A stretch of DNA of 64,000 nucleotides. It comes from Candidatus Woesearchaeota archaeon (lineage in GTDB: Archaea; Nanobdellota; Nanobdellia; Woesearchaeales; GW2011-AR15). Below are positions 1 to 64,000 of the stretch, one piece after another. Numbering within the stretch: the stretch's first letter is position 1; each line of letters starts with the position of its first letter. A program made the position numbers and the translations under genes. Location: assembly GCA_014729915.1 (NCBI GenBank), contig WJJD01000058.1, positions 18,293 to 82,292 on the forward strand. Direction: 5' to 3'. The notes under the pieces were generated by a model. That model saw nothing but the letters and a program-made list of their open reading frames with translations, had not been told where the DNA came from and searched no databases.

Positions 1-1
1 C

Positions 2-3000
2 ATAGGGGATACTGCAGGAATAGTTGGTAATTCCACAAACTTTGACGGTTCAGGGGAATGGATTGAGGATTCAGATGCTGAAAATTATTTGAACTCTACA
101 TCCAATATTTCATTTAGTGTATGGATAAATTCCGACTCAATAGCCAATGACCGCCCTATTTTCATAACTCAGGAATCAGGGTTTAATGATTCAAGTGACT
201 CTTGGTCTTTAATCAGATTTGATCAGTACGGATGGTCAGGCAGTGGGGAAGAAGTCATTAAAATAGCTTTAAGATCAAGCTCAGGAACTACAGCTGCTGA
301 AACAACTTCTAATGCAACCGGTACGGTCTGGATGCATCTTTCACTTGTCTGGAATTCAGGAGAAGCACCTGTCTTGTACAGGAATGGTTCTGTTATGCCT
401 TGGAGTGCTGCCCCCGGTCCTTTAGCAGGAAATTTTGAGGCTGATACTTTGGCAATCGGCAGAGGAAATAAAGATGAGTGGTGGGACGGTTTGATAGATG
501 AATTCAGGATCTCAAATGTTTCAAGAAGTGCAGCCTGGCTCAATGCATCCTATCTTAATCAGTTTGACCCGTCCGGTTTTTACAATGTTAAAACAAGTGA
601 GGATCCTGAAACACCGGAAATTTCAGATACCAAATGCTATGAGTCGGATTCAGATTGGATAGACTGCGATACAATAGGATTTGAAAACCAAATAGAAAAA
701 ATAAGAACAACCTGCGACTCTGTCCAGGGCGGAGAAGTAAAAAATGTTACATTTGTCTTTAAAAACATTGAAGATAATAAAATATATTTTAATGTTACAA
801 CCGCAGATAACAGCACAGGATACTGGGAATACAATATTTCTGATATTACAATATATGATTCAGGAAGGTTCAATCTTAAAACTATATGCAGGCAGAATCC
901 CGAATCAGAAGAAGAGATAAACTGGACAATACCTTTTGGAACCTTATCCTCTGAATTAATAAGCCCGGATAAAAATATCAATGTTACAAAGTACAGGTTT
1001 TTTAATTTCACATCAAAAATAACATGCACCGGAGGGGAATGCGGATATATCAACGCAAGCCTTGATCCCATTGACTGGTGGAACCAGTCATGGTCAAAAA
1101 GAAAAGAGATCAATATCACAGGAATTTCATCATCAGGTTTAGAAGAATTTCCGGTTTACTTAAACATCACAGATGAAACTGAGATGCAGCCCGATTATGA
1201 AGACCTGAGGTTTTTCAATGGATCCTGCTCTGTAAATTCCGGGGGGCTGAATTATGAAATTGAAGATTATGATGCAGATCATGCTGATGTATGGGTAAAA
1301 GTATCTAATTTAACATCAGGAATAAATACATTGTGCATGTACTATGGTAACTTTGGTGCAGCTTCCGGAGAAAATATCTCAGGAGTATGGGACAACGGAT
1401 TTATCATGGTGCACCATTTCCAGGAAACTATCAATGATGATGTCGAGGGCCACATTGATTCTTCTCCATATTCAAATGACGGAACACCAAAGAATCTTCA
1501 GGATGCCGGAGACGGGACAACTGATACAGAAGGAAAGATTGATGGTGCTGATAAATTCGGAAATGATGATGATTATATCAATGTAGATGATCATGCAAGC
1601 CTTGAGCCAAATTATATTACAATCTCAGCATGGGTCTTTCCTGAATCCATATCATCTGAATCCTGTACTGAAGGCCAGCATAACCGTGGAGATATGATAT
1701 TGGATAAATCAGGAGGTTCAGACGATTCTATAGAATTCGGACTGTGTGATGATGACGGCATATATTTCTACATTGACACAGGATCTGATTATACAGCATC
1801 AAACCAGACATATGGATTTTCAACAGATGCGTGGTATTATGTTTCTGCAGTCTATGACGGATCAGACATGTTTGTCTATGTGAATGATGAGCTGATAAGG
1901 ACAAAACCAGCTTCAGGAAACATAATTACAAATGCAAATGATGTTCATTTAGGAGGAAGAACTGACCAGAGCAAGTATTTTGACGGTTGGATAGATGATA
2001 TGCAGGTATCAGGTGTCGGAAGAACACAGGACTGGATTAACCAGAGCTATCAGCTAATGCAAAACCAGGAAGCATTTGTAAATTTCGGAACCGGTGAAAA
2101 AATAACAAAAGATCTTGTCTCAATGACACCGAGAGACACACCGTTTTACACAACAACAAATAACTCCATGAATTATGAATCAAATCCATGCCTTGCAAAC
2201 ATGACTTCAGGAAATGCCTGCAATACGACCTGGCAGGTAAATGCAACCGGAGATTCAGATTCGGTCTGGGAGTTTTTTACTTTATATGAATCAACAAATT
2301 ATTCAGAAAATGTAACTGAAAATAAAACCTCAAAAATAAACATCACAATATTAAACAATGCTGCACCTTTAGTTAAATCAATATCTATCCTGCCGGCAGA
2401 CCCAAGGTTTTCTGATAATTTAACATGCATATATAATATTACTGATACGGGTTATTTTGATGATCTTTCAGCAAATATCTCCTGGTATAAGAATGAAGCA
2501 TTAGAATATTCAGAAATCATTTCAGTTGAAAATGCTGTCCGGGCTTCCCGGGAATTATACTCAGGAAATACTTCAGCTGGTGAAGTGTGGTACTGTGCAG
2601 TAACTCCAAAAGATTTTGAACTCACAGGAACCCGGGAAAATTCAACAAAAAAGACAATACTTGCATCTTCTCCCCCGTCAATAAGTAAAATACAATGCAG
2701 GGAAACAGAGACATGGAAATCATGTGATGAGATAAGTTTTAATAATAATCTTACTGCAGTAAGGGTGAATTGTACAGATACTGATAATAATGTTGCAAAT
2801 GCAAGTTTTAATCTTTCTAATATTGATGATTCAAAAATACTTGTAAACGGAACATCGGCTGATAATTCAACTGGTTATTTTATGCTTGACAATGCTGATA
2901 TTATAATTTCAGATTCAGGAGCATTTAATATTACTGTTGTATGCTATGATGAATCCGGAGTCTCAAATTCAAATTACACTCAATGGGAAATTCCCTTCGG

Positions 3001-6000
3001 AGTCTTTTCAGCTGAATTGGTAAGTCCGGTCAAAAATATCAATGTCACAAGACATAGGTTTTTTAATTTCACATCAAAAATAACATGTATTGGAGGAGAA
3101 TGCGGAAATGTCAATGCAACACTTGATCCTTCCGACTGGTGGAATTCATCCTGGACATACAGAAAAGAAATTAACATAACAGGAATTTCAGGGACGCAGC
3201 TTCAGGAATATCCTGTTTTTCTAAACCTATCCTATGACTCAGAGATGCTTTCAAACTACAGTGATCTTAGATTTATAAACGGATCATGCGGATCCTCATC
3301 AGATCTTTTAAATTATGAAATTGAAAACTACACTAATTCAAATGCATTGGTCTGGATTAAGCTTCCATCCTTAGATTACGGAAAAAACCAGATATGCATG
3401 TACTTTTCAAATCCTGATGCAGCGTCAGGAGAAAATATCTCTGGTGTGTGGGACAATGAATTTATCCTGATTCATCATTTCCGGGAAGTTGTTGATGACG
3501 ATGTCGAGGGCCATATTGATTCTTCTCCATACACAAATGACGGGACACCAAAAAACATGCAGGATGCCGGAGACGGGACAACTGGTACAGAAGGAAAGAT
3601 TGATGGTGCTGATAAATTCGGAAATGATGATGATTATATCAATGTAGATGATCATGCAAGCCTTGAGCCAAACCACATAACAATTTCAGCATGGATATAT
3701 CCTGAATCAATATCACCTGAAGCATGTGCGGAATCAAATCACAATTACGGGGATATGATATTAGATAAGTCAGGAGCTTCAGATGATTCTATTGAGTTCG
3801 GGTTGTGCGATGATGACGGAATATATTTTTACATAGACACAGGATCTGATTATACCGCATCAAACCAAAGCTATGGATTTTCAGCAAATACATGGTATTA
3901 TGTTTCTGCTGTCTATGACGGATCAGATATTTTTGTCTATGTCAACGATGAATTGATAAGGACAAAACCTGCTTCGGGAAACATAATTACAAATGCAAAT
4001 GATATACATTTAGGAGGTCGTCCTGATCAGAGCAAGTATTTTGACGGCTGGATAGATGAGATGCAGGTATCAGGTACAGGAAGAAGCTTCGGATGGATAA
4101 ACCAGAGCTACCAGCTTGTAGTTAATCAGGATAGTTTACTTAGCTTTTCAGACAGGGAAAAGCAGCCGAAAGGAGTAATTTCTATGATTTCTGGAGACAC
4201 CCCCTTTTACACAACAACAAATAACTCTATTAACTATGAATCAAATCCCTGCCTGGAAAATATGTCCTCAGGTGAATCATGCAATACTACATGGAATGTC
4301 AACACAACAGGAGATACAGGAGAGGTCTGGGCATTTTTTGCAATATATACTTCAACAGATTATCCGTCTAATATTACTGATACAGAGACAACCCGGATAA
4401 ATCTGACAATAATTGATAATTCTGCTCCGGGAGTTGTTTCAGTAAGTTTATCCCCGGCAGCTCCTTTGGACAACCAGGATTTAAACTGCACAATTAATAT
4501 AACTGATCCAGGGTATTTTGATAAATTGAGTGCAAACATAACATGGTATAAAAACAATGTTTCAAATTATTCAACAATAATTTCAGTCGAAAACGGTGTA
4601 AAAAAAACATCTGCTCTGTATTCGGAAAACACTTCTGAAGATGACACCTGGTACTGTGGAGTGATCCCTTATGATCAGGATCTTTACGGCACACAATCAA
4701 ATTCAAGCATCGCAACAATAATCTCCTCAATAGGGTCACTGAATTCAACATTGATTCTTCCTGTGCCGAATCAGACAACTGAAAAAAATATATATACAAC
4801 ATTTACAATAAATTCCTTAGTCGCATGTGAAGGAACCACTGGCCAGACCTGCGGTGATGTGAATGCAACTGCCCGCTATTCAGGAGGAGATTGGTGGAAC
4901 TCTTCATTTTCATACAGGTGCAACATAACAATCATAGAAGATGACGGATATGCAAGAATTAATGAGCCTGTTGTAATAAATGGTTCTGGTTTAAGCAGCC
5001 AGTGTCCGGACATATTAAGTGCCAAAGAGAATTCATTAAGATTGATAGATGACAGCTCATCCATTGTAAAACTGCAGGTTGACGACTGGCACAACATAAC
5101 AACAATCAGAGATCCTGATGATACTCTTGATTCAGATGATGAAATAATCTTTTTAATAAATCTGAGTGCAGGACAAAGCAGACAATATTACCTTTATTAT
5201 GATGATACAGTTAATGTGTCTGGGATTTATTCCAATGATACAGAACTGCAGACAACAGCAACTACAAGGACAATAATTGCAAAAGACTGGAACGGGACAT
5301 ATGACCGGGATGACGGCGGAAGCTCGGCAAGGAGCGGATTTTCCGATTTCTGGATTTATGATACTGAATATGGTCATAATAGTTATGCAATGATAATGCC
5401 AAGAATAGGTTCGTTAGATGGTGTTGATGAAATATTTACAGATGAAAACCATGGTCCTGTCAGGTATTATTTAAGAGTAAAACAGCCTGCATCAGATTCA
5501 GAAACAGATTATTTCTTTTACAAAGACAGGATTTATGTTCATTCAAGCTATGCAGACCAGGCATTTGTCAATTATATGAATGATGCAGCAGGAACAGTAG
5601 GAGACTCGTCAGCTGCAAGCGACTACGGCTACAGCAGTGATTATACAATACATTGCTATTCATCAGACTGTTCAGTTACTTTGTCAAATGAAGCAGGAGG
5701 ATATGATGACCTCCAATTAGATGCAGCAGATGACGAACATTCTATGTGGGTTACATTCAACCAATCCAAAAGAGCAGACCACAACAATATAATCAATAAT
5801 CCGGTTACAAAAGAATTTTCAGTTCAGGAAAATTATTCGGGAATGTCTCCGATAAGCACAAATTCCGGAGCTACACCCTTTTTTTCATTATCTTCTCAGC
5901 CCAGGTTATGCGGGAATATGTATAAGGGAGATACCTGTCATATAAACTGGACAATCAATGCAACTGGTGAAATTGGCTCATCCTGGAACATAGATGTGAT

Positions 6001-9000
6001 CTTTGAATCTTCATCAGCATCAGTGGAATCATCAGAAACAGAAGATGTACAGATTGACCTGATAAACAATACTCCACCAGTGATATCAGATTCAGCAAGT
6101 TCTCCTTCGATATTCGGCTACGGATACAGTACAAACATCACAGCTGAAATTACAGATGAAGAGAATCTTACAGATAATGTCTGGATAATAATAGATATGC
6201 CTGACCAGGCATCAATAACCCAGAATATGCAGAATAATACACTAACAAATTATTCATATTATTTTTCAGACACATGGAGGTATGGTTCATACAATTACAC
6301 AATCTATGCAAACGATACACACGGAGCAGAATCATCCTCTTCAGGGCAATTTCTGGTAAGTGTGACAGGAGAGATGGATGTCTCTACAAAAAATAATTCC
6401 TATGGTCCTGATGAGGTTGTGAAATTAGAAGGAGAGGGTGTTAGAGATGACTGGTGGAACACATCTTTTTCCTACAGAAAGCAGCTTACAATAACAAATA
6501 ATGATGCTTCAACTCTCCCTGAAAATTATATGATCAATCTATCTATAAATACTTCAAAACTGATCTTAGAAAACAAACTTCAGATAGATTGTGATGATTT
6601 GAGAATAGTCTGGAAGAACAGTTCTGACTCAAGTTATCATGAAGTTGATAGAATAAATGAAACACCTTGCAATACCTCGCAAACAAAGATTACCTTTTCA
6701 ACAAAATCAACAATATCTGCGGCATCAGATGACAGGAATTACTGGATTTACTACGGCAATTCAACAATTTCAGAAGGTCCTCAAAACAAGTCAATAATCT
6801 ATCCTTTGTGGGATGATTTTAATAAACCTGATGGAGATACACCCGGCTGGACAGTTGTAACAGGAACATGGCAGATTTCAGGCAATGAGCTTCAGGGAAC
6901 TAATCCTTCAGGAAGCAATAATGCCGGAGCAGTATCAGGAGATACTTCCTGGACAGATTATAACTTTACAGTCAAGATGAATTCATCAGCAGGAAGTACA
7001 AGAGCACCGGGTCCGATAGTCAGATACCAGGACAGCAATAATTACTGGTGGATGGAATGTTATGGAGGAGATATAATATTCAGACCGAAAATAGGGGGGG
7101 CTGATCAAGACTGGATAGATTCATTTAGTGTTTTTGCCGGTTTTCCTGTCCAGGGAACAGAATATGAATTGAGTATGGTAGTTTCAGATCAGCACATTGA
7201 CATGTGGGTTGACGGAACAAAGTATGTTGATTATGATGTAGGTTCTTCTTATCAGATCTCAGCAGGTTCTGTTGGTTTTACTCAACATTCAGGAACAGGA
7301 GAAACAGTCACGTTTGATGATGCACTTGTCCGGAAATACACCTCTTCAAAACCTTCTTATCAATTAGATGATGAGCAGTCTCTGGTAGCGCTAAAATCAT
7401 ATGTCAGAAATAAGAATACAAATTCATATGATTTTAAGGCATATTTACTGATGAGAATACAAAGATACTCAGGAGGATCATGGATAAATGTAGATACGCC
7501 GGTTGTAAATGATATTATCCCTCCGGTAAACCAGAGGACATTTTCCACAGGAAATGTTCTTTATTTGAACACAACCTGGGTGGACAAAGGTTCATGGGAT
7601 ACTGAAACAAACCAAAACGGGACATACCGTGTGTTGGCAAGGTTGACTGATCCCACCGGATCTATTATCCTTAAAAAAGATGCAGATGAGAATTTTGAGG
7701 CAACCTCAGAATTTACAATTGGCTCTCCGGATTTGAGAATAACTGATCTTACTCATGAAAATCTTTATGATCATGCAATTAATGAATATGAAGTCACTGA
7801 TACTATCGACTGGATAAATGTCTCGATAATCAACCTGAACAAGACCGCAATTAATGCAACTATCTCTTTAAGTCTTAAAGATTTCAATGATGATATAACA
7901 GATTGGGGTCCAAACACGATAAAGAGCTGCGGGGATTTAACTTATAATGAACAATGCACAAAAAAGTTTGACAACTCTTCTTCAGGTTACCAGATTCCCG
8001 AAACCGCATCTTCAGGGACATATAATTTTTCCTGGTCAATCTCTCTGGATTCAGAAGTCGGAAATTCCTATATCAATGAATCTTTAAAAGTAAAGATCCA
8101 TAATCTGCAGAATAATTTTTCTGCAGAATTATCTCCATCAAGCATTTACAAGAACCAGTCCTCTTTATACAATCTTAGCATATATACTCCCTGGTCAGAA
8201 AACTTGACAGAAGTCTATGTAAAGATCAATTGCCCTGCTCTTTCAGGTATGGTATGCAAATGTCAGGGAGGTCCTGATAATTATTGTTATTTCAGTTCAA
8301 TATTAGATGAAACTTTCAGGGATATGAGTTTCAATATAACAACTAATGCATCAACACCTATAGGACAATACAATATAAATGTGACAATCAACTATACAAA
8401 TCCCGGAAATGAGATAAGGGAGTGGACAGACCAGCAAAATAAGGAATTAAAAATATCACAACCGGGAATTTTAGATACTTTTATAACAAACACAGATTCA
8501 TCAGTAAACAGAAATACCCTATTTGAGTTGACAGGATACACAAATAATACAGATAATTCTGAGGGAGATGATGTAAATCTGACATGGACTCTGCCTGCAT
8601 CATGGACTAATTATTCAGGAGGATTTACAGGATACAATTCTAGTCTGGGAACTCTTGACAGATTTTGGTATAATCTGACTGCAAACATAACATTGAATGC
8701 AGAACAGGGAATAAAAATAATTTATCTTACATCAAACTCTTCAAACAAGCCGGGAAGCACAGATTCATACTCTGTAACAGTTTATCTTAAGCCTAAACTT
8801 GTGAACCTGGTTTCAGATGACTATGATCCTGGCCAGGGCGACTCAATTCAGCTGCAGGCAACATTAGAGTATGACAACGGAACAGTAATGCAGGGTCAAA
8901 CAGTCTCTTTTTATGATACAACACAGAACTACTCAATAGGTTCAGATTCAACAGATTCATCAGGAATAGCAGCTGTTAATTATAATATTGCTGATGATGC

Positions 9001-12000
9001 AGCAGTAAAAACCCACACAATAAATATATCTTATTCTGGTGATGCAGGCAATTATATCAGAAAAAATTCATCATTATTAAACATTACAGTGCATCAGATA
9101 ACAAATATCTCAGAAGTCTCAGCCTCTCCGCAGAAAACAGGTTACGGTATGCAGATAAACCTCTCAGCAAAAATAATAGACGGCGACGGCATAACATCTG
9201 CAAAAGTGAATATAACATATCCGAACAGCTCTGTTGTTTCGTATAATCTTTCATCTTTCGGTACCTCATATTCAAAAATATTTAACAAAACCTGGAATCC
9301 AGGCAAACATTATTATAAAATACAGACATCTGACTCGACCGGAGAAAATTCACAAAGTGCACTATATAATTTTACTATCAGCACCAACGCATCATTGAGA
9401 GTTGAGACAAAAAAATACAATTATTCACAAAAAGAGCATGTAAATCTAAGTTTGACACCGGAGTTCTGGTGGAGTACAGATTATTCACACAGAAAACAGA
9501 TAAATGTGACAAACAATGATGCACAGGTTCTTAAAAAAGGATATACCATGAATATCAGTCTTGACACCGCATCATTAATATCAGCGGATAAGATGGAGGC
9601 TGATTGTGCAGATCTGAGAATAACCTGGTATAATTCAACAGGAGCTGTGGAAATGGAACTGGACAGGATTATTGACAGTTCCTGCAATAGAGCAGACACA
9701 GAATTAACTTTTATGATACAGGAGAATATTTCAGCATCATTTTCTGATACCAATTATTATTTATACTACGGGAATTCAGGTACAGATAACCCTCCTGAAA
9801 ATAAAACCAGGGTTTACATATTCTATGATGAATTCAATTACACTGCAGGCACTCTTCCCGGATGGACCGTAGTTTCAGGAACCTGGCAGACACATCAGCA
9901 GAAATTAAGAGGGCAGAGCCCCTCAGGACAGAATAATATGGGAGCAAAAAACGGTGATTCCACATGGACAGACTACAGGATGGAAACTAGGATGAATTCT
10001 GCAGGAGGAAGTACAAGAGCACCCGGACCAATAATCCGGGCCCAGGATAATGATAATTACTGGTGGTTCGAGCAGTACAACGGACAGATTGTATTCAGGC
10101 CCAAAATAGGAGGAGCAGACCAGGGATGGGAAGCTTCATTTAGTGTCTTCGGAGGTTATCCTGTCCAGGGAACATGGTACAATCTTACATTAGAGGTCAT
10201 AGATCAGCATGTTGATATTTTTGTAGATGGAACTCAATATGTTGATTATGATATTCCTGTCGCTGACCAGGTTACAAACGGAGAGATAGGGTTTACACAG
10301 CATACAGGAACAAATGAAGATGTCCGGTTTGATGATGTCAAAGTTACATTGCTGATGTCAGCAGGTCCTTCTGCAGATATCCGTGGAGAAGAATCATTGT
10401 CATCTGTTGTATTAAACAATGGCTCAGCTGATTTTAAAGCATATTTATTCATGAAGATCCAGTATAATAACTCCGGAGTATGGGAAAACAAACAGACTGT
10501 TGTAGATGATTTATCAACCTCAACAATAAGAAGAATTAATTCATCAGATTACCTTGGCTTGACATCCATCTGGCAGGACAATGGAGCATGGTATACAGAT
10601 CTGGAGGAGAACGGCATCTACAGGGTTTATTCAGAAATTAGAGATATTAGCGGAAACGTGCTTGCAGATGATTCAGGAAATTATCTTAATGATTCTGAGA
10701 TATTTGAGATACTTCCTCCTTCAATCAACATTGATCTTGATTCAATTACAATATATGATGTGACAGATGCAGCAGATACTCATACTGACACAATAACATT
10801 AGTTGATTCAGGCTTGAACAAGACATTTGAACTTTTTACAAATAAATCCTACAGAGTGGAAATAAAGGTTGATGTATTACAGGACAGTGCGGATTATATA
10901 ATAAATGAGTCAAATATCACTCATAATAATCTGAATGGAGACTGGAATATTACTGCCGGTGACATCTGGTATGCGGATTTTGAAAAGACATACTCAGGCG
11001 GAACTTTTTCCCGGCAGAATGTGTCCTGGAATTCTTCATCAGGAGGAAGCGTATCTGAATTTAATAGTGTCACATTCTATTATGTAGTTAATACAACTAC
11101 TGATACTTCAGGAAATTATCCTGTTTTATTCAGGATAAAAAACCCGAACTACCAGGAGCAGGACAGCTCAGTATATTATGTGATTGAATCAGAAGAGAGT
11201 CCTCCCGGTCTTTACAATGACGAATATAATCTTGTCCCCTCAATAGTTTTCAGGAATGAAACTCTGAAGATAAGTGCAAGGTGGAATGAAGAAATAAGGC
11301 AGGCAAGAGCAGAATATAATTCAACCTCAGCAGATCTTGGAAATTACACAATTGCTCTTCCGGAACCAAATCCGTACAATTGGACAAACCACTCTATTAC
11401 GACAAACATATCATGGATTTTAGGTGTTCATTCAGCAAGGATATATGCACAGGATTTAAATTATAACTGGAATAAAACTTTAGATTATAAGACTTTTGAG
11501 GTCCGGGGATATTCTTCAGTATCAAGTATCACTCTTGATCCGCAGATTATTGATATAGATGAAAATACATCAATCCTTTGCAGGGTCATTTCAGATAATC
11601 TTTCAGGAATAGAAAATTATAATGTATCGTTTTATAACGGTTCAGGCCTTATTGGAACTAATCTGACTAACCAGACAGGATGGGCAGTCTTCACTTATCA
11701 GGACAAGACAGCAGGAACAGAAACCTTTTCCTGCAATATTTCTGATGATCCTGAAAAATATTACAATGTATCAACAGACAGCAGGAAATCTGATCTGACA
11801 ACACATGAATTTGAATATCCCTGGTATGATAATGTTAACCAGAGCTCTCCTATAGTTCACAAGACCGGTTTAATTAATTTGTGGGCAATGTGGTATGATA
11901 ACCTTGAACTAGATAAGGCATGGCTTTCAACAAATGAGACAGGCAGCTACCAGAATAATACTCTTGCGGATTCGATTTTTTTTGCAGGAAATGAATCCCG

Positions 12001-15000
12001 GTCAAATTTCACTGCGGAAATTCCTGAAGATGCAAATCCGGGAGCTGTGGGATGGAGAATTTATGCTAATGACACTTCTGATAATGTGAACCAGACTTCT
12101 GTTTACGGGTTTGAAATCTGGGGCTATGCAAAGGTATCTTCAATAACTCTTGATCCGGAAAGCATGTTTGTCGGAAACACAACGAACATAACATGCAGGG
12201 TGATTGATGCAAATTCCACAAGTTCCATAGAAAACTATAATGTTAGTTTTTACAATTCTACAGGACATATCGGCTCAGCATTGACAGATGCATCAGGATA
12301 TGCTAAAATAAATTATACAGACAGCTCATCAGGCCTTGAGACAATTATCTGCAATATAACTGACTGGGACATTGGTTATTATAACATCTCTTTACAAAAT
12401 TCTCAACAAGAAGAGCTAAACACCCTTCCGGAAGGATACGACATTTATCCTCCGGGAATAATTGAATATGATCTGACTAAGGATTCAATAACAAGAGGAA
12501 AAAATATAACAATATATGCTCAATGGACTGAAGAAATCAACAGATCAAAAGTAAAATACAACAGTACTTCTTCGGAAATATTTACATATAACTTAACCCC
12601 GCCGTTTCCTGAAAACCGGACAAATTATACAATCACAACAAACAACACATGGTATGCCGGCCGGCATTCTGCAAAGCTTACTGCGTATGATCAGAACAAC
12701 AACAGGAACAATACATTAAGCTACCTGGATTTCAATGTTACAGGATGGAGCAAAGTCTACTGGCATTTGCCAACAGAAATAGTTGCAGGAGACACAATTT
12801 CCCTTGTCTGTAATGTGAGTGACAAGCACCTTGATACACCTATAAGTAACTATCTTGTTTATTTTTACAATGAAACATTTGATTATCTGGGATACAATTA
12901 CACAAATGAGTCAGGTCTTGCAGCACTAAATGTCAGTATTGGAGGAAAGACAGGTTCAGAAACATATTATTGTGAGATATCAGATTCATTAGATATATTC
13001 TACAAAGTGAATTCATCATTCAATGATGATCTGGCTTCGCAATTATTGACATTTAACCAGCAGAGTCCTCAAATCTCTCTTCACTACCCGCAAAATAACT
13101 ATAACTCAACTACAGACTTTATCAATTTCAACTTTACTGCAACTGATGATCTTGATGAAATTATGGAGTGTGATCTGATAGTTGACTCTGTTACAGAAAA
13201 ATCTGGTTTTAATGCAACAAACAATACAATAACAAATGTAAATGCAACTTTGACAGACGGATACCACAACTGGAACATTTCATGTTCGGATGACAATGGT
13301 CTAGAAGACACCAGTTCAACAAGGACATTAAAAATAGATACCACAGGGCCGGAAATCGAAATCAAATCTCCTGATAATAATTACTGGCATACAGAAAATA
13401 TTACGATATTATTTAATGCAACAGATCTCACTTTAGTCAATAATTGTTCTTTAATAATAAACAATGAGATAAACCGGACAAAAAATAGTTCAGTATTGAA
13501 TAATCCTAATAATTTTACACTAAACAACAACAATCAGGGAATCTATGATTATAAGATAAATTGCTCAGACATATATGGGTTTACAGATGCAAGTTCCCGA
13601 AAAACATTCTATATAGATACAACAAAACCTTCTATTGAACTCTTCAGCCCGGTAAAAAATTCAACACAATATTCTGTTGTAATAACATTCGGGTTAAGGT
13701 CAACAGATAATCTTGCAGACCTGATGATGTGTGATATAACTTCAGATGGTGTTGAAATAGTTCAGGACATCAAGGTCTACAACAATACATTCACGACATC
13801 TGAATATGATTACGGGTATGAGGGAGTCGGAAAGCATTACTGGAATGTTACCTGTACTGACAATGCCTCAAACATCAATACAAGCTGGACCTGGGATTTT
13901 AATATTTCAGTCATACCTAACATAAGTCTTGATTCTCCTGCAAATGACACATGGAGCAAGCATAATCTTACATTCACATACACACCCAAAGATGTCAATG
14001 GATTTGAGAACTGTTCTATATATATTGATGATATTTTAAATGATACTGATGAATCAATTGTCAATTATTACGAGAACAGCTTTTATATTGAAAACGTTTC
14101 TGAAGGAAAACACAACTGGACTGTAAAATGCTTTAATAATAATTTGGTCCTTCTTGCCGCAAACCAGACAAATACATTTACTATTGACAGGACAGATCCC
14201 TCAATCAGACTGCTTGCGCCTGAACCGGGATCCTTAAAAAACATAAGTTCAGTCGAATTTAATTTTACTGTGCTTGATAACCTGGATTCATTGCTGGTGT
14301 GCAACCTTACAATAAACTCTTCTGTTGAATCCGTTGATTTCAATGTATCTAACAATTCCATAACAAACCAGACAGTTATTGACTTAAAAGACGGAGTATT
14401 TGACTGGAACATCACATGTATTGACAATGCAGGAAACACAAATACAAGCCTGACCGGAAACTTTAATATTTCTGTTGACCCCAATGTCACATTAAATCAG
14501 CCTGAAAACAATTTCATTACAAAATTAAGAAATATCTCTTTTAATTATACACCTGAGGATTTGACAGGTATTGAGAACTGCAGCATATATATCAATGAAG
14601 AACTCAATGATACAGAAGATAATATCAAAAACAACCGGATAAACCGGTTTAATATAACGGATTTTAAACAGGGAAAATACAACTGGACTGTAAAATGCTA
14701 TGATTCATCCCGGTACCGCAACTCCTATAAGGCTCCCTTAAGATACTTTTCAATAAATGACTCAATACCTCCTGAAATTGAGAACACGCAGTGCTATAAA
14801 ACAGGGTCAGGCTGGGTGGACTGTGATTCTCTTGCATTCAATGAGGTGATTGAGAGTGTTCACACCAAATGCTATTCAAATGTTTCCGGAATTGTTGATA
14901 ATGTGACTTTCTCATTAAAAAACATTGATGACAACAAAGTTTACTACAACCAGACATTAACATCAAAAGCCGGTGAATACTGGGAATACAACCATACAGA

Positions 15001-18000
15001 CATCCGGATCCTTGACTCAGGAGAATTTAATCTTCACATAATCTGCAGGGAAAATCCAGTTACAGAAGAAGACACCAACTGGACAATCTCTTTTGGAACA
15101 TTGTCATCAGAACTGATAAGCCCAACAATAGATATCAATGTCTCAAGAAACAGGTTTTTTAATTTTACATCAAAAATAACCTGTTCAGGAGGTGAATGCG
15201 GATATGTAAAAGCAGGTCTTGATCCTGTGAACTGGTGGAACACTTCCTGGGAAAGAAGAAAACAGATAAACATTACAAATATCGGATCATCTGTACTTTC
15301 AGATTTCCCTGCATACCTTAATATATCAAAAGAATCTGGCATGAGAAATGATTTTTATGATCTTCGATTCTTCAACGGATCATGCGGTTTTGAGACAGAA
15401 GAATTAGCATACGAGATAGAATTCAATGGATCTCTTCAGGCTGATATCTGGTTGAAAATCCCCTCTTTAAATCCGGGGAAAAATACTCTCTGCATGTATT
15501 ACTCAAATTCACAAGCGCAAAATGCAGAAAACATTTCAGGGGTATGGGATGATGATTATGTGATGGTCCTTCACTTGGATGAGACAACAGGTGTACATTA
15601 TGACTCCACATCATATAATTACAATGGTTCTGGTTCAGTGAACAGCCAGGATGCAGAAGGCTATATTGACGGTGCAGATGAATTTGACGGAACAAGCAGC
15701 TATATCACAGCAGGAGATATTGATGAATTTTCTGACCAGATAACTCTAGAAGCATGGATAAAACCGGACGGAACACAATCCAGCTGGGCAAAAATAATAT
15801 CAAAAAGAAATTCGGCAAATAATCATTATGTATATACTTTGCAATATGACAGCGCACAGCATCTGACATTCCAGCTCAATGATGCTGCTTTAGCTGCCAC
15901 AACAACATCTACATATTCGTCTCAGTCCTGGGTATATGCAGCAGGATCATATAATGGAGCAGATATGGATCTTTATGTTGACGGAGTCTCGGCAGCATCT
16001 GATTCCGGAGCAACAGTGGTGCCTGCTTCAGATTATCCTACATCCTTAGGAGCCAGGTACAGATCAGGAGCAGACCAGTATTTCGGAGGAACAATAGATG
16101 AGGCAAGAATATCAAAAAAAGGAAGAAGCCGGATATGGATAAACCAGACCTATCAGATGATGGCAAATCCTCAAAATATTGTAGAATACAGTTCTGGAGA
16201 AATAAACAAGGGCCTGATATCAACTAATGAAGGAGATACTCCGTTTTATACAATTGATGACAATCCAATGAACTCAACCTATCTTGCATGCCTGGCAAAC
16301 ATGACAGCTGGTGAGTCCTGCAACACAACATGGAGTGTTAATGCAACCGGTACTGCAGATTCAGTCTGGGAATTTTTTGCAACATATGAATCAATGAACT
16401 ATTCAGATAATGTGTCTGAAAATATAACAACAACTGTAAATATTAATATAATTGACAACCAGGCACCGGTTGTTGAATCGATCTCATTATCTGCACAAAA
16501 TCCCGGAGAGACAAGGGATCTCAACTGCACATTTATCGTGACTGATTCAAGCTCATTTGATATTTTGACTGCAAATGTCTCCTGGTATAAGGACGATGAA
16601 TTGTCATATTCAAAAATCATTGATGTCTCAAACGGAGTTTTAAAAAATCATATTCTTGATTCAGCAAACACAACAGCAGGAGAGGTCTGGCACTGCGGAG
16701 TAACTCCATATGATCAGTATTTATATGGAAATTCCCAAAACTCATCAAAAATTACAATACAGCTGTCAGAGCCCCCGGTTATCAGCGGGATCCAGTGCAA
16801 AGAGAACGGAGAATCATGGGCAGGCTGTTCAGAGATACAGTTCAATGACAATTTGACTCATATAAGAGCAGATTGTTTTGATCCTGACGGAGAGGTAATA
16901 AATGTAACATTTACTTTGAAAAATCTTGATGATAACTACACATATTTTTCAGGAACAACACAAGATAATTCCTCTGGTTATTTTGTATTTAATAACACGG
17001 ATATCAGGATAACGGACTCCGGTGATTTCAGGCTGACTGCAGTTTGCAGAGATGATTTTGATGTCAATGACACAGAGCAGACAGAATGGCTTGTGCCCTG
17101 GGGAACATTATCATCAACTTTACTTGATCCGACTGGTAATATCAATGTGACAAAAAACAAATTTTTTAATTTTTCATCCCGGATAAGTTGTTCAGGAGGT
17201 GAGTGCGGACATGTCAATGTCAGTCTGGACCCTGTAAAAACCTGGTGGAACTCTTCCTGGGAGTATCGGAAAGAGATTAATATCACAAGTCTTGGCTCTC
17301 TTGAGAAATTTCCGGCATATCTGAATATCTCAAAAGAATCAGAGATGAGGGATGATTACTATGACTTAAGATTTTTTAACGGCTCGTGCGGTGCAGACAC
17401 AGAAGAATTAGCATATGAGATAGAATTCAATGGAACTTTTAATGCTGATGCTTGGGTAAAGATACCTGCTTTATCAGCAGGAACAAACACAATCTGCATG
17501 TATTACGGAAATTCAGATGCAGAGAATGGTGAGGATATTGCCGGAGTATGGGATGATGATTATGTGATGGTCCTTCACCTTGATGAATCAGCAGGCATGC
17601 ATTATGACTCTTCTTCATATGGCTATAACGGTACACCTGATTCAATTTCTGATCAGGATGCAGCAGGTTATATTGACGGTGCAGATGAATTTGACGGAAC
17701 AAGCAGCTATATCACAGCAGGAGATATTGATGAGTTTTCTGATAAGATAACATTAGAAGCTTGGATAAAACCGGACGGATCCCAGGAAGATTATGCAAAA
17801 ATCATAACAAAAAGATCAGACAGCAACCACTATTTATATACTCTTCAGTACGATGATTCCCAGCACCTGATTTTCCAGGTCAACGATAATACAATAGGAG
17901 TTGAATCAGCAGCTACGTATTCAGCATCCTCATGGAGCCATGTTCTGGGTACTTATGATGGGTCTGACATGAATCTTTATATAGACGGAGTGCCTGAAAC

Positions 18001-21000
18001 ACCAGCTTCAGGATCAACTACAATTCCCGGTTCATCATATCCCGCAGGAATAGGAGCAAGATATCTCTCTTCTGCCAGCCATTTTTTCGGAGGAATCATA
18101 GATGAGGCAAGAATATCAAAAAAAGCACGATCACAGGTATGGGCAAACCAGACCTACCGGATGATGGCAGACCAGGATTCTTTTGTGACGGAGGGCAGAT
18201 CTGAAAAAGGAAAATCCCTTGTCTCAACAATACATGGTGACACCCCGTTTTATACCACTGATGCAAATCCTGTTTTTCCTGAAGATGAAAACTGCCTTGA
18301 AAATATGATTAGTGGTGTTTCCTGCAATATCTCCTGGGAGATAAATGCAACAGGAAATTACTGGACAACCTGGGAATTTTTTGTTGAATCCATGGCTATG
18401 AATTATTCAGACAATATATCAACATCAATAAGCAGCAAAATTAACATAACAATAACACCAAATCAGGCTCCGTCTCTGTCCTCAGTGAGCATTTCTCCTG
18501 AGTATCCTGTGCATACAGACAACCTTACATGCAGATTTACAATAACTGATCCGAATTATTTTGATTCCTTATCTGCAAACATAACCTGGTACAATAATAG
18601 TATTCCGGCTTACTCACAGACAGTTGATGCTTTAAACGGGATTGTTGCAAATGCAACTCTCAATTCAATAAACACTACTGCAGGAGAAAAATGGCACTGC
18701 GGGGTAATACCCTATGACGGGAATCTCTACGGAGATGAATTAAATTCATCAAACATCACAATACTTTCAGAAAGGCCTCCTGAAATAAACAAAATCGAGT
18801 GCTACAGGAATAACACGGACTGGATTGACTGCAGTGCATTGGAATTCAATGATGTCTTTTCAGGAGTCCGTGCAAATTGTACAAGTGATCAGAACTCAAT
18901 ATCCAATGTCACTTTTAATTTTACAAACATCCCTGATTCACAAAAATATTTTGAGAATAAAACAGCAACAAATACTGGAGATTGGTGGTATTTTTATAAA
19001 AATATAACAATGAACAATTCAGGTGAATACAATATCTATTCAGTATGCAGGGACAACTCAACAAACACAACAGATGTCGATGAGCTTACAAACTGGACTA
19101 TACCGTGGGGAACACTCTCAGCTAGCTTAATAGAACCGGATGCTGATACAAACAAGCAGGTTGATTCGTTTTTCAACTTTACTTCGGAGATAACATGTCT
19201 GAATGGTGAGTGCGGAAATGTTGAAGCACAGCTTGATCCTTCTGTAAGCTGGTGGAATTATTCCTGGGATAAGAGAAAAGAGATTAATATAACTTCAGTT
19301 GCCTCAGCTGAACTTGCAAACTTTCCGGTTTATCTTAATATAACAAAAGAATCAGATATGCAGAATGATTATGAAGATTTAAGGTTCTTCAACAGTACAT
19401 GCAATGATCATCAGTCAACAGAGCTGAATTTTGAGATAGAGAAATATGATTCATCTAACGCAGATATCTGGTTAAGCCTTCCGATATTAAAACCTGGAAC
19501 AAACACAATATGCATGTATTATGATAATGCTGCTGCTTTGTCAGGAGAAAATATCTCCGGAGTATGGGATGATGATTATGTTCTTGTGCTGCATTTAGAT
19601 GAATCCTCAGGAACCCATTATGATTCAACCAGCTATGGATACAATGGAAGTCCGTCGGTCCTTGATCAGAATGCAGCAGGTTATATTGATGGTGCAGATG
19701 AATTTGACGGGACAAGCAGCTATATAACAGCAGGAGATATTGATGAATTTTCTGATGAAATAACATTAGAAGCATGGATAAAACCGGACGGATCACAGGA
19801 TGACTGGTCAAAAATCATAACAAAAAGAAATTCAGGAGATTCAGATTATGTATATACACTGCAGTATGACAATGCCCAGCAGTTGATGTTTCAGTTAAAT
19901 GATGCAGCGATATCTTCAACTACAACAACAACTTATTCTTCTTCAGTATGGTCATATATAGCCGGCTCATACAATGGTTCAGACATGGATCTTTATGTTG
20001 ACGGGATTTCCAGGGGATCAGATTCAGGATCAACTACAATTCCCGGTTCAACGTACCTGACAGGAATCGGAGCAAGGTATATTTCATCAGCAAGCCATTT
20101 TTTCGGAGGCACAATTGATGAGGTCAGGATATCTAAGATAGGAAGGACAATGGACTGGATCAATCAGACTTATCAGCAGGTTGCTGATTACGAAAATATA
20201 ATAACAGTCGGAGACCAGGAAACCAGGCAGAAAGGTACGGTTTCAACAATTGAAGGAGACACTCCATTCTATACAACAGATGAGAATCCTCTGAACTATT
20301 CTCATAAATCTTGTCTTGAGAATCTTATTGCAGGAAGAGTCTGTAATGTTACCTGGAAGGTAAATGCAACAGGGCCCGTAGGCTCAGTTCATGAGTTTTT
20401 TGTGATATACAACATGACAACCAACCGGCCTTATGTATCAGATACAGAAACAACCCATATCTACATAACGATAAGTGATTCAGCAGACATCCCTCCTGCA
20501 GTCTCCTTATTAAGGCCTGAGAATAATCACCTTACAAATCATCCTGATGTAGTATTTAACTGTTCAGCATCTGACAATACCGGACTTTTTAATATAACAT
20601 TATACAGCAATTTCGGAGGTTCTTTTGAAGAGAATGGTACAAACAGCATAACAGGTACAGAAAATTCAACTACATTCTCAAGAACACTTAATCAGGGGAC
20701 ATATATATGGAACTGCCTTGGTTTTGATATTGACGGGAATTCTGACTGGGGAAATTCAAATTATACATTTACAATAGATACAACTTCCCCTTCAATTTCT
20801 TTGTCAGGACCTGGTGATGGAGATTCTTTTAACAATAACAATATTGAGTTCAATTTTACAGTTATGGATAACCTTGACACAACTATGGTCTGCAACATAA
20901 CAGTAAACAACACAGTTGAGGATGAGAATTTTAATGCCGGCAACAATTCATTAATAACAAGGACAATCACAGAATTCGGATCAGGAACCCACTTCTGGAA

Positions 21001-24000
21001 TATAACCTGTGTTGATGATGCAGGAAATATTAATACAAGCGATACAAGAAATTTCACGATATCAGATCTTCCTCCAGAAGTCTTTTTATTGACTGAAGAT
21101 GATGTTTACCAGAGTTCAGATTCAATCTCTCTTGCATATAACGCAACTGACAACAATAATGTCACAGAATCAATGCTTTACATAAACGGGATTTTGAATG
21201 ATACAACTGATGATCCAATAGATAATATTGAACAGACATTTAATTTAACTAATTTAGCAGAGGGAATCTATAACTGGACAGTAAATGTCTCAGACATAAA
21301 TAATCTTACAGATATGGCATCAGAAAGATGGTTTACAGTTGATTACACAAAACCTTCAATAAACCTTACAGGACCAGAAAACGGTTCTTTGCTTAACATG
21401 AGCACAGTTTCTTTTAATTATACAGTCTTTGACAATCTTGATTCAGGATTGATCTGCAATATCACGATAAACAATACAGTAAGGGATTTAAATTACGCTG
21501 CTGCAAATAATACTCAGATCTTTAGAGATATAACATTGATTGACGGGGTCCATTACTGGAACGTAACCTGTGCGGATAATGCAGGAAACACAAATACAAG
21601 CATAACAGGAACTGTCCGGATAAGCTCTTCTCCGACAGTTGTTCTTGATTCTCCGGAACAAAATTACTCACAGAATACTCAAGACATGACCTTTTATTAC
21701 ACACCGACAGACAACACTAATTTTACAAGCTGTGATCTTTTAATAAATGATAAAGTCAACAAGACAAATTCAAGCATAACAAATGGTGCACAGAACCAAT
21801 TTTTTGTGCTAGGATTTTCTGAAGGAACATACAACTGGACTGTAAACTGTACAGATACAATAGGTCTTTTTTCTGCTGCATCTCCTAAAAGAGATTTTAC
21901 TATTGATTTGAAAAAACCATCTATAATACTCCACCATCCGCTTTTGAACAAGACATTTTATTCAAGAGATGTGATGTTTAATTATACTGTGGTTGATGAT
22001 TTTTCCGACACACTTAGCTGCAACCTTACAATAGACAGAGAAGTGAATCTTACAGGTATATCATCAATAAACAATACACCTGTCAACAGGACAATAACAA
22101 TTACAGACGATGGTCTCCATTGGTGGAACATAACATGTATTGATGATGCAGGAAACTCAAATACAAGCATTACAAGAAACTTCACAACCTTAAATCCTCC
22201 TGAAATAACTCTTGTTTCTCCTGAAGATAATACAATCCTTACAAACGGCACAGATATTGAATTTGAATACAGCCTGTCAGATTTGGATGGTATAGATAAC
22301 TCAAGCATTTTTATCAACGGAAAAAGAAACAAGACTGATTACAGTCCGAGCACGGAAATAAATAATTATTTTTATCTTAATTTTTCAGAACAGGGAATCT
22401 ATACATGGAATATCGAAGCATTTGATTTAGAGGGACTTGGAGCCAATGCAACACCAAGAACACTCACAATCGATTATTCTCCTCCTGTTGTTACCATAAA
22501 CTCTCCTAAGGAAGGGGATAATCTGTCATGGAACAATGCAACATTTAATTTTACAGTCACTGACAATCTTGATTCACAGCTTTTTTGCAACATAACAATA
22601 AATGATACAACAGAATATGAAAATATAACTGTCTCAAACAACAGCGATGTAATAAGATACAGGATTGTCAGGGATGGAAATTATAATTGGTCAGTAACAT
22701 GCATTGATCATGCAAACAACACAAACGAGTATAAATTGATAAATTTCTCAGTGTCTGCTCCCCCGGATATCACATTAAACTACCCTGTAGATAACTACAG
22801 GACTGGACAGGTAAATCTCACATTCAATTATACACCCGGAGATGCAATCGGATTAGAGAATTGTACATTAATTATCAACGGAGAAGATAATAAGACAGAT
22901 GAAGAAATAGACAAGAACATATACAACTATTTTGATGTGGATGAGTTTCCCGAGGGAGAATACAACTGGACAGTAAGGTGCTATGATAAGACTCCTGAAT
23001 TCAATGAATATACTGCTGCAGCTGAAAACTTTACAATTGATCTTACAGGACCTTCTATAAATATTCACAGTCCTTTAGAGAGTGATTCTATCAACACAAA
23101 CGATGTTTTCTTTAACTGGACACCAATTGATAATTACGGAATAGATTTAATATGCAATCTGACACTAGACGGAGAAGTGAATATTTCAGGAATTACAACT
23201 CAAAGCAGTTCTTTGACAAACAGGACAATTTATGATCTTGATTTCGGAGCACATAACTGGAGTGTGGCCTGCAGGGATGACCTTAATAATAAAAACACAA
23301 CAGAAACTTACAATTTTACAATAAACAATGCTGATCTTACATTAAATTCTTCACATATAACCTTTAATAATTCTGCACCTGAAGAAAATGAGAATATCAC
23401 AATCTATGCAAAAATATTTAATACAGGAGGATCAGATGCAGAAAACTTTACGGTCCAGTTCTTCCGGGGAAACTACACCTTAGGAAATCAGATAAACGAA
23501 AACAGGACATTAAGTCTTCTGATTGGTGAAAATAAGACTGTCAATACTACCTGGTCTGCAGGTGTACCAAATCCATATTATATTTTTGTTGTTGTTGATC
23601 CGCCCATAGCTTCAGAAGGAATCATTGCAGAGCTCAATGAATCCAACAATGTTGCTTTTAATACAGTTTATGTCGGAAGCTATAACACACTTTACGGAAA
23701 TATTTCAGGAGTTCTTAATATAAAGCAGAACCTTACAAACAGGACAGTATTTGAATGGTCGTTATTAAATTTTACAGGAAGCAACATATATGCGGTTGAT
23801 TATGACAGCAATATTGACTGGACAGATCTTCATGCTGTAAGCAGAAATACAACTCTGGATTATATTCAGGATGATTTTTTTGAGATAGATACCGCTCTTC
23901 AGATGGAAAACAACACAGACTCTTTAAACCAAAGCTACACTGCAAATTCACAGCCCAAATTAACCAGAAACTTTACAGTCTATTCCTCTTCGATTTCATA

Positions 24001-24238
24001 TGTTCCGGTCATAAATTCAACAAACAACTCAAATTTTATGACAGGAATTTTGTGGGACAAATCTGACGGAAACAATGAATTCAATGCAACCCAGGATCTT
24101 GTATTCATAACAGAAGTAAAGGAAAATTACTCCGGATATTTCGGATACTATGATTTTGAGTTTAAGGTTCCAAGCAACCTGAAATTATACAAACAGCCTG
24201 ATACAACAAAGGTAGCATTATATACAGAACTAAAATGA
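2..24238 (+). CDS. Giant secreted multidomain surface/adhesin-like protein. It is 5'-partial: the frame is open from nt 2, so the product is longer than 8,049 aa. Modules: DUF2341-like, LamG/ConA-like lectin domains, Big/Ig-like repeats, CARDB, and a conserved C-terminal tail.
   Basis: The ORF track gives 89..24238. Frame 2 has no stop back to nt 2 and reads IGDTAGIVGNSTNFDGSGEW, which resembles the internal LamG repeats, so the gene is truncated by the window. There are 8 copies of the 'DWWN[QST]SW.[YK]RK.INIT ... DLRF' motif at about nt 1075, 3134, 4891, 6448, 9464, 15230, 17241 and 19248. LamG-like segments have the form 'GYIDGADEFDGTSSYITAGDIDEFSD ... LEAWIKPDG ... GGTIDEARISK ... WINQTYQ'. 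A CARDB-like segment at about 23330-23690 reads 'NITIYAKIFNTGGSDAENFTVQFF ... IFVVVDP ... ELNESNNV'. N-x-S/T sequons are extremely frequent. Confidence 0.85.
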   Translation: MGDTAGIVGNSTNFDGSGEWIEDSDAENYLNSTSNISFSVWINSDSIANDRPIFITQESGFNDSSDSWSLIRFDQYGWSGSGEEVIKIALRSSSGTTAAETTSNATGTVWMHLSLVWNSGEAPVLYRNGSVMPWSAAPGPLAGNFEADTLAIGRGNKDEWWDGLIDEFRISNVSRSAAWLNASYLNQFDPSGFYNVKTSEDPETPEISDTKCYESDSDWIDCDTIGFENQIEKIRTTCDSVQGGEVKNVTFVFKNIEDNKIYFNVTTADNSTGYWEYNISDITIYDSGRFNLKTICRQNPESEEEINWTIPFGTLSSELISPDKNINVTKYRFFNFTSKITCTGGECGYINASLDPIDWWNQSWSKRKEINITGISSSGLEEFPVYLNITDETEMQPDYEDLRFFNGSCSVNSGGLNYEIEDYDADHADVWVKVSNLTSGINTLCMYYGNFGAASGENISGVWDNGFIMVHHFQETINDDVEGHIDSSPYSNDGTPKNLQDAGDGTTDTEGKIDGADKFGNDDDYINVDDHASLEPNYITISAWVFPESISSESCTEGQHNRGDMILDKSGGSDDSIEFGLCDDDGIYFYIDTGSDYTASNQTYGFSTDAWYYVSAVYDGSDMFVYVNDELIRTKPASGNIITNANDVHLGGRTDQSKYFDGWIDDMQVSGVGRTQDWINQSYQLMQNQEAFVNFGTGEKITKDLVSMTPRDTPFYTTTNNSMNYESNPCLANMTSGNACNTTWQVNATGDSDSVWEFFTLYESTNYSENVTENKTSKINITILNNAAPLVKSISILPADPRFSDNLTCIYNITDTGYFDDLSANISWYKNEALEYSEIISVENAVRASRELYSGNTSAGEVWYCAVTPKDFELTGTRENSTKKTILASSPPSISKIQCRETETWKSCDEISFNNNLTAVRVNCTDTDNNVANASFNLSNIDDSKILVNGTSADNSTGYFMLDNADIIISDSGAFNITVVCYDESGVSNSNYTQWEIPFGVFSAELVSPVKNINVTRHRFFNFTSKITCIGGECGNVNATLDPSDWWNSSWTYRKEINITGISGTQLQEYPVFLNLSYDSEMLSNYSDLRFINGSCGSSSDLLNYEIENYTNSNALVWIKLPSLDYGKNQICMYFSNPDAASGENISGVWDNEFILIHHFREVVDDDVEGHIDSSPYTNDGTPKNMQDAGDGTTGTEGKIDGADKFGNDDDYINVDDHASLEPNHITISAWIYPESISPEACAESNHNYGDMILDKSGASDDSIEFGLCDDDGIYFYIDTGSDYTASNQSYGFSANTWYYVSAVYDGSDIFVYVNDELIRTKPASGNIITNANDIHLGGRPDQSKYFDGWIDEMQVSGTGRSFGWINQSYQLVVNQDSLLSFSDREKQPKGVISMISGDTPFYTTTNNSINYESNPCLENMSSGESCNTTWNVNTTGDTGEVWAFFAIYTSTDYPSNITDTETTRINLTIIDNSAPGVVSVSLSPAAPLDNQDLNCTINITDPGYFDKLSANITWYKNNVSNYSTIISVENGVKKTSALYSENTSEDDTWYCGVIPYDQDLYGTQSNSSIATIISSIGSLNSTLILPVPNQTTEKNIYTTFTINSLVACEGTTGQTCGDVNATARYSGGDWWNSSFSYRCNITIIEDDGYARINEPVVINGSGLSSQCPDILSAKENSLRLIDDSSSIVKLQVDDWHNITTIRDPDDTLDSDDEIIFLINLSAGQSRQYYLYYDDTVNVSGIYSNDTELQTTATTRTIIAKDWNGTYDRDDGGSSARSGFSDFWIYDTEYGHNSYAMIMPRIGSLDGVDEIFTDENHGPVRYYLRVKQPASDSETDYFFYKDRIYVHSSYADQAFVNYMNDAAGTVGDSSAASDYGYSSDYTIHCYSSDCSVTLSNEAGGYDDLQLDAADDEHSMWVTFNQSKRADHNNIINNPVTKEFSVQENYSGMSPISTNSGATPFFSLSSQPRLCGNMYKGDTCHINWTINATGEIGSSWNIDVIFESSSASVESSETEDVQIDLINNTPPVISDSASSPSIFGYGYSTNITAEITDEENLTDNVWIIIDMPDQASITQNMQNNTLTNYSYYFSDTWRYGSYNYTIYANDTHGAESSSSGQFLVSVTGEMDVSTKNNSYGPDEVVKLEGEGVRDDWWNTSFSYRKQLTITNNDASTLPENYMINLSINTSKLILENKLQIDCDDLRIVWKNSSDSSYHEVDRINETPCNTSQTKITFSTKSTISAASDDRNYWIYYGNSTISEGPQNKSIIYPLWDDFNKPDGDTPGWTVVTGTWQISGNELQGTNPSGSNNAGAVSGDTSWTDYNFTVKMNSSAGSTRAPGPIVRYQDSNNYWWMECYGGDIIFRPKIGGADQDWIDSFSVFAGFPVQGTEYELSMVVSDQHIDMWVDGTKYVDYDVGSSYQISAGSVGFTQHSGTGETVTFDDALVRKYTSSKPSYQLDDEQSLVALKSYVRNKNTNSYDFKAYLLMRIQRYSGGSWINVDTPVVNDIIPPVNQRTFSTGNVLYLNTTWVDKGSWDTETNQNGTYRVLARLTDPTGSIILKKDADENFEATSEFTIGSPDLRITDLTHENLYDHAINEYEVTDTIDWINVSIINLNKTAINATISLSLKDFNDDITDWGPNTIKSCGDLTYNEQCTKKFDNSSSGYQIPETASSGTYNFSWSISLDSEVGNSYINESLKVKIHNLQNNFSAELSPSSIYKNQSSLYNLSIYTPWSENLTEVYVKINCPALSGMVCKCQGGPDNYCYFSSILDETFRDMSFNITTNASTPIGQYNINVTINYTNPGNEIREWTDQQNKELKISQPGILDTFITNTDSSVNRNTLFELTGYTNNTDNSEGDDVNLTWTLPASWTNYSGGFTGYNSSLGTLDRFWYNLTANITLNAEQGIKIIYLTSNSSNKPGSTDSYSVTVYLKPKLVNLVSDDYDPGQGDSIQLQATLEYDNGTVMQGQTVSFYDTTQNYSIGSDSTDSSGIAAVNYNIADDAAVKTHTINISYSGDAGNYIRKNSSLLNITVHQITNISEVSASPQKTGYGMQINLSAKIIDGDGITSAKVNITYPNSSVVSYNLSSFGTSYSKIFNKTWNPGKHYYKIQTSDSTGENSQSALYNFTISTNASLRVETKKYNYSQKEHVNLSLTPEFWWSTDYSHRKQINVTNNDAQVLKKGYTMNISLDTASLISADKMEADCADLRITWYNSTGAVEMELDRIIDSSCNRADTELTFMIQENISASFSDTNYYLYYGNSGTDNPPENKTRVYIFYDEFNYTAGTLPGWTVVSGTWQTHQQKLRGQSPSGQNNMGAKNGDSTWTDYRMETRMNSAGGSTRAPGPIIRAQDNDNYWWFEQYNGQIVFRPKIGGADQGWEASFSVFGGYPVQGTWYNLTLEVIDQHVDIFVDGTQYVDYDIPVADQVTNGEIGFTQHTGTNEDVRFDDVKVTLLMSAGPSADIRGEESLSSVVLNNGSADFKAYLFMKIQYNNSGVWENKQTVVDDLSTSTIRRINSSDYLGLTSIWQDNGAWYTDLEENGIYRVYSEIRDISGNVLADDSGNYLNDSEIFEILPPSINIDLDSITIYDVTDAADTHTDTITLVDSGLNKTFELFTNKSYRVEIKVDVLQDSADYIINESNITHNNLNGDWNITAGDIWYADFEKTYSGGTFSRQNVSWNSSSGGSVSEFNSVTFYYVVNTTTDTSGNYPVLFRIKNPNYQEQDSSVYYVIESEESPPGLYNDEYNLVPSIVFRNETLKISARWNEEIRQARAEYNSTSADLGNYTIALPEPNPYNWTNHSITTNISWILGVHSARIYAQDLNYNWNKTLDYKTFEVRGYSSVSSITLDPQIIDIDENTSILCRVISDNLSGIENYNVSFYNGSGLIGTNLTNQTGWAVFTYQDKTAGTETFSCNISDDPEKYYNVSTDSRKSDLTTHEFEYPWYDNVNQSSPIVHKTGLINLWAMWYDNLELDKAWLSTNETGSYQNNTLADSIFFAGNESRSNFTAEIPEDANPGAVGWRIYANDTSDNVNQTSVYGFEIWGYAKVSSITLDPESMFVGNTTNITCRVIDANSTSSIENYNVSFYNSTGHIGSALTDASGYAKINYTDSSSGLETIICNITDWDIGYYNISLQNSQQEELNTLPEGYDIYPPGIIEYDLTKDSITRGKNITIYAQWTEEINRSKVKYNSTSSEIFTYNLTPPFPENRTNYTITTNNTWYAGRHSAKLTAYDQNNNRNNTLSYLDFNVTGWSKVYWHLPTEIVAGDTISLVCNVSDKHLDTPISNYLVYFYNETFDYLGYNYTNESGLAALNVSIGGKTGSETYYCEISDSLDIFYKVNSSFNDDLASQLLTFNQQSPQISLHYPQNNYNSTTDFINFNFTATDDLDEIMECDLIVDSVTEKSGFNATNNTITNVNATLTDGYHNWNISCSDDNGLEDTSSTRTLKIDTTGPEIEIKSPDNNYWHTENITILFNATDLTLVNNCSLIINNEINRTKNSSVLNNPNNFTLNNNNQGIYDYKINCSDIYGFTDASSRKTFYIDTTKPSIELFSPVKNSTQYSVVITFGLRSTDNLADLMMCDITSDGVEIVQDIKVYNNTFTTSEYDYGYEGVGKHYWNVTCTDNASNINTSWTWDFNISVIPNISLDSPANDTWSKHNLTFTYTPKDVNGFENCSIYIDDILNDTDESIVNYYENSFYIENVSEGKHNWTVKCFNNNLVLLAANQTNTFTIDRTDPSIRLLAPEPGSLKNISSVEFNFTVLDNLDSLLVCNLTINSSVESVDFNVSNNSITNQTVIDLKDGVFDWNITCIDNAGNTNTSLTGNFNISVDPNVTLNQPENNFITKLRNISFNYTPEDLTGIENCSIYINEELNDTEDNIKNNRINRFNITDFKQGKYNWTVKCYDSSRYRNSYKAPLRYFSINDSIPPEIENTQCYKTGSGWVDCDSLAFNEVIESVHTKCYSNVSGIVDNVTFSLKNIDDNKVYYNQTLTSKAGEYWEYNHTDIRILDSGEFNLHIICRENPVTEEDTNWTISFGTLSSELISPTIDINVSRNRFFNFTSKITCSGGECGYVKAGLDPVNWWNTSWERRKQINITNIGSSVLSDFPAYLNISKESGMRNDFYDLRFFNGSCGFETEELAYEIEFNGSLQADIWLKIPSLNPGKNTLCMYYSNSQAQNAENISGVWDDDYVMVLHLDETTGVHYDSTSYNYNGSGSVNSQDAEGYIDGADEFDGTSSYITAGDIDEFSDQITLEAWIKPDGTQSSWAKIISKRNSANNHYVYTLQYDSAQHLTFQLNDAALAATTTSTYSSQSWVYAAGSYNGADMDLYVDGVSAASDSGATVVPASDYPTSLGARYRSGADQYFGGTIDEARISKKGRSRIWINQTYQMMANPQNIVEYSSGEINKGLISTNEGDTPFYTIDDNPMNSTYLACLANMTAGESCNTTWSVNATGTADSVWEFFATYESMNYSDNVSENITTTVNINIIDNQAPVVESISLSAQNPGETRDLNCTFIVTDSSSFDILTANVSWYKDDELSYSKIIDVSNGVLKNHILDSANTTAGEVWHCGVTPYDQYLYGNSQNSSKITIQLSEPPVISGIQCKENGESWAGCSEIQFNDNLTHIRADCFDPDGEVINVTFTLKNLDDNYTYFSGTTQDNSSGYFVFNNTDIRITDSGDFRLTAVCRDDFDVNDTEQTEWLVPWGTLSSTLLDPTGNINVTKNKFFNFSSRISCSGGECGHVNVSLDPVKTWWNSSWEYRKEINITSLGSLEKFPAYLNISKESEMRDDYYDLRFFNGSCGADTEELAYEIEFNGTFNADAWVKIPALSAGTNTICMYYGNSDAENGEDIAGVWDDDYVMVLHLDESAGMHYDSSSYGYNGTPDSISDQDAAGYIDGADEFDGTSSYITAGDIDEFSDKITLEAWIKPDGSQEDYAKIITKRSDSNHYLYTLQYDDSQHLIFQVNDNTIGVESAATYSASSWSHVLGTYDGSDMNLYIDGVPETPASGSTTIPGSSYPAGIGARYLSSASHFFGGIIDEARISKKARSQVWANQTYRMMADQDSFVTEGRSEKGKSLVSTIHGDTPFYTTDANPVFPEDENCLENMISGVSCNISWEINATGNYWTTWEFFVESMAMNYSDNISTSISSKINITITPNQAPSLSSVSISPEYPVHTDNLTCRFTITDPNYFDSLSANITWYNNSIPAYSQTVDALNGIVANATLNSINTTAGEKWHCGVIPYDGNLYGDELNSSNITILSERPPEINKIECYRNNTDWIDCSALEFNDVFSGVRANCTSDQNSISNVTFNFTNIPDSQKYFENKTATNTGDWWYFYKNITMNNSGEYNIYSVCRDNSTNTTDVDELTNWTIPWGTLSASLIEPDADTNKQVDSFFNFTSEITCLNGECGNVEAQLDPSVSWWNYSWDKRKEINITSVASAELANFPVYLNITKESDMQNDYEDLRFFNSTCNDHQSTELNFEIEKYDSSNADIWLSLPILKPGTNTICMYYDNAAALSGENISGVWDDDYVLVLHLDESSGTHYDSTSYGYNGSPSVLDQNAAGYIDGADEFDGTSSYITAGDIDEFSDEITLEAWIKPDGSQDDWSKIITKRNSGDSDYVYTLQYDNAQQLMFQLNDAAISSTTTTTYSSSVWSYIAGSYNGSDMDLYVDGISRGSDSGSTTIPGSTYLTGIGARYISSASHFFGGTIDEVRISKIGRTMDWINQTYQQVADYENIITVGDQETRQKGTVSTIEGDTPFYTTDENPLNYSHKSCLENLIAGRVCNVTWKVNATGPVGSVHEFFVIYNMTTNRPYVSDTETTHIYITISDSADIPPAVSLLRPENNHLTNHPDVVFNCSASDNTGLFNITLYSNFGGSFEENGTNSITGTENSTTFSRTLNQGTYIWNCLGFDIDGNSDWGNSNYTFTIDTTSPSISLSGPGDGDSFNNNNIEFNFTVMDNLDTTMVCNITVNNTVEDENFNAGNNSLITRTITEFGSGTHFWNITCVDDAGNINTSDTRNFTISDLPPEVFLLTEDDVYQSSDSISLAYNATDNNNVTESMLYINGILNDTTDDPIDNIEQTFNLTNLAEGIYNWTVNVSDINNLTDMASERWFTVDYTKPSINLTGPENGSLLNMSTVSFNYTVFDNLDSGLICNITINNTVRDLNYAAANNTQIFRDITLIDGVHYWNVTCADNAGNTNTSITGTVRISSSPTVVLDSPEQNYSQNTQDMTFYYTPTDNTNFTSCDLLINDKVNKTNSSITNGAQNQFFVLGFSEGTYNWTVNCTDTIGLFSAASPKRDFTIDLKKPSIILHHPLLNKTFYSRDVMFNYTVVDDFSDTLSCNLTIDREVNLTGISSINNTPVNRTITITDDGLHWWNITCIDDAGNSNTSITRNFTTLNPPEITLVSPEDNTILTNGTDIEFEYSLSDLDGIDNSSIFINGKRNKTDYSPSTEINNYFYLNFSEQGIYTWNIEAFDLEGLGANATPRTLTIDYSPPVVTINSPKEGDNLSWNNATFNFTVTDNLDSQLFCNITINDTTEYENITVSNNSDVIRYRIVRDGNYNWSVTCIDHANNTNEYKLINFSVSAPPDITLNYPVDNYRTGQVNLTFNYTPGDAIGLENCTLIINGEDNKTDEEIDKNIYNYFDVDEFPEGEYNWTVRCYDKTPEFNEYTAAAENFTIDLTGPSINIHSPLESDSINTNDVFFNWTPIDNYGIDLICNLTLDGEVNISGITTQSSSLTNRTIYDLDFGAHNWSVACRDDLNNKNTTETYNFTINNADLTLNSSHITFNNSAPEENENITIYAKIFNTGGSDAENFTVQFFRGNYTLGNQINENRTLSLLIGENKTVNTTWSAGVPNPYYIFVVVDPPIASEGIIAELNESNNVAFNTVYVGSYNTLYGNISGVLNIKQNLTNRTVFEWSLLNFTGSNIYAVDYDSNIDWTDLHAVSRNTTLDYIQDDFFEIDTALQMENNTDSLNQSYTANSQPKLTRNFTVYSSSISYVPVINSTNNSNFMTGILWDKSDGNNEFNATQDLVFITEVKENYSGYFGYYDFEFKVPSNLKLYKQPDTTKVALYTELK
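650..4700 (+). repeat. Two tandem ~2-kb intragenic modules (Ig-like x2, DUF2341-like, LamG, Ig-like x2) that are about 90% identical at nucleotide level in their cores
   Basis: Compare nt ~1380-1700 with ~3430-3750: 'gtcgagggccacattgattcttctccatat...' versus 'gtcgagggccatattgattcttctccatac...'. Protein motifs repeat in the same order: KCYESDSDWIDCD/QCRETETWKSCDE, FGTLSSELISP/FGVFSAELVSP, WWNQSW/WWNSSW. Confidence 0.65.
13050..23330 (+). repeat. About 30 tandem ~90-100-aa Ig-like beta-sandwich repeats of two alternating types, within the giant gene
   Basis: Alternating units: type A ends '...DG.H.WN[IV]TC.DNAGN.NTS....F.IS', and type B reads '...P..N.....N.T..Y.P.D..G.ENCS.YI......T........F....F.EG.YNWTVKCYD' followed by 'T.D.T.PSI'. 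Confidence 0.55.
14770..20500 (+). repeat. Three tandem ~2-kb intragenic modules of the same architecture (copies 3-5), with LamG cores of about 95% nucleotide identity
   Basis: The segment 'ggctatattgacggtgcagatgaatttgacggaacaagcagctatatcacagcaggagatattgatga' recurs at about 15661, 17668 and 19681. The protein motif GYIDGADEFDGTSSYITAGDIDEFSD occurs three times. Confidence 0.65.
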
Positions 24239-24348
24239 TTTCATACAAAAAATGTGCAGAAGATAATTTTCTGAATTTTTCAGGAAGTCTAAACTTATCT
24301 TCTGCACCATTCCATCAGGGAAAAATTCAGAAAACAAGCATTTTTTGT

Positions 24349-26493
24349 ATGAAAAAGAAATACAGAAAATTCATCAGGCTCATCTTTTTTTTATTTTTAT
24401 TTTCAGTAATTATCAGATCAGCTCTATCAGACTGCACAGCAAACAACACTCCGCAGCTTAATCTTCCTGAAAACTTTAATCTTTATGAGGGAAAGCGCTT
24501 CTACTATGAAATAGATGTCAATTATTCATTTGGACACGACCTTTTATTTTCGTATAATCCGGTCAAATCTTCTTTTGAAAATTTTGAAATAAAAAACACA
24601 ACAGGGATAATTGATTTTATACCCCAAAAAAATGATGCAGGCCTTCAGAGAATAATAATTTTTGTGATAAATGAAAAAGAATGTTATGACACACAGCTCC
24701 TAAAATTTAAGATATTTGACAGCCCCGGGATAATATACCATTATCCTGAAGAAGAATATGTCATAATAAAGGAAGGAGAAAAAGAACGATTCTATGTGAA
24801 TGCCTCAACAGAAATCCTTGAAGATAACAAGTATTATTACAGGTGGCTCCTTAACCAGAACATCAGATCAATTGAAAATGAATTCATATATTCACCTGGT
24901 TTTTCTGATTCAGGAACATACAATTTAACTGTCATAGTTACAGATAAAAATCGACTGGAAACGAGTCACACCTGGAAAATAAGAGTAGAAAATGTTAACA
25001 GGAATCCGGTACATCTGAGAGATACCGGAGATATCTATGTTTCAGCAAATAGTAATTTTGAACTTTTTAATCTGAATGATTATTTTACTGATTATGACAA
25101 TGATACACTTGGCTTTGATTACTGGTTTATCAAAAACAGGACGAAAACAAAGGAATCTGAAAATTTTGATGTGAACATATCTGATTCAGGAGATGTTTCT
25201 GTAAAATCACTTACAAACAGCACAATTACAGAAAAATTAGAATTCAGGGCCGGTGACTCGTCAGGAGAATATGCATCAGGAACCACTTTTAACATAAGTT
25301 CAGTCAGCAAACAGAGTGCTGAAGATTTTTTCAGTACCGGGAACTGCACACCAGATATCAATTGCGGGGACTGGTCAGAATGCTTTTCAACTGGATTAAG
25401 AATAAGAAAATGCATTGATAATAACAACTGCACAAAACAGGACAAGGAACTCATTGAAACAGAGAAATGCGATTATTCCGCGGATTGCTTTGACGGTATC
25501 AGAAACCAGAAAGAAGAAGGGATTGACTGTGGAGGCCCGTGTCTTCCCTGTCCAAGCTGTTCAGACGGCCTGAAAAACCAGAATGAAGAAAAAACTGACT
25601 GCGGAGGTCCATGTGAAACTTGTCCTGACTGCTTTGATTTTATTAAAAACCAGGATGAGACAGATGTTGACTGCGGAGGCTCATGCAGGCCATGCAGGAC
25701 AGGAGAAGCATGCATAAAAGACAATGACTGCATAAGCCTGAACTGCAAAGAAAAAAAATGCATGAATGCTATCTGCAGTGACAGTATAAAAAACCAGGGA
25801 GAAGAGGATATTGACTGCGGAGGTCCATGTCCGGCCTGTGCAAACTGCACTGACAGCATAAAAAACCAGGAAGAAGAAGGGATTGACTGCGGTGGTCCCT
25901 GTGAGTCGTGTGCAACATGCAGTGACAACATTAAAAATCAGGGTGAGTTTTTAGAGGACTGCGGAGGTCCATGTAAAAACTGCTTTGCAGTATTTTTTGA
26001 AAAGGGATTTGAGAAGATTCCCCTGCCTGTTATCTTTGTATTTACGATAATAATAATAGTTGTCATACTCGGAAAGTTCTATGTCGAAAATGATGTTGAT
26101 CTATTGTTGACTTTGAGCAGATTTACTAAATTTATCATAAAAATCCCTGATCAAAAACTAGAAAAGGCAACAGATGAGACCATAGAAAAATTAAGAACCC
26201 TAAAACAGGAATTTCATGGATATAAGACGGATGAGGAGCTTGCAGAAAAATATAATGAGATAATCAACAATTATTTTCAGGATATTCTGGATATTGAAGA
26301 TGTCTTTACAATAGGAGTTCTTGAAAAGACTCTTAAAAAAAAGATAAAAAATATTTTTGCAAGAAGACTGCTTTTCCTGGTATATGAAAACTCATCAGTA
26401 TCATTAGAAGGAAACTTTTTTTTCAAATTAGAACTGGAGCACAATATCCAGGAAATACAGAATCTTCTAAGAAAGATAAAGCAGGCCTTATAA
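24349..26493 (+). CDS. Single-pass membrane protein with a signal peptide, an extracellular domain containing about 8 tandem Cys-rich ~24-aa repeats, one TM helix and a coiled-coil cytoplasmic tail. The ORF track starts it at 24235; I prefer the internal ATG at 24349.
   Basis: 'MKKKYRKFIRLIFFLFLFSVIIRSALS' is a classic n/h/c signal peptide beginning at the in-frame Met at 24349. The 24235 start overlaps the giant gene's stop. Repeats: 'CFDGIRNQKEEGIDCGGPCLPC', 'CSDGLKNQNEEKTDCGGPCETC', 'CFDFIKNQDETDVDCGGSCRPC' and similar. The TM helix is 'IPLPVIFVFTIIIIVVILG'. Confidence 0.7.
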   Translation: MKKKYRKFIRLIFFLFLFSVIIRSALSDCTANNTPQLNLPENFNLYEGKRFYYEIDVNYSFGHDLLFSYNPVKSSFENFEIKNTTGIIDFIPQKNDAGLQRIIIFVINEKECYDTQLLKFKIFDSPGIIYHYPEEEYVIIKEGEKERFYVNASTEILEDNKYYYRWLLNQNIRSIENEFIYSPGFSDSGTYNLTVIVTDKNRLETSHTWKIRVENVNRNPVHLRDTGDIYVSANSNFELFNLNDYFTDYDNDTLGFDYWFIKNRTKTKESENFDVNISDSGDVSVKSLTNSTITEKLEFRAGDSSGEYASGTTFNISSVSKQSAEDFFSTGNCTPDINCGDWSECFSTGLRIRKCIDNNNCTKQDKELIETEKCDYSADCFDGIRNQKEEGIDCGGPCLPCPSCSDGLKNQNEEKTDCGGPCETCPDCFDFIKNQDETDVDCGGSCRPCRTGEACIKDNDCISLNCKEKKCMNAICSDSIKNQGEEDIDCGGPCPACANCTDSIKNQEEEGIDCGGPCESCATCSDNIKNQGEFLEDCGGPCKNCFAVFFEKGFEKIPLPVIFVFTIIIIVVILGKFYVENDVDLLLTLSRFTKFIIKIPDQKLEKATDETIEKLRTLKQEFHGYKTDEELAEKYNEIINNYFQDILDIEDVFTIGVLEKTLKKKIKNIFARRLLFLVYENSSVSLEGNFFFKLELEHNIQEIQNLLRKIKQAL
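25480..25990 (+). repeat. Tandem Cys-rich repeat array, consensus about C-x-D-x-I-K-N-Q-x-E-E-x-I-D-C-G-G-P-C-x-x-C
   Basis: About 8 successive copies are read directly from the translation. The antisense ORF 25473..25931 carries the periodic 'GPPQSI' mirror image of this repeat. Confidence 0.7.
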
Positions 26494-26497
26494 TAAA

Positions 26498-29400
26498 ATG
26501 GATATGAAAATATTAAAAAACATAGTTTGTGTCATTCTTATTATTTTATCAGCCGGCACTGTAATTTCTCAGATATCTTCGGATAGTGATATTATACAGC
26601 TGGAAAAACAAAAATTCAACCGTTTAGAAAAAATACAGATTACCGTAAAAAACCATTCAGAAAAAAGATTAGTGATTTTATCAGAAAACAATTTTTATTC
26701 AATAACAGATCTTAAAAAAACAAATACTTTTCTTCCAACAAACCCAGGAGATTATCAGATAAGGCTCCTGGATAAAAATCAGGAAATACTCTTTCAGAAA
26801 AAGTTTCAGGTATCAGGCAGAAAATCCGCTCATGAATCTTTCGGAACAATAAAAATCATAAATAAGGATAACAAAGAGATATTTTCTGACTATAGGTTTA
26901 TATCAAAAAACAAAATAATTTCCGAAAATGAATTAATTTCTCCCGGGAATTATGATATTGAGATAGAACCTGAGAATATTGATATTAAAAAAATTAAATT
27001 TAATAAATTTAATTTTACAGGCCGGTTTTATATAAAGCTTGACAAAATCAACATTAAAAAGATCAGCAATAAAAAAATTGTTAAAGCATTTGCGATTGAT
27101 TCAAACAACCTGAAATTTGAAGAAACAGAGATTACTGCACAAGCAAAGGGAACAGAACTCTGGAAATGCAGTGATTTTGATTTTTCAGGAGAGCTATGCA
27201 GCAGCAAATGGAAGAAAATAAAAAATATAATTCCGGGAAATGAATATTTTATAACTGTATATGACAAAACAGCAGGATTTGCTGAAACAGGTGTTGCAAC
27301 AGTTAACACTGAAAAACCAATTTATCATCCTGATGAGATTGTTAACATATATATGGTTGTACTTGATAATTCTGGATTCCTGGTGACAAATGCTCATTTG
27401 AATCTTGAGATTACCTCTCCAAAAAATCAAAAGTATAATCTGAAAACACCCGGGGATATTAAAGAGATTAAAAAAGGAATATATCGGGCTGAATTTTCTC
27501 AAATTTCTGTTCCGGGAAATTATATAATGAAAGTTATTGCAAAAGCAGAAAATACTGACAGCGATCTTATAAGTTATTTTACTGTAAGGGATTCTTATGA
27601 GTTTGATATCCTGAGAAATAATCCTTTGACAATTGATCCCTGGAAAGGTCCCTTTTTTTCATCAATTAGCATAAGAACATATGTTGATGCATCTTATTTT
27701 TCTTTCACAGAAATACTGCCCTCATCATTTACAATACATGATTCCGGAACCGGACTTGTCACAAATCATCCAGACCATAAAGAAATCACATGGACTGGCC
27801 TTGAAAATGATTCAGAAGTCTATTATACTGCAAATTCTCCTCTTAAGACACCTGAACTCTATGAGATAGGGCCTTCAAGAATCAATTACGATGATAAGAT
27901 ATTTACTGAAGCAAGACCATGGTATCTTGCTGTTGATCCTGTATTAAATATCAATGCATCCGGCTGCAGTAAACATTCAAATGCAAGCTCTTCAAATACA
28001 TTTGATGATGCCTGTTCTGATCCATATAATCTGAGCCTTGAAGATGGGAATTACCAGATTGCGGATGCACAGCAGGATGATTACTGCGGTATTGAGGCAG
28101 TCTATAATCAGGATCTTGAGGATTGTGCAAAAATCAACAGGGTCGATGTCTGCATAGACTGGTGGTTTACAGGGACAGTCCTGGAATGCCTTGGAGTGAA
28201 TTTTACAGGAACCGGGACATCAGGAACATGGTATACAAGCCAGCTGAGCAGCTGTCCTGAAGCTAACGGGGATATGATATGCTCTGATGAGACATCTTAT
28301 TTTGACTGGAACTGCAATTCATTTACAGGTGATAATGCAGCAATAAGAGCCCAGTTGAGAAGCCAGACAGACTCTTCCCACTGCATCTATGATGCAGTTT
28401 ATTTTAATATCAATTATTCTGCATATCCGAATATAACCGGCAATATAACAAACAACGGGCCTGTAATACAAAGACACAATATCACTTTTACCGGAAATTG
28501 CACTGATCTTGATCCCGGTGATAATTTCCGGCTCATCGTATGCAACTCTTCAACTTCTGAATGCAATGCAACAACAGCAGGAAATGATCTTATATGTAAA
28601 GGAGAATTTACAGATTCAAATTCCCCCAATTGCACGTACACTGCAGGATATGATGATATTGGTTTACATACAGGCGATATAGGTACCTGCTGTGATGCTG
28701 AGGGAAACTGCAATCCTGTTCTTCATGATGTTGAGGACTGGCAAATCTTATCAGGAACCCCGGATCTTACAACAGAAACACAATTTATTCATTTTTCAGA
28801 TGAATCTCCGTCTGAATCAGAAAACATAACAATAAATTCAACAATAAAAAATATCGGAAACGGGACAGTCTATAACATAACAATACAATTCTGGGATGAG
28901 CATCCTGACAGCAACGGGCTAAAAATTAACGGAAACAGGACAATAGATAAGATAATGGATAAAAAAAATAAGACAATAAATATAACATATAAATTCACAA
29001 GCCCGGGCCCTCATGAAATCTATGTATTAATTGATCCTGGAGAAGATATACATGAATCAAACGAAACAAATAATGAGATATATAAAGTTATCAATGTACC
29101 TTCCTGGCATATTTATTTTGGAAATTTATCCTCGCTGATTGTGCTCGGAGATGCAGAAAATAAGACAAAGATAACCTGGAATTCTGAAAATCCTTCGATA
29201 ATCTATATTGTTGAATCCGGAACTGATATAAACTGGGATAACCTGCAGGCACTTACAAGAAACACAACTGATGAATATGAGTTCAATGATTTTGAAGAAT
29301 TTGATGATATGCTAAACATGACATATTTTTCAGATTCTGTAAATAATACATTTACAATAAATTTCCAGCCCAAAAAAACAGTTTCTTTTGAAATTTATGA

Positions 29401-29650
29401 CAGGACAATAAATAATGTACCGATAATCAATTCAACAAATTCGTCAACCTTTGTTACAGGAGTTTTGTGGGATACAAATGACGGAAACACCCATTACAAC
29501 GGGACACAGGACATTGTATTTTTCACAAATTCAACAGAAAAAAAACAGGGAAAATACGGGACATATGATTATGAATTATCTGTACCCGCTCTTCTCAGAG
29601 AATACAAGCTAGGTTCTGATAAATTGACAATGTATGTTGAAATAAAGTAA
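26498..29650 (+). CDS. Secreted 1,050-aa surface protein with a signal peptide, a Cys-rich central region, a CARDB domain, and the same ~180-aa C-terminal tail as the giant protein
   Basis: N-terminus 'MDMKILKNIVCVILIILSAGTVISQ'. CARDB-like 'ENITINSTIKNIGNGTVYNITIQFWDEHP ... HEIYVLIDPGEDIHESNETNNE'. The tail '...VPIINSTNSSTFVTGVLWDTNDGNTHYNGTQDIVFFTN ... GTYDYELSVPALLREYKLGSDKLTMYVEIK' aligns with the giant's '...VPVINSTNNSNFMTGILWDKSDGNNEFNATQDLVFITE ... YDFEFKVPSNLKLYKQPDTTKVALYTELK'. Confidence 0.8.
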   Translation: MDMKILKNIVCVILIILSAGTVISQISSDSDIIQLEKQKFNRLEKIQITVKNHSEKRLVILSENNFYSITDLKKTNTFLPTNPGDYQIRLLDKNQEILFQKKFQVSGRKSAHESFGTIKIINKDNKEIFSDYRFISKNKIISENELISPGNYDIEIEPENIDIKKIKFNKFNFTGRFYIKLDKINIKKISNKKIVKAFAIDSNNLKFEETEITAQAKGTELWKCSDFDFSGELCSSKWKKIKNIIPGNEYFITVYDKTAGFAETGVATVNTEKPIYHPDEIVNIYMVVLDNSGFLVTNAHLNLEITSPKNQKYNLKTPGDIKEIKKGIYRAEFSQISVPGNYIMKVIAKAENTDSDLISYFTVRDSYEFDILRNNPLTIDPWKGPFFSSISIRTYVDASYFSFTEILPSSFTIHDSGTGLVTNHPDHKEITWTGLENDSEVYYTANSPLKTPELYEIGPSRINYDDKIFTEARPWYLAVDPVLNINASGCSKHSNASSSNTFDDACSDPYNLSLEDGNYQIADAQQDDYCGIEAVYNQDLEDCAKINRVDVCIDWWFTGTVLECLGVNFTGTGTSGTWYTSQLSSCPEANGDMICSDETSYFDWNCNSFTGDNAAIRAQLRSQTDSSHCIYDAVYFNINYSAYPNITGNITNNGPVIQRHNITFTGNCTDLDPGDNFRLIVCNSSTSECNATTAGNDLICKGEFTDSNSPNCTYTAGYDDIGLHTGDIGTCCDAEGNCNPVLHDVEDWQILSGTPDLTTETQFIHFSDESPSESENITINSTIKNIGNGTVYNITIQFWDEHPDSNGLKINGNRTIDKIMDKKNKTINITYKFTSPGPHEIYVLIDPGEDIHESNETNNEIYKVINVPSWHIYFGNLSSLIVLGDAENKTKITWNSENPSIIYIVESGTDINWDNLQALTRNTTDEYEFNDFEEFDDMLNMTYFSDSVNNTFTINFQPKKTVSFEIYDRTINNVPIINSTNSSTFVTGVLWDTNDGNTHYNGTQDIVFFTNSTEKKQGKYGTYDYELSVPALLREYKLGSDKLTMYVEIK

Positions 29651-29716
29651 GTTATCAAATTTTTCTTAAGCAAGATTTGATTATGAGATAATGTATATCA
29701 GACAAGAACACATATG

Positions 29717-29736
29717 AATTTCTGCTTGCAGAAATT
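29717..29736. terminator. Perfect 9-bp inverted repeat AATTTCTGC-TT-GCAGAAATT between convergent genes, followed by an AT/T-rich stretch. It is a candidate bidirectional terminator hairpin.
   Basis: Read directly at 29717..29736. It lies between the 3' ends of 26498..29650 (+) and 29743..30303 (-). Confidence 0.3.
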
Positions 29737-29742
29737 TATAAT

Positions 29743-30303
29743 TTACCATTTGATTCCGAAGTTCATGACTGGAAGATTTGAAAGATAAGGATTCACATTT
29801 TTTGCTTTTTTTAAGTTTTTAAAAAATCCGTTTGAATCATTCACTCCTACAAAAAATATCTCATCCATCTTTGTTTCAAGAATCAGCATATTCTCATAAA
29901 GCGCGCTTGCGATAAAAAGATTTCCGGAAAGTTCATTTTTGATCCTTTTCCATCTCATATAGCTCTTTGGGCTCCATGAGTTAAGCATGTTGATCCTTTT
30001 CAGCTGGTGCCAGCCAAACGCAAGATATTCTTCTCCTGTTTCAGGATTCCATTTCAGAACAATTCCGTTTTCAGTAAAATAGAGCCATTTCTCATATTCA
30101 TAATAAAGATTCAGTCCGATAAAAAGAAAAATAATTCCATTGATAACATAAAAGAGAGCAATAAACAATTTCACTTCTTCAAAACTTTTAAAAGCCAGAG
30201 GGATAAGCGGGGTTAGCATAAGAAGAAACAAGGTAGAGATTATAACAAAAAGATTAAACAAAGACATCTGCTTATCTTTCCACAGGATACTGTTGTCACC
30301 CAT
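29743..30303 (-). CDS. Hypothetical membrane protein with two N-terminal TM helices
   Basis: 186-aa ORF. Hydrophobic segments are 'LFNLFVIISTLFLLMLTPLIPLAF' and 'LFIALFYVINGIIFLFIGL'. Confidence 0.5.
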   Translation of the reverse strand: MGDNSILWKDKQMSLFNLFVIISTLFLLMLTPLIPLAFKSFEEVKLFIALFYVINGIIFLFIGLNLYYEYEKWLYFTENGIVLKWNPETGEEYLAFGWHQLKRINMLNSWSPKSYMRWKRIKNELSGNLFIASALYENMLILETKMDEIFFVGVNDSNGFFKNLKKAKNVNPYLSNLPVMNFGIKW

Positions 30304-30491
30304 TGTTGTTAGAAATTTAGAATATTGGGGTTTATAAAATTTTCTTTCATGGATGATGCAGTGTGTTATCTCGTAATTATTTCGCCTTGTTTATCATATC
30401 TTAAATACGTAGAATTTGTTTAATTCTATAATTAAAGAATTTTTCTATAAAAAAATATATATACATGCTCTTATAATTATATTATATTGGG

Positions 30492-31433
30492 GTGAAAATG
30501 GGATTTTTAAAAAATATCTGTCTGGACTTGAGTTTCCTTGATATCAGAAGACTCTTGAAAAAAAATAAAGAGTCTGAGGAAAAAACTGAAAATCAACAAA
30601 TAAAAGAACAGGTTTCTCAATCTGATGAACCAAGACAGCCTCCCCGACTACCAAGATCTCTATTTGACAGAAAATCAAATCAGGTTGCACCTCCTGAGAA
30701 AGCACCCTCTACTCTTCCCGAGATATCTTATGATTTTTTCAAGAAACAAGGAAAAAAGAAAAACAAACAATCTCTTAAATCAAAACCAATCCAAAAACAA
30801 ATAACAGAGGAAAAACCATTTGAAAAAATCCCTGTATCAGAGAATACATTTTTCAATAATCTTGTTTCAGATCTTAAAAAAGATTCTCTGGAATACAGGG
30901 ATACAAAAAATGTTATTGTTGATGATCTGTTTTCTTCAATGAAGGAATTTTGGCAAAACAAAAAATATGATAGAGGCAATAAACAAAAATTAAATTTTAT
31001 CAAAAAAGAAGTAGTTGACAGGATGCAGGAGCTTCATGAGCTTGAGGTCGAGTGGCAGAAATCCAAGATCACTCATGAAACTCTGGGAGATAACCTACAT
31101 AAAAAAGAATTGGAAATTGAATCAAAAATAAGAGAACTTAAAAAGATCTTTCAAAAACACCATGCTCATATGGAGGTTAAACAGGAACTTTTTTTTAATG
31201 TAAAAAACGGCATGACAATAAAATCACTTTCAGAACTTAACGACAAGCTCCCTGAAATACCTGATGAAGTATTTTTTTTTCATGTTAATGAAAACAAAAA
31301 TGATTTCTCTACATGGATAAATGATGTTTTTGGTCTCAAAAACCTGGCAAAAGACCTTTCTGGAGCAAAATCAAGAAATGAATTTTCAGAAATTCTTGAA
31401 AAACATGTTTCAGATGAGGATTTTTCCATTTAA
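30492..31433 (+). CDS. Soluble, charged coiled-coil protein ending in the conserved ~70-aa 'HVNE-KNDFS-W' C-terminal domain
   Basis: The C-terminus 'FFNVKNGMTIKSLSELNDKLPEIPDEVFFFHVNENKNDFSTWINDVFGLKNLAKDL' aligns with the C-termini of the products of 45052..47544 and 51965..54850. No TM helix is present. A TATA-like 'ctataaaaaaatatatatac' lies at about 30445-30464. Confidence 0.7.
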   Translation: MKMGFLKNICLDLSFLDIRRLLKKNKESEEKTENQQIKEQVSQSDEPRQPPRLPRSLFDRKSNQVAPPEKAPSTLPEISYDFFKKQGKKKNKQSLKSKPIQKQITEEKPFEKIPVSENTFFNNLVSDLKKDSLEYRDTKNVIVDDLFSSMKEFWQNKKYDRGNKQKLNFIKKEVVDRMQELHELEVEWQKSKITHETLGDNLHKKELEIESKIRELKKIFQKHHAHMEVKQELFFNVKNGMTIKSLSELNDKLPEIPDEVFFFHVNENKNDFSTWINDVFGLKNLAKDLSGAKSRNEFSEILEKHVSDEDFSI

Positions 31434-31585
31434 TAAAAACAATCAATTGATTTTTAAAAATATTTTAAATAATCAAATTTATTTTATTTTTGTTAAATAA
31501 ACTCATTTTGAATTAATTTTCGATTTTTAAAACCAAATAATTCTTATGAAATTTGTGATAAAAGAAAAAATTTAAATATAACTTG

Positions 31586-31672
31586 GTATACAATAATGTA
31601 TACTAAAATAAAAAAAGCAATATCTAGTATACAGAAATAATAAATAGATATTTTTGTATATTAAAATACACT
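31586..31672. promoter_or_regulatory. Cluster of GTATAC-centred inverted repeats in the leader of the 31710-35997 gene string. It is a candidate operator/promoter region.
   Basis: Three sites: GTATACA-ATAA-TGTATAC at 31586..31603, TAGTATACAG at 31625-31634, and TGTAT-ATTAAA-ATACA at 31656-31671. Confidence 0.25.
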
Positions 31673-31709
31673 TTAGCAAGCAGAAAAACATTAAGCAAGC
31701 AAGAGAACA

Positions 31710-31910
31710 ATGGTAACCTTAACAGAGTTTAAAAAGGAGTGGGTAAAACTTGTTTTTAATGAGACCCCGACTAAAGTAGTTGTTAAGCAGGGATACCTCT
31801 ATGATGATGGAGAATTCTATAAAGTGATCGGAGACAGATCAGAAACGCTTGTGCGCAAAGATAAAGTGATCAGTATAACTAAAAAATCTTTTAAAGGTGA
31901 TACAAAATGA
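31710..31910 (+). CDS. Small hypothetical protein (66 aa), translationally coupled to the next gene through an ATGA overlap
   Basis: ORF 'MVTLTEFKKEWVKLVFNETPTKVVVKQGYLYDDGEFYKV...'. Its stop overlaps the start codon of 31907. Confidence 0.4.
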   Translation: MVTLTEFKKEWVKLVFNETPTKVVVKQGYLYDDGEFYKVIGDRSETLVRKDKVISITKKSFKGDTK

Positions 31911-32734
31911 TAAAAAAAGATAGATCAGGAATTAGAAAAATTTTAGCTGTATTTTCAGCATTCATCATACTATCAATATTTGCTTATGCAGCATCAGATG
32001 ATGAGCCAATGCCACTAGAATCTCTCAATGCAACTGAAAACGAAAGGATAAATGTATCTCAGATACCACTTAAATCACATGATGCAGAAGCTGGTAATTT
32101 AACAAAATTGGTCCTATTCGGTAGATCTCAGACAAAGCACTGGCAGGGTTATTACGGAGACATCACAGGTACAATAACATTGGATGATGCTCAGAACTGG
32201 ACATTATATGACTGGGACAATCCTGAGCCCAAAGGAGAGATATATGCAGTAGCAAACACTTCAGGTACAACACCCTCCTGGAGTACAGTCGAATGCTTTA
32301 ATTATACTCAGGAAACAGCAGGAGCAGCATGGGCAAACGGAAACACTACACTTGACAGGTGGGAGACATATTACAACATGACGTGGAATGACGTTGACGG
32401 GATCAATGAGACATTCAATGTGACAACTCATCTTGGATTTTCAGTCGGCTCATATACAATAGATGCTGATTCTTGCCCTGCAACATATACGTATGTAAGT
32501 GATGCATATCAGCAGGACAAATTCAGTGAAATATTGCTCCAGACTGATGAAGCCCAGCTGGTCTTTGCAACAATCATTGAAAACGATGATGAAGCAAATA
32601 ATACAGACCCTACAGGTTTTGATGATGTAGCGCATGACTTCCAGATGCTTGTAGCTGAAGACGGAACGAGTCTTAGTGCAGGTGAGATCAATGAGGATCC
32701 CACAACTTATTATTTTTACATAGATATAGAGTAA
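31907..32734 (+). CDS. Secreted ~250-aa protein, paralog family P1, with a signal peptide and a C-terminus of ...TYYFYIDIE
   Basis: Signal peptide 'MIKKDRSGIRKILAVFSAFIILSIFAYA'. The shared core 'HWQGYYGDITGTITLDDAQNWTLYDWDNPEPKGEIYAV ... STVECFNYT' aligns with the products of 32802 and 36006c. It has many N-x-S/T sequons. Confidence 0.75.
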   Translation: MIKKDRSGIRKILAVFSAFIILSIFAYAASDDEPMPLESLNATENERINVSQIPLKSHDAEAGNLTKLVLFGRSQTKHWQGYYGDITGTITLDDAQNWTLYDWDNPEPKGEIYAVANTSGTTPSWSTVECFNYTQETAGAAWANGNTTLDRWETYYNMTWNDVDGINETFNVTTHLGFSVGSYTIDADSCPATYTYVSDAYQQDKFSEILLQTDEAQLVFATIIENDDEANNTDPTGFDDVAHDFQMLVAEDGTSLSAGEINEDPTTYYFYIDIE

Positions 32735-32801
32735 AAGAAAAAGATTTTTTCTTTTTTTCTATGTAAAAAAGACAGTAAAGCTATAACAGAGATCAACCAA
32801 A

Positions 32802-33560
32802 ATGGAAAAAAAAATAAAACATCGGGATTTTCAGGCAATTCTTCTTGTTTTATTTTTATTGATAATTTATTTTTCAATTGTTATTGCAGCTGAACCTGAA
32901 GGAGGCACAATTGATTTTAAATCAAATTCAACAAAAAATATTACTCCTCCAAGTTCAAGAAATGACACAAAGGGAACAATTACAACTATTGTTATGACAG
33001 CCACACAACAAAACACAAAATGGAAAGCATATGTCGGAAATGTGACAGGAACTCTTGTCTTGAGAGATGCGGCAGATTACAGTATTTATGAATGGACATC
33101 AATCGGAGATCCGACAGGAGAAGTATATATAACAAGGAATGATTCAATAGAATGGTCAAATATCAAGTGTGCAAATTCAACAATTATTGACAGTGAGCAG
33201 GTCTTTTTAAATCATTCACCTACATCCCGGGATAATATCAACAATACTTTTTCAAATCAGGCCCATGATTCATTCTGGGTTGGTGACGTTACCGAAATTC
33301 AAAACAGCACCTGTTGGGGTACAGCAACCTGGATAAATGATTCTTCCCAGACAATTAATGAAGATTCACTGTTCCAGGAGATATTATTGTATGACAATAC
33401 AAATCTTATATATACAACCATAATAGAACAGAATCTCCAGGGATACAGAAATGATTCCGCAACAACTTATGATTTCCAGGCAATACTTCCTGATAATGCA
33501 TTACCCGGAAGCACCGGACAGGTAACATATTATTTTTATGTTGAGATCGAGTCAGGATAA
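32802..33560 (+). CDS. Secreted ~250-aa protein, paralog family P1, ending ...TYYFYVEIESG
   Basis: Signal peptide 'MEKKIKHRDFQAILLVLFLLIIYFSIVIAAEP'. Core 'KWKAYVGNVTGTLVLRDAADYSIYEWTSIGDPTGEVYITRNDSIEWSNIKCANSTII ... NLIYTTIIEQN'. Confidence 0.75.
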   Translation: MEKKIKHRDFQAILLVLFLLIIYFSIVIAAEPEGGTIDFKSNSTKNITPPSSRNDTKGTITTIVMTATQQNTKWKAYVGNVTGTLVLRDAADYSIYEWTSIGDPTGEVYITRNDSIEWSNIKCANSTIIDSEQVFLNHSPTSRDNINNTFSNQAHDSFWVGDVTEIQNSTCWGTATWINDSSQTINEDSLFQEILLYDNTNLIYTTIIEQNLQGYRNDSATTYDFQAILPDNALPGSTGQVTYYFYVEIESG

Positions 33561-33561
33561 A

Positions 33562-34506
33562 ATGAAAAAAAATAAATTCAATAAAAAAACTTTAATGCTT
33601 ACGATAGGTCTGCTTATCTGCTTTATCTTTTTATTCTCCTGGCTTTCCTTATTAAAGATTCCAAAAGCAACAAGTTATCTAGGGGCTGATATAAACCAGA
33701 CACTAAATACAACTGTAAATATTACAAATGCACAGCCAGAAGTAAGAACCGTTGCAATGGATTCTCCTATTGATCTTGAGGCATACGGAAACAGAACAGT
33801 GTACTGCAATACAACTGTTTTTGACTGGGATAATGACACCCTTACTGTAAATGCCAGCTTTTACATTGAGGGCCTTACAGATCCATTTTCCTCTGTAGAC
33901 AATAACAATAAGTATGATAATGTAACCTGCACCAGAACAAGTCCGCAGGACAGGGAAATGAATTATACCTGTACAGTTGACATGACTTATTACACTGACA
34001 ACTCTTCGCAATGGAGATGCAATGTAACAGCAAAGGATGATGATAATGCAACTCACACCAATGTTTCGGATTATGCAGTAATAAATCCCCTGACAGCAAT
34101 CTATGTTCCCGGAGTCCTTGATTTCGGGGAGCTTGCAGTAAACGATATATCTGATGATAAATTGGCAAATATAACAAATGCAGGGAATAGGAATATCAGC
34201 ATTTATGTTGAGGGATGGGGTGCAGAAAAAGGAGACGGGCTTGCTATGAACTGTTCTTATGGTTCAATTGATTCAAGCTATGAAAGATATAATCATACAC
34301 AGTCCGGATTGAGCTGGGAAACTGAATTAAAGGAAGTTACAAATGAATCTGTAAGGATTGATGGTTTTACAGTATTTCACAGGTTTGATGATTCTTCTTC
34401 CTCTGGGTCAACAAATTCAACCTACTGGAAATTAAAGATTCCGGCTTTTGCAGGTGGTATTTGCAATGGAAAAATATTATTCACTGCAGAGGATGACGGA
34501 ACCTGA
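33562..34506 (+). CDS. Secreted/anchored ~315-aa protein, paralog family P2, with a 'LLKIP' motif after the N-terminal hydrophobic segment and a C-terminus of ...GGICNGKILFTAEDDGT. I start it at 33562 rather than the track's 33538.
   Basis: The ATG at 33562 immediately follows the upstream stop at 33558-33560 and yields 'MKKNKFNKKTLMLTIGLLICFIFLFSWLSLLKIP'. The protein aligns over its full length with the product of 54872..55780 and with the C-terminal ~300 aa of the product of 56694..60077: 'NQTLNTTVNITNA.PEV', 'PLTAIY[VI]P', 'NITNAGN', 'YWKL[KE]IP'. Confidence 0.7.
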   Translation: MKKNKFNKKTLMLTIGLLICFIFLFSWLSLLKIPKATSYLGADINQTLNTTVNITNAQPEVRTVAMDSPIDLEAYGNRTVYCNTTVFDWDNDTLTVNASFYIEGLTDPFSSVDNNNKYDNVTCTRTSPQDREMNYTCTVDMTYYTDNSSQWRCNVTAKDDDNATHTNVSDYAVINPLTAIYVPGVLDFGELAVNDISDDKLANITNAGNRNISIYVEGWGAEKGDGLAMNCSYGSIDSSYERYNHTQSGLSWETELKEVTNESVRIDGFTVFHRFDDSSSSGSTNSTYWKLKIPAFAGGICNGKILFTAEDDGT

Positions 34507-34515
34507 TTTTTTGAA

Positions 34516-35997
34516 ATGAGAAAATTAATTCATAATTCTGTTTATTTTATTTTTATAATAATTTCGATTTTTATCCCTGTTCTGGATCTTTTTAATATCC
34601 TTCCTGGAGATATAAGTCTCTTATCTAAAATATTGAATTGGATTCTTATAGGAATATTGGTATATCATTTAAGTTTTATAAAAGTTCTTTTTGGAAAAAA
34701 ACAGTATAAAAAAATAAAAGATTTAAAAATAAAATATTATATTCTGGACATAGCAGTCCTCCTGAGTTTCTATATGTTTAATATTTCTGATATAATTTCT
34801 TTTGTCTTAAACCATAAAAAAGAGTTTTTCTATTTTTCCAGGTTTGCCGGAATTATCTCAGGAAATTATATTTTTATTGAGATGTTTTTTTTTAATATTG
34901 CTGCAATTTTCCTGATTTGTGTTTCACTGGTTCTTGGTTTTAGGGTGAAATTCGGAAAGGATTCATTGATGTCTCTTCTTCATGAGGATATTTTGCCAGG
35001 GGGATTTGATAAGAGATTGTTTAGAAGCCTTTCAGTTCTTTTTGTATTGTCAGGAATCTATATAACCTATTTCAGCCTTGTTTTAGAATGGTTCTCTCTT
35101 GTTCTTGATCTTCCTTTTACTCTTGCCGGAATTTTTTTAATAATTTATACATTCAAGAACAAGCATAAGATAAAAGAAAACCAGATAGTTGAAAAATTGA
35201 CTTTTTTTTCAGAATTTTTTGAAGAAAACCTATTGGTTTTTTTTCATAAAAAAGAAAAAATAATGTTTACTTTTTCAGGTCTTTTAGTTCTTCATCTTTT
35301 CACAGATATATTTAATTTTTTACTGCCCTTTCTTACAGGAACCAGGTATAACCTATATTCCGCAATTCTCCAGAAAAACTTCTGGGTAGGAGATTTTATT
35401 ATTAAAGATTTGTCCCTTACAAATATTTTATCTATATTCTGGATTTATTTTCTAATTCTTTTTTTTTTTATCTGTCTTCTGCTTTTCCCAATATATCTTT
35501 GGTACATCTCACTGAATAAAGAAAAACTGAAAATTTCAAGATGGGCTGTTTCACTTTTCTTTTCTTCATTAGTAGTTATCTTAATAAAATCAAACATATA
35601 TTTTGATAGTCTTGGAACAAAGCTCGGACTGACAGGTGTTTATTTTTATTTTTCAAACAAGGCATCATTTCTTCTGGGACACAATTATCTCTCAATACTC
35701 ACATTAACAATCTTTGTTATGATATTTACAATGATAAGGTATCATACTTTAAAAAAAATTATTGAAATTATTGTAATCATAGCAATATTAATAGTTTTTA
35801 GTGAATATACATTGAAATTTTTCAAAAGCATCTTATTTTTTTATTTTGAATCAATTAACACATTAATTAACAATAATATGTTTTTCATACTTGTTTTCAT
35901 AATAATATTTTTTTTATGCTCAGTCATCTTTTATCTTGGTTCATATTTTGTTTTTATAAGCCAGACCATATCAACAATTAAGAGATCATATTTTTAG
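34516..35997 (+). CDS. Polytopic integral membrane protein with about 12 TM helices and unknown function, embedded in the secreted-protein operon
   Basis: 493 aa with more than 10 hydrophobic 18-25-aa segments. No catalytic motif was recognised. Its start lies 10 nt after the preceding gene. Confidence 0.65.
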   Translation: MRKLIHNSVYFIFIIISIFIPVLDLFNILPGDISLLSKILNWILIGILVYHLSFIKVLFGKKQYKKIKDLKIKYYILDIAVLLSFYMFNISDIISFVLNHKKEFFYFSRFAGIISGNYIFIEMFFFNIAAIFLICVSLVLGFRVKFGKDSLMSLLHEDILPGGFDKRLFRSLSVLFVLSGIYITYFSLVLEWFSLVLDLPFTLAGIFLIIYTFKNKHKIKENQIVEKLTFFSEFFEENLLVFFHKKEKIMFTFSGLLVLHLFTDIFNFLLPFLTGTRYNLYSAILQKNFWVGDFIIKDLSLTNILSIFWIYFLILFFFICLLLFPIYLWYISLNKEKLKISRWAVSLFFSSLVVILIKSNIYFDSLGTKLGLTGVYFYFSNKASFLLGHNYLSILTLTIFVMIFTMIRYHTLKKIIEIIVIIAILIVFSEYTLKFFKSILFFYFESINTLINNNMFFILVFIIIFFLCSVIFYLGSYFVFISQTISTIKRSYF

Positions 35998-36005
35998 AAA
36001 AATAA

Positions 36006-36731
36006 TCACGCAAGCTCAATCCAGAAAAAATAAGGAGTAGACTGCTCTCCGGGAAGATCCTTTTCAGGTACAATCATCTGGAAATCATAGTTTTTGAAAT
36101 TAAAACCCTGCTCTTCATCATGCAGAAGAGTTGTATATATAAGGTTAGTTTTATCAGTCAAAAGCACTTCCTGGAACAATGCATCTTCTGTTACTGTCTG
36201 CTGAGTATTGTTGACCCAGGTAGCAGTAGATCTGCATGTGCTGTTTTCAATATAAGTTGTGCCAACATAAAATTCCTTGTGTATTTCATATTCAAACGTG
36301 TTGTTTATGCTGTCTTCATTAGAGAAAGTATGATTCATTGCAGTCTCCTCACCAGAGATTATTGTGTGATTTGCACATTCTATGCTGTTCCAGTCCACAG
36401 AATCATTTCTTGAAGCATAGACCTCTCCTGTGACAGTTGTCAATGACCAGTCATAGATAGTATAGTTATCTGCATCATCAAGAGTGAATTTTCCTGAAAT
36501 ATTACCTACATATGCTTTCCATCTGGGATTTTGGGTCTCGCCATAAAGTATGAGGGTTGTAAACGTCCCGCCCGAAGTATTTACAAATGATGCAGGTTCA
36601 GAGTCTTTAGTCTCTGAATTGCTGTACGGAATCATGGCACCTGTAGGCTCAATTGCATAAGAGATTCTGAATAAGATTGCAAAAAAGACCAGGATAAATC
36701 CTAATATCCGGATTAATCTCTTATTTTTCAT
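36006..36731 (-). CDS. Secreted ~240-aa protein, paralog family P1, ending ...PYFFWIELA
   Basis: Signal peptide 'MKNKRLIRILGFILVFFAILFRISYA'. Core 'RWKAYVGNISGKFTLDDADNYTIYDWSLTTVTGEVYASRNDSVDWNSIECANHTII ... NLIYTTLLHDE'. Confidence 0.75.
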   Translation of the reverse strand: MKNKRLIRILGFILVFFAILFRISYAIEPTGAMIPYSNSETKDSEPASFVNTSGGTFTTLILYGETQNPRWKAYVGNISGKFTLDDADNYTIYDWSLTTVTGEVYASRNDSVDWNSIECANHTIISGEETAMNHTFSNEDSINNTFEYEIHKEFYVGTTYIENSTCRSTATWVNNTQQTVTEDALFQEVLLTDKTNLIYTTLLHDEEQGFNFKNYDFQMIVPEKDLPGEQSTPYFFWIELA

Positions 36732-37242
36732 TTTTGTTCAGAGCTCTTTTGTATGTTGTCCAGATTGTCTGGTAATGTTTGCAGAGAAGATCTGCGATTT
36801 TATTGTAGGAGAGGGTCTTTTTTTCTTTAAGAAACAGAACAATATTTTCCAGCACACTGTAATTTCTTCTCTTAAAAATATCCAGGGGTATAGATATTTC
36901 AGAATCTTTAATTACAAGTTTTTTCAGGAATTTTTTTTTAGAATTAGAATAAGTGCTCCATATTGTCCTGTCATCCCTGTTAAGTTCCTGTGCTATCTCA
37001 TGGTAGCTCATATCTTTGTTCTCTTTTAGAAATTTTACTATTATCTCAAGAGAACTGAGGTTAGGGGTCTTAAAAACAGAGATTGGTACAGAAAGGGATT
37101 CTTTTTTTATGATCCCGAGAACCTCGTCTGTAGAGAGCTGATACTTATCTTTAAAATAAGCATCCACAACTTCTAATGCTTCTACAATCTTGTCATTTTT
37201 CAGTTTTTCTTTCAGAAAAACCCCTCTCCCTTGATGCATCAA
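36721..37242 (-). CDS. Putative transcriptional regulator with two tandem helix-turn-helix units
   Basis: Internal duplication 'SSLEIIVKFLKENKDMSYHEIAQELNRDDRTIWSTYSNSKKKF' and 'SVLENIVLFLKEKKTLSYNKIADLLCKHYQTIWTTYKRALNK', which resembles a sigma-70 region-4/LuxR-type HTH. It overlaps the downstream P1 gene by 11 nt. Confidence 0.45.
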   Translation of the reverse strand: MMHQGRGVFLKEKLKNDKIVEALEVVDAYFKDKYQLSTDEVLGIIKKESLSVPISVFKTPNLSSLEIIVKFLKENKDMSYHEIAQELNRDDRTIWSTYSNSKKKFLKKLVIKDSEISIPLDIFKRRNYSVLENIVLFLKEKKTLSYNKIADLLCKHYQTIWTTYKRALNKNEK

Positions 37243-37410
37243 TACTTAATAAGTAAGAACAAGTATATAAATTTTATTATATAATAAGTATAATTTACTT
37301 AAAAATTAATAATAAATACTTATTATGTAAGAAAAAAATATGTTTTTTTTAGTAGATAGTATGGGAGCTGATAAAATGAAAATGCCATTAGTTACTTAGT
37401 CTATACTGTA

Positions 37411-37517
37411 CACTCTTCTTCTACACCGCACATGCTCCGCACACCACACCAGCCATACTTCCTGACCACACCCCCGGCCACAACGTTACATACTCTGACT
37501 GACTCCAAACACACGAG
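37411..37517. other. Strongly strand-asymmetric CA-rich, G-depleted tract of ~107 nt in the divergent intergenic region
   Basis: 'cactcttcttctacaccgcacatgctccgcacaccacaccagccatacttcctgaccacacccccggccacaacg...' is about 42% C and about 11% G in a ~33% GC genome. The complementary strand carries G-runs (GGCCGGGGGTGTGG ... GGTGTGGTGTGCGG). Confidence 0.4.
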
Positions 37518-37553
37518 CAGAATAGAAAATTTTTTTCAAAAATTTTCTATACA

Positions 37554-37568
37554 AAAAGTATATATTTG
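37554..37568 (+). promoter_or_regulatory. TATA-box-like element about 25-35 nt upstream of the 37591 start codon, consistent with an archaeal leaderless promoter
   Basis: 'AAAGTATATATTTGA' at 37554..37568, with the ATG at 37591. Confidence 0.3.
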
Positions 37569-37590
37569 AGATGTTTCTCAATTGTAATAG

Positions 37591-39276
37591 ATGAAAAAAA
37601 AAGGTATTGAATCTGTGGAGCAGTGGATGTGGATTATTGCGGGCCTTGCAATAGCAACCCTAATTATTATTGGAGGGTACAGCATTATTTCTCAGTTAGT
37701 TGCAGACAAACAACTTAAAGAAACAATGGATACTTTCAATAATTTAAAAAACAGGATACAGGATCTGTGTTATAGAAATAAAAAATCACAGGAAATTCAC
37801 TACATGAAGATCAGCGACATTGTAAAAGAGATCTCTGTAAGAAACAGCACAACCATGAGGACAGGCAACGGAACAATGCTTTGTATTGAAATTGAAGACA
37901 AGAACCGGGAATGCCAGCAATTAAAAAACTGCGTATATGATCTTGTTCCTATAAGATTCCAAAAACAGCAAAACATATTTTCAACAATCCAGAAAGCGCT
38001 TGGCAGCTCAAGATCTGCAAAAATTGCTGTATTGATAACAAAAGGGACATTTGATAAGGTTTTTGTTACCTGGACAGAAGTGTTTTCAGAAGACCAGATC
38101 GGATCCGAAGTGAACAAAGAGATTTTCTCTAAAACAAAGCAATATGTAATTTCATATGAATACCACAAATTAATCAATGATATAAAAGAGATAATACAGG
38201 AAGTTTCAGAAATTAAGACAAGTTCAGTGAATAAAAACCTCGATTTTCCTACAGAAGTTGAAAAAATGTATTTTTTTAACCTTTCTGAAGAACTTAAAGA
38301 GCTTGACTATAAGGAAAATCTTAATCTTCATGAAAAAATAAAATCATATGATGAATCCAATTTATTTTTTATACAGGAAAGGGGAGCACTTAAATCCTAC
38401 CGGATTGAAGGATTGGATCTGCAGGAGCCGAATTATCTGTGCGTCAAAAATATCGACGGGAGGATGAGGCTTAATTTTGAGAGCACGGGAAATGGAGTAA
38501 ATATATTAACCCGGGATTCAGACTCAGACTGCACTTATCCTGTGATTGCAAGAGAAGTTGCAACTTATCTTGAAAAAGAGTCCTCAGAAGAATTTGAACA
38601 GGAGATGGAGTCATTAAAAGAATCAATAGAAAATGATTTTCCCGAAGTTTCAATTGATTATGAGCTGGATTATGATCCTGTTGAAGATAAGACCAAAGCA
38701 AGTATCAAATTCTCATCCTCACTGGATGCTGAGAATTTCAGATTAATTCATTTTATCCCGAAGTGTATGCTTCAGCTGGCTGATGAATTGTCTTTTAGTT
38801 ATGAAGGAAAGCAGCCGGAGGAGATAGAGATATTGAGGGAGGATCCATTGATAATGTGGCACTTTAATGAAATTGATCTTGAAAAAACTTCTATAAATTA
38901 TGAAAAGAGCGGCAAGGTGGATGAATTCTGCGAGGAACTTCTCACTAATTTTTTAGTATCTGTTAGGAGAAGGGATGGCTTTTTCGGAAAGCATAAAAAA
39001 CCAGGCATTTACAAATTCGATGATTCAGATTTTGATGAGGAAAAAAATTATGAAGATTTATATCCTGATGATTTGGACAATGATGGATTTCCGGATGAAT
39101 GGGAGGATATGTATGGGTATAACAAAAGGAATAAGAATGATCCCGGAGAATCTTCTGATCATGATAGTGACGGCGCAGATTCAAGAGCAGAATACAATCA
39201 TAACATGGATCCGAAAAATCCCGATACTGACGGAGATGGTATACTGGATGGAGCAGAGATTCAGGAAGAAGAATAG
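37591..39276 (+). CDS. Type IV pilin-like (class III signal peptide) protein of 561 aa with C-terminal thrombospondin type-3-like Ca-binding repeats
   Basis: N-terminus 'MKKKGIESVEQWMWIIAGLAIATLIIIGGY': basic residues, then Gly, then Glu at +5, then a 20-aa hydrophobic stretch. C-terminal D-x-D-x-D-G motifs: 'DDLDNDGFPDEWED ... DHDSDGADSRAEYNHNMDPKNPDTDGDGILDGAEIQ'. Confidence 0.5.
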   Translation: MKKKGIESVEQWMWIIAGLAIATLIIIGGYSIISQLVADKQLKETMDTFNNLKNRIQDLCYRNKKSQEIHYMKISDIVKEISVRNSTTMRTGNGTMLCIEIEDKNRECQQLKNCVYDLVPIRFQKQQNIFSTIQKALGSSRSAKIAVLITKGTFDKVFVTWTEVFSEDQIGSEVNKEIFSKTKQYVISYEYHKLINDIKEIIQEVSEIKTSSVNKNLDFPTEVEKMYFFNLSEELKELDYKENLNLHEKIKSYDESNLFFIQERGALKSYRIEGLDLQEPNYLCVKNIDGRMRLNFESTGNGVNILTRDSDSDCTYPVIAREVATYLEKESSEEFEQEMESLKESIENDFPEVSIDYELDYDPVEDKTKASIKFSSSLDAENFRLIHFIPKCMLQLADELSFSYEGKQPEEIEILREDPLIMWHFNEIDLEKTSINYEKSGKVDEFCEELLTNFLVSVRRRDGFFGKHKKPGIYKFDDSDFDEEKNYEDLYPDDLDNDGFPDEWEDMYGYNKRNKNDPGESSDHDSDGADSRAEYNHNMDPKNPDTDGDGILDGAEIQEEE

Positions 39277-39336
39277 GAATGCAGGCAAAAAAATTATAAA
39301 GGAGAATACCATTAATCTTAAAAAAAGGGGAAATAA

Positions 39337-39840
39337 ATGATATATGACAGGAATCAGTTTGTTTTTAATATTGTCCTTTCTCTATTGCTGATTATCATGA
39401 TACTTGTATGCGGATTTTTTGGATACAAATTCATACAAATCAAAAACCAGATGGAAGATATCAATACCAATCTTGAAGAGATTGAAAAAAACCAGCATTA
39501 TACAAATTATATACAGGCAAGTCATCAGGACATAAGATTTCAGTTGTCTCCTGAAGGATTTTTTATATATGGAGCTGATGATTACGGGACTTTGCAGGGA
39601 CCATCAATGCAGCCGTCCATCTTTGACAGCCATACTCTCATCCAGGTAAAATATACTGATCAGAATCTCTCAGAAGGCCAGATTGTAAGATACTATGACT
39701 CTGAAAGGACTCCTGTAATCCACAGGATAAGGGGAGTATACAATAACACAGTGAAAGTCCAGGGAGACAACCTGGACCAGGATGAGATTATTGAAAAGAA
39801 CCAGATAACTCATCTCATTCTCGGAGTACTTTTTACATAA
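39337..39840 (+). CDS. Signal peptidase I, S26 family, archaeal/eukaryal Sec11-type (Ser/His)
   Basis: N-terminal TM anchor 'FVFNIVLSLLLIIMILVCGFFGY'. Box B is 'GPSMQP' (Ser nucleophile). Box C-like is 'GQIVRY'. Box D is 'VIHRI' (His general base). Box E is 'GDNLDQDE'. Confidence 0.7.
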   Translation: MIYDRNQFVFNIVLSLLLIIMILVCGFFGYKFIQIKNQMEDINTNLEEIEKNQHYTNYIQASHQDIRFQLSPEGFFIYGADDYGTLQGPSMQPSIFDSHTLIQVKYTDQNLSEGQIVRYYDSERTPVIHRIRGVYNNTVKVQGDNLDQDEIIEKNQITHLILGVLFT

Positions 39841-39841
39841 A

Positions 39842-40135
39842 ATGGATCTTAATGAGCTTGATGTCTGGTATGAAAACCATAAAAAGCGGTTAGAAGAAGA
39901 ATACAGAAAAAAACTAAGGAACCATAAAAATAAAAAAAAAGCAAAACAGGAATTTTCTGAAAAAATTAAAAAACTTCATAAGAAATACATTAAAAAAAGC
40001 GAGAAGATAATAAAGGCCAGCCAGAGAAAAAAGGGATTAAAAAGAAAGTTTCTTAAAAAGACAAAAGGGATAAGGCAAAAAATTAACAGTATCAAAGAAA
40101 GGTGTGTGAAGGAACCTGAACAGGAGACAGAATAA
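39842..40135 (+). CDS. Highly basic Lys-rich coiled-coil hypothetical protein (97 aa)
   Basis: '...KKRLEEEYRKKLRNHKNKKKAKQEFSEKIKKLHKKYIKKSEKIIKASQRKKGLKRKF...'. Its start lies 2 nt after the signal peptidase stop. Confidence 0.4.
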   Translation: MDLNELDVWYENHKKRLEEEYRKKLRNHKNKKKAKQEFSEKIKKLHKKYIKKSEKIIKASQRKKGLKRKFLKKTKGIRQKINSIKERCVKEPEQETE

Positions 40136-40172
40136 TAAATTTTTTAAACAACTAAATAAATATTCAATTTTA

Positions 40173-40487
40173 ATGAGAAACGCCTCATATAAAAAAAAGA
40201 TAAAGAAAAAAATATACCTTCAGAATATTCTTATTCTGATTTGTGTTGTCCTTCTGGGATACTTGGTTTATGCTAAGTTCAGGCCTGAGATTGTAAAAGT
40301 TCCTGTAAAAGATGACTGCGGGCCTATAGGAAACACGATTTCACACCTGATTTCTGACAATGAAGACTGTGTGAATGCCTGCTCTTCTGCATGCAAATCA
40401 TTTGGCCACGTATATTATAAGAGCAAATTTATCTATAATAATGAAGTAAGATGCAACAATTGCACTTGTCAATGTAAAAAAATTTAA
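40173..40487 (+). CDS. Small membrane-anchored Cys-rich protein (104 aa)
   Basis: TM 'IYLQNILILICVVLLGYLVYA', then a region of 10 cysteines '...DCGPIGN ... EDCVNACSSACKSFGH ... RCNNCTCQCKKI'. Confidence 0.4.
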   Translation: MRNASYKKKIKKKIYLQNILILICVVLLGYLVYAKFRPEIVKVPVKDDCGPIGNTISHLISDNEDCVNACSSACKSFGHVYYKSKFIYNNEVRCNNCTCQCKKI

Positions 40488-40501
40488 ATAAGTCTGAATA
40501 A

Positions 40502-42307
40502 TTGAGAAATAATAAAGTGAGGGGAAACTGTTTGAATTTAAAAAAATTAATAATAATTCTATTTATTTTTATTGCAATACCTTTTGTTTCAGGACTTGAA
40601 CCGGAGCAGATAATTTCAAACTCAGCTGACTGGCAGGATGTATATTCCACAATGCTTTATTCTGAATTGACAGGAAAATCATCCTATTTTTTAGTAAGTT
40701 CCAGGCATTCAACACTATTGATAGGTCAGTTGTCAAAATCACAAAAAAATACCTGGGTGATTAGTTCTGAAAAAAATCCTTATGTAGTAAGCTATAAACC
40801 TGTACTTGAATCAAAGGGATTTGCTGTTGAGGAATTTGAGTACTCAAATGTCAATCTTGAGATGGCCCGGAAGATAGAAAATATAACGAACTTCATAGTT
40901 CTGGATGATTCATACGGATATAATGCAATATCAGTAGCTCCTTATGCTGTTCTTACTGATTCTTATGTCTTGTTTGCCGACAGAAAAAATATCAACCTCA
41001 TCTCAAATTTCTTAAACACCCGGCAGGTAGAGAGTCTGCTTATTTACGGCCAGGTGGACAGGGAAGTTAAGGAAAGGTTGAGTGTTTTTTCTCCGGAGAC
41101 AATTAACAACGGAGACAGGTTTTTAGACAACCAGGCAATAGTTGATAAATACCAGGAAAAACACATTGAAGTCTATGGGGAGCCAAAAACCCAGGTCATC
41201 TTGACAAACGGGGAATTCATTGAGCAGGAAATTTTATCAGGAGTGGAGCCGGTTGTCTTTATCGGAAGAGCAAATGTGCCGGATCAGGTCCGTGAATATA
41301 TAAAAAACAGCGATATTGAGATAGGAATACTGATTGGAAATGAGCTTATCGGCTCAGCAACATTTATCAGAAGGCAGCTCGGAATAAGTGTTTTTGTAAA
41401 ATTTGCACAGAGTGCAAGAACACCTTCAGGCCCTATTTCTGCAGTTGAGGATCTTGACAGGTTTTATCTTCCAAGATACATTCTAAGCCTTGATTTATAC
41501 AGGGTGAGATACAACAAGATGAATAACCAGGTTTATGTTACATACCAGAATAATGTTGCCTTATCATCATACCTAAAGGGTACCATTACATTAAGATATG
41601 AAGGAGAAACTCAGACTGTTGGGGATAGTGAACCTGTTTTTATTGACAAGAACGAATATAAGACAATTGTGTATGACATTGATCCTGTAAGCGCAGAACA
41701 GATCCGGGCAGAAGTCTTTACTATTTATGGCGAAAGCAGGAAATCATTAGAGTATACATTAAGAGAGACAGTTGATGTTGAGACAGTAAATATCCTTGAT
41801 AATTCTGAAATAGAGATTGTAAATGTAAGGTATGACAGGAGAAAAGGAGAGTTTCTCATTGATATAAAAAACACAGGAAATGTTGATGTGTTTGTTGATC
41901 TGGAGTTAGTTGATATTCTGATAAATGATGAACTCAGGACATTTGGTCCTGAAGAAGTTTCTTTCATAGAAAAAGGAGAGGTTGAGACAATCATGGTGGA
42001 AGTTGAGATGGCTGAAGAGGATTTTGAGAACAACCCCAAAGTAAGGCTTACAGCTTATTACGGAGAAAGGGAAAGAAACCTTGTAAATGTGATTTCAGGC
42101 GAATATGATTATTCATTTACTGGTTTTGGTTATCTTACTGGCCGGCTCATAAAGGATATCGGCGGATCAGCAGTCACATTCGGTCCGATAATCATAATTC
42201 TTCTTCTTTTGATATTGATTATAGGCATGAAAAAGAAATGTCCCGACTGCAATGAAATCAACTCATTAAGAAGCAAAAAATGCAAAAGATGCGGCAGAGA
42301 GATCTGA
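40502..42307 (+). CDS. Secreted 601-aa protein with a signal peptide, a C-terminal TM helix and a short cytoplasmic 4-Cys zinc ribbon
   Basis: '...LIIILFIFIAIPFVSG' signal peptide. Three internal ~100-aa repeats. C-terminus 'GPIIIILLLLILIIGMKKKCPDCNEINSLRSKKCKRCGREI'. Confidence 0.6.
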   Translation: MRNNKVRGNCLNLKKLIIILFIFIAIPFVSGLEPEQIISNSADWQDVYSTMLYSELTGKSSYFLVSSRHSTLLIGQLSKSQKNTWVISSEKNPYVVSYKPVLESKGFAVEEFEYSNVNLEMARKIENITNFIVLDDSYGYNAISVAPYAVLTDSYVLFADRKNINLISNFLNTRQVESLLIYGQVDREVKERLSVFSPETINNGDRFLDNQAIVDKYQEKHIEVYGEPKTQVILTNGEFIEQEILSGVEPVVFIGRANVPDQVREYIKNSDIEIGILIGNELIGSATFIRRQLGISVFVKFAQSARTPSGPISAVEDLDRFYLPRYILSLDLYRVRYNKMNNQVYVTYQNNVALSSYLKGTITLRYEGETQTVGDSEPVFIDKNEYKTIVYDIDPVSAEQIRAEVFTIYGESRKSLEYTLRETVDVETVNILDNSEIEIVNVRYDRRKGEFLIDIKNTGNVDVFVDLELVDILINDELRTFGPEEVSFIEKGEVETIMVEVEMAEEDFENNPKVRLTAYYGERERNLVNVISGEYDYSFTGFGYLTGRLIKDIGGSAVTFGPIIIILLLLILIIGMKKKCPDCNEINSLRSKKCKRCGREI

Positions 42308-42375
42308 ATAAATAAGGTATAAACAACCTTTCATATTTAAGGAAGCAGATACAAAGATTGGTTTTATTTTACCTC

Positions 42376-43012
42376 AAAATTTGCTTAAGCAAATTTTGAT
42401 AAGGGTTTAAAGCCCCGAGCTTTAGGTCGTTTTGTTCTTTGAAAAAATTTAAATTGCGGCTTCGCCGCAGTATGTACTGCGGACGAAGTTGCGCAATTAC
42501 TAAAGACCATTAAACTAGTGTTAACTTTCTTCCGCGGAGGCGAAAATTGATAAATACATAGTTGAGTCGGTTAAGCCACAAAGTTGGAACAAATTTTTGG
42601 CATTTGGAATGGTGTCCAAAATATAAATATAAAATGATGAGGAAGTATGGAAATAAAAATCTTGTAAAAGCAGCAATAAGAAAATTTGCCAAAAAACATG
42701 AGATTAAAATAAACTATATTGCTGTTTTACCAGAACATGTTCATCTATTGTGTACATTGCCAAGAGGAAAGACAGATTCTTGGGCATTTCATAAACTTAA
42801 AGGAGGTTCAGCTTACCTAATTTTCAAGAATAAAGAAAAATTTCGTCTGCGATATCCGCAAGGGCATTTTCGGTCCCCCGGGGGTGTGTGCAGTTACAGG
42901 TGGAAACAATGATCTAACTGATATAATTGTTTATATTAAAAAGTCAAGAAAAACGTCATGGTGTTTTGTAAAATTAAACACTCCACGTAAAGCCCTGCCA
43001 TTTATGGCAGGG
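42376..43012 (+). mobile_element. Degenerate IS200/IS605-family element: a 22-bp perfect palindrome, an imperfect subterminal hairpin, a tnpA-like ORF, and a perfect 8-bp-stem hairpin at the right side
   Basis: AAAATTTGCTTAAGCAAATTTT at 42376..42397. The imperfect IR 'TTGCGGCTTCGCCGCAGTATGTACTGCGGACGAAGTTGCGCAA' at about 42454-42496. The hairpin CCCTGCCA-TTTA-TGGCAGGG at 42993..43012. No tnpB is present. Confidence 0.4.
42562..42912 (+). CDS. tnpA: IS200/IS605-family TnpA-like HUH (Y1) transposase, probably C-terminally truncated or inactive
   Basis: 'WHLEWCPKYKYK' matches the 'H.V..PKYRRK' strand. 'LPEHVHLLCTLP' is the HUH motif (compare 'MPDHVHLLVSIP'). 'KLKGGSAYLI ... GHFRSPGG' matches 'LKG.SSR.L ... 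GHLWSPSYF'. The ORF ends soon after, before the usual C-terminal Tyr helix. Confidence 0.5.
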   Translation: MSRLSHKVGTNFWHLEWCPKYKYKMMRKYGNKNLVKAAIRKFAKKHEIKINYIAVLPEHVHLLCTLPRGKTDSWAFHKLKGGSAYLIFKNKEKFRLRYPQGHFRSPGGVCSYRWKQ

Positions 43013-43465
43013 AGTAAGTCACTAAGTGGACTGATGAATACTATTATTTTTTTAGCATAAAAGAGTTTCCGAAGATAAATCTTGCCAATCCTGAGGCGAG
43101 GCTGTACATAATTAAGGCTTCAAAATACCGGCTCAATTGCTGTCCTGACGGATACCGGCTTGATCAGGTGATTTGTCCAAACCCTAATTTCTGGAAAGAA
43201 ATTAACTCAGAGATAAAAAAGGATTTTACGGAAGCAGCACTTATCGGGGAAGCCCGGATGAAAGGAATAAAAATTTGTGAACTTAAAACAATCAATCATA
43301 ATAATACAAAGCCGTTATTCAAAATTTGATAACAGGTTTTTTCTTCCCTCTTTTTAAGACGATCATGATATGGACCGTATCTTATTTTTATGTAATGGAA
43401 AAAAAAGTTAAAAATCAGGGATATGTCCCCGGGATTTCGAATATGAAACAAAGAAAAAAATTTTT

Positions 43466-43960
43466 TCAGCAGTCTTCAATCTGAGTGATATCTGCTGAAT
43501 ATGCCCTATCTATACAGTTATAAGTTGTACCATCTGCTGATCTTATCATCGGAATTATCTGGACCTGCCTTACTCCATTAAGGCCTGCGGTACTGTAAGT
43601 GAAGTTGAAGATGTCACTCTGTCCTGAAGTCAAAGCATATCCTGTACTTGAGTTTGTGTAAATATCATCATTTCCGATGACCTGGAAAAACATATCTACA
43701 ATATTTCTTGATCCTCTGTTAATCAATGTTGTTTTTATAGTATTTGTGTCCTTGCACACATCATAAACATCATTGATAACCATAGGTTTTAATACAACTT
43801 CTGTTCCGCATTCGAGTTTTACAGTCTCTCCTCCGATTTTGTCTACGCTCTCTTCTGTCATCCCCCGAAGGAATACTGAGATGAAAGCACCTACTGAAAC
43901 AACAACTAATACAAGAATAATTGCTCCTAAAAAAGTTGAGACACCTCTTTTATCATTCAT
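43466..43960 (-). CDS. Archaeal type IV pilin-like protein with a class III signal peptide
   Basis: 'MNDKRGVSTFLGAIILVLVVVSVGAFISVF': a short basic n-region, a K-R-G cleavage motif, then a 20+-residue hydrophobic segment typical of archaeal pilins/archaellins. Total length 164 aa. Confidence 0.6.
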   Translation of the reverse strand: MNDKRGVSTFLGAIILVLVVVSVGAFISVFLRGMTEESVDKIGGETVKLECGTEVVLKPMVINDVYDVCKDTNTIKTTLINRGSRNIVDMFFQVIGNDDIYTNSSTGYALTSGQSDIFNFTYSTAGLNGVRQVQIIPMIRSADGTTYNCIDRAYSADITQIEDC

Positions 43961-44092
43961 GTTATCACCTTATAATCTAAAATATTTCATTTTAAGTATT
44001 TAAATATTTCTGATTTATTTTTCAAAAATGAAATATATATTTCTAAAATAAATAATATTTTTTAAAAAAGAAAATATTTATATAAGAAGACT

Positions 44093-44362
44093 TTGTTAAT
44101 ATACTGCATGGAAAATTTTTTTAAGGGATTGATTGATAAAAAAACATTAAGGATTCTAAATCTGCTTTTTGAACACGGAGATGACCTTTGGCACATAAAA
44201 AAGATTTCAATAGAGTCAGAAGTGCCCTTATCAACCACCTTTAGAATAATAAAAAAATTTTTGAGATTAAATATTGTTGAAAAAAGTCTTGTCGGGAAAT
44301 TAAAAATATATAAGCTGGCAAAAAACAAAAAAACAGACTATTTAAAAAGAGTTTTAAAATGA
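44093..44362 (+). CDS. Small winged-helix DNA-binding transcriptional regulator of the ArsR/TrmB type
   Basis: 'KKTLRILNLLFEHGDDLWHIKKISIESEVPLSTTFRIIKKFLRLNIVEK' has the helix/turn/recognition-helix/wing pattern. An alternative start is at Met6 (44108). Confidence 0.45.
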   Translation: MLIYCMENFFKGLIDKKTLRILNLLFEHGDDLWHIKKISIESEVPLSTTFRIIKKFLRLNIVEKSLVGKLKIYKLAKNKKTDYLKRVLK

Positions 44363-45048
44363 AAAAAATAATCTTAGTCTTTTCAGTAATTACTTTTTTA
44401 TTATTATTTATCTTTTCTTCCCTTTTGTTTTTTGATGAATTGAAACTAATTAATAACAGGATAACCGGCGCAGCTGAGCTGGATACTGCTGTAATCATAA
44501 TAAATGTGAGTTCTGCTGTATGCTCCTCTAATTTTTCACAAGGTTATAATCTTGTATCAATACCCTGTGTTCCAAAACCTGCACCAGTTTCAGAAGTTTT
44601 AGAATCAGTTGAAGAAAACATTGTATCTATCCATCATTATGTGCCTTCCTCCGCAGATCCCTGGAAAACATATAATCCGGAGCTTCCTTCCTGGGCAGTG
44701 CAGGATTTAACTGAAATTGACAGGAAAAAATCATACTGGCTCAACCTGGATTCAAACGTGACATTTCAGTTGAATTCAAGCACAGCTTCTCCAAATTATA
44801 TTTATACAAAACAGGGGTGGAACATGATAGGCTATCCCACATTGACCCCTGTAGAAATTGGTGAGGCATTGGTTTCAATCAATCAGAGCTATGATATCCT
44901 ATATTCATACAACACTTTAAACAATTCCTGGGAGGAATATACCTGGAACAGCAGCAAATCTTCAGAACAAAATATTATCAATATGACTCCATATACAGGA
45001 TATTGGATCAAAATGCTTAGAAATGAGACACTGCTCATAGACTGGTAA
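44359..45048 (+). CDS. Hypothetical secreted/anchored protein (229 aa)
   Basis: N-terminal hydrophobic segment 'KIILVFSVITFLLLFIFSSLLFF'. ATGA overlap with the upstream gene. Confidence 0.5.
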   Translation: MKKIILVFSVITFLLLFIFSSLLFFDELKLINNRITGAAELDTAVIIINVSSAVCSSNFSQGYNLVSIPCVPKPAPVSEVLESVEENIVSIHHYVPSSADPWKTYNPELPSWAVQDLTEIDRKKSYWLNLDSNVTFQLNSSTASPNYIYTKQGWNMIGYPTLTPVEIGEALVSINQSYDILYSYNTLNNSWEEYTWNSSKSSEQNIINMTPYTGYWIKMLRNETLLIDW

Positions 45049-45051
45049 AAA

Positions 45052-47544
45052 ATGAAAAAATACATCTTAATATTAATTGCAATCATATTTTTGCAGATGA
45101 ATGTTTCAGCACAAATTCCGGCATACAGGGACCTTCCATTTCTTTCAACAGAATTTTACGGTACTGCAACAGTTTATGATCTTAACAGTACAGCCTTTGA
45201 AGCCGGCACAAGAATAGATGCCTATGCATATGAAACATTATGCGGTACATTTTATATAGAAAATGAAGGCTATTACGGATCATTGACCTGCAGAGCAGAC
45301 GATAATAACACTAATGAGACAGAGGGTGCACTACAGGGCCAGAATATAATATTCAGGATAGATAATCAGACAACTCTTAGCTCAGGAGATACAGTCTGGT
45401 ACCAGGGGGAATTCCAGAGGGTTGATCTTGCATTGGCTCCCGGTTGCCCGAACGGGTGGTGTGAAATAGGAGAGAGCTGCGTTAATTGTCCGGAGGACTG
45501 CGGGGTATGCCCCCCTCCGGGAGCAGGCCAAGGAGGAGAAGGAGGAGACGGGGAAGGAGGTGATTCAGGAGATTCAGATAACAGTGATGAAGAGGATGGA
45601 GGTGCCGGCGAGGATGAAGGAGATTCTGCAGCAGGTGCCGGTTCAGGTGATATCAGTTTCAGAGAAGGAAGAGATACAATGCAGAATCTTTCCATGGAAT
45701 TATGCAAAGAAGACTGGTTCTGCACTGCCTGGATTCCTGACCCCTGCCCTATTTCAGGAGAGCAGACAAGAAACTGCACAGATATCAACAATTGCAATAC
45801 AACTTTTACAAAACCAGAAGAAAAACAGAACTGCACATATGAAGGGACATGTTTTGATTATATATTAAACCAGGATGAGACAGATATTGACTGCGGGGGA
45901 AAAATTTGTGAGGGATGTGAGAATGATAAAAGATGCAAAAAAGACAGAGACTGCGTTTCGGGATTCTGCAATCCTTTTGAAGAGGTCTGCAGAACCCCTG
46001 TCTGTGATGACGGTATAAAAAACCAGGGGGAGCAGGAAATTGACTGCGGGGGTCCCTGTCCACCATGTCATCCTGAAGAGATGCCGATTCTTGAACAACC
46101 CGGAAGAATCATCCGATTTGTCGTGGCAGGATGCGGACCGTTCCCCTGGGGCATATTGATGATATCTTCAGTTGGCATATTATTATGTTATGTTCTTGGT
46201 AAAGTCTATATAAAAAGATATCAAAATAAAAGGAAATTTACCAGGCTGGATAGACTTGATAAGCTGAATAAAAAATACAGGATGGAGCGTTATCTAAACT
46301 TGTTTATTATAAATGGGATACTTGTTATGTTGTCTATTTGTTTATACTTATATTATTTCTGCGAGATCGTGGTATGGATATTTATCATGGTGATGCTTAT
46401 AATTCCTTTAATTACAGGCTTTACAATAAAGCTGCTTGTCTATGATGAAAAACGAAAACAGGAAAGATTCAGGAGACTGATAATATCGCATGAAGAAGAG
46501 TTAAGTAAAATTATCAGGTTAAAGAATACCCAGATAAATGAAATTGAAAAAGATATAATAAACAGATTAGAAAAAATAATTTTTTCAGGTTCGTTAAAAC
46601 CTGCGATGAGAGATCATCTGTCAAGGCTCCTCAAACTTATCAAAACCCACAATAAGATGGATATTTCAGATCCTGATCTTGAAAAAAATATGATAGACAA
46701 AATTGATGAGATAAAAGACAAAAATAACTCCAAAAACAAAATACTCTCACAGGCAATGGATTCTCTTAATCTGTTGAAAAAAATTTTTAATGATAAGGCC
46801 GGTCAGGAAAAGGAATTGGGAAAAGACGAGAAAATTGAAAAAAACATTGAAGAGGGAAGCCAAAATAAAGAAAATAAAGAAATGGATAATCTAAAAAAAA
46901 ACAAAACACATAATTCGGACTATTTTGATGATATTGACGAAAAAGCAGATAAACAGATACTAAAACTCGAAAAAAAACAGATGGAAAAGCAGCTAGAGCG
47001 GGAAGTGGAAAAAAGGCATACAAAAGAACTTCAAACAAAGAAAAAATATGATTATTCAAAAAAAGCAGAAAATCCATTTAAGATAATAAACACACGAATA
47101 GCAAATACAATAAATGAGCTGATAACAGACATAAAAAACATGAACGAATCAGATTATTATTTTCACAATAATGAGCTCAGGAATGACTTTTCAGAATGGA
47201 TAAGCGGAGAATTCGGGTATGGTGCACTGGCTGAAAAAATTAATCATATCAAGGCAAGACAGGATCTTCTTAAAATTCTGGAATCTTCTGGAAAGTATGT
47301 AAAAGACAAAAAAACTGGCAAAAAACTATTCAGGCTCAATAGCGGTAAAACAATAGAGACTATAGATGAATTAAAAAATGAGTTAGGGAAAATGGATGAT
47401 CAGGAATTTTATTTGTATGTGAATGAATTAAGAAATGAATTTTATTATTGGATTAAAAATAAATTGGAAAAAGATAAACTTGCTGAAAAACTAAGATATG
47501 TGAAAACAAAGAAGGAAATGATTGAAATCTTAAAAACATACTAA
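45052..47544 (+). CDS. Membrane protein with a signal peptide, a Gly/Asp/Glu-rich acidic low-complexity region, Cys-rich 'IDCGGPC' repeats, TM helices, and a Lys/Glu coiled-coil cytoplasmic tail carrying two copies of the 'HVNE-KNDFS-W'-type domain
   Basis: Signal peptide 'MKKYILILIAIIFLQMNVSA'. Acidic region 'PPPGAGQGGEGGDGEGGDSGDSDNSDEEDGGAGEDEGDSAAGAGSGD'. Cys-rich 'CFDYILNQDETDIDCGGKICEGC ... CDDGIKNQGEQEIDCGGPCPPC' and 'C.DW.C ... NNC' resembling the 24349 protein. TM segments at 'GILMISSVGILLCYVLG' and 'GILVMLSICLYLYYFCEIVVWIFIMVMLIIPLITGF'. Tail copies 'YYFHNNELRNDFSEWISGEFGYGALAEKINHIKARQDLLKIL' and 'FYLYVNELRNEFYYWIKNKLEKDKLAEKLRYVKTKKEMIEIL'. Confidence 0.75.
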   Translation: MKKYILILIAIIFLQMNVSAQIPAYRDLPFLSTEFYGTATVYDLNSTAFEAGTRIDAYAYETLCGTFYIENEGYYGSLTCRADDNNTNETEGALQGQNIIFRIDNQTTLSSGDTVWYQGEFQRVDLALAPGCPNGWCEIGESCVNCPEDCGVCPPPGAGQGGEGGDGEGGDSGDSDNSDEEDGGAGEDEGDSAAGAGSGDISFREGRDTMQNLSMELCKEDWFCTAWIPDPCPISGEQTRNCTDINNCNTTFTKPEEKQNCTYEGTCFDYILNQDETDIDCGGKICEGCENDKRCKKDRDCVSGFCNPFEEVCRTPVCDDGIKNQGEQEIDCGGPCPPCHPEEMPILEQPGRIIRFVVAGCGPFPWGILMISSVGILLCYVLGKVYIKRYQNKRKFTRLDRLDKLNKKYRMERYLNLFIINGILVMLSICLYLYYFCEIVVWIFIMVMLIIPLITGFTIKLLVYDEKRKQERFRRLIISHEEELSKIIRLKNTQINEIEKDIINRLEKIIFSGSLKPAMRDHLSRLLKLIKTHNKMDISDPDLEKNMIDKIDEIKDKNNSKNKILSQAMDSLNLLKKIFNDKAGQEKELGKDEKIEKNIEEGSQNKENKEMDNLKKNKTHNSDYFDDIDEKADKQILKLEKKQMEKQLEREVEKRHTKELQTKKKYDYSKKAENPFKIINTRIANTINELITDIKNMNESDYYFHNNELRNDFSEWISGEFGYGALAEKINHIKARQDLLKILESSGKYVKDKKTGKKLFRLNSGKTIETIDELKNELGKMDDQEFYLYVNELRNEFYYWIKNKLEKDKLAEKLRYVKTKKEMIEILKTY

Positions 47545-47828
47545 AATCTAATAAAACTGAATGCAGCCTTCTGACCCAGGTATAAGATAACAAGGGTTGT
47601 CACAATACCATTTTCAATACTTAATGTAATTGATAAAGCATAAAGACCGCATAATATATCTAAAATGCTTGCAGGATCTTTTGAGAGTATTGTAAACACA
47701 ACACCCTTAAATAAAAGATAAGATCCTATTAAAAAAAAATATATTTCCCTGATTAAAAAAAAATTAGAGAAAACAAGAACAAGAGCACAGAGCGCATCAA
47801 GAATTCCAAGCATCTTTATAAGGATCAT
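47541..47828 (-). CDS. Small hypothetical membrane protein with 3 predicted TM helices
   Basis: 95 aa, almost entirely hydrophobic segments. Confidence 0.4.
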   Translation of the reverse strand: MILIKMLGILDALCALVLVFSNFFLIREIYFFLIGSYLLFKGVVFTILSKDPASILDILCGLYALSITLSIENGIVTTLVILYLGQKAAFSFIRF

Positions 47829-47868
47829 ACCAAAAAGAAAAAATATAAGATATTAAAAAACTTCTTTT

Positions 47869-48102
47869 TTACATATGTTCAACAGCTTCTTTGATAAAGG
47901 GAATGACTGCCTCAGCTTCTTCTTTTGTCATCCTGCCGAGTTTCGCATATCTGAATTCATCCTCATTAACAATATTCTGTCTGCTTATCTGTAATTTTGG
48001 CGTCCCCTCATTGTATGAGAAAACACTGACGATGATTTTTGTATCTGCAAATTCTTTTTCATCTGAAAATAACTCTTTATCTAAACTTTTGTCAAATGCC
48101 AT
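47869..48102 (-). CDS. Small acidic protein, possibly a PC4-like ssDNA-binding fold
   Basis: 'TKIIVSVFSYNEGTPKLQISRQNIVNEDEFRYAKLGRMTKEEAEAVIPFIKEAVE' follows the PC4 pattern (strand, K-rich loop, strand, 'GisLt.eqw..L...lp.I.eA' helix). This is a weak call. Confidence 0.3.
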   Translation of the reverse strand: MAFDKSLDKELFSDEKEFADTKIIVSVFSYNEGTPKLQISRQNIVNEDEFRYAKLGRMTKEEAEAVIPFIKEAVEHM

Positions 48103-48234
48103 AAAATTTCACCTCGAAATATTAATTTTTTAAAAAAAAGAGGTTTTTTAAAAACTTTGGGTAATGGATTAATCAAAAATCCATAAGTCAGGTATTTCCT
48201 ATTAACGGGAACAAAGGATTGCCTTTTTCAAACA

Positions 48235-48250
48235 ATATAAATATATATAT
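48235..48250 (+). promoter_or_regulatory. TATA-box-like element about 20-35 nt upstream of the 48270 start codon
   Basis: 'ATATAAATATATATAT' at 48235..48250. Confidence 0.3.
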
Positions 48251-48269
48251 CCTCTATATTACTTGAAAT

Positions 48270-49253
48270 ATGAAACTCGCATTTGCGACCGGTCCTTATG
48301 CCCAGTCAGAGGATTCTTTATACATCTTTCTAAAAGAAGCTTTAAGCCGAAACCACAAGGTTTATCTCTTTATTTTGGATGATATTTATACAAAAGACAA
48401 TCATATTTTTGCTGACCTGATGCTGCTTTCGAAAAAAAGATTCGGCATAGACAATAATCAAAGATATAAATTTGATAAAAAAGTTCCCATGCAGCTGGGG
48501 TCAATGAACGCAGTTTTTTTAAAAAGAGATCCGCCTGTTCCTGCAGATAAACTTGAAATGATAAAAGATCTCGGCAAAAAAGTTTTTGTTGTAAATGATC
48601 CCGCAGGCATAATAAAATATAAAAGCAAGTCTTCTCTTGAAAGATTTTCAGAATTCATGCCTGAGACCTTCTTTTCAAAAGATGTCTCATTTCTTAAACA
48701 AAAAATCAATGAATTAAAAGATTGTGTACTAAAACAGGACTTCAGCTATGGTGGTCTTGGTATCCATCGTATATATGAGAAGAACAATCAATATTTTCAT
48801 AATCATCTGAAGATAAAAAATCAAAAAATACAGCTGACTCCTTTTCTTAAAAAACTGACATTAGACGGGACAAAAAAATTGACACTTGTCCGTTTCCTCA
48901 AAAATATAGACCAGGGAGATAAACGGATAATAATTCTTGACGGAAAAATTCTTGGTGCTATACTAAGAAAACCCTCAAAGGACTCATGGATATGTAATAT
49001 CACTTCAGGAGGGGTTGCGGGAAAAACAACAATTACAGAGGATGAACAAGAAATGATTAAAAAAATATCTCCTGTCCTTACGCAGGACGGAATACATATT
49101 GCAGGATTTGACACTCTGGTGGATGACAGCGGTAAAAGAGTATTATCAGAAATAAACACAACCAATGTTGGAGCGTTTCATATCCTGAACAAAACTTATA
49201 ATTTAAAACTAGAAAAGAAAATTATTGATTGGTTAGAACACGAATCTTTTTAA
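48270..49253 (+). CDS. Glutathione synthetase-like ATP-grasp ligase (GshB/RimK family)
   Basis: Alignable to E. coli GshB: 'FLKRDPPVPADKLEMIKDL' versus 'LMRKDPPFDTEF'. 'DGDKRIIILDGKILGAILRKPSKDSWICNITSGGVAGKTTITEDEQEMIKKISPVLTQDGIHIAGFDTLVDDSGKRVLSEINTTNVGAF' versus '[82 protein letters not shown]'. Confidence 0.7.
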   Translation: MKLAFATGPYAQSEDSLYIFLKEALSRNHKVYLFILDDIYTKDNHIFADLMLLSKKRFGIDNNQRYKFDKKVPMQLGSMNAVFLKRDPPVPADKLEMIKDLGKKVFVVNDPAGIIKYKSKSSLERFSEFMPETFFSKDVSFLKQKINELKDCVLKQDFSYGGLGIHRIYEKNNQYFHNHLKIKNQKIQLTPFLKKLTLDGTKKLTLVRFLKNIDQGDKRIIILDGKILGAILRKPSKDSWICNITSGGVAGKTTITEDEQEMIKKISPVLTQDGIHIAGFDTLVDDSGKRVLSEINTTNVGAFHILNKTYNLKLEKKIIDWLEHESF

Positions 49254-49461
49254 ATCTTATATTTTTCATTCTTTAACCCTCATTAAATAGAATACATTAA
49301 AATGAAGAGAAAAAAGAATGAAAAGTCAGTTCTGCTGCCTCGGATGGATTGTCTAAAAAATAATAATGAGAATATTATATATTCCTCCATAGATATATTT
49401 ATATATCAGTATAGTTTTTTATATACTAATATAAAGTAATGTAAATCAAAAGGTAAAGAAA

Positions 49462-50211
49462 ATGTGCAGAATGGTTATCGGGATCGGAAATATAGACACA
49501 AAAAAATTAATTGATGATTTCAGGTATATTGCTCAGGGAAAAAATGAGCTGCATGAAAAAAATCCATATTACGGAAAACTAATGCATGATCATGGCTGGG
49601 GTCTTGCCTACCTGAACAAAAAAAATAAATGGGTCATATATAAGTCAGTCAACCCGATATATGAGGATAAAAACCTAAAGGAATTTACAGATATCGACAC
49701 ACAGGCCTTGATAATACATGCAAGAAAAGCGACTGCGGGAAACAAGACTATACCTAATACTCAGCCTCTGTTTTTCAAAAATCAGGATCAGGAATTTTTA
49801 TTCGCCCATAACGGAACAATCAACGATCAGTTTGATATTAAAACTAAATATCTTGAATATGGAGATTCAGACACAGTAATGTGGTTCAATAAGATTCTTC
49901 TGGATGTCAACAAGGAAAATGAAGTCAGGATTGAAAAACATTTGTATTCATTAAAAAACTTCACTTCAGCAAATTTCTTTTTTGTAACTCCTGAAAAAAT
50001 CTTTGTAGGGCAGTATTACAGAAAGGATCCAAAATATCATACAATGAAATTATTTAAGGAAAATTACGGATTAATAATATCTTCAGAAATACTTCCACAT
50101 CTTAAAAGTAAAAACTGGAGTGAGATTCCCAACAGGAGCATTTTTGAGATTGATTATAAAAAAAAAAGGGCAATGGTTAAAAAACGGATTTCTCAGACAT
50201 CTTCCGTGTGA
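49462..50211 (+). CDS. Class II (Ntn-type) glutamine amidotransferase-like protein, YafJ/EgtC-like
   Basis: It starts 'MCR...', with Cys2 as the Ntn nucleophile as in YafJ/EgtC. 'HDHGWGLAY' matches the 'DGWGIA' core. The length of about 250 aa is typical. Confidence 0.6.
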   Translation: MCRMVIGIGNIDTKKLIDDFRYIAQGKNELHEKNPYYGKLMHDHGWGLAYLNKKNKWVIYKSVNPIYEDKNLKEFTDIDTQALIIHARKATAGNKTIPNTQPLFFKNQDQEFLFAHNGTINDQFDIKTKYLEYGDSDTVMWFNKILLDVNKENEVRIEKHLYSLKNFTSANFFFVTPEKIFVGQYYRKDPKYHTMKLFKENYGLIISSEILPHLKSKNWSEIPNRSIFEIDYKKKRAMVKKRISQTSSV

Positions 50212-51520
50212 TCAAGAGATTCTTGAATAGTTTATCAGAAAGTTTTATAGATAATTCCTCAGCTGTTTCCTGTGTAATTCTTTTATAATTAGTATATCCC
50301 TGTTTTTTCTTGACATAATCAAGAATCTCATCAGAGGTTGTTTTTCTTTTTTCAAGTATCTCCTTAAATTCCTGTAAAATTAATTTGTTATTATCAATTA
50401 CGTTCTTATCAAGAAAATCAACAAGGGATCCGCAATACTCTCTTATCTTCATGCTGTCAAGACCTTTAACTGCGGATTTTTTCTGGAGAACATTCCTGAG
50501 ATAATCTGCCTGGGGAACATAGAGCTTATCTGATTCTAATTTGAATGGATTTTTATTCCCGATTTTATCAGGAATTATCTTTATTTTGTTTTTATTAATA
50601 TATCTTATGAAATTTTTCAATATCCCGCACAACCCTGCAACCTTTTTAACGGAATTCATATCACATCCCCTGCTTTCGATTGTGCCGTGAGCAGTAACTT
50701 TTACAGGTTTCCATGAAGAATCAAGGATTGAAGTTCCGTATTTTGTGAATTTATTAAAAGAAACATCATGCTCATTTAACAATTTTTTCCATTCCGTACT
50801 TCTTTTCCGGATAGAATTTTTAAGTTCATTAAATTCCAGAGAATACTTATTTAATGTCCCGAAATCAGGTTGCCTTGCATAAAGCGAGTTCTCATATTCG
50901 AAAAACTCCTCTCCCCTGTATGCAATTATCCTGGAATCCTTGCCGAGATAGTTCCCCTGATAATACGGGGATGACTGCATAAAAGTTGTTATTGCTGGAT
51001 CAAGTGCAATAAAAAGATTATTTACATTAAGGACTTTATGCTTATCCCTCTCTTTTATATCAGGGTAGAAGAATTTTATATTCCTGTTAAATGTTCTTCT
51101 TGGAAGCGAATAATGATAGTGAAAACCGATGCATCTTCCGGCTGTCTTCCAGTTCTCTTTTCCAAGAATTTTTTCTTTTGCATAGTACCTGGGTTCTTCC
51201 CTCATTTCAGGGGAATTTTTTCCGGGATATGAGCCGTAGTAAAACAGGCTTAAGTCCTGTTTATCAATATCATATATCAGATTTTCAAAATCATCAAAAA
51301 AATTGCTGAATACGTGTCTTGAGGAAAGATGCGGGAATGTTGCAATCTCTAACATATTTTTTCCGCATTCTTTCTTTAATTCAGTGTTTGTCAGATTTTT
51401 TTTAAATTCTTCAAGAACTGAATCTGCTTTATTAACAATCCTGCCTTCATTATCAATAAGAAAGAATTCAAGTTCGATCCCGAATGTCCTATGGCTCGGT
51501 GGATAACTGATAGGAGTCAT
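50177..51520 (-). CDS. GCS2/YbdK-family carboxylate-amine ligase (glutamate-cysteine ligase-like amidoligase)
   Basis: N-terminal 'RTFGIELEFFLIDNEGRIV' matches YbdK/GCS2 'FTLGIEEELQLVD'. 447 aa. Convergent with, and overlapping, the 3' end of the amidotransferase gene. Confidence 0.65.
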   Translation of the reverse strand: MTPISYPPSHRTFGIELEFFLIDNEGRIVNKADSVLEEFKKNLTNTELKKECGKNMLEIATFPHLSSRHVFSNFFDDFENLIYDIDKQDLSLFYYGSYPGKNSPEMREEPRYYAKEKILGKENWKTAGRCIGFHYHYSLPRRTFNRNIKFFYPDIKERDKHKVLNVNNLFIALDPAITTFMQSSPYYQGNYLGKDSRIIAYRGEEFFEYENSLYARQPDFGTLNKYSLEFNELKNSIRKRSTEWKKLLNEHDVSFNKFTKYGTSILDSSWKPVKVTAHGTIESRGCDMNSVKKVAGLCGILKNFIRYINKNKIKIIPDKIGNKNPFKLESDKLYVPQADYLRNVLQKKSAVKGLDSMKIREYCGSLVDFLDKNVIDNNKLILQEFKEILEKRKTTSDEILDYVKKKQGYTNYKRITQETAEELSIKLSDKLFKNLLITRKMSEKSVF

Positions 51521-51803
51521 GTATCTCTGAAACTTCAGGATTGTTATAAATGTTTGCTCATATTGTGCAAACCCGGTGAATCTCTGATTCTAACGTGTCT
51601 TTGACCATTCACATACTCACCTCTTTCCCTTTTTTATTAAATTATTAAAATATCTTCCCGACAAATATCATAAAAATAATAAATATAAATTTATTTATAA
51701 AATATTAAAAATATAGTAAAGTATAAATATAAGATATATTATAAATATAACATAGTAGCCATTTTTGTATATTATTTATAATTTTTGATTAACGGAAAAA
51801 TAA

Positions 51804-51968
51804 ATGAGCAAGGTAAAACGGGTAAACATCGAGTTAAAAGAAGACACCCATATGAAGGCAAAGGTAATTGCTGTTCTAAAGGATATAACCCTCAATGAAT
51901 TTTTTGAATCAGCTATTGAGAAATATATAGATGAAAACAAGGGTGTCTTAGAAAAGATAAAAGAATGA
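51804..51968 (+). CDS. Small (54 aa) ribbon-helix-helix/CopG-like protein, translationally coupled (ATGA) to the downstream surface protein gene. It is not in the ORF track because it is under 60 aa.
   Basis: 'MSKVKRVNIELKEDTHMKAKVIAVLKDITLNEFFESAIEKYIDENKGVLEKIKE' has a strand-helix-helix pattern. Its stop at 51966-51968 overlaps the ATG at 51965. Confidence 0.4.
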   Translation: MSKVKRVNIELKEDTHMKAKVIAVLKDITLNEFFESAIEKYIDENKGVLEKIKE

Positions 51969-54850
51969 GGAAAAATTTTTTTTTAACCGGAATTGTAATG
52001 TTTTTTCTTATTCCTGTTGCTCACTCTCTCGGATCAATTTCAACCTCAGACCTGACTCCTCGAAATGTTGATCTATGCGGAGAAAATTCCCAATATGTGA
52101 CAATCTCAGCACAGGAAATCTTAAACCTAGAAAATGAGACATTGACATCAGTAAAAGCATCTCTTTACCTGAATGAAGATGCAGGATTGAGTTATGTAAC
52201 TCCGCAGACAGTTGAACTCGGAGATATTTATGCAGACAATTACAGTTCAGTTTCTCCTTCATGGGTTTTGCAGTGTCTCTCACCAAACCAGGGAATATAC
52301 ACTGCATTCATCAACTATACATCAGCAAACAGCTATTTTGCAAGCTCAATTGATCAGGCAAACACAGTGATAACAGTATACGCACAGGATGATATAAACG
52401 GAAACATAACAATAATAGAAAAAGACTCTGAACCTAAACAACCAAGCACGGATATAATCTCAGATAATACACCAACGGTTGTTGCCAGTACAGACAGGGA
52501 TTCAATATGCAGGGGAGCAGTTGATGCTGATAAATCATATGATATCATGGATTTTGTTTTCTATGGTACAGAAAGAGATCATAATTACACTTTTACAAAT
52601 ATTATCTCAGAAGGAAAACATACAATCTATGTAAAATGCAAAGATCTTTTTGGAAAAGTGATGGAAAATTCCATGGAAATATCCTTCCAAGTTGATTCGT
52701 CAGATCCTGAAATTATTATTGAGAGCCCGTTGACAATCTCAAAAGATTATATTAATTTTCATATAACAGTAAGTGAAGAATCAGAATGCAGGTATTCCTT
52801 TTCAGAAGAATCATTTAATAGTAAGATAGGGTTTGATAACCGGGAAAAAATCTCATTTTCAAGTTTGTTAGAGGATCTTAAAAAAGGGGAAAACCCTATC
52901 TATGTTGAGTGCAGGGACATTGTCGGAAATACTGGTAAAAAAAATATAATTGTCTCGGTAGAAAGACCTCCTAGCTGTGAAATAATATTAAGTGATGAAT
53001 CTCCTGTAAAACAGGGAATATTGGAAGTAAAGCTGATTCCCTCAAAAAAATTAAGAGAAATACCTGACTTAAGCTATAGTTATACAGACACTGAAAAATT
53101 CACAAGAGAAATCTCTCTGACAGAGCACTCAGGATATTATAAGGGATTTTTGATAATAGACAACTACGAGACACCGAAAATCGGGGTTTTTGAGTTTTCA
53201 GGATATGATCTCTCGGGAAATAAAGGAACAGAAATAACAAACGGAGCAGATTTTATTGTTGACACTATAAAACCCGGAGGGATTGAAAGCATAAATTCAG
53301 GTACAGATCCTGAAAATAATATTGTATTGAAATGGTTTTATGAAGGAGAAGGAACCCAGAATTTCAATATTTACAGGTCAACAACTCCCGGAGTTACTTA
53401 TATTGATTATTATGATAAGGCAAATATCCAGGAATATACTGATGAGAATCTTAAGTCAGGCACAGAATATTATTACAGGGTTTGTGCAGTTGACAAAGCA
53501 GGAAACATAGGAGAATTATCCAAAGAAGTTTCAGCAGTAGCCCAAACAGGTTTGTCAGATGAAAAAATTCATCAGGAAGATCCGCCAAGACTATCTACAT
53601 TACAGGAATTTAATAAAACACTTAGAGAAATAGAAAGCCTGAAGATAGATATTGACTGGGCAGAGGCAAATCTTGCAGAACAAAAATCACAGGAACCTGC
53701 AGTAACAGATCTTGGCTTATATAAGAATGTAATGGGTTCACAGGAAAAAATAAAACAACTGAAAAATAAATTTGAAAAAACAAATCCATTATCAAATTCA
53801 GATCAAGAACTAAAAGAACTGATTGCAAATACAGAAAAACAGCTTGAAAACCTAAGAAAACAGACACCAGCAAAACTTGAGATAATTAAAAAAACAGAAT
53901 ATATGCAGCCTGTAGCAAAATCAGATATTGATCAGGCAGTAAGGGAAGTTACAAAGGGTCTTAATTTTACAGAAAAACAACTCAAAGAGTATAGAGAAAA
54001 AAATTATGATATACGGGAGAAGATCAGGATCTCTTCACTTGTAAAGACATTATCCATAGAATATCTTGATGAATCCGGGGATTACAGAGTATGGGTTAAT
54101 AAAAATGTCCATTATGAAGATCCTGAACCAGTTTCGGACATAAAACTAGTTGAGATAATTCCAAAGACACTCGCAGGAAACCTCGGTACAGTAAATGTCA
54201 GGACAGCTGATCATGTAATAATAAATGAGGATCCGGTCATTGCCTGGAATATTGATGAGCTGAGCTATGAGAAATTCAATATAAAATATATTGTAATAAC
54301 TCAGGACACATCTGAATCAGCAAAAAACACAAAGACAATCGGCCTATTAAAATTTGATGACATGTTAATGCAATCACCCAGTTTAATCACAGGTTTTTCA
54401 ACTACACTCACAAGGATATCACCATTCAACATCATCCAGACAATAGGAGTCTTTATAGGAATAATGCTTGTAATCAGCCTGTTTATGTATTATCTTGCAG
54501 CAATCAAAGAGATAGATATAGGAGGCAGATACCTGGACAGGATAAAAAATTTCAGAAAAGAACAAAGACAGCAAATAAAACCTGTCTCAATGAGAAATTA
54601 TTCTTTATTGACATCACCTGAACAATATTTCTATCTTGCAAACGGAGATGTCATAAGAAGCTTAGGAGAGTTTTTTAATATGCTTGAAGAGATGGGTGAT
54701 TCAATATTTTATACTCATGTAAATGAACACAAAAATGATTTTTCAAATTGGCTAAGATCAGTATTTAGATTAGATGATGTAGCAGAAAAGATTCAATACA
54801 GCAAATCAAAAAAAGAGATGATAAAGATCTTAGAACAGTACAAAAGATAA
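51965..54850 (+). CDS. Type I membrane surface protein of 961 aa: a signal peptide, Ig-like domains and a fibronectin type III domain, an extracellular coiled-coil, one TM helix, and the cytoplasmic 'HVNE-KNDFS-W' C-terminal domain
   Basis: Signal peptide 'MRKNFFLTGIVMFFLIPVAHS'. FN3 'NIVLKWFYEGEGTQNFNIYRSTTPGVTYIDYYD ... SGTEYYYRVCAVDKAGNIGELS'. TM 'IIQTIGVFIGIMLVISLFMYYLAAI'. C-terminus 'YFYLANGDVIRSLGEFFNMLEEMGDSIFYTHVNEHKNDFSNWLRSVFRLDDVAEKIQYSKSKKEMIKILEQYKR'. Confidence 0.8.
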   Translation: MRKNFFLTGIVMFFLIPVAHSLGSISTSDLTPRNVDLCGENSQYVTISAQEILNLENETLTSVKASLYLNEDAGLSYVTPQTVELGDIYADNYSSVSPSWVLQCLSPNQGIYTAFINYTSANSYFASSIDQANTVITVYAQDDINGNITIIEKDSEPKQPSTDIISDNTPTVVASTDRDSICRGAVDADKSYDIMDFVFYGTERDHNYTFTNIISEGKHTIYVKCKDLFGKVMENSMEISFQVDSSDPEIIIESPLTISKDYINFHITVSEESECRYSFSEESFNSKIGFDNREKISFSSLLEDLKKGENPIYVECRDIVGNTGKKNIIVSVERPPSCEIILSDESPVKQGILEVKLIPSKKLREIPDLSYSYTDTEKFTREISLTEHSGYYKGFLIIDNYETPKIGVFEFSGYDLSGNKGTEITNGADFIVDTIKPGGIESINSGTDPENNIVLKWFYEGEGTQNFNIYRSTTPGVTYIDYYDKANIQEYTDENLKSGTEYYYRVCAVDKAGNIGELSKEVSAVAQTGLSDEKIHQEDPPRLSTLQEFNKTLREIESLKIDIDWAEANLAEQKSQEPAVTDLGLYKNVMGSQEKIKQLKNKFEKTNPLSNSDQELKELIANTEKQLENLRKQTPAKLEIIKKTEYMQPVAKSDIDQAVREVTKGLNFTEKQLKEYREKNYDIREKIRISSLVKTLSIEYLDESGDYRVWVNKNVHYEDPEPVSDIKLVEIIPKTLAGNLGTVNVRTADHVIINEDPVIAWNIDELSYEKFNIKYIVITQDTSESAKNTKTIGLLKFDDMLMQSPSLITGFSTTLTRISPFNIIQTIGVFIGIMLVISLFMYYLAAIKEIDIGGRYLDRIKNFRKEQRQQIKPVSMRNYSLLTSPEQYFYLANGDVIRSLGEFFNMLEEMGDSIFYTHVNEHKNDFSNWLRSVFRLDDVAEKIQYSKSKKEMIKILEQYKR

Positions 54851-54871
54851 AATGATAAAGGAGGGGTATAG

Positions 54872-55780
54872 ATGAAAAAAGAAAAAATAGGAACATATAG
54901 GGGGTTGGTTTTTTTATTTTGTTTATTTGTTATGTGGATATATTTGCTGAAAATTCCGGTAATTTCAGCGCAGGCAGATGGAAACCAGACATTGAACACA
55001 ACAGTGAATATAACAAATGCAGCACCTGAAGTAAAAGACATAAGATGTCCCGCAGCAGTTGATCTTGAGGCATATGGAAATAAGACAGTCCAGTGCAATG
55101 TGACAGTATTTGATTACGACAACAACACAAACATAGTCAATGCTACATTTTATTTTAATACTGTAGCAGCAGAAGATCCGGACAATAAGCTCAACCACTA
55201 TACAAACAGTTCATGTGTGAATGAATCACCTCAGGATAACGAGATGAACTTTTCATGCACGTTTGATCTGATTTATTTTGCAAATAACGGTTCCTGGTAT
55301 TCAAATGCAACCGCTTATGATGACCAGGATGCTTCAGGAAATAACATCTCTGATTCCATTAACGTAAACCCATTGACAGCCATTTACATACCGACTGATA
55401 CAGTTCTTGATTTCGGAGAGCTCGAGACAGGACAGACTTCGGGAGATAAAGAAGCAAACATCACAAACGCAGGAAACATCCAGATCAACATAAGTGTTCA
55501 GGGATGGGCAAATACTAAGGGAGATGATCTTGCGATGGATTGTGAATATGGAACTATTGACAGGACATATGAAAAATATGCAGTTACGTCAGGAGAATTA
55601 TTTTCAGCAATGACGGAGCTTCCATTAAATGACGAGATGATTGCAGGCTTGTTTATTGAAAGGCAGACAGCAGACGGATCATTAAAAACAAATACAACTT
55701 ATTGGAAACTGGAGATTCCGCCGAGTGCCGGCGGGATATGCGAGGGAAAACTGTTGTTTACAGCAAGTGCAAAAGAATAG
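54872..55780 (+). CDS. Secreted/anchored ~300-aa protein, paralog family P2, ending ...GGICEGKLLFTASAKE
   Basis: '...WIYLLKIPVISAQADGNQTLNTTVNITNAAPEV ... PLTAIYIPTDTVLDFGELE ... NITNAGNIQINISVQGW ... DDLAMDCEYGTID ... TYWKLEIPPSAGGICEGKLLFTA' is collinear with the product of 33562..34506. Confidence 0.7.
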   Translation: MKKEKIGTYRGLVFLFCLFVMWIYLLKIPVISAQADGNQTLNTTVNITNAAPEVKDIRCPAAVDLEAYGNKTVQCNVTVFDYDNNTNIVNATFYFNTVAAEDPDNKLNHYTNSSCVNESPQDNEMNFSCTFDLIYFANNGSWYSNATAYDDQDASGNNISDSINVNPLTAIYIPTDTVLDFGELETGQTSGDKEANITNAGNIQINISVQGWANTKGDDLAMDCEYGTIDRTYEKYAVTSGELFSAMTELPLNDEMIAGLFIERQTADGSLKTNTTYWKLEIPPSAGGICEGKLLFTASAKE

Positions 55781-55866
55781 GAATAATATTGTGAAATAAC
55801 TGGATAAGGTTCATACTTTATCCTCCCTCCTTTATTTTTTTTATCTTATTCTGTAGTAAAATATAC

Positions 55867-56061
55867 TCAGGCAACTTCAATATATATCTTTTTGCTGCTT
55901 CCCAATTTCCTGTTCTGTTCTGTGTTGCAGCCGCCGTCATAATTAGGATAGAGCTCAGCATCAAAATAACAGATATTGAAATGGAACAGATAAGTGCCTG
56001 ATCGTGCCTCTTCGGGTATAGAAAATGTTATCGGAAAAATTTTTCTGTTTTTTTCAAACAT
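55867..56061 (-). CDS. 64-aa ORF whose C-terminus (...RKLGSSKKIYIEVA) matches the conserved C-terminal tail end of the giant and 1,050-aa proteins. It is in frame with the upstream ORF 56101..56562 across a single TAA.
   Basis: 'SGTYLFHFNICY ... RKLGSSKKIYIEVA' versus 'YGTYDYELSVPA ... YKLGSDKLTMYVEIK'. The reverse-complement reads ...EYNIK-TAA-IKNWAEPNDLTFQ-MFEK... in one frame. Confidence 0.4.
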   Translation of the reverse strand: MFEKNRKIFPITFSIPEEARSGTYLFHFNICYFDAELYPNYDGGCNTEQNRKLGSSKKIYIEVA

Positions 56062-56100
56062 CTGGAAAGTCAGGTCATTGGGTTCAGCCCAGTTCTTAAT

Positions 56101-56562
56101 TTACTTAATATTATACTCGGTCCTTCCTGAATCCAATTTAACAGATCCGAAATTAAGAGCAACATGAAATGATTTTGCCTTTCCGATTATATTATCAAAA
56201 CCAGCTGCAATAGTCTTTGAATCTCCTTTGCTAATTCTAATGATGCTGTCTGATACACCGACAACAAAATCTCTGTCAAGATATTCATTTAAAACATCAA
56301 TTTTCTTTTCATTAATTTCAATATTATCATTTTTAAGAACCTTTTCCGGTTCATTGATTTCATCCGCTTCTTTATTTTCAACAGCATCCATAAAATTATT
56401 ACCCTGTTCAATGATTACATCATTATTTTCCATTGAAATTGCGAGAAGAAGTACAAGAATCATTAGAAAAGTTCCAAAGAAACCAAGGACAGCTGTAAAC
56501 AATGTTTCATCATATTTTTCATTTATCCTGGATTTTTTCTTTTTTTCTTTTTTTTTTGCCAT
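56101..56562 (-). CDS. Membrane-anchored hypothetical protein (153 aa) with an N-terminal Lys-rich region and one TM helix. It may be the N-terminal part of a gene interrupted by an in-frame TAA (see 55867..56061).
   Basis: 'MAKKKEKKKKSRINEKYDETLFTAVLGFFGTFLMILVLLLAISM...'. Same frame as the downstream ORF. Confidence 0.5.
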   Translation of the reverse strand: MAKKKEKKKKSRINEKYDETLFTAVLGFFGTFLMILVLLLAISMENNDVIIEQGNNFMDAVENKEADEINEPEKVLKNDNIEINEKKIDVLNEYLDRDFVVGVSDSIIRISKGDSKTIAAGFDNIIGKAKSFHVALNFGSVKLDSGRTEYNIK

Positions 56563-56693
56563 GCGACCACCAATAAGTATTATAAAATCAAAGATTAAAA
56601 ATTTTTTGAAAATCTAACAAAAAGGTTTAAATAGAAAAAATCTTTTATCAATCTTCGGGGGAATAAAAAATTCATATTATAAAAAGAGGTATT

Positions 56694-59600
56694 TTGCTGA
56701 ACAAAAGCTCTGTTCTTAAGAGATCGAAATTTTCACTTATTCTCCTTGTTTTAATAGTATTAATGTTATTTTCGGGATCAGTAAAATCAACCTCAGTCAA
56801 CACAAATATTAAAGAAAATAATCAGTTTAACATAAACGCTATCTCTACAGGGAAAACTTATTTTTTATTTGAAAAAGAAAATTATATTTTAAAAATATGG
56901 GCAAACGGAACAAGGAGATGGTATCCCGGAAAAGATCCTGGATCATATATTGAGTTCGGTACTCCTGAAACTAGGTTTGAGAATGGAGAATGGAGAAAAA
57001 TATCCCTAAAACATCCTGTTAAAAAACCCGGATCCATTGAGTGGAATCTTACAGATTATAAGATACGGTATGACATTTTAAGAAATAAAATAAAATTTAA
57101 CATTCGAATAAAAAATAATAATACAGGAAATATTTTGAGATGGAAAATCAATTCCCGAAATCTTTTAATCATAGAAAATGATAATTTTTGGAACCTTTTC
57201 AGCAAATCAGACAGCAGAAACGCCGGGAAAATAACTCATCCTTTTATCTGGAGGGATAAATCAGGCGAACTTGAAAATTATCGGTATCTTAAACTGAAAA
57301 AAATAGGGAATCATGCATATATGAATTTTGATTTGCAGGGATTACAATACCCTGTTGATATTGATCCTACTTTTGAGACCCAGCCTGCCCCTTCAGACGG
57401 GAAAGATACCTATCTTTCAAGTGATAATGCAGATACAAATTACGGCTCAAATGAATTTGATTATGCAATAGGCAGAGAAGGAGCAACCAATGTGATGCGT
57501 GCATTGATAGAATTTAATTTATCCAATATTTCGTCCGGTTATACATGCAGTAATGCAACTTTATCTTTGTATTGCAATTATCTTGATGCAAATGCATATA
57601 ATTCACTGGTTGGAGTTTATGAATTAAGGAGCGGGAGATCTACCTGGGTTGAGGGAGAGGCAACATGGAATGATTATGCAAGCGGATCATCCTGGACAAC
57701 AGGTGGTGCTGATTCGACAACAGAGGACCGGCTTGCTGCGAGTATAGCAACATTCAATGCTCCCGCCTCAAGCGGTAACTGGATAAATATTTCCTTAAAT
57801 ACCACAGAGGTTGAGGACTGGTTCGGAGACTCAAATGAGAATTACGGATTAATCATTATTATGGATGATGAAACAACAGGCTGGACAAAAGTTACATTCA
57901 GGTCATCTGATTATACCTCAGATACCTCCCTGCGCCCGAAACTGGTTGTTGATTATTCAGAATCCACGGGTAATTCCGTCCCTGTAATTAACCAGGTACA
58001 ATGTGAAATCAATTCCAGTTCAAATTGGCATGCATGTAGTGATGCTTCTGTCTGGGATTCTGAAATACTGCAGGTCAGAGTCAACTGCACAGATACAGAC
58101 AGCCAAATATTAAATGTAACCTACAACCTTTCAAACGTTGCTGATTCAGATACGAAATTCAGTTCTCTTAACGCGACCTCTTCTTCAGGAGACTGGTGGT
58201 ATTTTGATAATTCTGATTACCTTGTACAGGATTCGGGATTATTTAATCTTGATATTGTGTGCAATGACGGCACAGGTTCAGCACAGGAAACTATTGAGTG
58301 GATAACCCCCTGGGGAATCCTGAATACTTCATGGAGAGAACCGGTGGACAGTACAAATGTTTCAAAAAACAGGTTTACAACATTTAGCTCTCTTACAGAA
58401 TGTTTTCTGGGAGAATGCGGTGACGTGAATATCACTCTTGATCCTATTGTCGAAAAGCAGCCGGATGCTGCTGAAGGAAAGGATACGCAGTTGTCAGGCA
58501 GCAATGCTGATACAAATTATGGTTCAGCTGAATTTAGTTATTCAATCGGAGTGAATGGTGCTTCAGATATTTTAAGGGCACTCATAGAATTCAATCTTTC
58601 TGAAATACCTTCTGGATCTACATGTAATCAGGCAACACTTTCCTTATACAGCAATTATCTTGATGCAAATGCATATAATGATCCCGGCAAAATTTATGAA
58701 TTAAGAAGCGGGAGATCTGCCTGGGTTGAGGGAGAGGCAACATGGAATGATTATGCAAGCGGATCATCCTGGACAACAGGTGGTGCTGATTCGGTAACAG
58801 AGGACCGGCTTGTTGCGAGTATAGCAACATTCAATGCTCCCGCCTCAAGCGGTAACTGGGTAAATATTTCCTTAAATACCACAGATGTTGAGGACTGGTT
58901 CGGGGACTCAAATGAGAATTACGGATTAATCATTATTATGGATGATGAAACAACAGGCTGGACAAAGGTCTCTTTCAGGCCTTCAGATTATGCCGCAGAT
59001 GTTTCTTTAAGACCAAAAATTACTATTAATTATACTGAAGCAGCAGATTCAGGGATACAGGATAAAGGGTTTGCAATCAATACTACTCCGGGAGCTGTGC
59101 CTTTCTGGACATCTTCCTCAAATCCTCAACAATGTGTTAATTTAAAACCAGGTGATGCATGCCAGAAAAGCTGGGATGTGAATGCCACGGGAAAGATTGG
59201 AGATACATATAGGTTTTATGTGATCTCTGATCCGACAACATATTCAGCAAATATTGATACAAATGAGTCAGACAGGATAAACATAACAATTGAGTCAGAG
59301 CCTGAGCAAAATTCTGTACCTTGGGTATCAAGTTTGGATATTGAAAATCCTGTAAACCTTTTGGCAGCATCAAACAAGACAGTATACTGTCAGGGAACAA
59401 TCAATGATGCTGACGGGCATTCAGATATCACAGGAGTTAATGCTACTTTATTTAATTCTGGCCCGGGATTAACAGAATCAAGTCCTGACAACAGGAGTTC
59501 TCATTATACAAATACTTCATGCAGCCTGTTTAATCAGGCAGGCAACTCTCTTGATTTTAATTGTACTTTTGATCTTTCTTATTTTGCAGTAAACGGAACA

Positions 59601-60077
59601 TGGCAATGCAATGTCACTGTAATTGATTCAGAAAATGCAAAAAATTCTTCAAAACAGGCTGCAACTATAAACGAGCTTCTGGCAATCTCGATTGATCCAG
59701 ATGTTGTTGATTACGGCGATATGAATATTAATGAGGAATCAGATGATTTTTATGTAAATTTTACAAATTACGGGAATGTGATTCTTGATCTAGAGATGTT
59801 CGGATATGCAGACGCAGAAGAAGATAATCTTTCTATGGATTGTGATACTGGCTCAATTTCAAATTATTATCAGAGATATGCATTAACAGAGCTTAATCTG
59901 TGGCAGGACATGTCTGCTTTATACGGAAAAACAAATCCTGTAAATCTTGATTTTAATCTTTCAGCCGGAAACCAGGAGCAGGAATCTGTTGATTCACTCT
60001 ATTGGAAATTAAAGATTCCCTATAATACAAAAGGCACCTGCAGCGGAAAGATAGTATTCACAGCAGTGAGCGGGTGA
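56694..60077 (+). CDS. Secreted 1,127-aa mosaic surface protein: a signal peptide; two tandem ~360-aa domains possibly related to the DNRLRE/CBM96 type ('W.E..ATWN'); Ig-like modules shared with the giant protein; and a C-terminal P2-family module ending ...GKIVFTAVSG
   Basis: Signal peptide 'MLNKSSVLKRSKFSLILLVLIVLMLFSGSVKS'. The duplicated block 'GKDT.LS..NADTNYGS.EF.Y.IG..GA...MRALIEFNLS ... ATLSLY.NYLDANAYN ... YELRSGRS.WVEGEATWNDYASGSSWTTGGADS.TEDRL.ASIATFNAPASSGNW.NISLNTT.VEDWFGDSNENYGLIIIMDDETTGWTKV.FR.SDY' occurs twice. 'CEINSSSNWHACSD ... WITPWGILNTSW ... ECFLGECGDVNITLDP' resembles giant-protein modules. The C-terminal 300 aa are collinear with the P2 proteins. Confidence 0.8.
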   Translation: MLNKSSVLKRSKFSLILLVLIVLMLFSGSVKSTSVNTNIKENNQFNINAISTGKTYFLFEKENYILKIWANGTRRWYPGKDPGSYIEFGTPETRFENGEWRKISLKHPVKKPGSIEWNLTDYKIRYDILRNKIKFNIRIKNNNTGNILRWKINSRNLLIIENDNFWNLFSKSDSRNAGKITHPFIWRDKSGELENYRYLKLKKIGNHAYMNFDLQGLQYPVDIDPTFETQPAPSDGKDTYLSSDNADTNYGSNEFDYAIGREGATNVMRALIEFNLSNISSGYTCSNATLSLYCNYLDANAYNSLVGVYELRSGRSTWVEGEATWNDYASGSSWTTGGADSTTEDRLAASIATFNAPASSGNWINISLNTTEVEDWFGDSNENYGLIIIMDDETTGWTKVTFRSSDYTSDTSLRPKLVVDYSESTGNSVPVINQVQCEINSSSNWHACSDASVWDSEILQVRVNCTDTDSQILNVTYNLSNVADSDTKFSSLNATSSSGDWWYFDNSDYLVQDSGLFNLDIVCNDGTGSAQETIEWITPWGILNTSWREPVDSTNVSKNRFTTFSSLTECFLGECGDVNITLDPIVEKQPDAAEGKDTQLSGSNADTNYGSAEFSYSIGVNGASDILRALIEFNLSEIPSGSTCNQATLSLYSNYLDANAYNDPGKIYELRSGRSAWVEGEATWNDYASGSSWTTGGADSVTEDRLVASIATFNAPASSGNWVNISLNTTDVEDWFGDSNENYGLIIIMDDETTGWTKVSFRPSDYAADVSLRPKITINYTEAADSGIQDKGFAINTTPGAVPFWTSSSNPQQCVNLKPGDACQKSWDVNATGKIGDTYRFYVISDPTTYSANIDTNESDRINITIESEPEQNSVPWVSSLDIENPVNLLAASNKTVYCQGTINDADGHSDITGVNATLFNSGPGLTESSPDNRSSHYTNTSCSLFNQAGNSLDFNCTFDLSYFAVNGTWQCNVTVIDSENAKNSSKQAATINELLAISIDPDVVDYGDMNINEESDDFYVNFTNYGNVILDLEMFGYADAEEDNLSMDCDTGSISNYYQRYALTELNLWQDMSALYGKTNPVNLDFNLSAGNQEQESVDSLYWKLKIPYNTKGTCSGKIVFTAVSG
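57361..59040 (+). repeat. Tandem intragenic duplication (2 x ~1.08 kb) with a ~270-nt core that is about 97% identical at nucleotide level
   Basis: nt ~57615-57890 versus ~58692-58967 (offset 1077): 'ggagcgggagatctacctgggttgagggagaggcaacatggaatgattatgcaagcggatcatcctggacaacaggtggtgctgattcg...' is nearly identical in both copies. The flanks have diverged. Confidence 0.75.
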
Positions 60078-60201
60078 AAAATGATATTTGTGAAATTATG
60101 AACTTATGGATTCCATTATAGGAATCATTTATACAGAAATCTTATATATGTTTTTTTGTTAATGAGCTATATTGCCTTAGGGGCAAGGGAGGTAGTTAGA
60201 A

Positions 60202-60747
60202 ATGGCAAACACATATACTGATGAAGTAATAGGGCTGTTTGAGGACCCGGACAATGCAGAAGATGCTATAAATGAGCTTCGGGACAGGGGATATGCTCCT
60301 GAAGAGATCTCTGTTGTGGGTACAGAGACTGAGCTTGAGGAATATACAAAAGAAGGCTCTGGAGTAAGCGTATCAGAAGGCACAGGAATGGGTGCTGCTT
60401 CAGGAGCAGTGCTTGGCGGTATCGCGGGTCTTCTTGCAGGAGTAGGGGCTATAGCAGTTCCGCCGGCAGGGGCATTACTATTTGCAGGACCCCTGGCAGT
60501 GGCGCTCGGCCTTACAGGAGCAGCAGCAACAACAACATCCGGAGCAGCTTCAGGAGCGCTTGCAGGAGGAATTGTAGGAGGTCTTGTAAGTCTTGGATTT
60601 CCTGAAGAAAAAGCAAAATTTTATGAAGAGAAGATTGGAGAAGGCTCTGTCATGGTCTCTGTTCCGATATATCTGGAAGAAGAGCAGGTAGCAAGAGAAA
60701 TCCTTGAGGACAACGGAGCAGATGATGTATGGGAGTATACAGAATAA
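60202..60747 (+). CDS. General stress protein 17M (YflT)-like protein with a central Gly/Ala-rich membrane-associated segment
   Basis: N-terminal 'VIGLFEDPDNAEDAINELRDRGYAPEEISVVG' matches the GSP17M/YflT N-domain pattern. It is followed by 'GMGAASGAVLGGIAGLLAGVGAIAVPPAGALLFAGPLAVALGLTGAAA' (glycine-zipper-like). This gene is GC-richer than the surface-protein genes. Confidence 0.55.
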   Translation: MANTYTDEVIGLFEDPDNAEDAINELRDRGYAPEEISVVGTETELEEYTKEGSGVSVSEGTGMGAASGAVLGGIAGLLAGVGAIAVPPAGALLFAGPLAVALGLTGAAATTTSGAASGALAGGIVGGLVSLGFPEEKAKFYEEKIGEGSVMVSVPIYLEEEQVAREILEDNGADDVWEYTE

Positions 60748-60785
60748 GGATTGGATAACACTTACCCAATTGGTATTTAGCGGAG

Positions 60786-60971
60786 GTGAAAAAAATGTTG
60801 CTTAAATGGGCACTTGTATTCTTTGTTGTCGCAGTCATTGCTGCAGTCTTCGGATTCGGAGGGATAGCAGGCGCAGCCGCAAGCATAGCGCAATTACTGT
60901 TCGGAATTTTTGTTGTGTTATTTCTGGTTGCGTTAGTTGCCGGATTGATTGCAGGCGAAACACTGTTCTAA
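60786..60971 (+). CDS. UPF0391/DUF1328-family small membrane protein (YtjA-like)
   Basis: 'MLLKWALVFFVVAVIAAVFGFGGIAGAAASIAQLLFGIFVVLFLVALV' matches the canonical 'LRWAL.FL.IAL.AA.LGFGGIAG.AA.IAKILF.IFLVLF' pattern. Confidence 0.75.
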   Translation: MKKMLLKWALVFFVVAVIAAVFGFGGIAGAAASIAQLLFGIFVVLFLVALVAGLIAGETLF

Positions 60972-61026
60972 GACCCGGAATAATTTTTTTTTCTGTTTTT
61001 TTAAAATGATCAAGGAGGTGTTTATT

Positions 61027-61221
61027 ATGCCGTATGGCAATAAAAAAGAGCTTCCGGCCAGTGTAAAAGAGAACCTGCCGGAACATGCTCAGGAAATTTA
61101 CAAAGAGGCTTTCAACAGCGCCTGGGACCAATATGAGGATCCTGAGGAAAGGAGGGGAGATTCTTCAAGAGAAGAGGCTGCGCATAAGGTAGCATGGGGC
61201 GCAGTGAAGAATGAATATTAA
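61027..61221 (+). CDS. ChaB-family protein (cation transport regulator-like). I start it at 61027 rather than the track's 60949.
   Basis: 'MPYGNKKELPASVKENLPEHAQEIYKEAFNSAWDQYE ... EEAAHKVAWGAVKNEY' matches the ChaB pattern 'LP..v+..LP..AQ.Iy..AFN.A ... e.aAh.vAW.AVK'. The Shine-Dalgarno sequence AAGGAGGTG lies 7 nt upstream of the 61027 ATG. Confidence 0.6.
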   Translation: MPYGNKKELPASVKENLPEHAQEIYKEAFNSAWDQYEDPEERRGDSSREEAAHKVAWGAVKNEY

Positions 61222-61472
61222 AAAGAAGACGGGGAATGGGTAAAGAAGTAGGTTCAGTTTCAGGGTTTTTCTCTTGTCAGGAATCATTAATTTTTATATT
61301 TTTGTTTAGTATATGTAACGCGATAATTTATAGGATGAAATTCATGAGGAAAACCAATCACTATTCTCATTCTAACCAAGTTAATGAGTTACTGTAAAAA
61401 GTTTTTACCTTTTAATTATAACAAACCTTTATATAACATGAAGTTAATAAATTCTCTTGAAGAGGTGCAGTT

Positions 61473-63944
61473 ATGAAAAAACTTAAGCAAATTAATAAAA
61501 AATCACAATCAAGAGAAGATCATTTAAAAGAACTAAAAAGATCAAAGCCTTTCATTTTGTGGTTTGACCAGCTGGGAATTGAAGATGTTCCTGCTGTCGG
61601 CGGAAAAAACGCATCACTTGGAGAGATGTACAGAAATTTAACACCAAGAGGTGTCAGGATACCAAACGGTTTTGCAGTAACAGCATATGCTTATTTTTAC
61701 CTTATTGAAAAAGCAGGAATTAAGGAACAGATAAAGCAGATCCTTCATGATCTTGACACGGGCAATATGAAAAATCTTTCTGAAAGGGGTCATAAAGTTA
61801 GAAAATTAATAAGGGAGACACAGATCCCTCCTGAATTAAGAAATCAGATTATAACACAATACAATAATCTATGCAATGCTTACAATGCAGAGAATGTTGA
61901 TGTTGCTGTTCGAAGTTCAGCCACAGCTGAAGATCTTCCTGATGCAAGCTTTGCAGGCCAGCAGGAGACCTATCTTAATATAAGAGGCCATGAACAGCTT
62001 ATTGATGCCTGCAAAAAATGTTTTGCTTCCTTATTTACTAACCGTGCAATATCATACAGGGAAGACAAAGGATTTGACCATTTTTCAATCGGGCTGAGCA
62101 TCGGAGTCCAGAAGATGGTGAGAAGCGACAAGGGAAGCTCCGGGGTAATGTTTTCTATTGATACGGAATCAGGTTTCAGGAATGCCGCATTTATTACAGC
62201 AGCATACGGCCTTGGAGAAAATGTAGTCCAGGGAGCAGTCAACCCTGATGAATATTATGTTTTTAAGCCAACCTTAAAACAGGGATACAGCCCGATTCTA
62301 AGCAAAAAACTCGGAAGCAAAGAAAAAAAGATGATCTATTGCAGTGAAGGAAACAAAGTTACAAAAAATGTGCCTGTTGAAATAACACACAGGAAACAGT
62401 TTGCATTAAATGATGATGAGATACTGGAACTGGCAAGCTGGGCATCAATTATTGAGGATCATTACAGTTCAAAAGCAGGGCATTATAAGCCAATGGACAT
62501 GGAATGGGCAAAAGACGGTATAACAGGAGATCTTTTTATTGTCCAGGCAAGGCCTGAAACAGTACACTCACAGGATGATAAGACAGTGCTTAAGAAATAC
62601 CATATGAAAGAAAAGGGCGAAGTTCTTATTTCCGGAAATTCAGTGGGTGAAAAAATCGGCCAGGGAAAAGCCCATATAATAAAAGATGTTCATCAGATTG
62701 ATCAGTTCAAGAAAGGAGAAGTCCTGATTACAGAGATGACTGATCCTGACTGGGAGCCTATCATGAAGATAGCCTCAGCTATTGTTACAAACAGGGGAGG
62801 AAGGACATGCCATGCTGCAATCATCTCAAGGGAATTAGGGATACCCTGCATTGTCGGCACAATCAAAGGAACAGAAGAGATCCCAAATAAAGAAGATATA
62901 ACAGTTGACTGCTCTCAGGGAAGCAAAGGATATATCTACAATGGAAAGCTTGATTATGAAGTTGAAAAGCATGATTTAAAGAACCTTAAAAAGCCAAAGA
63001 CAAAAATCATGATGAACCTTGGAAATCCTGACCAGGCATTTGAGCTCAGCTTTTTGCCTGTTGAGGGAGTTGGTCTTGCAAGAGAAGAATTCATAATTAA
63101 TTCTTATATTAAGATTCATCCCCTGGCTTTATTGAAGTTTGACAATGTAAAGGATAAGAAAGCAAGGAAAAAAATAAATGAGCTCACCTATGCATACGAT
63201 AATAAGGCGGATTATTACATAGACAAGCTAGCACAGGGAGTTGCGACAATTGCAGCAGCATTTTATCCTAAAGATGTGATTGTAAGGCTTAGTGATTTTA
63301 AGAGCAATGAGTATGCAAACCTTATCGGAGGAAAAAGCTTTGAGCCGGATGAAGACAATCCCATGATAGGATGGAGAGGAGCATCAAGATATTATTCAGA
63401 AAAATACAGGGAAGCCTTTTCTTTGGAATGCAGAGCGTTGAAAAAAGTAAGGGATGAGATGGGGCTTACCAATGTGATCCTGATGGTTCCGTTCTGCAGG
63501 ACAATAAAAGAGGGGGAGAATGTATTGAGGATTATGGGAGAGAACGGACTAAAGAGAGGAGTAAACGGCCTTAAGGTATATGCGATGTGCGAGATCCCGT
63601 CTAATGTTATTCTTGCAGAAGAGTTCCTGGATATCTTTGACGGCTTTTCCATTGGGACAAATGACCTTACCCAGCTCACACTCGGTCTGGACAGGGATTC
63701 AGAGCTTGTCGCAAGTGTCTATGATGAAAGAAACGATGCGGTAAAGAATCTGGTCAAAAAAGTTATTGATGTCGCAAACAGCAAAGGCAAGTATATAGGA
63801 ATCTGCGGACAGGCACCTTCTGATTATCCGGAATTTGCCACATTTTTGGTTGAGTGCGGAATACATTCCATGTCATTGAATCCGGATACAGTGATTAAGA
63901 CCATAGTTCTTGTGAATGAAAAGGAAAAAGAAATAGGAAAGTAA
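61473..63944 (+). CDS. ppsA: Phosphoenolpyruvate synthase (pyruvate, water dikinase)
   Basis: 823 aa. N-terminal ATP-grasp region 'FILWFDQLGIEDVPAVGGKNASLGEMY'. Phosphohistidine domain 'TNRGGRTCHAAIISRELGIPCIVGT'. C-terminal PEP-utilizer domain 'GFSIGTNDLTQLTLGLDRDS'. The RBS GAGGTG is upstream. Confidence 0.92.
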   Translation: MKKLKQINKKSQSREDHLKELKRSKPFILWFDQLGIEDVPAVGGKNASLGEMYRNLTPRGVRIPNGFAVTAYAYFYLIEKAGIKEQIKQILHDLDTGNMKNLSERGHKVRKLIRETQIPPELRNQIITQYNNLCNAYNAENVDVAVRSSATAEDLPDASFAGQQETYLNIRGHEQLIDACKKCFASLFTNRAISYREDKGFDHFSIGLSIGVQKMVRSDKGSSGVMFSIDTESGFRNAAFITAAYGLGENVVQGAVNPDEYYVFKPTLKQGYSPILSKKLGSKEKKMIYCSEGNKVTKNVPVEITHRKQFALNDDEILELASWASIIEDHYSSKAGHYKPMDMEWAKDGITGDLFIVQARPETVHSQDDKTVLKKYHMKEKGEVLISGNSVGEKIGQGKAHIIKDVHQIDQFKKGEVLITEMTDPDWEPIMKIASAIVTNRGGRTCHAAIISRELGIPCIVGTIKGTEEIPNKEDITVDCSQGSKGYIYNGKLDYEVEKHDLKNLKKPKTKIMMNLGNPDQAFELSFLPVEGVGLAREEFIINSYIKIHPLALLKFDNVKDKKARKKINELTYAYDNKADYYIDKLAQGVATIAAAFYPKDVIVRLSDFKSNEYANLIGGKSFEPDEDNPMIGWRGASRYYSEKYREAFSLECRALKKVRDEMGLTNVILMVPFCRTIKEGENVLRIMGENGLKRGVNGLKVYAMCEIPSNVILAEEFLDIFDGFSIGTNDLTQLTLGLDRDSELVASVYDERNDAVKNLVKKVIDVANSKGKYIGICGQAPSDYPEFATFLVECGIHSMSLNPDTVIKTIVLVNEKEKEIGK

Positions 63945-63977
63945 ATTCAGACTAATTTACTCAGCTCCCTGGGGCGG

Positions 63978-64000
63978 TTAGGTATTTTATTTTATTTTTT
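63978..64000 (+). terminator. Oligo-T tract downstream of ppsA, a candidate archaeal intrinsic terminator
   Basis: 'ttaggtattttattttatttttt' begins about 30 nt after the ppsA stop. Confidence 0.25.

Follow-up and report, generated by a model that had tools for sequence, protein, structure and literature searches.

A C-terminal unit in three proteins of the window

The window, a 64,000-nucleotide stretch of DNA from a Candidatus Woesearchaeota archaeon, holds four copies of a ~75-aa unit spread over three proteins: one in p30492, two in p45052 and one in p51965. These genes and the features discussed with them are as follows.

89..24238, + strand: giant ORF (8049 aa), a putative surface protein, heading a conserved cluster that holds a 30492-type gene
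30492..31433, + strand: p30492 (313 aa), soluble, with one C-terminal unit
31188..31430, + strand: OrfY-like (DUF5752) unit of p30492 (aa 233-313), from Pfam and BLASTP
31907..34506, + strand: three secreted proteins (275, 252 and 322 aa), immediately 3' of 30492
44093..45048, + strand: an 89-aa HTH protein of the IclR type and a secreted protein of 229 aa, directly 5' of 45052
45052..47544, + strand: p45052 (830 aa), membrane protein with two tandem units
46138..46446, + strand: membrane region of p45052 (TM1, aa 363-385; TM2-TM3 hairpin, aa 413-465), from hydropathy and flanking charge
47068..47307, + strand: unit 1 of p45052 (aa 673-752), from HMM and BLASTP, with high local pLDDT in the AF2 tandem model
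47320..47541, + strand: unit 2 of p45052 (aa 757-830), from HMM, BLASTP and the AF2 tandem model
51965..54850, + strand: p51965 (961 aa), membrane protein with one C-terminal unit
54428..54502, + strand: TM segment of p51965 (aa 822-846), with 5 K+R within the next 15 residues
54620..54847, + strand: OrfY-like unit of p51965 (aa 886-961), from HMM and BLASTP, the sequence used for the AF2 model
54872..55780, + strand: 302-aa secreted protein, immediately 3' of p51965, a 50%-identical paralog of 33538..34506

The three ORFs are as given in a preliminary description, with its three quoted peptides inside them, and the C-terminal block that it took to be shared is real. Whole-protein BLASTP aligned the three proteins only in the C-terminal unit, with E values from 1e-16 to 3e-10 (1e-16 for 30492 vs 51965; 2e-14 and 8e-12 for 45052 vs 51965; 5e-11 and 3e-10 for 30492 vs 45052), a likeness that, on these comparisons, is far beyond chance. 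The alignment of the four copies has 11 invariant columns. An HMM of the four copies, searched against all six frames of the window, found no fifth (next best E > 1), so the unit-bearing proteins are two membrane proteins and one soluble protein, not three and one as first counted.

The soluble protein, p30492, has zero TM segments, zero N-glycosylation sequons and one Cys. An amphipathic basic N-terminus leads into a linker rich in Pro, Gln and Glu, then a K/E-rich helical region (aa 120-232) and lastly the unit. The protein belongs to a ~400-aa family ('MVKKLISGLLKKK..VPDELPPLAED') in which two C-terminal units are the norm, but has only one, and it is 37% identical over aa 120-303 (E 7.5e-29) to the two-unit protein P0006. 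The two share a cluster position, in the order giant surface protein, 30492-type gene, three secreted proteins: the giant ORF has a homologue in the giant protein encoded ahead of P0006 in L081-L085, and the three secreted proteins are 39%, 44% and 34% identical to L081 genes, with their order kept beside P0006. In line with the proposed tie between a soluble 30492-type protein and surface proteins, this type of protein is a conserved component of a cluster of surface-protein genes.

In p45052, a signal-like N-terminus precedes a Cys-rich ectodomain (aa 26-360, with 26 Cys within aa 64-339), three predicted TM segments, a K/E-rich linker and the two units. The 53-residue hydrophobic stretch at aa 413-465 must be a two-TM hairpin, and 6 K+R were counted within 15 residues after each hydrophobic stretch. 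The cytoplasmic linker (aa 466-672) is 207 aa long, with 20% K and 12% E. The ortholog P0146/L003_4 (44% identity) has one unit only. Unit 2 probably arose as an addition specific to this lineage, since the ortholog of MAG GCA_016935095.1 does not have it. Upstream, the 89-aa protein matches HTH_IclR (E 1.4e-5), and the 229-aa gene forms a conserved pair with 45052, p44359 being 54% identical to L003_3, the gene before the 45052 ortholog.

p51965 starts with a signal-like N-terminus and continues with a ~790-aa ectodomain, a single TM segment, 39 aa of linker and the one unit. Its ectodomain contains a Big_13 Ig-like domain, a weak fn3-like match and a helical region (aa 536-690); this coiled-coil-like region precedes the TM segment and hence lies outside. 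The ortholog P0076 (52% identity, 970 aa) retains the unit and the gene order, with a 278-aa gene in the matching 3' position. That the two ectodomains differ was correctly described, p45052 being Cys-rich and p51965 Ig-like. A single-pass topology applies to p51965, but hydropathy predicts three TM segments for p45052; likewise, the long Lys/Glu-rich coiled coil described between membrane and domain corresponds to a K/E-rich segment in p45052 only, as p51965 has just 39 residues there.

Domain identity and fold

The shared block amounts to one repeat of the OrfY-like/DUF5752 domain (Pfam PF19027; fold of PDB 4CSO) and is therefore not the unrecognised domain that it was first taken for. Against the PF19027 gathering cut-off of 23 bits (whole-protein score), p30492 scored 24.8 bits (E 1.7e-5) and p45052 33.5 bits. 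At 18.2 bits (E 0.0017), p51965 lies under the cut-off, so its membership rests on signature and fold. A search of the PDB with the unit profile found 4CSO at E 7.4e-8, in two stretches within OrfY. The preliminary description named a match to a known, widespread domain with an annotated function as grounds for refutation, and these grounds apply in part: the family is known and widespread (4,888 clusters at 50% identity), but without annotated function. Of the close relatives that our genome scan could reach, nearly all belong to Woesearchaeota or Nanoarchaeota.

The unit consists of a beta-hairpin and five helices. The AF2 model of the p51965 unit (aa 886-961; pLDDT 92.6) agrees with the beta-hairpin and helical bundle of the solved member 4CSO, and an autonomous module on proteins with unrelated ectodomains, as had been suggested, is borne out as one folded unit. 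It is not a death fold. For the p45052 tandem, the single-chain AF2 model did not pack confidently (pTM 0.55), nor did it reproduce the two-unit arrangement of OrfY.

OrfY from Thermoproteus tenax resembles the window units in its N-D-F-x-x-W signature (TNDFARW and RNDFSRW), in being cytoplasmic, and in that two of the three window proteins pass the Pfam cut-off. However, both OrfY and the 208-position Pfam model are two-unit tandems, free-standing and soluble, whereas the window has single units on the p51965 surface-protein tail and at the end of the K/E-rich p30492 scaffold, plus a tight tandem on p45052. The host is also a DPANN (Woesearchaeota-like) archaeon, not a crenarchaeon.

The full signature reads F-x-L-x-N/D-G ... 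F-x-x-H-V-N-x-x-K/R-N-D-F-x-x-W-I ... L-A, and all four window units carry F..HVN..(K/R)NDF..W(I/V) ... LA, with a variant in p45052 unit 2 (Y-V-N..R-N-E-F..W). Over 362 units, conservation is 99% for W, 96% for N, 93% for F, 92% for H and 90% for D. The only conserved polar cluster (H33, N35, K38, N39 and D40) could be a ligand site or mere helix capping. These residues also bear on whether the unit is a small enzymatic domain with catalytic or metal-binding His, Asn and Asp. An enzymatic role for the OrfY-like domain was suggested in passing by Kaur et al. (PMC5906684), and H33 (92%), N39 (96%) and D40 (90%) lie close in sequence at the helix2-helix3 junction. We consider this very improbable: 75 residues, with a lone polar patch and without another conserved acidic/basic cluster, is small for an enzyme, some units have lost H33 or D40 (for example, p45052 unit 2, with Y and NEF), and the tandems, receptor tails and tail-anchored proteins look adaptor-like.

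Cytoplasmic placement and fusion partners

In p45052 and p51965, the units lie C-terminal to the last TM segment, on the K/R-rich side by hydropathy and flanking charge. Nearly all sequons lie across the membrane from the units, as do all Cys except aa 430 and 437 in the second hydrophobic stretch of p45052. Among relatives, the unit occurs after the HerA/FtsK ATPase domain in ~1300-aa membrane proteins without an intervening TM segment, ahead of a KaiC-type P-loop ATPase within one soluble segment, N-terminally in tail-anchored proteins (130-280 aa) without a signal peptide, and in soluble proteins with MinD-like amphipathic N-termini. The unit is thus predicted to be cytoplasmic and membrane-proximal in every architecture seen, in line with the location first proposed for it.

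Tight tandems are common in the family (linkers of 3-16 aa). In a Pfam scan of 104 family proteins, fusion partners were ATPases, coiled coils and membrane anchors, and none of the 104 carried a GH or GT catalytic domain. A carbohydrate-binding module would be expected to show such fusions recurrently.

Some of these architectures recall nucleic-acid binding, in which the unit would be a transcription factor or DNA anchor, tethering DNA to membrane proteins or serving translocating ATPases as the FtsK gamma domain does. PDB 4CSO is named 'OrfY protein, transcription factor', HerA/FtsK-type ATPases carry the unit C-terminally and RecA-fold KaiC-type ATPases are also fused to it, ParA/MinD genes follow some unit genes, and Kaur et al (2018; PMC5906684) describe a bathyarchaeal fusion of an OrfY-like domain with Cren7 and a GIY-YIG nuclease. 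Small soluble members also have basic N-terminal tails (median 30 aa, net charge +7). However, the unit itself is acidic, with a mean net charge of -2.1 over 362 units (-3.6 over the first 58 columns) and charges of -4, -3, +3 and -3 in the window; binding is more plausible via the basic tails, which the window proteins lack. Furthermore, the glycogen operon described below has its own wHTH-like first gene (c4; a weak match, E 0.002). Neither a basic DNA-binding surface nor an HTH/winged-helix fold, one of which an accessory DNA-binding domain (FtsK-gamma-like or transcription factor) should have, was found. We regard this role as improbable.

Gene neighbourhoods and a possible docking role

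We collected 80 related loci with one peptide pattern, so the sample covers close relatives only. Unit-bearing genes were directly adjacent in 46 of them, giving 53 pairs (49 co-directional; median gap 6 bp). In the most frequent pairing, a basic-tailed soluble protein stands beside a tail-anchored one within a glycogen operon: c4 (wHTH-like), GT4/5 glycogen-synthase-like, GH57, unit gene, unit gene, Glycogen_syn (GT3), GalT-like and GDE_C. Across the 80 loci, GH57 was present in 46, GT4/5 in 40, GT3 in 24 and GDE_C in 13, and a unit gene lay directly 3' of GH57 in 39. The units of these pairs are 32-50% identical to the window units and likewise cytoplasmic and membrane-proximal; their proteins are small and dedicated (85-280 aa), in a GT4/5-GH57-GT3-GalT-GDE_C operon, whereas those of the window are large surface proteins plus a scaffold protein, encoded in surface-protein clusters.

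The alpha-glucan enzymes are the strongest neighbourhood signal, and a metabolic or ligand-sensing role could apply instead of docking. As a regulatory module of alpha-glucan or trehalose metabolism, the unit would use its conserved polar patch to bind a sugar, sugar nucleotide or glucan, and would pass carbon-store status to its fusion partners (membrane proteins, and KaiC-type or HerA-type ATPases). Besides the conserved operon, H33, N39, D40 and W44 are 90-99% conserved, the KaiC-type fusion resembles an input domain, and the founding orfY reportedly lies beside the glycosyltransferase gene treT. We nevertheless consider it rather unlikely. GH and GT fusions are missing among the 104 proteins scanned, and it is unusual for small carbohydrate binders to be all-helical. 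Judged from helical periodicity, the hydrophobic faces of the helices hold most of the conserved positions, W44 among them, and an anchored or ParA-linked second pair gene is left unexplained. Among the scanned ORFs of the annotated part of the window there is no GH57, GT or glycogen gene, nor a glycosyltransferase neighbour of the kind reported for orfY, although relatives have such linkage to GH57 and GT4/5.

The second gene of the pair bears on docking in another way. In L017, L018 and L077, a soluble unit protein takes the place of the tail-anchored partner, and a ParA/MinD ATPase comes next (with a 4-bp overlap in L017 and 14 bp in L077). Because an anchor is replaced by a ParA/MinD-linked protein, the second member seems to supply localisation. 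The unit also moves between components of one system. The p51965 ectodomain belongs to the 'PKD/Big' family, and in 11 other loci a unit-free member (HMM search) precedes a membrane HerA ATPase with one or two units, followed in 10 of the 11 by a soluble unit protein. Such ATPases of the P0038/P0013 types (CarboxypepD_reg ectodomain) resemble the window proteins in their cytoplasmic C-terminal units, with an Ig-like or regulatory-like ectodomain at the opposite end and a 'PKD/Big' neighbour homologous to the p51965 ectodomain; the window proteins differ in lacking an ATPase domain and in carrying the unit on the surface protein itself.

Our preferred reading, held tentatively, is that the unit serves in protein docking on the cytoplasmic side, tethering partners at the membrane. 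It draws on the domain identity, the cytoplasmic membrane-proximal placement, the occurrence of units in twos (as tandems and as adjacent genes), the displaced anchor, the movement between components, the conserved p30492/P0006 cluster and the lack of GH/GT fusions. The docking or clustering first envisaged fits these genomic data, in which unit genes typically form adjacent co-directional pairs. We infer that docking is between units, or between units and a common partner, with p30492 as partner. The unit of a membrane-anchored protein would recruit a second unit-bearing protein; alternatively, a shared partner would bind the conserved helix2-helix3 patch. Either way, defined membrane proteins would serve as tethers for soluble scaffolds or enzymes. 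Two surface proteins of the window, p45052 (Cys-rich) and p51965 (Ig-like), would be coupled to the inner membrane face, and p30492, which is peripheral, helical, K/E-rich and probably coiled-coil, is a candidate bridging scaffold. Counted against docking, the three genes are non-adjacent in the window. No two sequence classes of soluble and anchored partner units, as a dedicated heterodimer might predict, were seen.

In logic only, the proposed docking units resemble eukaryotic death-fold adaptors, in which a small helical cytoplasmic module, often duplicated, occurs on receptor tails and soluble adaptors; by analogous homotypic logic, the unit could build membrane-proximal assemblies. DPANN archaea place the DUF5752 unit cytoplasmically on many membrane proteins, ATPases and glycogen-operon proteins.

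A DUF5752/OrfY-like unit in three proteins

Three proteins encoded on the + strand carry the domain under study, and their ORFs were present as the preliminary description had given them: p30492 (313 aa; 30492..31433), p45052 (830 aa; 45052..47544) and p51965 (961 aa; 51965..54850). When the whole proteins were compared with each other by BLASTP, only the unit block aligned (E-values of 1e-16, 2e-14, 8e-12, 5e-11 and 3e-10), so the proposed common domain is real and statistically solid. It is a unit of ~75 aa, present in four copies with eleven invariant columns.

Unit copies in the window
nt 31188-31430, + strand: unit of p30492 (aa 233-313)
nt 47068-47307, + strand: unit 1 of p45052 (aa 673-752)
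nt 47320-47541, + strand: unit 2 of p45052 (aa 757-830)
nt 54620-54847, + strand: unit of p51965 (aa 886-961)

A search of the six-frame translation of the window with an HMM of the four copies found no fifth (next best E > 1). The original count of three membrane proteins plus one soluble protein was therefore wrong: a third membrane protein with the unit was rejected on this search, leaving two membrane proteins and one soluble.

The block had also been described as unrecognised, which it is not. Pfam PF19027 (DUF5752, 'family of unknown function') matches all three proteins, two of which pass the Pfam cut-off of 23 (p30492, 24.8 bits, E 1.7e-5; p45052, 33.5 bits, E 3.4e-8), with p51965 below it (18.2 bits, E 1.7e-3). 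The matches cover positions ~16-80 or ~118-190 of the 208-position model and, because they fall on one or the other half, we read the model as a tandem of two units. The suggested profile search against Pfam and PDB did match a known domain: a seven-unit profile also found 4CSO, the structure of Thermoproteus tenax OrfY, by sequence (E 7.4e-8). In OrfY, this profile matches aa 17-91 and aa 128-194, and each of the two stretches contains the NDFxxW motif. Sequence signature and fold identify the window units as DUF5752/OrfY-like, and the set adds new members of unusual architecture to a known family whose function is unknown. The evolutionary unit is the ~75-aa module, not the 208-aa tandem modelled by Pfam. 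Unlike those of the founding member OrfY, the window units are single or in flexible tandem, are fused to large membrane or scaffold proteins, lack a glycosyltransferase neighbor among the window ORFs scanned and belong to a DPANN archaeon. Our literature search found no paper mentioning DUF5752 and nothing useful on T. tenax OrfY or 4CSO; the 'OrfY-like superfamily' is named in Kaur et al. 2018 (PMC5906684), the only mention that this search returned. As to a viral origin, there was no BFVD structural match at E < 3.

Across 362 units, the conserved positions are mostly hydrophobic (F4, L18, L22, F30, V34, F41, W44, I45, L54, A55) and lie at helical i/i+3/i+4 spacing, with one polar cluster at the helix2-helix3 junction (H33 92%, N35 70%, K/R38 89%, N39 96%, D40 90%). 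The units are acidic (mean net charge -2.1), which argues against DNA binding by the unit itself, so a DNA-binding domain is disfavored and a nucleic-acid-binding module is, in our judgment, very improbable. That the unit is a small enzyme we likewise consider very improbable. Two further ideas gained no support. Fixed tandem packing or cis pairing of units was not borne out by an AF2 tandem model (pTM 0.55), in which only one unit superposes on 4CSO, and a division into 'partner A' and 'partner B' unit classes gave no clean split (mean identities 0.28-0.39 between and 0.35-0.53 within classes). The window units fall in no sequence class.

Family size, architectures and gene neighborhoods

When 1.84 billion cluster representatives (clusters at 50% identity) were searched exhaustively with a profile, 4,888 proteins matched at E <= 1e-3, of which 3,197 reached E <= 1e-10. 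For gene context, 80 loci were collected by scanning one genome per species with a single peptide pattern, which retrieves close relatives only. Nearly all come from Woesearchaeota or Nanoarchaeota MAGs, many carrying the database label 'uncultured Methanosarcinales', together with two Altiarchaeota and a few CPR or Chloroflexi bins. Architectures were taken from the best 150 representatives of the 4,888 and from 137 unit-bearing ORFs in the 80 loci; in this set, tight unit tandems with linkers of 3-16 residues are common.

Architectures of unit-bearing proteins
(a) soluble, ~400 aa: amphipathic basic N-terminus ('MVKKLISGLLKKK'), VPDELPPL motif, helical region, two C-terminal units
(b) 85-145 aa: basic N-terminal tail and one unit
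(c) tail-anchored, 130-280 aa: unit at the N-terminus, TM segment at the C-terminus
(d) ~1300 aa: TM, CarboxypepD_reg ectodomain, TM, HerA/FtsK-type ATPase, one or two units
(e) KaiC-type ATPase preceded by two or three units
(f) P-loop kinase-like domain with units

In the 80 loci, ORFs were called, unit-bearing genes were marked by HMM and the remaining genes were clustered. Unit genes are directly adjacent in 46 loci; of the 53 pairs that they form, 49 are co-directional, and the gap has a median of 6 bp. The dominant operon runs c4 > GT4/5 glycogen-synthase-like > GH57 > small soluble unit protein > tail-anchored unit protein > Glycogen_syn (GT3) > GalT-like > GDE_C. The c4 product has 146 aa and resembles a wHTH protein weakly, and the small soluble unit proteins begin with a tail whose median length is 30 aa and whose net charge is +7. 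GH57 is present in 46/80 loci and is directly followed by a unit gene in 39; the other genes occur less often (GT4/5 40, GT3 24, GDE_C 13, GalT 9). The GT3 Glycogen_syn of these operons (loci within L005-L080, e.g. L048 and L054) is of the eukaryote type, and both tail-anchored members examined (L048, L054) have a 'CPYKTIHCG' motif immediately upstream of the TM segment. This very strong glycogen-operon context would suit a sugar- or metabolite-sensing module tied to alpha-glucan metabolism, as would the T. tenax arrangement, where orfY reportedly adjoins treT, the gene of a unidirectional trehalose synthase; we regard such a module as rather unlikely. No glycoside hydrolase or glycosyltransferase domain was found in any of the 104 family members scanned.

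In a variant (L017, L018, L077), a soluble unit protein of 218-272 aa replaces the tail-anchored member and its gene is directly followed by one for a ParA/MinD ATPase, with overlaps of 4 bp (L017) and 14 bp (L077). More broadly, a gene for a DUF5752 protein (174-272 aa) precedes a ParA/MinD-type ATPase gene in six loci (L017, L018, L031, L044, L073, L077), in three of which the pair lies inside the glycogen operon in the tail-anchored member's place. A second pattern, seen in 11 loci, has a PKD/Big surface protein followed by a membrane HerA/FtsK ATPase that ends in one or two units; the next gene in ten of the 11 encodes a soluble protein of 224-347 aa whose unit is N-terminal, and a 362-aa protein usually comes after it. 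Proteins of ~1300 aa with a CarboxypepD_reg domain outside the cell, a TM segment and, in the cytoplasm, a HerA/FtsK-type (DUF87) ATPase with C-terminal DUF5752 units occur in L001, L002, L008, L009, L013, L019, L020, L059, L071 and L079. Each has a PKD/Big surface protein and a soluble DUF5752 protein at its flanks, and they may represent a DPANN translocation machine.

Topology and surface-protein clusters of the window

Topology was assessed by hydropathy and charge counts rather than by a dedicated predictor. The N-terminus of p45052 is signal-like, and 28/30 Cys and 9/12 N-x-S/T sequons precede aa 362. Its hydrophobic stretches (aa 363-385 and aa 413-465) are each followed by 6 K+R within 15 residues, and the second, which spans 53 residues, is taken as a hairpin. 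This gives three predicted TM segments with the C-terminus inside, so 'single-pass' fails as a general description. p51965 also has a signal-like N-terminus, with all 8 Cys and 7/8 sequons before its single TM segment (aa 822-846); 5 K+R follow this segment, which places the C-terminus inside. The proposed cytoplasmic placement is well supported: the block lies on the K/R-rich side after the last TM segment in both proteins, and the architectures of relatives agree independently, as the unit there adjoins P-loop ATPase domains without an intervening TM segment and also stands at the N-terminus of tail-anchored proteins lacking a signal peptide. The K/E-rich linker described for the membrane proteins is on the cytoplasmic side in p45052 only (aa 466-672); the similar region of p51965 (aa 536-690) is extracellular, so the stated position of the coiled coil was wrong.

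All three genes are embedded in conserved surface-protein clusters. Window nt 40673-42294 are 70% identical to L003, a contig of the related Woesearchaeota MAG GCA_016935095.1 (JAFGRO01), which encodes orthologs of p45052 (P0146, 44% identity) and p51965 (P0076, 52% identity). The order GATase_4 > GCS2 (minus strand) > P0076/p51965 > next gene (278 aa in the MAG) is common to both genomes. As P0146 has one unit only, the second unit of p45052 is probably a recent addition, judging from this sequence comparison. The PKD/Big proteins of the HerA pattern are relatives of the p51965 ectodomain (L004_6, 30% identical across 695 aligned positions), and the gene directly after p51965 (54872) is a paralog of 33538 (50% identity).

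p30492, to which P0047 is identical from the third residue, is a one-unit member of architecture (a), with 37% identity to the related protein P0006 over aa 120-303. On five contigs, P0006 lies in the order giant protein > 523 aa > P0006 > 258/270 aa > 276 aa > 332 aa > ... > HTH > 243 aa. The window is syntenic with these contigs (giant ORF 89..24238 > large proteins 24235..26493 and 26498..29650 > 29743..30303 (minus) > 30492 > 31907 > 32802 > 33538 ... 36006(-), 36721(-) HTH), at 30-46% identity between the syntenic proteins. Components without a unit in other genomes thus bear one in the window.

Other ORFs of the window
89..24238 (+): 8049 aa, internally repetitive, presumably a giant DPANN surface protein; C-terminal ~370 aa repeated at the end of the 1050-aa protein 26498..29650, further segments in 56694..60077; giant homologs (partial, up to 6753 aa or more) upstream of the P0006 gene in L081-L085
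31907..32734, 32802..33560, 36006..36731(-): secreted family A, conserved '..YYFY.xIE' C-terminus
33538..34506, 54872..55780, C-terminus of 56694..60077: secreted family B, mature part beginning 'NQTLNTTVNITNA.PEV'
43466..43960 (-), 37591..39276 (+): N-termini resembling archaeal class III (type IV pilin-like) signal peptides ('MNDKRGVSTFLGAIILVLVVV', 'KKGIESVEQWMWIIAGLAIATLII')
39337..39840: signal-peptidase-like S26/S24 ORF, weak Pfam match (E 1e-3)
42562..42912 (+): 116 aa, IS200-like Y1 transposase domain (Pfam Y1_Tnp, E 1.6e-12), between two syntenic blocks common to the window and L003
44093..44362 (+): 89-aa IclR-type HTH protein, stop overlapping the start of 44359..45048; may specifically regulate the gene pair 44359-45052
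48270..49253: ATP-grasp glutathione-synthetase-like, first of the cluster 48270..51520
49462..50211: class-II glutamine amidotransferase-like
50177..51520 (minus): GCS2 glutamate-cysteine-ligase-like; kept, with 49462..50211, directly upstream of the p51965 ortholog in GCA_016935095.1

Members of secreted families A and B are paralogous within each family, are rich in N-x-S/T sequons and have no Pfam match. Both families are conserved beside unit-bearing genes in other DPANN contigs (L081, L043, L076).

A possible docking role

We tentatively read the unit as a cytoplasmic docking unit that would tether partners to membrane-anchored proteins, through unit-unit pairing or a shared partner. This reading draws on several observations: the unit is placed close to the membrane in every architecture, tandems are prevalent, as are operonic pairs of an anchored and a soluble protein, a ParA/MinD gene takes the place of the anchor in some loci, the unit moves from one component of a system to another, and the members scanned show no fusions to catalytic GH or GT domains. 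The docking idea of the preliminary description is thus plausible on comparative evidence, though unproven. p30492, whose N-terminus is amphipathic (hydrophobic moment peaking at 0.65-0.69 near aa 14-28) and which also has a helical K/E-rich region and one unit, would be the natural candidate for a scaffold binding the cytoplasmic tails of p45052 and p51965.

The logic resembles that of eukaryotic homotypic adaptor domains on receptor tails, although the fold is unrelated and homotypic binding is here only hypothesized. On a wider reading, the DPANN archaea Woesearchaeota and Nanoarchaeota might employ the unit as a homotypic adaptor of general use, the prokaryotic equivalent of death-fold or TIR-type modules. 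Through it, surface adhesins or receptors would be joined in assemblies near the membrane with HerA/FtsK membrane translocases, KaiC-type ATPases, ParA/MinD ATPases for positioning, and the glycogen machinery. In that case the window would be one node, with p30492 as scaffold and p45052 and p51965 as clients; we hold this wider picture to be unlikely.

The DUF5752/OrfY family is large, its members falling into 4,888 clusters at 50% identity; it has a known crystal structure and is without a described function. In the window and its relatives, the module is predicted to be cytoplasmic and membrane-proximal in all architectures, travels as adjacent gene pairs and has been grafted onto surface-protein tails in host-dependent DPANN archaea. 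The immediate value lies in a concrete, cheap hypothesis for an orphan domain, namely unit-unit pairing versus sugar binding. If it is a docking module, it would offer a handle on how tiny DPANN cells link large, poorly understood surface proteins to the cytoplasm, and would bear also on how they organize glycogen metabolism; should unit-unit pairing prove true, the unit would serve the cell-envelope and glycogen systems of DPANN archaea as a widespread adaptor.

Follow-up and report, generated by a model that had tools for sequence, protein, structure and literature searches.

Three paralogous genes in one locus of a Candidatus Woesearchaeota archaeon encode members of a hitherto undescribed protein family, P1, whose core recurs as the final ~190 residues of two neighboring proteins of 1050 and 8049 residues. 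Because the P1 fold ends hundreds of giant surface proteins, the P1 proteins are probably a cell-surface dock for giant adhesins rather than relatives of a known pilus protein. In the reading that we favor, tentatively and with somewhat less than even confidence, P1 and the neighboring P2 protein are co-assembling surface subunits that dock these adhesins, as an extracellular assembly specific to Woesearchaeota. The features discussed below lie in a window of 64,000 nucleotides, which is the whole stretch of DNA analyzed.

Features of the P1 locus and related genes (coordinates within the 64,000-nucleotide window)
Feature	Position	Strand	Description
Giant-type P1-like core domain of 8049-aa ORF (89..24238)	23666..24238	+	Extreme C-terminus
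Giant-type P1-like core domain of 1050-aa CARDB/MG2 protein (gene 26498..29650)	29075..29650	+	Extreme C-terminus
DUF5752 protein	30492..31433	+	313 aa; Pfam DUF5752 E = 1.7e-5, 24.8 bits versus cut-off of 23
66-aa ORF	31710..31910	+	Overlaps P1a start; 70% identical ortholog in locus L001
P1a	31907..32734	+	275 aa; a-type P1; ORF; P1 HMM E = 1.6e-74; 11 sequons
P1b	32802..33560	+	252 aa; b-type P1; ORF; P1 HMM E = 1e-100
P2	33538..34506 (NCBI start 33562, 314 aa)	+	N-terminal hydrophobic helix, two Ig-like beta-sandwich domains, 19 sequons
Polytopic membrane protein	34516..35997	+	493 aa; ~12 hydrophobic/TM segments
P1c	36006..36731	-	241 aa; b/c-type P1; ORF
Hs regulator	36721..37242	-	173 aa; duplicated HTH, sigma-70 region-4-like
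Signal peptidase I, ER/archaeal type	39337..39840	+	167 aa; SMQP, HR, and GDN boxes
601-aa protein	40502..42307	+	N-terminal signal or TM, large ectodomain, C-terminal TM, cytoplasmic zinc ribbon
P2b	54872..55780	+	302 aa; AQA|D cleavage site; P2 HMM E = 5e-119
P2-like module, complete, at C-terminal end of 1127-aa disaggregatase-repeat protein (gene 56694..60077)	59232..60077	+	P2 HMM E = 1.1e-71

An earlier note on this DNA proposed that the locus holds three P1 paralogs with a common core motif, and both proposals hold. P1c aligned in BLASTP searches with P1a (30% identity; E = 1e-36) and with P1b (46% identity; E = 1e-76), and W..Y.G, GE.Y, and C.N elements, as well as the aromatic C-terminal strand, were among 52 columns invariant in an alignment of the three proteins. 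P1a has a signal peptide, an extension motif of the AGN[VIL]T type, and an insertion in the core. The family comprises at least 749 members, all from DPANN archaea and all annotated as hypothetical, and GTDB species genomes contained 194 P1 relatives under titles that were nearly all Woesearchaeota or Nanoarchaeota. P1a, P1b, and P1c matched no Pfam or NCBIfam profile, a PDB sequence search with P1 profiles gave no match, and a fold search matched no known fold, including any pilin, carbohydrate-binding, or SLH fold.

Multiple observations support P1a, P1b, and P1c as exported, SPase-I-type, heavily N-glycosylated surface subunits of one regulated locus. First, in a survey of the presequences of 120 P1 members, the n-region was net positive in 95%, the uncharged h-region had a median length of 17 residues, and Ala, Gly, or Ser preceded a conserved [EDQ]-P-x-G sequence in 106 members. 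No conserved class-III motif was present among the 120, in agreement with the prior assignment of Sec/SPase-I-type rather than class III signal peptides. Second, the N-x-S/T sequons already remarked upon as numerous occur at 3.7-4.4 per 100 residues in P1a, P1b, and P1c, a 2.5- to 3.6-fold excess over the 1.1-1.7 predicted from composition, compared to 0.4-0.9 in cytoplasmic controls. Third, P1c is translationally coupled to the upstream HTH gene (Hs), which overlaps the P1c start by 11 nt. The two halves of Hs are 47% identical (E = 2e-17), and matches to HTH_23, Sigma70_r4_2, HTH_38, and HTH_11 scored above the Pfam cut-offs, confirming it as a dual-HTH regulator.

Gene order in this region is conserved across Woesearchaeota as GIANT-DUF5752-P1a-P1b-P2 plus HTH-P1c. 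We counted gene content in 36 long P1 loci, which carry a median of four P1 copies and in which P2 was present in 31, Hs in 30, the DUF5752 gene in 26, and a giant-type domain in 22. Recurring orders were GIANT>313>P1>P1>P2, Hs>P1, and H5>P1>P1>P2. A triad of a-type P1, b-type P1, and P2 recurs once or twice per locus, with P1a orthologs in the first position and P1b as the second gene. Among 53 P1>P1>P2 triads, an a-type P1 came first in 39 and the order b-type then a-type was found in just three. Of 64 P1 genes preceded by Hs, 59 were of the b/c type, and 28 of the long loci showed the Hs>P1 adjacency. The locus gave no sign of T9SS-like or sortase-like machinery.

P1 is linked to the two giant CARDB/MG2-repeat, adhesin-like proteins by a shared domain, present at their C-termini as two further, degenerate P1 domains. 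The C-terminal domain of the 1050-residue protein matched the P1 family with an hhalign probability of 94.4% (E = 9e-8) and in hmmsearch (E = 1e-7), that of the 8049-residue protein gave an hhalign probability of 92.6% (E = 4.7e-7), and the two domains are 42% identical to each other; six other large proteins used as hhalign controls gave no P1 match. An exhaustive search for this giant-type domain returned 772 cluster representatives, and in 149 of the best 150 the domain was at the C-terminus, in proteins of up to 7246 residues. The fused copies start at P1 HMM column ~72-86, directly after the CARDB domain, and therefore do not have the N-terminal extension. Also missing from them are two cysteines found without exception in free P1, and for this reason the giant-type domain may behave differently from the free protein; sequence identity between free and fused forms is just 22-29%. 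Neither P1 and P2 nor the giant proteins have an evident membrane anchor.

In an AlphaFold model of the P1c monomer (mean pLDDT 83.8; pTM 0.72), core residues scored above 90 and residues 25-65 of the N-terminal extension scored below 50-58. The C-terminal strand (residues 235-240) was confidently placed within the core, and this placement, together with the monomer pTM, suggests that the P1 fold may be self-contained. Segment 54-65 of the extension was modeled at a pLDDT of just 40-58 and is nonetheless conserved like the core (entropy 1.45 versus 1.65 bits), with Pro29, Gly55, and Thr58 invariant.

We propose that free P1a, P1b, and P1c would act as cargo-less subunits, exported by Sec, cut by SPase I just before [EDQ]-P-x-G, and bearing many N-glycans. 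Once secreted, they would physically co-assemble with each other and with P2, with a-type P1, b-type P1, and P2 as the presumed repeating unit. The anchorless giant proteins would be kept on the cell by occupying a subunit position in this P1/P2 assembly, which would thus take on an anchoring role. The likeliest joint would be a strand insertion, in which a beta-strand from the N-terminal extension of one free P1 enters the core of a neighboring subunit. Conservation of this poorly modeled extension in free P1, together with its absence from the giant-protein copies, lends circumstantial support to donor-strand-type assembly of this sort. Giant proteins, which do not have the extension, would then sit at the distal end, like FimH on type 1 pili, if the assembly has the geometry of a fiber. 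The two HTH regulators would control expression. A fixed a/b/P2 triad is no less suggestive of a defined hetero-oligomer or lattice than of a fiber.

A close architectural parallel is with chaperone-usher (type 1/P) pili. In both systems several small secreted paralogous subunits (FimA/F/G in the pili) are encoded in one locus, and a protein with two Ig-like domains is encoded alongside, as P2 is with P1. FimH, like the 1050- and 8049-residue proteins, consists of cargo followed by a C-terminal domain that is homologous to the subunits and does not have the N-terminal extension of the free subunits; the two giant proteins share this adhesin plan as an analogy of architecture, not as evidence of homology. 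P1 itself did not show the incomplete Ig-like fold of a chaperone-usher pilin. The giant-type domain also resembles the T9SS CTD and SLH domains in forming a conserved C-terminal end on hundreds of secreted proteins, many of them giant, that are otherwise unrelated, but differs from them in its length (~190 residues), its different, unmatched fold, and the abundant free paralogs encoded beside the cargo proteins. A bolder version of the P1/P2 docking proposal, which we consider rather unlikely, is that P1 founds a structural class of its own among archaeal surface polymers, in which a novel-fold, pilin-like subunit would assemble by strand insertion without ATPase, chaperone, or usher. To Woesearchaeota, and possibly to further DPANN archaea, this subunit would offer a universal socket for giant adhesins (up to 7,000-8,000 residues) that are interchangeable and would be used to seize host cells. 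If so, the ~190-residue C-terminal P1-like domain would be the signal, long sought, that anchors the giant surface proteins of DPANN archaea.

The same triads, and the fused, cargo-bearing versions of both P1 and P2, would also be expected if P1a, P1b, and P2 (plus P1c) formed an S-layer or sheath-like coat, as a two-dimensional lattice of the envelope in which giant proteins with P1- or P2-like ends replace ordinary subunits and display adhesive repeats. Heavy glycosylation as in archaeal S-layer proteins, the near-ubiquity of the P1 family in one order-level lineage, and the compact domain of the monomer model fit such a coat as well. We nevertheless judge it unlikely. Two dedicated regulators and 3-7 divergent paralogs per locus are more in keeping with an appendage under regulation than with a coat made constitutively, neither P1 nor P2 has an evident membrane or envelope anchor, and the conserved yet unmodeled N-terminal extension is left unexplained. 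Mature P1 (~23 kDa) would, moreover, be small for an archaeal S-layer protein.

It is quite unlikely that the P1 fold acts as an envelope-binding module complete in itself, similar to SLH or cell-wall-binding domains, that recognizes a glycan, lipid, or protein of the cell's own or a host envelope. It would then anchor giant proteins by their C-termini, and free P1 proteins would be independent binders (spacers, competitors, or host-recognition lectins) that do not co-assemble with the giants. The strictly C-terminal position on hundreds of differing cargo proteins and the confident, compact model that takes in the C-terminal strand are consistent with this explanation, and the low identity and differing cysteines of the free and fused forms would fit different partners. 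What it leaves unexplained are the ordered triads beside giant genes in most loci and the conserved extension of free P1 that the fused copies do not have, and no likeness to a known carbohydrate-binding or SLH fold was found.

A further reading, in which P1 proteins would be homologs or members of an already described class of SPase-I-dependent donor-strand filament (Sulfolobus threads or TasA/AbpA-like bundling pili), assembled by the 12-TM protein and served by a dedicated SPase I, is highly improbable. The Sec/SPase-I presequences, the conserved mature N-terminus, the SPase I gene 2.6 kb away (which in close relatives runs in the same direction as the P1c ortholog), and the downstream beta-sandwich protein P2 (as with AbpB/TapA) all recall such systems, but family membership and the 12-TM factor are both refuted. 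None of the 120 P1 members matched PF12389 (Peptidase_M73), which includes TasA, camelysin, and archaeal AbpA, even at E <= 1, and P1 showed no jelly-roll fold superposable on TasA or AbpA. Neither a PDB sequence match with P1 profiles nor a fold match places P1 in the archaeal thread (Saci_0406) family.

Resemblances of organization remain. Thread subunits are processed by SPase I, use an invariant mature N-terminus as the donor strand, and have an adjoining paralogous minor subunit (PMC9715654). P1 and the Sulfolobus acidocaldarius threads (Saci_0406/Saci_0405; PMC9715654) are both archaeal, Sec-exported and SPase-I-processed, and heavily N-glycosylated, with an invariant mature N-terminus (in P1 the conserved [EDQ]-P-x-G that follows the cleavage site), a paralogous subunit encoded alongside, and a locus devoid of dedicated ATPase machinery. 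By contrast, they show no detectable homology or fold match and come from DPANN and Thermoproteota, respectively. P1 loci also contain 3-7 paralogs, two regulators, P2, and versions fused to giant proteins, features not reported for threads. The TasA/TapA/SipW system of Bacillus and the AbpA/AbpB bundling pili of Pyrobaculum (PMC9245690) combine a secreted, beta-rich subunit with a beta-sandwich partner, also secreted, that comes after it, as P2 comes after P1, although the tandem Ig-like domains of P2 gave generic matches only. An HTH regulator lies in the locus, and the P1 gene string of one sub-clade includes an ER-type signal peptidase like sipW. P1 differs from TasA/AbpA in having no Peptidase_M73 or jelly-roll match and a peptidase link in only 5 of 36 loci, and those systems have no counterpart of the P1 versions at the C-termini of giant proteins.

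Two neighbors that the earlier note had drawn into the system are not supported in the roles suggested for them. The 493-residue 12-TM protein, suggested as an accessory factor, is encoded on the same strand as the gene upstream and starts 9 nt behind its end. We sought its gene in 78 P1 loci, and it was absent from all of them. A search of 5.8 billion proteins returned just two homologs, both among housekeeping genes with no P1 nearby. The 12-TM gene is a lineage-specific insertion, irrelevant to the conserved P1 locus. The nearby SPase I is not supported as a dedicated partner, as just 5 of 36 long loci have such a gene within 10 kb of P1, and these all show the sub-clade arrangement Hs>P1>SP>104>601, the sole setting of P1-linked SPase I. 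The protein has the features of S26B (Sec11/SipW-like) enzymes (Ser90 in SMQP, His129 in HR, a GDN box at 143, and an N-terminal TM anchor spanning 5-36). Its Pfam and NCBIfam matches, sigpep_I_arch and SipW among them, scored under the curated cut-offs (22.4 versus 51.85 bits for TIGR02228, for example), making it a divergent member of the SPase I family.

The 601-residue protein has TM segments at 8-35 and 549-583, a weak DZR match, and 45-65% identity in four of the first five loci. As the sole conserved neighbor with a clear membrane anchor, this TM/zinc-ribbon protein is a candidate anchor or platform by which the proposed P1/P2 assembly might be held in the membrane. Its presence in only 22 of 36 loci and the near absence of sequons count against that role. 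The DUF5752 protein, whose gene separates P1a from the giant gene in the conserved order, has no hydrophobic or TM segment and is, judged by its sequence, probably cytoplasmic. The 66-residue ORF is conserved in the sub-clade only (5 of 36 loci). Farther downstream, P2b (P0150/GF327_03765) is a second free-standing P2 paralog, encoded downstream of a 961-residue Big_13 protein, and the P2-like module of the 1127-residue protein, which also matches Disaggr_repeat, spans P2 HMM positions 30-302.

The last ~190 residues of two giant proteins encoded in the window, a 1050-aa CARDB/MG2 protein and an 8049-aa ORF, were homologous to the core of P1, the family of small secreted proteins comprising P1a, P1b, and P1c (hhalign probabilities of 94.4%, E=9e-8, and 92.6%, E=5e-7, respectively; hmmsearch E=1e-7). 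No such domain was found in the 752-, 561-, 601-, 830-, 961-, and 1127-aa window proteins, which served as controls and gave hhalign probabilities below 2%. The two giant-type domains were 42% identical to each other, kept the P1 motifs W..Y.GN[IL]S, D[SG][IVL]N.[TS][FY], YD[FY][QE]..VP, and terminal Y.E[IL], and lacked both invariant cysteines of free P1. Because each protein ends in this P1-like domain, neither has a C-terminal anchor. An exhaustive search of 1.84 billion cluster representatives with a profile of the giant-type domain returned 772 proteins (724 at E<=1e-10), ranging from ~180-aa fragments to 7246 aa, and in 149 of the 150 best matches the domain ran to the last residue of the protein. 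The short matches were gene fragments that start inside a CARDB domain leading straight into the P1-like core. Fused copies begin at P1 HMM column ~72-86, which leaves out the ~40-residue N-terminal extension found after the signal peptide in every free-standing P1. The gene of the 8049-aa ORF probably begins in a different frame or further upstream, outside the window, because no signal peptide follows its first in-frame start, a TTG at 89, and it may be even larger.

The three free-standing P1 ORFs proposed in the earlier note were confirmed and are identical to GF327_03645, 03650, and 03665. Their paralogy also held: P1a and P1c share 30% identity (E=1e-36), P1b and P1c share 46% (E=1e-76), and 52 columns are invariant in the three-way alignment. 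Across 120 family members, the presequences were of the Sec/SPase-I type, as had been claimed, with a positive n-region in 95% and a median uncharged h-region of 17 residues; a conserved [EDQ]-P-x-G was directly preceded by A/G/S in 106 of the 120, and no class-III signal motif was conserved among them. The reported richness in N-glycosylation sequons was borne out at 2.5-3.6 times the composition-based expectation, and their frequency was 4-10 times that of cytoplasmic proteins encoded in the window. Pfam and NCBIfam searches with the three proteins and the 120 relatives gave scattered chance matches and no consistent family, and Peptidase_M73, the TasA family, matched none of them. Sequence searches of the PDB with three profiles, including P1-family ones, returned nothing significant, and we found no description of the family in the literature.

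In an AlphaFold2 model based on an alignment of 120 sequences, P1c was predicted to form a beta-rich domain that includes two short helices (pTM 0.72), and core residues ~66-241 mostly had pLDDT >90. The core is modeled as a confident domain without a structural relative in the PDB, and the fold is possibly new. The extension was the sole poorly modeled part of the mature protein (residues 25-32 and 39-65, pLDDT below about 50-58). It nonetheless contains the invariant residues P29, G55, and T58, and the entropy of segment 54-65 was 1.45 bits, as compared to 1.65 for the core.

Woesearchaeota loci contained a median of four P1 copies (range 1-7), and neighbors within 10 kb of P1 were counted in the 36 loci that span 15 kb or more (see table). 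Recurrent gene orders were GIANT>313>(66>)P1>P1>P2, Hs>P1, and H5>P1>P1>P2, where GIANT is a large protein ending in the giant-type domain, 313 is the DUF5752 protein, 66 is a small ORF, P2 is a two-Ig-domain protein, Hs is the duplicated-HTH regulator, and H5 is an ArsR-like regulator with no counterpart within the window. The 173-aa Hs protein was indeed an internally duplicated HTH unit (internal repeat E=2e-17; HTH matches in Pfam). Two deep P1 types were both present in every locus examined: an a-type with AGN[VIL]T in the extension, as in P1a, and a b/c-type with GG.FTTL or KGTITT, as in P1b and P1c. The a-type came first in 39 of 53 P1>P1>P2 triads (b-type then a-type in only 3), and of 64 genes directly after Hs, 59 were of the b/c-type. 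In this genome, the Hs-P1c pair has the opposite orientation to the string encoding the signal peptidase (SP) and the 97-, 104-, and 601-aa proteins, whereas close relatives (L001, L010-L012) have Hs>P1>SP>104>601 all co-directional. Many GTDB genomes with a Woesearchaeota-type locus (L011, L012, L020, L025, L032, L035, and others) bear the title 'uncultured Methanosarcinales archaeon', and one is called 'Euryarchaeota archaeon SM23-78'; such names are probably placeholders or outdated taxonomy and not evidence of P1 beyond DPANN.

Window features of the P1 locus and its surroundings, with the number of P1 loci (of 36) that have a counterpart within 10 kb
Feature	Position	Strand	P1 loci	Remark
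8049-aa ORF	89..24238	+		ends in giant-type domain
Giant protein ending in giant-type domain			22/36	
DUF5752 protein (313 aa)	30492..31433		26/36	
P1a	31907..32734	+		
P1b	32802..33560	+		
P2 (322 aa)	33538..34506	+	31/36	
12-TM protein (493 aa)	34516..35997	+		
P1c	36006..36731	-		
Duplicated-HTH regulator (Hs)	36721..37242	-	30/36	
ArsR-like HTH_5 regulator (H5)			27/36	
561-aa protein	37591..39276			
601-aa TM/zinc-ribbon protein	40502..42307	+	22/36	
830-aa protein	45052..47544			DUF5752 at residues 627-734
ATP-grasp, amidotransferase, and ligase genes	48270..51520			
961-aa Big_13 protein	51965..54850			DUF5752 at residues 887-944
Second free-standing P2 paralog, GF327_03765 (302 aa)	54872..55780	+		directly downstream of 961-aa protein
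1127-aa disaggregatase-repeat protein	56694..60077	+		
P2-like two-Ig module	~59232..60077	+		within 1127-aa protein; P2 HMM E=1e-71

P2 was considered as a relative of P1 and rejected; the hhalign probability was only 4%, and P2 is therefore a separate family. The whole P2 module except the N-terminal helix forms the C-terminal end of the 1127-aa protein, so P2 resembles P1 in having both free-standing members and copies fused to the C-terminus of a large surface protein. The pairing of a large protein with a following P2 gene, seen at the second paralog, occurs also in another P1 locus, L005 (935 aa then 312 aa).

Two proposed partners of P1 did not hold. The 493-aa membrane protein does have ~12 hydrophobic segments, but the suggestion that it is an accessory factor was refuted: it was present in none of 78 P1 loci from GTDB species genomes, and a search of 5.8 billion proteins found 2 homologs, making a family of three members. 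Both homologs lie amid housekeeping genes (TFIIB, ribosomal proteins, lipid synthesis) on contigs with no match to the P1 HMM. In L001, the closest syntenic locus, the protein is missing, and a different, unrelated 581-aa gene and a HicAB toxin-antitoxin pair occupy its position. Its absence from the P1 loci, including L001, and the housekeeping contexts of its homologs mark it as a lineage-specific insertion, and the contents of the L001 position suggest an insertion hot spot. The 561-aa protein, which has a C-terminal TSP3-like acidic repeat, was rejected as part of the system and is another such insert, as it too was found in 0/78 loci. In agreement with its earlier assignment, the 167-aa protein has the boxes (Ser, His, and GDN) that mark an ER/archaeal-type signal peptidase I, although profile scores fell under curated thresholds. 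It was near P1 in 5 of the 36 long loci, all of one sub-clade arrangement, Hs>P1>SP>(97)>104>601; the peptidase may well process P1, but a dedicated partnership is not conserved.

DPANN archaea are tiny episymbionts whose genomes devote much of their coding capacity to giant surface proteins. Known sorting signals, such as a membrane anchor or PGF-CTERM, are, to our knowledge, missing from most of these proteins. At least 772 DPANN giant-protein clusters end in a ~190-aa domain that is homologous to small secreted neighbors encoded in a conserved, regulated locus, and this finding turns the anchoring of the giant proteins into a testable hypothesis, in which the small proteins would be the dock and the C-terminal domain the plug. 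P1 and P2 are two unannotated families that are candidates for domain databases. We regard the P1 proteins as secreted surface subunits whose fold recurs at the putative anchoring end of adhesins. In the simplest reading, P1a, P1b, P1c, and P2 would be cargo-less subunits of an extracellular assembly, which giant proteins would enter as cargo-bearing subunits via the same folds.

We favor a chain whose subunits would connect by strand insertion and whose distal end would carry the giant adhesins, because the architecture resembles that of chaperone-usher pili with FimH and the SPase-I site and mature N-terminus are thread-like. In chaperone-usher systems, free subunits have an extension, FimH-type adhesins have an extension-less C-terminal subunit domain, and operons encode several paralogous subunits and a two-Ig-domain protein, as the P1 locus does. 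In archaeal threads (PMC9715654), an SPase-I site is followed by an invariant mature N-terminus, which P1 parallels. These two systems, TasA/TapA/SipW with AbpA/AbpB, and C-terminal sorting or anchoring domains are architecturally closest; membership of P1 in any of them fails on sequence and fold where tested. The surface-subunit part of the earlier interpretation stands, and its proposed kinship to threads or TasA, like the two partners, does not. The strictly C-terminal placement of the domain would fit a type-V-like polarity, in which the donor strand is C-terminal, equally well, and the P1c monomer model, which confidently includes its own C-terminal strand, speaks against a strand-insertion chain. 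A two-dimensional lattice of a-type, b-type, and P2 units or a self-contained envelope-binding anchor domain would also fit much of the same evidence.

Three observations concern neighboring genes. First, DUF5752 is found in the 313-aa protein, which has no TM segment, and after the TM segments of the secreted 961- and 830-aa proteins, which suggests a cytoplasmic domain tied to the P1 surface-protein system. Second, the 601-aa protein consists of a signal or TM segment, an ectodomain, a TM segment, and a cytoplasmic zinc ribbon, and, although its large domain should be extracellular, it carries a single sequon (0.2 per 100 aa, as compared to 3.7-6.1 in P1/P2). Finally, a cluster of genes for a glutathione-synthetase-like ATP-grasp protein, a class-II glutamine amidotransferase, and a GCS2-like glutamate-cysteine ligase lies among the surface-protein genes.

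What the first reader, a model, noticed from the sequence alone, without database searches (positions are those of the whole stretch)
33562..60077. P2 module (~300 aa, 'NQTLNTTVNITNA.PEV ... YWKL[KE]IP ... GK[IL][LV]FTA') present as two stand-alone genes and as the C-terminal domain of the 1,127-aa mosaic protein
The products of 33562..34506 and 54872..55780 are collinear over their full length, and also with residues ~830-1127 of the product of 56694..60077. The stand-alone versions have an N-terminal hydrophobic segment followed by a conserved 'LLKIP' motif. All three end with a distinct hydrophobic terminus 'GK[IL][LV]FTA...'. The same module being free-standing in some genes and fused in another points to a modular surface-protein toolkit that is shuffled within this locus.
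Basis: seen in the sequence. Interest (0 to 1): 0.5.

Follow-up and report, generated by a model that had tools for sequence, protein, structure and literature searches.

The report
Shared C-terminal two-domain surface-protein module
Three genes of this uncultured Woesearchaeota (DPANN) archaeon carry the same unannotated, sugar-coated two-domain surface module, which always sits at the very end of a protein and probably attaches varied surface proteins to the cell envelope.

Summary
The products of 33562..34506 (A) and 54872..55780 (B) are 50% identical over their full length. Both match residues about 850-1125 of the 56694..60077 product (C) at 36% identity (E 1e-94 to 2e-40; shuffle z 46-81).

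An AlphaFold2 model (pLDDT 93.8) shows an N-terminal membrane helix, a short glycosylated linker and two Ig-like beta-sandwiches. Pfam, NCBIfam and PDB sequence searches find no family; fold matches are generic.

A profile search finds 3,257 cluster representatives. In all of the top 150 the module ends 0-9 residues from the C-terminus: 76 stand alone and 74 are fused to varied adhesin-like bodies of up to 4,139 aa.

A and B are not recent shuffling products. They are two old orthologous groups at fixed places in a gene cluster conserved across Woesearchaeota: A follows two "P1" genes, B follows a ~1,000-aa membrane protein. C's module groups only with other fused modules, and C's full architecture has no ortholog.

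The P1 module shows the same free/fused pattern and is paired with P2 in every lineage examined.

Best reading, by inference: P2 is a shared envelope-docking or assembly module that partners with P1. The rival is a distal adhesive head.

The parts
33562..34506 (+). P2-A: stand-alone P2 protein, 314 aa (NCBI GF327_03655). N-terminal membrane helix, glycosylated linker, two beta-sandwich domains, 19 N-x-S/T sequons.
   Evidence: (P0010). The ATG lies 1 nt after the stop of the upstream P1beta gene. Orthologs follow P1beta in 9 loci.
54872..55780 (+). P2-B: stand-alone P2 protein, 302 aa (NCBI GF327_03765). Helix at residues 5-32 (nt 54884-54967), D1 about residues 53-165 (nt 55028-55366), D2 about residues 170-300 (nt 55379-55771).
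   Evidence: P0001; AF2 pLDDT 93.8. A GGAGGGG Shine-Dalgarno sequence lies in the 21-nt gap after the stop of 51965..54850. Orthologs follow a w51965-type gene in 8 loci.
56694..60077 (+). C: 1,127-aa mosaic secreted protein. Order: signal peptide, N-terminal region, DNRLRE domain, Ig-like region, second DNRLRE domain, Ig-like domain, P2 module.
   Evidence: NF033679, 148 bits against a cut-off of 34, 2 stretches. AAGAGGT precedes the TTG at 56694. No full-length ortholog was found.
59241..60077 (+). The P2 module within C (residues about 850-1127).
   Evidence: Profile HMM matches residues 850-1125, E=9e-92. BLASTP.
57616..58992 (+). Recent internal duplication in C: 300-nt direct repeat (57616-57915 and 58693-58992), 95% identical, 1,077 nt apart, covering the two DNRLRE units.
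31907..32734 (+). P1alpha: secreted 275-aa protein, first gene of the conserved P1alpha-P1beta-P2 triad.
32802..33560 (+). P1beta: secreted 252-aa protein, translationally coupled to P2-A. No structural match in the PDB.
36006..36731 (-). P1gamma: third P1 paralog, paired with the HTH regulator gene 36721..37242 (-).
51965..54850 (+). 961-aa membrane protein (Big_13 Ig domains, membrane helix, DUF5752-like cytoplasmic tail), the conserved upstream partner of P2-B.
   Evidence: The same adjacency, but to a fused P2 protein, occurs in the distant locus L031.
26498..29650 (+). 1,050-aa surface protein (MG2, CARDB) whose C-terminus carries a P1-like module. It is the counterpart of C for the other module.
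   Evidence: P1 profile hit at residues 866-959, E=8e-9.
89..24238 (+). 8,049-aa giant surface protein. Its C-terminal ~300 aa resemble the CARDB + P1-like end of 26498..29650. Internal repeats match C residues 416-586 and 780-930.

Best explanation
P2 is an unannotated extracellular module of about 265 aa, heavily N-glycosylated and specific to Woesearchaeota/Nanoarchaeota (DPANN archaea). It consists of a short conserved lead-in segment (h-N-h-T-x-N-x-x-P) and two Ig-like beta-sandwich domains, and it always forms the extreme C-terminus of its protein.

Shown:
- It comes in two forms. Stand-alone proteins of about 300 aa carry the module about 20 residues after a long N-terminal hydrophobic helix. 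Fused proteins carry it at the end of otherwise unrelated adhesin-, lectin- or Ig-repeat bodies that start with short signal peptides of secretory type.
- The stand-alone genes sit at fixed places in a conserved envelope gene cluster, tightly coupled to partner genes: P1beta before P2-A, and the 961-aa membrane protein before P2-B.
- The P1 module shows the same free/fused duality and is adjacent to P2 in every lineage examined.

Inferred mechanism: P2 is the common handle, not the variable business end. The stand-alone copies stay in the membrane through an uncleaved signal-anchor. Together with P1 proteins they form a membrane-proximal scaffold. Secreted proteins that end in a P2 or P1 module dock into that scaffold through module-module (Ig-Ig) contacts and are thereby held on the cell with their variable N-terminal parts exposed.
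For: 1. Homology is real and composition-proof.
3. The family has 3,257 representatives. In all top 150 the module ends 0-9 residues from the C-terminus; 76 are free and 74 fused.
4. The N-terminal partners are diverse and lectin- or adhesin-like while the module stays constant. This is the pattern of anchoring modules.
5. The sampled fused N-termini look like short secretory signal peptides (uncharged run median 16 aa, A-x-A-like sites), and C ends in a beta-strand with no C-terminal membrane helix. Stand-alone P2 has a run of median 21 aa with a conserved Trp and Pro in the close A/B clade.
6. Gene pairs are conserved and tightly coupled. P1alpha-P1beta-P2 occurs in the window and in L004, L005, L010, L012, L016-L021 and L023; P1-P2 pairs occur in L024, L030 and L031. 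w51965-type followed by P2 occurs in L001, L002, L007, L008, L011, L013, L014, L022 and L031.
7. In L031 a free P1-P2 pair is followed by a protein ending in P2 and then one ending in P1. Homologous giant proteins end in either P2 or a P1-like module.
8. P2 orthologs diverge at about the same rate as the rest of the cluster (44-67% identity), with no sign of hypervariability.
Against:
- Whether the stand-alone helix stays uncleaved is not established. B has an A-Q-A|D site that could be cut, and no dedicated signal-peptide predictor was available.
- A strictly C-terminal position is also what a distal tip domain of an N-terminally anchored protein would show.
- The ~590-aa fused class has Pro at the predicted +1 position, so cleavage there is uncertain.
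- Transmembrane segments were not searched for systematically along the fused proteins; only the first 60-70 residues were analysed.
- There are no expression, localisation or culture data for any member.
Confidence: 0.45

Rival explanations
1. P2 is the distal, ligand- or host-binding head. All P2 proteins stay anchored by their N-terminal hydrophobic segment, and the C-terminal module is displayed at different distances from the cell: about 20 residues in the stand-alone forms and up to about 3,900 residues in giants.
For: The module is always at the end farthest from the N-terminal hydrophobic segment. The fold class (tandem Ig-like) is common in adhesins. DPANN archaea depend on attachment to hosts (general knowledge; context).
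Against: The variable parts, which include lectin-like Laminin_G_3 and DNRLRE domains, are N-terminal while P2 stays constant. The fused proteins sampled start with short, cleavable-looking signal peptides. P2 evolves no faster than neighbouring structural genes. Tight coupling to P1beta and to a membrane protein suggests complex formation at the membrane.
Confidence: 0.2
2. P1 and P2 are the subunits of a polymer, either an S-layer-like lattice or a fibre. The stand-alone proteins are plain subunits. Fused proteins are decorated subunits that co-polymerise, as FimH or PapG join chaperone-usher pili through a pilin domain.
For: The free/fused duality holds for both modules, and they are co-operonic. 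P1 has an unmodelled N-terminal extension of about 40 residues after its signal peptide, as donor-strand subunits do. An oligo-T stretch after P1alpha could set a major/minor subunit ratio. A signal peptidase gene lies in the cluster.
Confidence: 0.2
3. This is the first reader's version: the three copies result from recent duplication and shuffling of a cassette inside this locus.
For: There are three copies within 27 kb. Both free copies carry an identical LLKIP. C shows a recent internal duplication in its non-P2 part, and its architecture has no ortholog.
Against: A and B each have positional orthologs in several other MAGs. Identities are only 36-50% at protein level and 67-73% in DNA patches. 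C's module groups with fused modules from other organisms.
Confidence: 0.04
4. The similarity is an artefact of shared Asn/Thr/Ser-rich composition.
For: The proteins are 9.6-11.5% Asn and rich in Thr and Ser.
Against: Composition-adjusted E-values are 1e-94 to 2e-40. Shuffle z-scores are 46-81. There are 16 invariant columns across 47 homologs, including 5 Cys.
Confidence: 0.01

Closest known systems
Shared anchoring modules of modular surface proteins (SLH domains, CWB2 domains of Clostridioides difficile cell-wall proteins, T9SS C-terminal domain); from general knowledge
   Same: One conserved terminal module is attached to many unrelated functional bodies within a genome and lineage. The T9SS CTD is also a beta-sandwich at the strict C-terminus.
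   Different: There is no sequence or family relation: Pfam and NCBIfam give no hit. P2 is a two-domain unit of about 265 aa, is archaeal, also exists as a stand-alone protein with an N-terminal helix, and is paired with a second module (P1). The anchoring role is inferred here, not shown.
Two-domain adhesins of chaperone-usher pili (FimH, PapG: lectin domain plus pilin domain); from general knowledge
   Same: The same module is found both as a free subunit and as the C-terminal part of an adhesin, encoded together in one cluster.
Generic tandem Ig-like / FnIII / macroglobulin (MG) domains (e.g. Salmonella alpha-2-macroglobulin 4u48, ICAM-1 1p53, RTX adhesin 5irb, Vibrio RbmA 4kkq/4be5, Fab light chains)
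Ig-fold-rich, heavily N-glycosylated surface proteins of cultivated DPANN archaea (Nanobdella aerobiophila; bioRxiv 10.1101/2023.10.27.564410)
   Same: Same kind of organism and same general protein type: many sequons, Ig-like folds, N-terminal membrane helix or signal peptide, lectin-like accessory domains.
   Different: That work describes no P1/P2 modules and no free/fused C-terminal module. No homology to those proteins was tested here.

Membership tests
CARDB (PF07705) / related Ig-like Pfam families | Match to the Pfam model above the gathering score | tested here: not met
   A, B and 45 homologs have no Pfam family with consistent hits. The same search does detect CARDB in neighbours 26498..29650 (50.2 bits) and in the giant protein's C-terminal part (43.6 bits). 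The D2 motif 'LDFGEL..G....ANITNAGN' only resembles this class of sandwich.
PapD-like pilus chaperone | Two-domain Ig-like boomerang matching PapD-family structures or models | tested here: not met
   [not shown]
Archaeal type IV pilin / archaellin | Class III signal peptide with the N-terminal pilin domain (TIGR02537) | tested here: not met
   NCBIfam gives no hit for A or B. The same search gives 19.4 bits (cut-off 20) for the unrelated neighbour 43466..43960(-).
C-terminal sorting signals (PGF-CTERM/archaeosortase type, T9SS Por_Secre_tail) | C-terminal membrane helix plus motif, or a match to the CTD model | tested here: not met
   The proteins end in the beta-strand ...GK[IL][LV]FTA plus 2-6 residues, with no hydrophobic helix. 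Neither Pfam nor NCBIfam gives such a hit for A, B or C.
TasA / camelysin, cannulae (CanA) and archaeal thread donor-strand subunits (considered for the partner P1) | Jelly-roll or Ig-like core matching those solved structures | tested here: not met
   [not shown]
DNRLRE domain proteins (NF033679) / disaggregatase-related repeat (PF06848); applies to protein C only | Match above the curated cut-off | tested here: met
   NF033679 scores 148.1 bits against a cut-off of 34, in 2 stretches. PF06848 scores 66.7 bits against 33.9. This concerns C's N-terminal body, not the P2 module.
Envelope-docking module (functional class proposed here) | Direct binding of the module to a cell-envelope partner (P2, P1 or the 961-aa protein) | not testable with these tools
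   There is only indirect support: a constant C-terminal module on variable bodies and conserved gene coupling.

The most novel reading that the evidence does not exclude
P1 and P2 are the two partner modules of a previously undescribed, Woesearchaeota-wide surface assembly system. Free P1 and P2 proteins, encoded in a conserved cluster of roughly 50 kb together with a signal peptidase and membrane proteins that carry DUF5752-like cytoplasmic tails, build a scaffold. Giant adhesins are plugged into it through homologous C-terminal P1 or P2 modules, forming the apparatus by which these DPANN cells hold on to their hosts.
Probability: 0.2. Interest if true: 0.75.

Novelty: new variant of a known kind. 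Interest (0 to 1): 0.42.

Why it matters
How DPANN archaea such as Woesearchaeota build their envelope and attach to partner cells is largely unknown, and most of their surface proteins are annotated only as 'hypothetical'.

This work defines a large family (more than 3,000 clusters at 50% identity) with a confident fold and a strict position rule. It also has conserved gene partners, including a second module (P1) that has no structural match in the PDB.

This gives a concrete handle. It supplies two domain definitions for annotation and a short list of proteins to test for pairwise binding. It also offers a rationale for reading the giant genes of these genomes as a variable body plus a constant docking end.

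If the module turns out to be only another Ig-like spacer, the result is ordinary.

Tried and rejected
- TasA/CanA/thread-like donor-strand pilus for the P1-P2 operon. It was suggested by the signal peptidase gene in the cluster and by P1's unmodelled N-terminal extension. It was rejected as a membership claim because P1 has no PDB fold match.
- P2 as a PapD-like chaperone. Not supported by the fold searches.
- The 493-aa polytopic membrane protein 34516..35997 as a conserved partner of P2-A. Rejected: no homolog was found in any related locus, and in L017, L019 and L021 P2-A is followed directly by the HTH gene.
- The conserved 'TVNITNA' segment as an orphan donor strand special to stand-alone forms. 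Dropped: profile matches in fused proteins also start at profile positions 33-54, and equivalent 'h-N-h-T' segments precede D1 there.
- A search for D1-like repeats in the 8,049-aa protein. The P2 profile does not hit it. The BLAST matches of C residues 780-930 come mainly from the Ig domain preceding the module.
- A genome scan with the broad alignment failed for lack of a conserved stretch. It was repeated with a closer alignment.
- Literature searches for Woesearchaeota surface proteins and for DUF5752 found nothing specific.
- A search for a full-length ortholog of C found none.
Full report
**1. Observation**

The window (GC about 35%) carries ORFs at 33562..34506 (A, 314 aa), 54872..55780 (B, 302 aa) and 56694..60077 (C, 1,127 aa).

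- BLASTP with compositional adjustment gives A-B 50% identity over the full length (E=1e-94). It gives B-C 36% (E=2e-46) and A-C 36% (E=2e-40), against C residues about 841-1124.
- Against 200 shuffles of one partner the Smith-Waterman z-scores are 81, 52 and 46. The Asn/Thr/Ser-rich composition therefore does not explain the match.
- tblastn and a family HMM find only these three copies in the window.
- Copies share only 67-73% DNA identity in short patches, so there is no recent gene conversion.

- The module in C begins near residue 850.
- 'LLKIP' is a genome-specific instance of the pattern W-x3-[LIF][LIF]-x2-P at the end of the N-terminal helix.
- The terminal C-x-G-K-[IL][LV]-F-T-A is the last beta-strand of the module, not an anchor.

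**2. What the module is**

B is NCBI GF327_03765 and A is GF327_03655, from a Candidatus Woesearchaeota MAG (82-kb contig). All named homologs come from Woesearchaeota, Nanoarchaeota or unclassified archaea, and none has a Pfam domain.

Pfam, NCBIfam and a profile search of PDB sequences give nothing for the module.

An AlphaFold2 model built from 47 homologs is very confident (pLDDT 93.8, pTM 0.78). It shows:
- a membrane helix at residues 5-32;
- a linker of about 20 residues carrying conserved sequons;
- two beta-sandwich domains, at about 53-165 and about 170-300.

Five Cys are invariant (C75, C115, C129, C224, C290), as is the motif N-I-T-N-A-G-N. A and B carry 19 and 16 N-x-S/T sequons. 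P2 is therefore an extracellular glycoprotein module of a common fold class but an undescribed sequence family.

**3. Family-wide pattern**

A profile search of 1.84 billion cluster representatives finds 3,257 hits at E<=1e-3, and 643 at E<=1e-30.

- In all of the best 150 hits the module ends 0-9 residues before the protein's C-terminus.
- Of these, 76 are stand-alone proteins of about 300 aa.
- The other 74 are longer proteins (348-4,139 aa), including a large class of about 590 aa.
- The bodies of the fused proteins differ: DNRLRE/disaggregatase-related repeats in C, and Big_13, Laminin_G_3, DUF2341, Big_7, MG2 or nothing recognisable elsewhere.
- In P0180 the first domain is repeated before a single terminal second domain.

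The N-termini of the two classes also differ.
- Stand-alone members have an uncharged hydrophobic run of median 21 residues.
- Fused members have a median of 16 residues, followed by A-x-A-like sites.
- C itself gains a canonical signal peptide if it starts at the TTG at 56694, which is preceded by AAGAGGT. NCBI instead starts at Met24.

**4. Genomic context**

Related loci show one gene order conserved across a clade of Woesearchaeota. Names are window coordinates:
- giant protein (89..24238)
- 24235..26493
- 26498..29650
- 30492..31433
- P1alpha
- P1beta
- P2-A
- HTH regulator
- P1gamma
- S26 signal peptidase
- 40173..40487
- 40502..42307
- 44359..45048
- 45052..47544
- 51965..54850
- P2-B
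- a second giant protein

ORFs following P1beta best-match A in 9 loci. ORFs following the 51965-type gene best-match B in 8 loci. Five MAGs have both, and one of them (CAZHYZ010000003, loci L011 and L017) has both on a single contig.

The couplings are tight. P1beta's stop codon is 1 nt from A's ATG, and B starts 21 nt after the upstream stop, behind a GGAGGGG sequence.

More distant lineages keep a single P1alpha-P1beta-P2 triad (L004, L005) or a P1-P2 pair (L024, L030, L031), again near homologs of 40502 and 51965.

In L031 a free P1-P2 pair is followed by a 51965-like gene. After that come a 438-aa protein ending in P2 and a 658-aa protein ending in P1.

**5. The companion module**

P1 has more than 268 homologs, no Pfam family and a cleavable signal peptide followed by A-[DE]-P-x-G-A.

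A P1-like module also ends the 1,050-aa protein 26498..29650 (profile E=8e-9), and by similarity the 8,049-aa giant protein.

Giant proteins that end in P2 (P0305, P0291) share long stretches of body with giants that end in the P1-like module. The two modules are therefore alternative ends on similar proteins.

**6.

The 'modular toolkit' idea holds at family level. 'Shuffled within this locus' does not.

- A and B are old paralogs with positional orthologs.
- C's module is closest to modules of other fused proteins (P0268 53%, P0283 51%) and lies in an all-fused cluster.
- A and B lie in an all-stand-alone cluster. The nearest neighbour is of the same class in 180 of 201 cases.
- C as a whole has no ortholog among 5.8 billion proteins, and it contains a recent 300-nt, 95%-identical internal duplication. 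The mosaic character therefore lies in C's body, not in a recent transfer of the module from A or B.

**7. Mechanism**

Shown: the fold class, the extracellular and glycosylated nature, the strict C-terminal position, the variable partners, the conserved coupling to P1 and to the 961-aa membrane protein, and the parallel behaviour of P1.

Inferred: a constant terminal module on variable, lectin-like bodies is the signature of an anchoring or assembly handle. On the features examined, the fused proteins show no other anchor. The free forms look membrane-anchored and are co-expressed with partners.

I therefore favour P2 (with P1) as an envelope-docking or assembly module that tethers secreted surface proteins to the cell (confidence about 0.45).

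Rivals:
- a distal adhesive head (0.2);
- a co-polymerising lattice or fibre subunit (0.2), which overlaps with the favoured model;
- recent local shuffling (0.04);
- a composition artefact (0.01).

**8. Comparison and novelty**

Functionally the nearest analogues are shared anchoring modules (SLH, CWB2, T9SS CTD) and the pilin domains of two-domain adhesins. P2 is a member of none of these; the membership tests were negative.

Structurally it is a tandem Ig-like unit.

It is best filed as a new variant of a known kind. It is of moderate interest in itself, and of higher interest if the P1/P2 pair proves to be the core of a DPANN attachment apparatus.

Noticed in passing
[not shown]
   Followed up: partly
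window 89-24238 (+): A single 8,049-aa ORF (24 kb) encodes a giant surface protein with Big_7, Big_13 and CARDB domains near its end. Its first residues show no signal peptide, so the true start is unclear.
   Followed up: partly
window 56694-56765: NCBI annotates protein C from Met24 (1,104 aa), which removes its signal peptide. A TTG at 56694 preceded by AAGAGGT gives a canonical signal peptide (KRSKFSLILLVLIVLMLFSGSVKS), so the annotated start is probably too short.
   Followed up: partly
window 57616-57915 and 58693-58992: C contains a 300-nt direct repeat at 95% identity, 1,077 nt apart, duplicating the DNRLRE (disaggregatase-related) unit. The duplication is recent. A disaggregatase-related domain on a Woesearchaeota surface protein might target a methanogen-type cell envelope; this is speculation.
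   Followed up: partly
window 34516-35997 (+): A 493-aa, very hydrophobic polytopic membrane protein lies in a region of 29% GC with reversed AT skew, between P2-A and P1gamma. No homolog was found in any related locus, so it looks like a lineage-specific insertion into the conserved cluster.
   Followed up: partly
window 30492-31433, 45052-47544, 51965-54850 (C-terminal parts): Three proteins share a DUF5752-like domain. One is soluble; two carry it as a cytoplasmic tail behind a membrane helix and large ectodomains. This suggests a link between the surface proteins and a cytoplasmic partner. No literature on DUF5752 was found.
   Followed up: partly
window 51852-51968 (+): A 38-aa ORF (MKAKVIAVLKDITLNEFFESAIEKYIDENKGVLEKIKE) overlaps the start of 51965..54850 by ATGA. 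Relatives have a 51-54-aa ORF with a (sometimes weak) HicB Pfam hit in the same place (L002, L004, L005), so it may be a small co-transcribed DNA-binding protein. Pfam gave no hit for the window copy.
   Followed up: partly
window 32735-32765: An oligo-T-rich stretch (AAAGATTTTTTCTTTTTTTCT) lies between P1alpha and P1beta. It could be an archaeal terminator or attenuator that makes P1alpha more abundant than P1beta and P2-A.
   Followed up: no
window 39337-39840 (+): A divergent S26 signal peptidase (below all curated cut-offs) is conserved inside the cluster next to P1gamma in L017-L021. It may be a dedicated processing enzyme or simply the cell's only signal peptidase.
   Followed up: partly
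window 42562-42912 (+): An IS200-like Y1 transposase gene (PF01797, 48 bits) is inserted within the envelope cluster. It was not seen at this place in related loci.
   Followed up: partly
window 43466-43960 (-) and 37591-39276 (+): Two proteins have archaeal type IV pilin-like N-termini (KRG|VSTFLGAIILVLVV..., 19.4 bits against a cut-off of 20 for TIGR02537; KKG|IESVEQWMWIIAGLAIA...). Neither was found in the related loci.
   Followed up: no
loci L011, L013, L017, L020, L021 (genome contigs): Contigs titled 'uncultured Methanosarcinales archaeon' (TPA assemblies) carry the same gene order as the Woesearchaeota contigs, with 44-65% protein identity. Their taxonomic label is probably wrong.
   Followed up: no
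window 48270-51520: Genes for a glutathione-synthetase-like ATP-grasp enzyme, a class-II amidotransferase-like protein and a GCS2-type glutamate-cysteine ligase lie just upstream of 51965..54850. The latter two are conserved there in L007 and L008.
   Followed up: no
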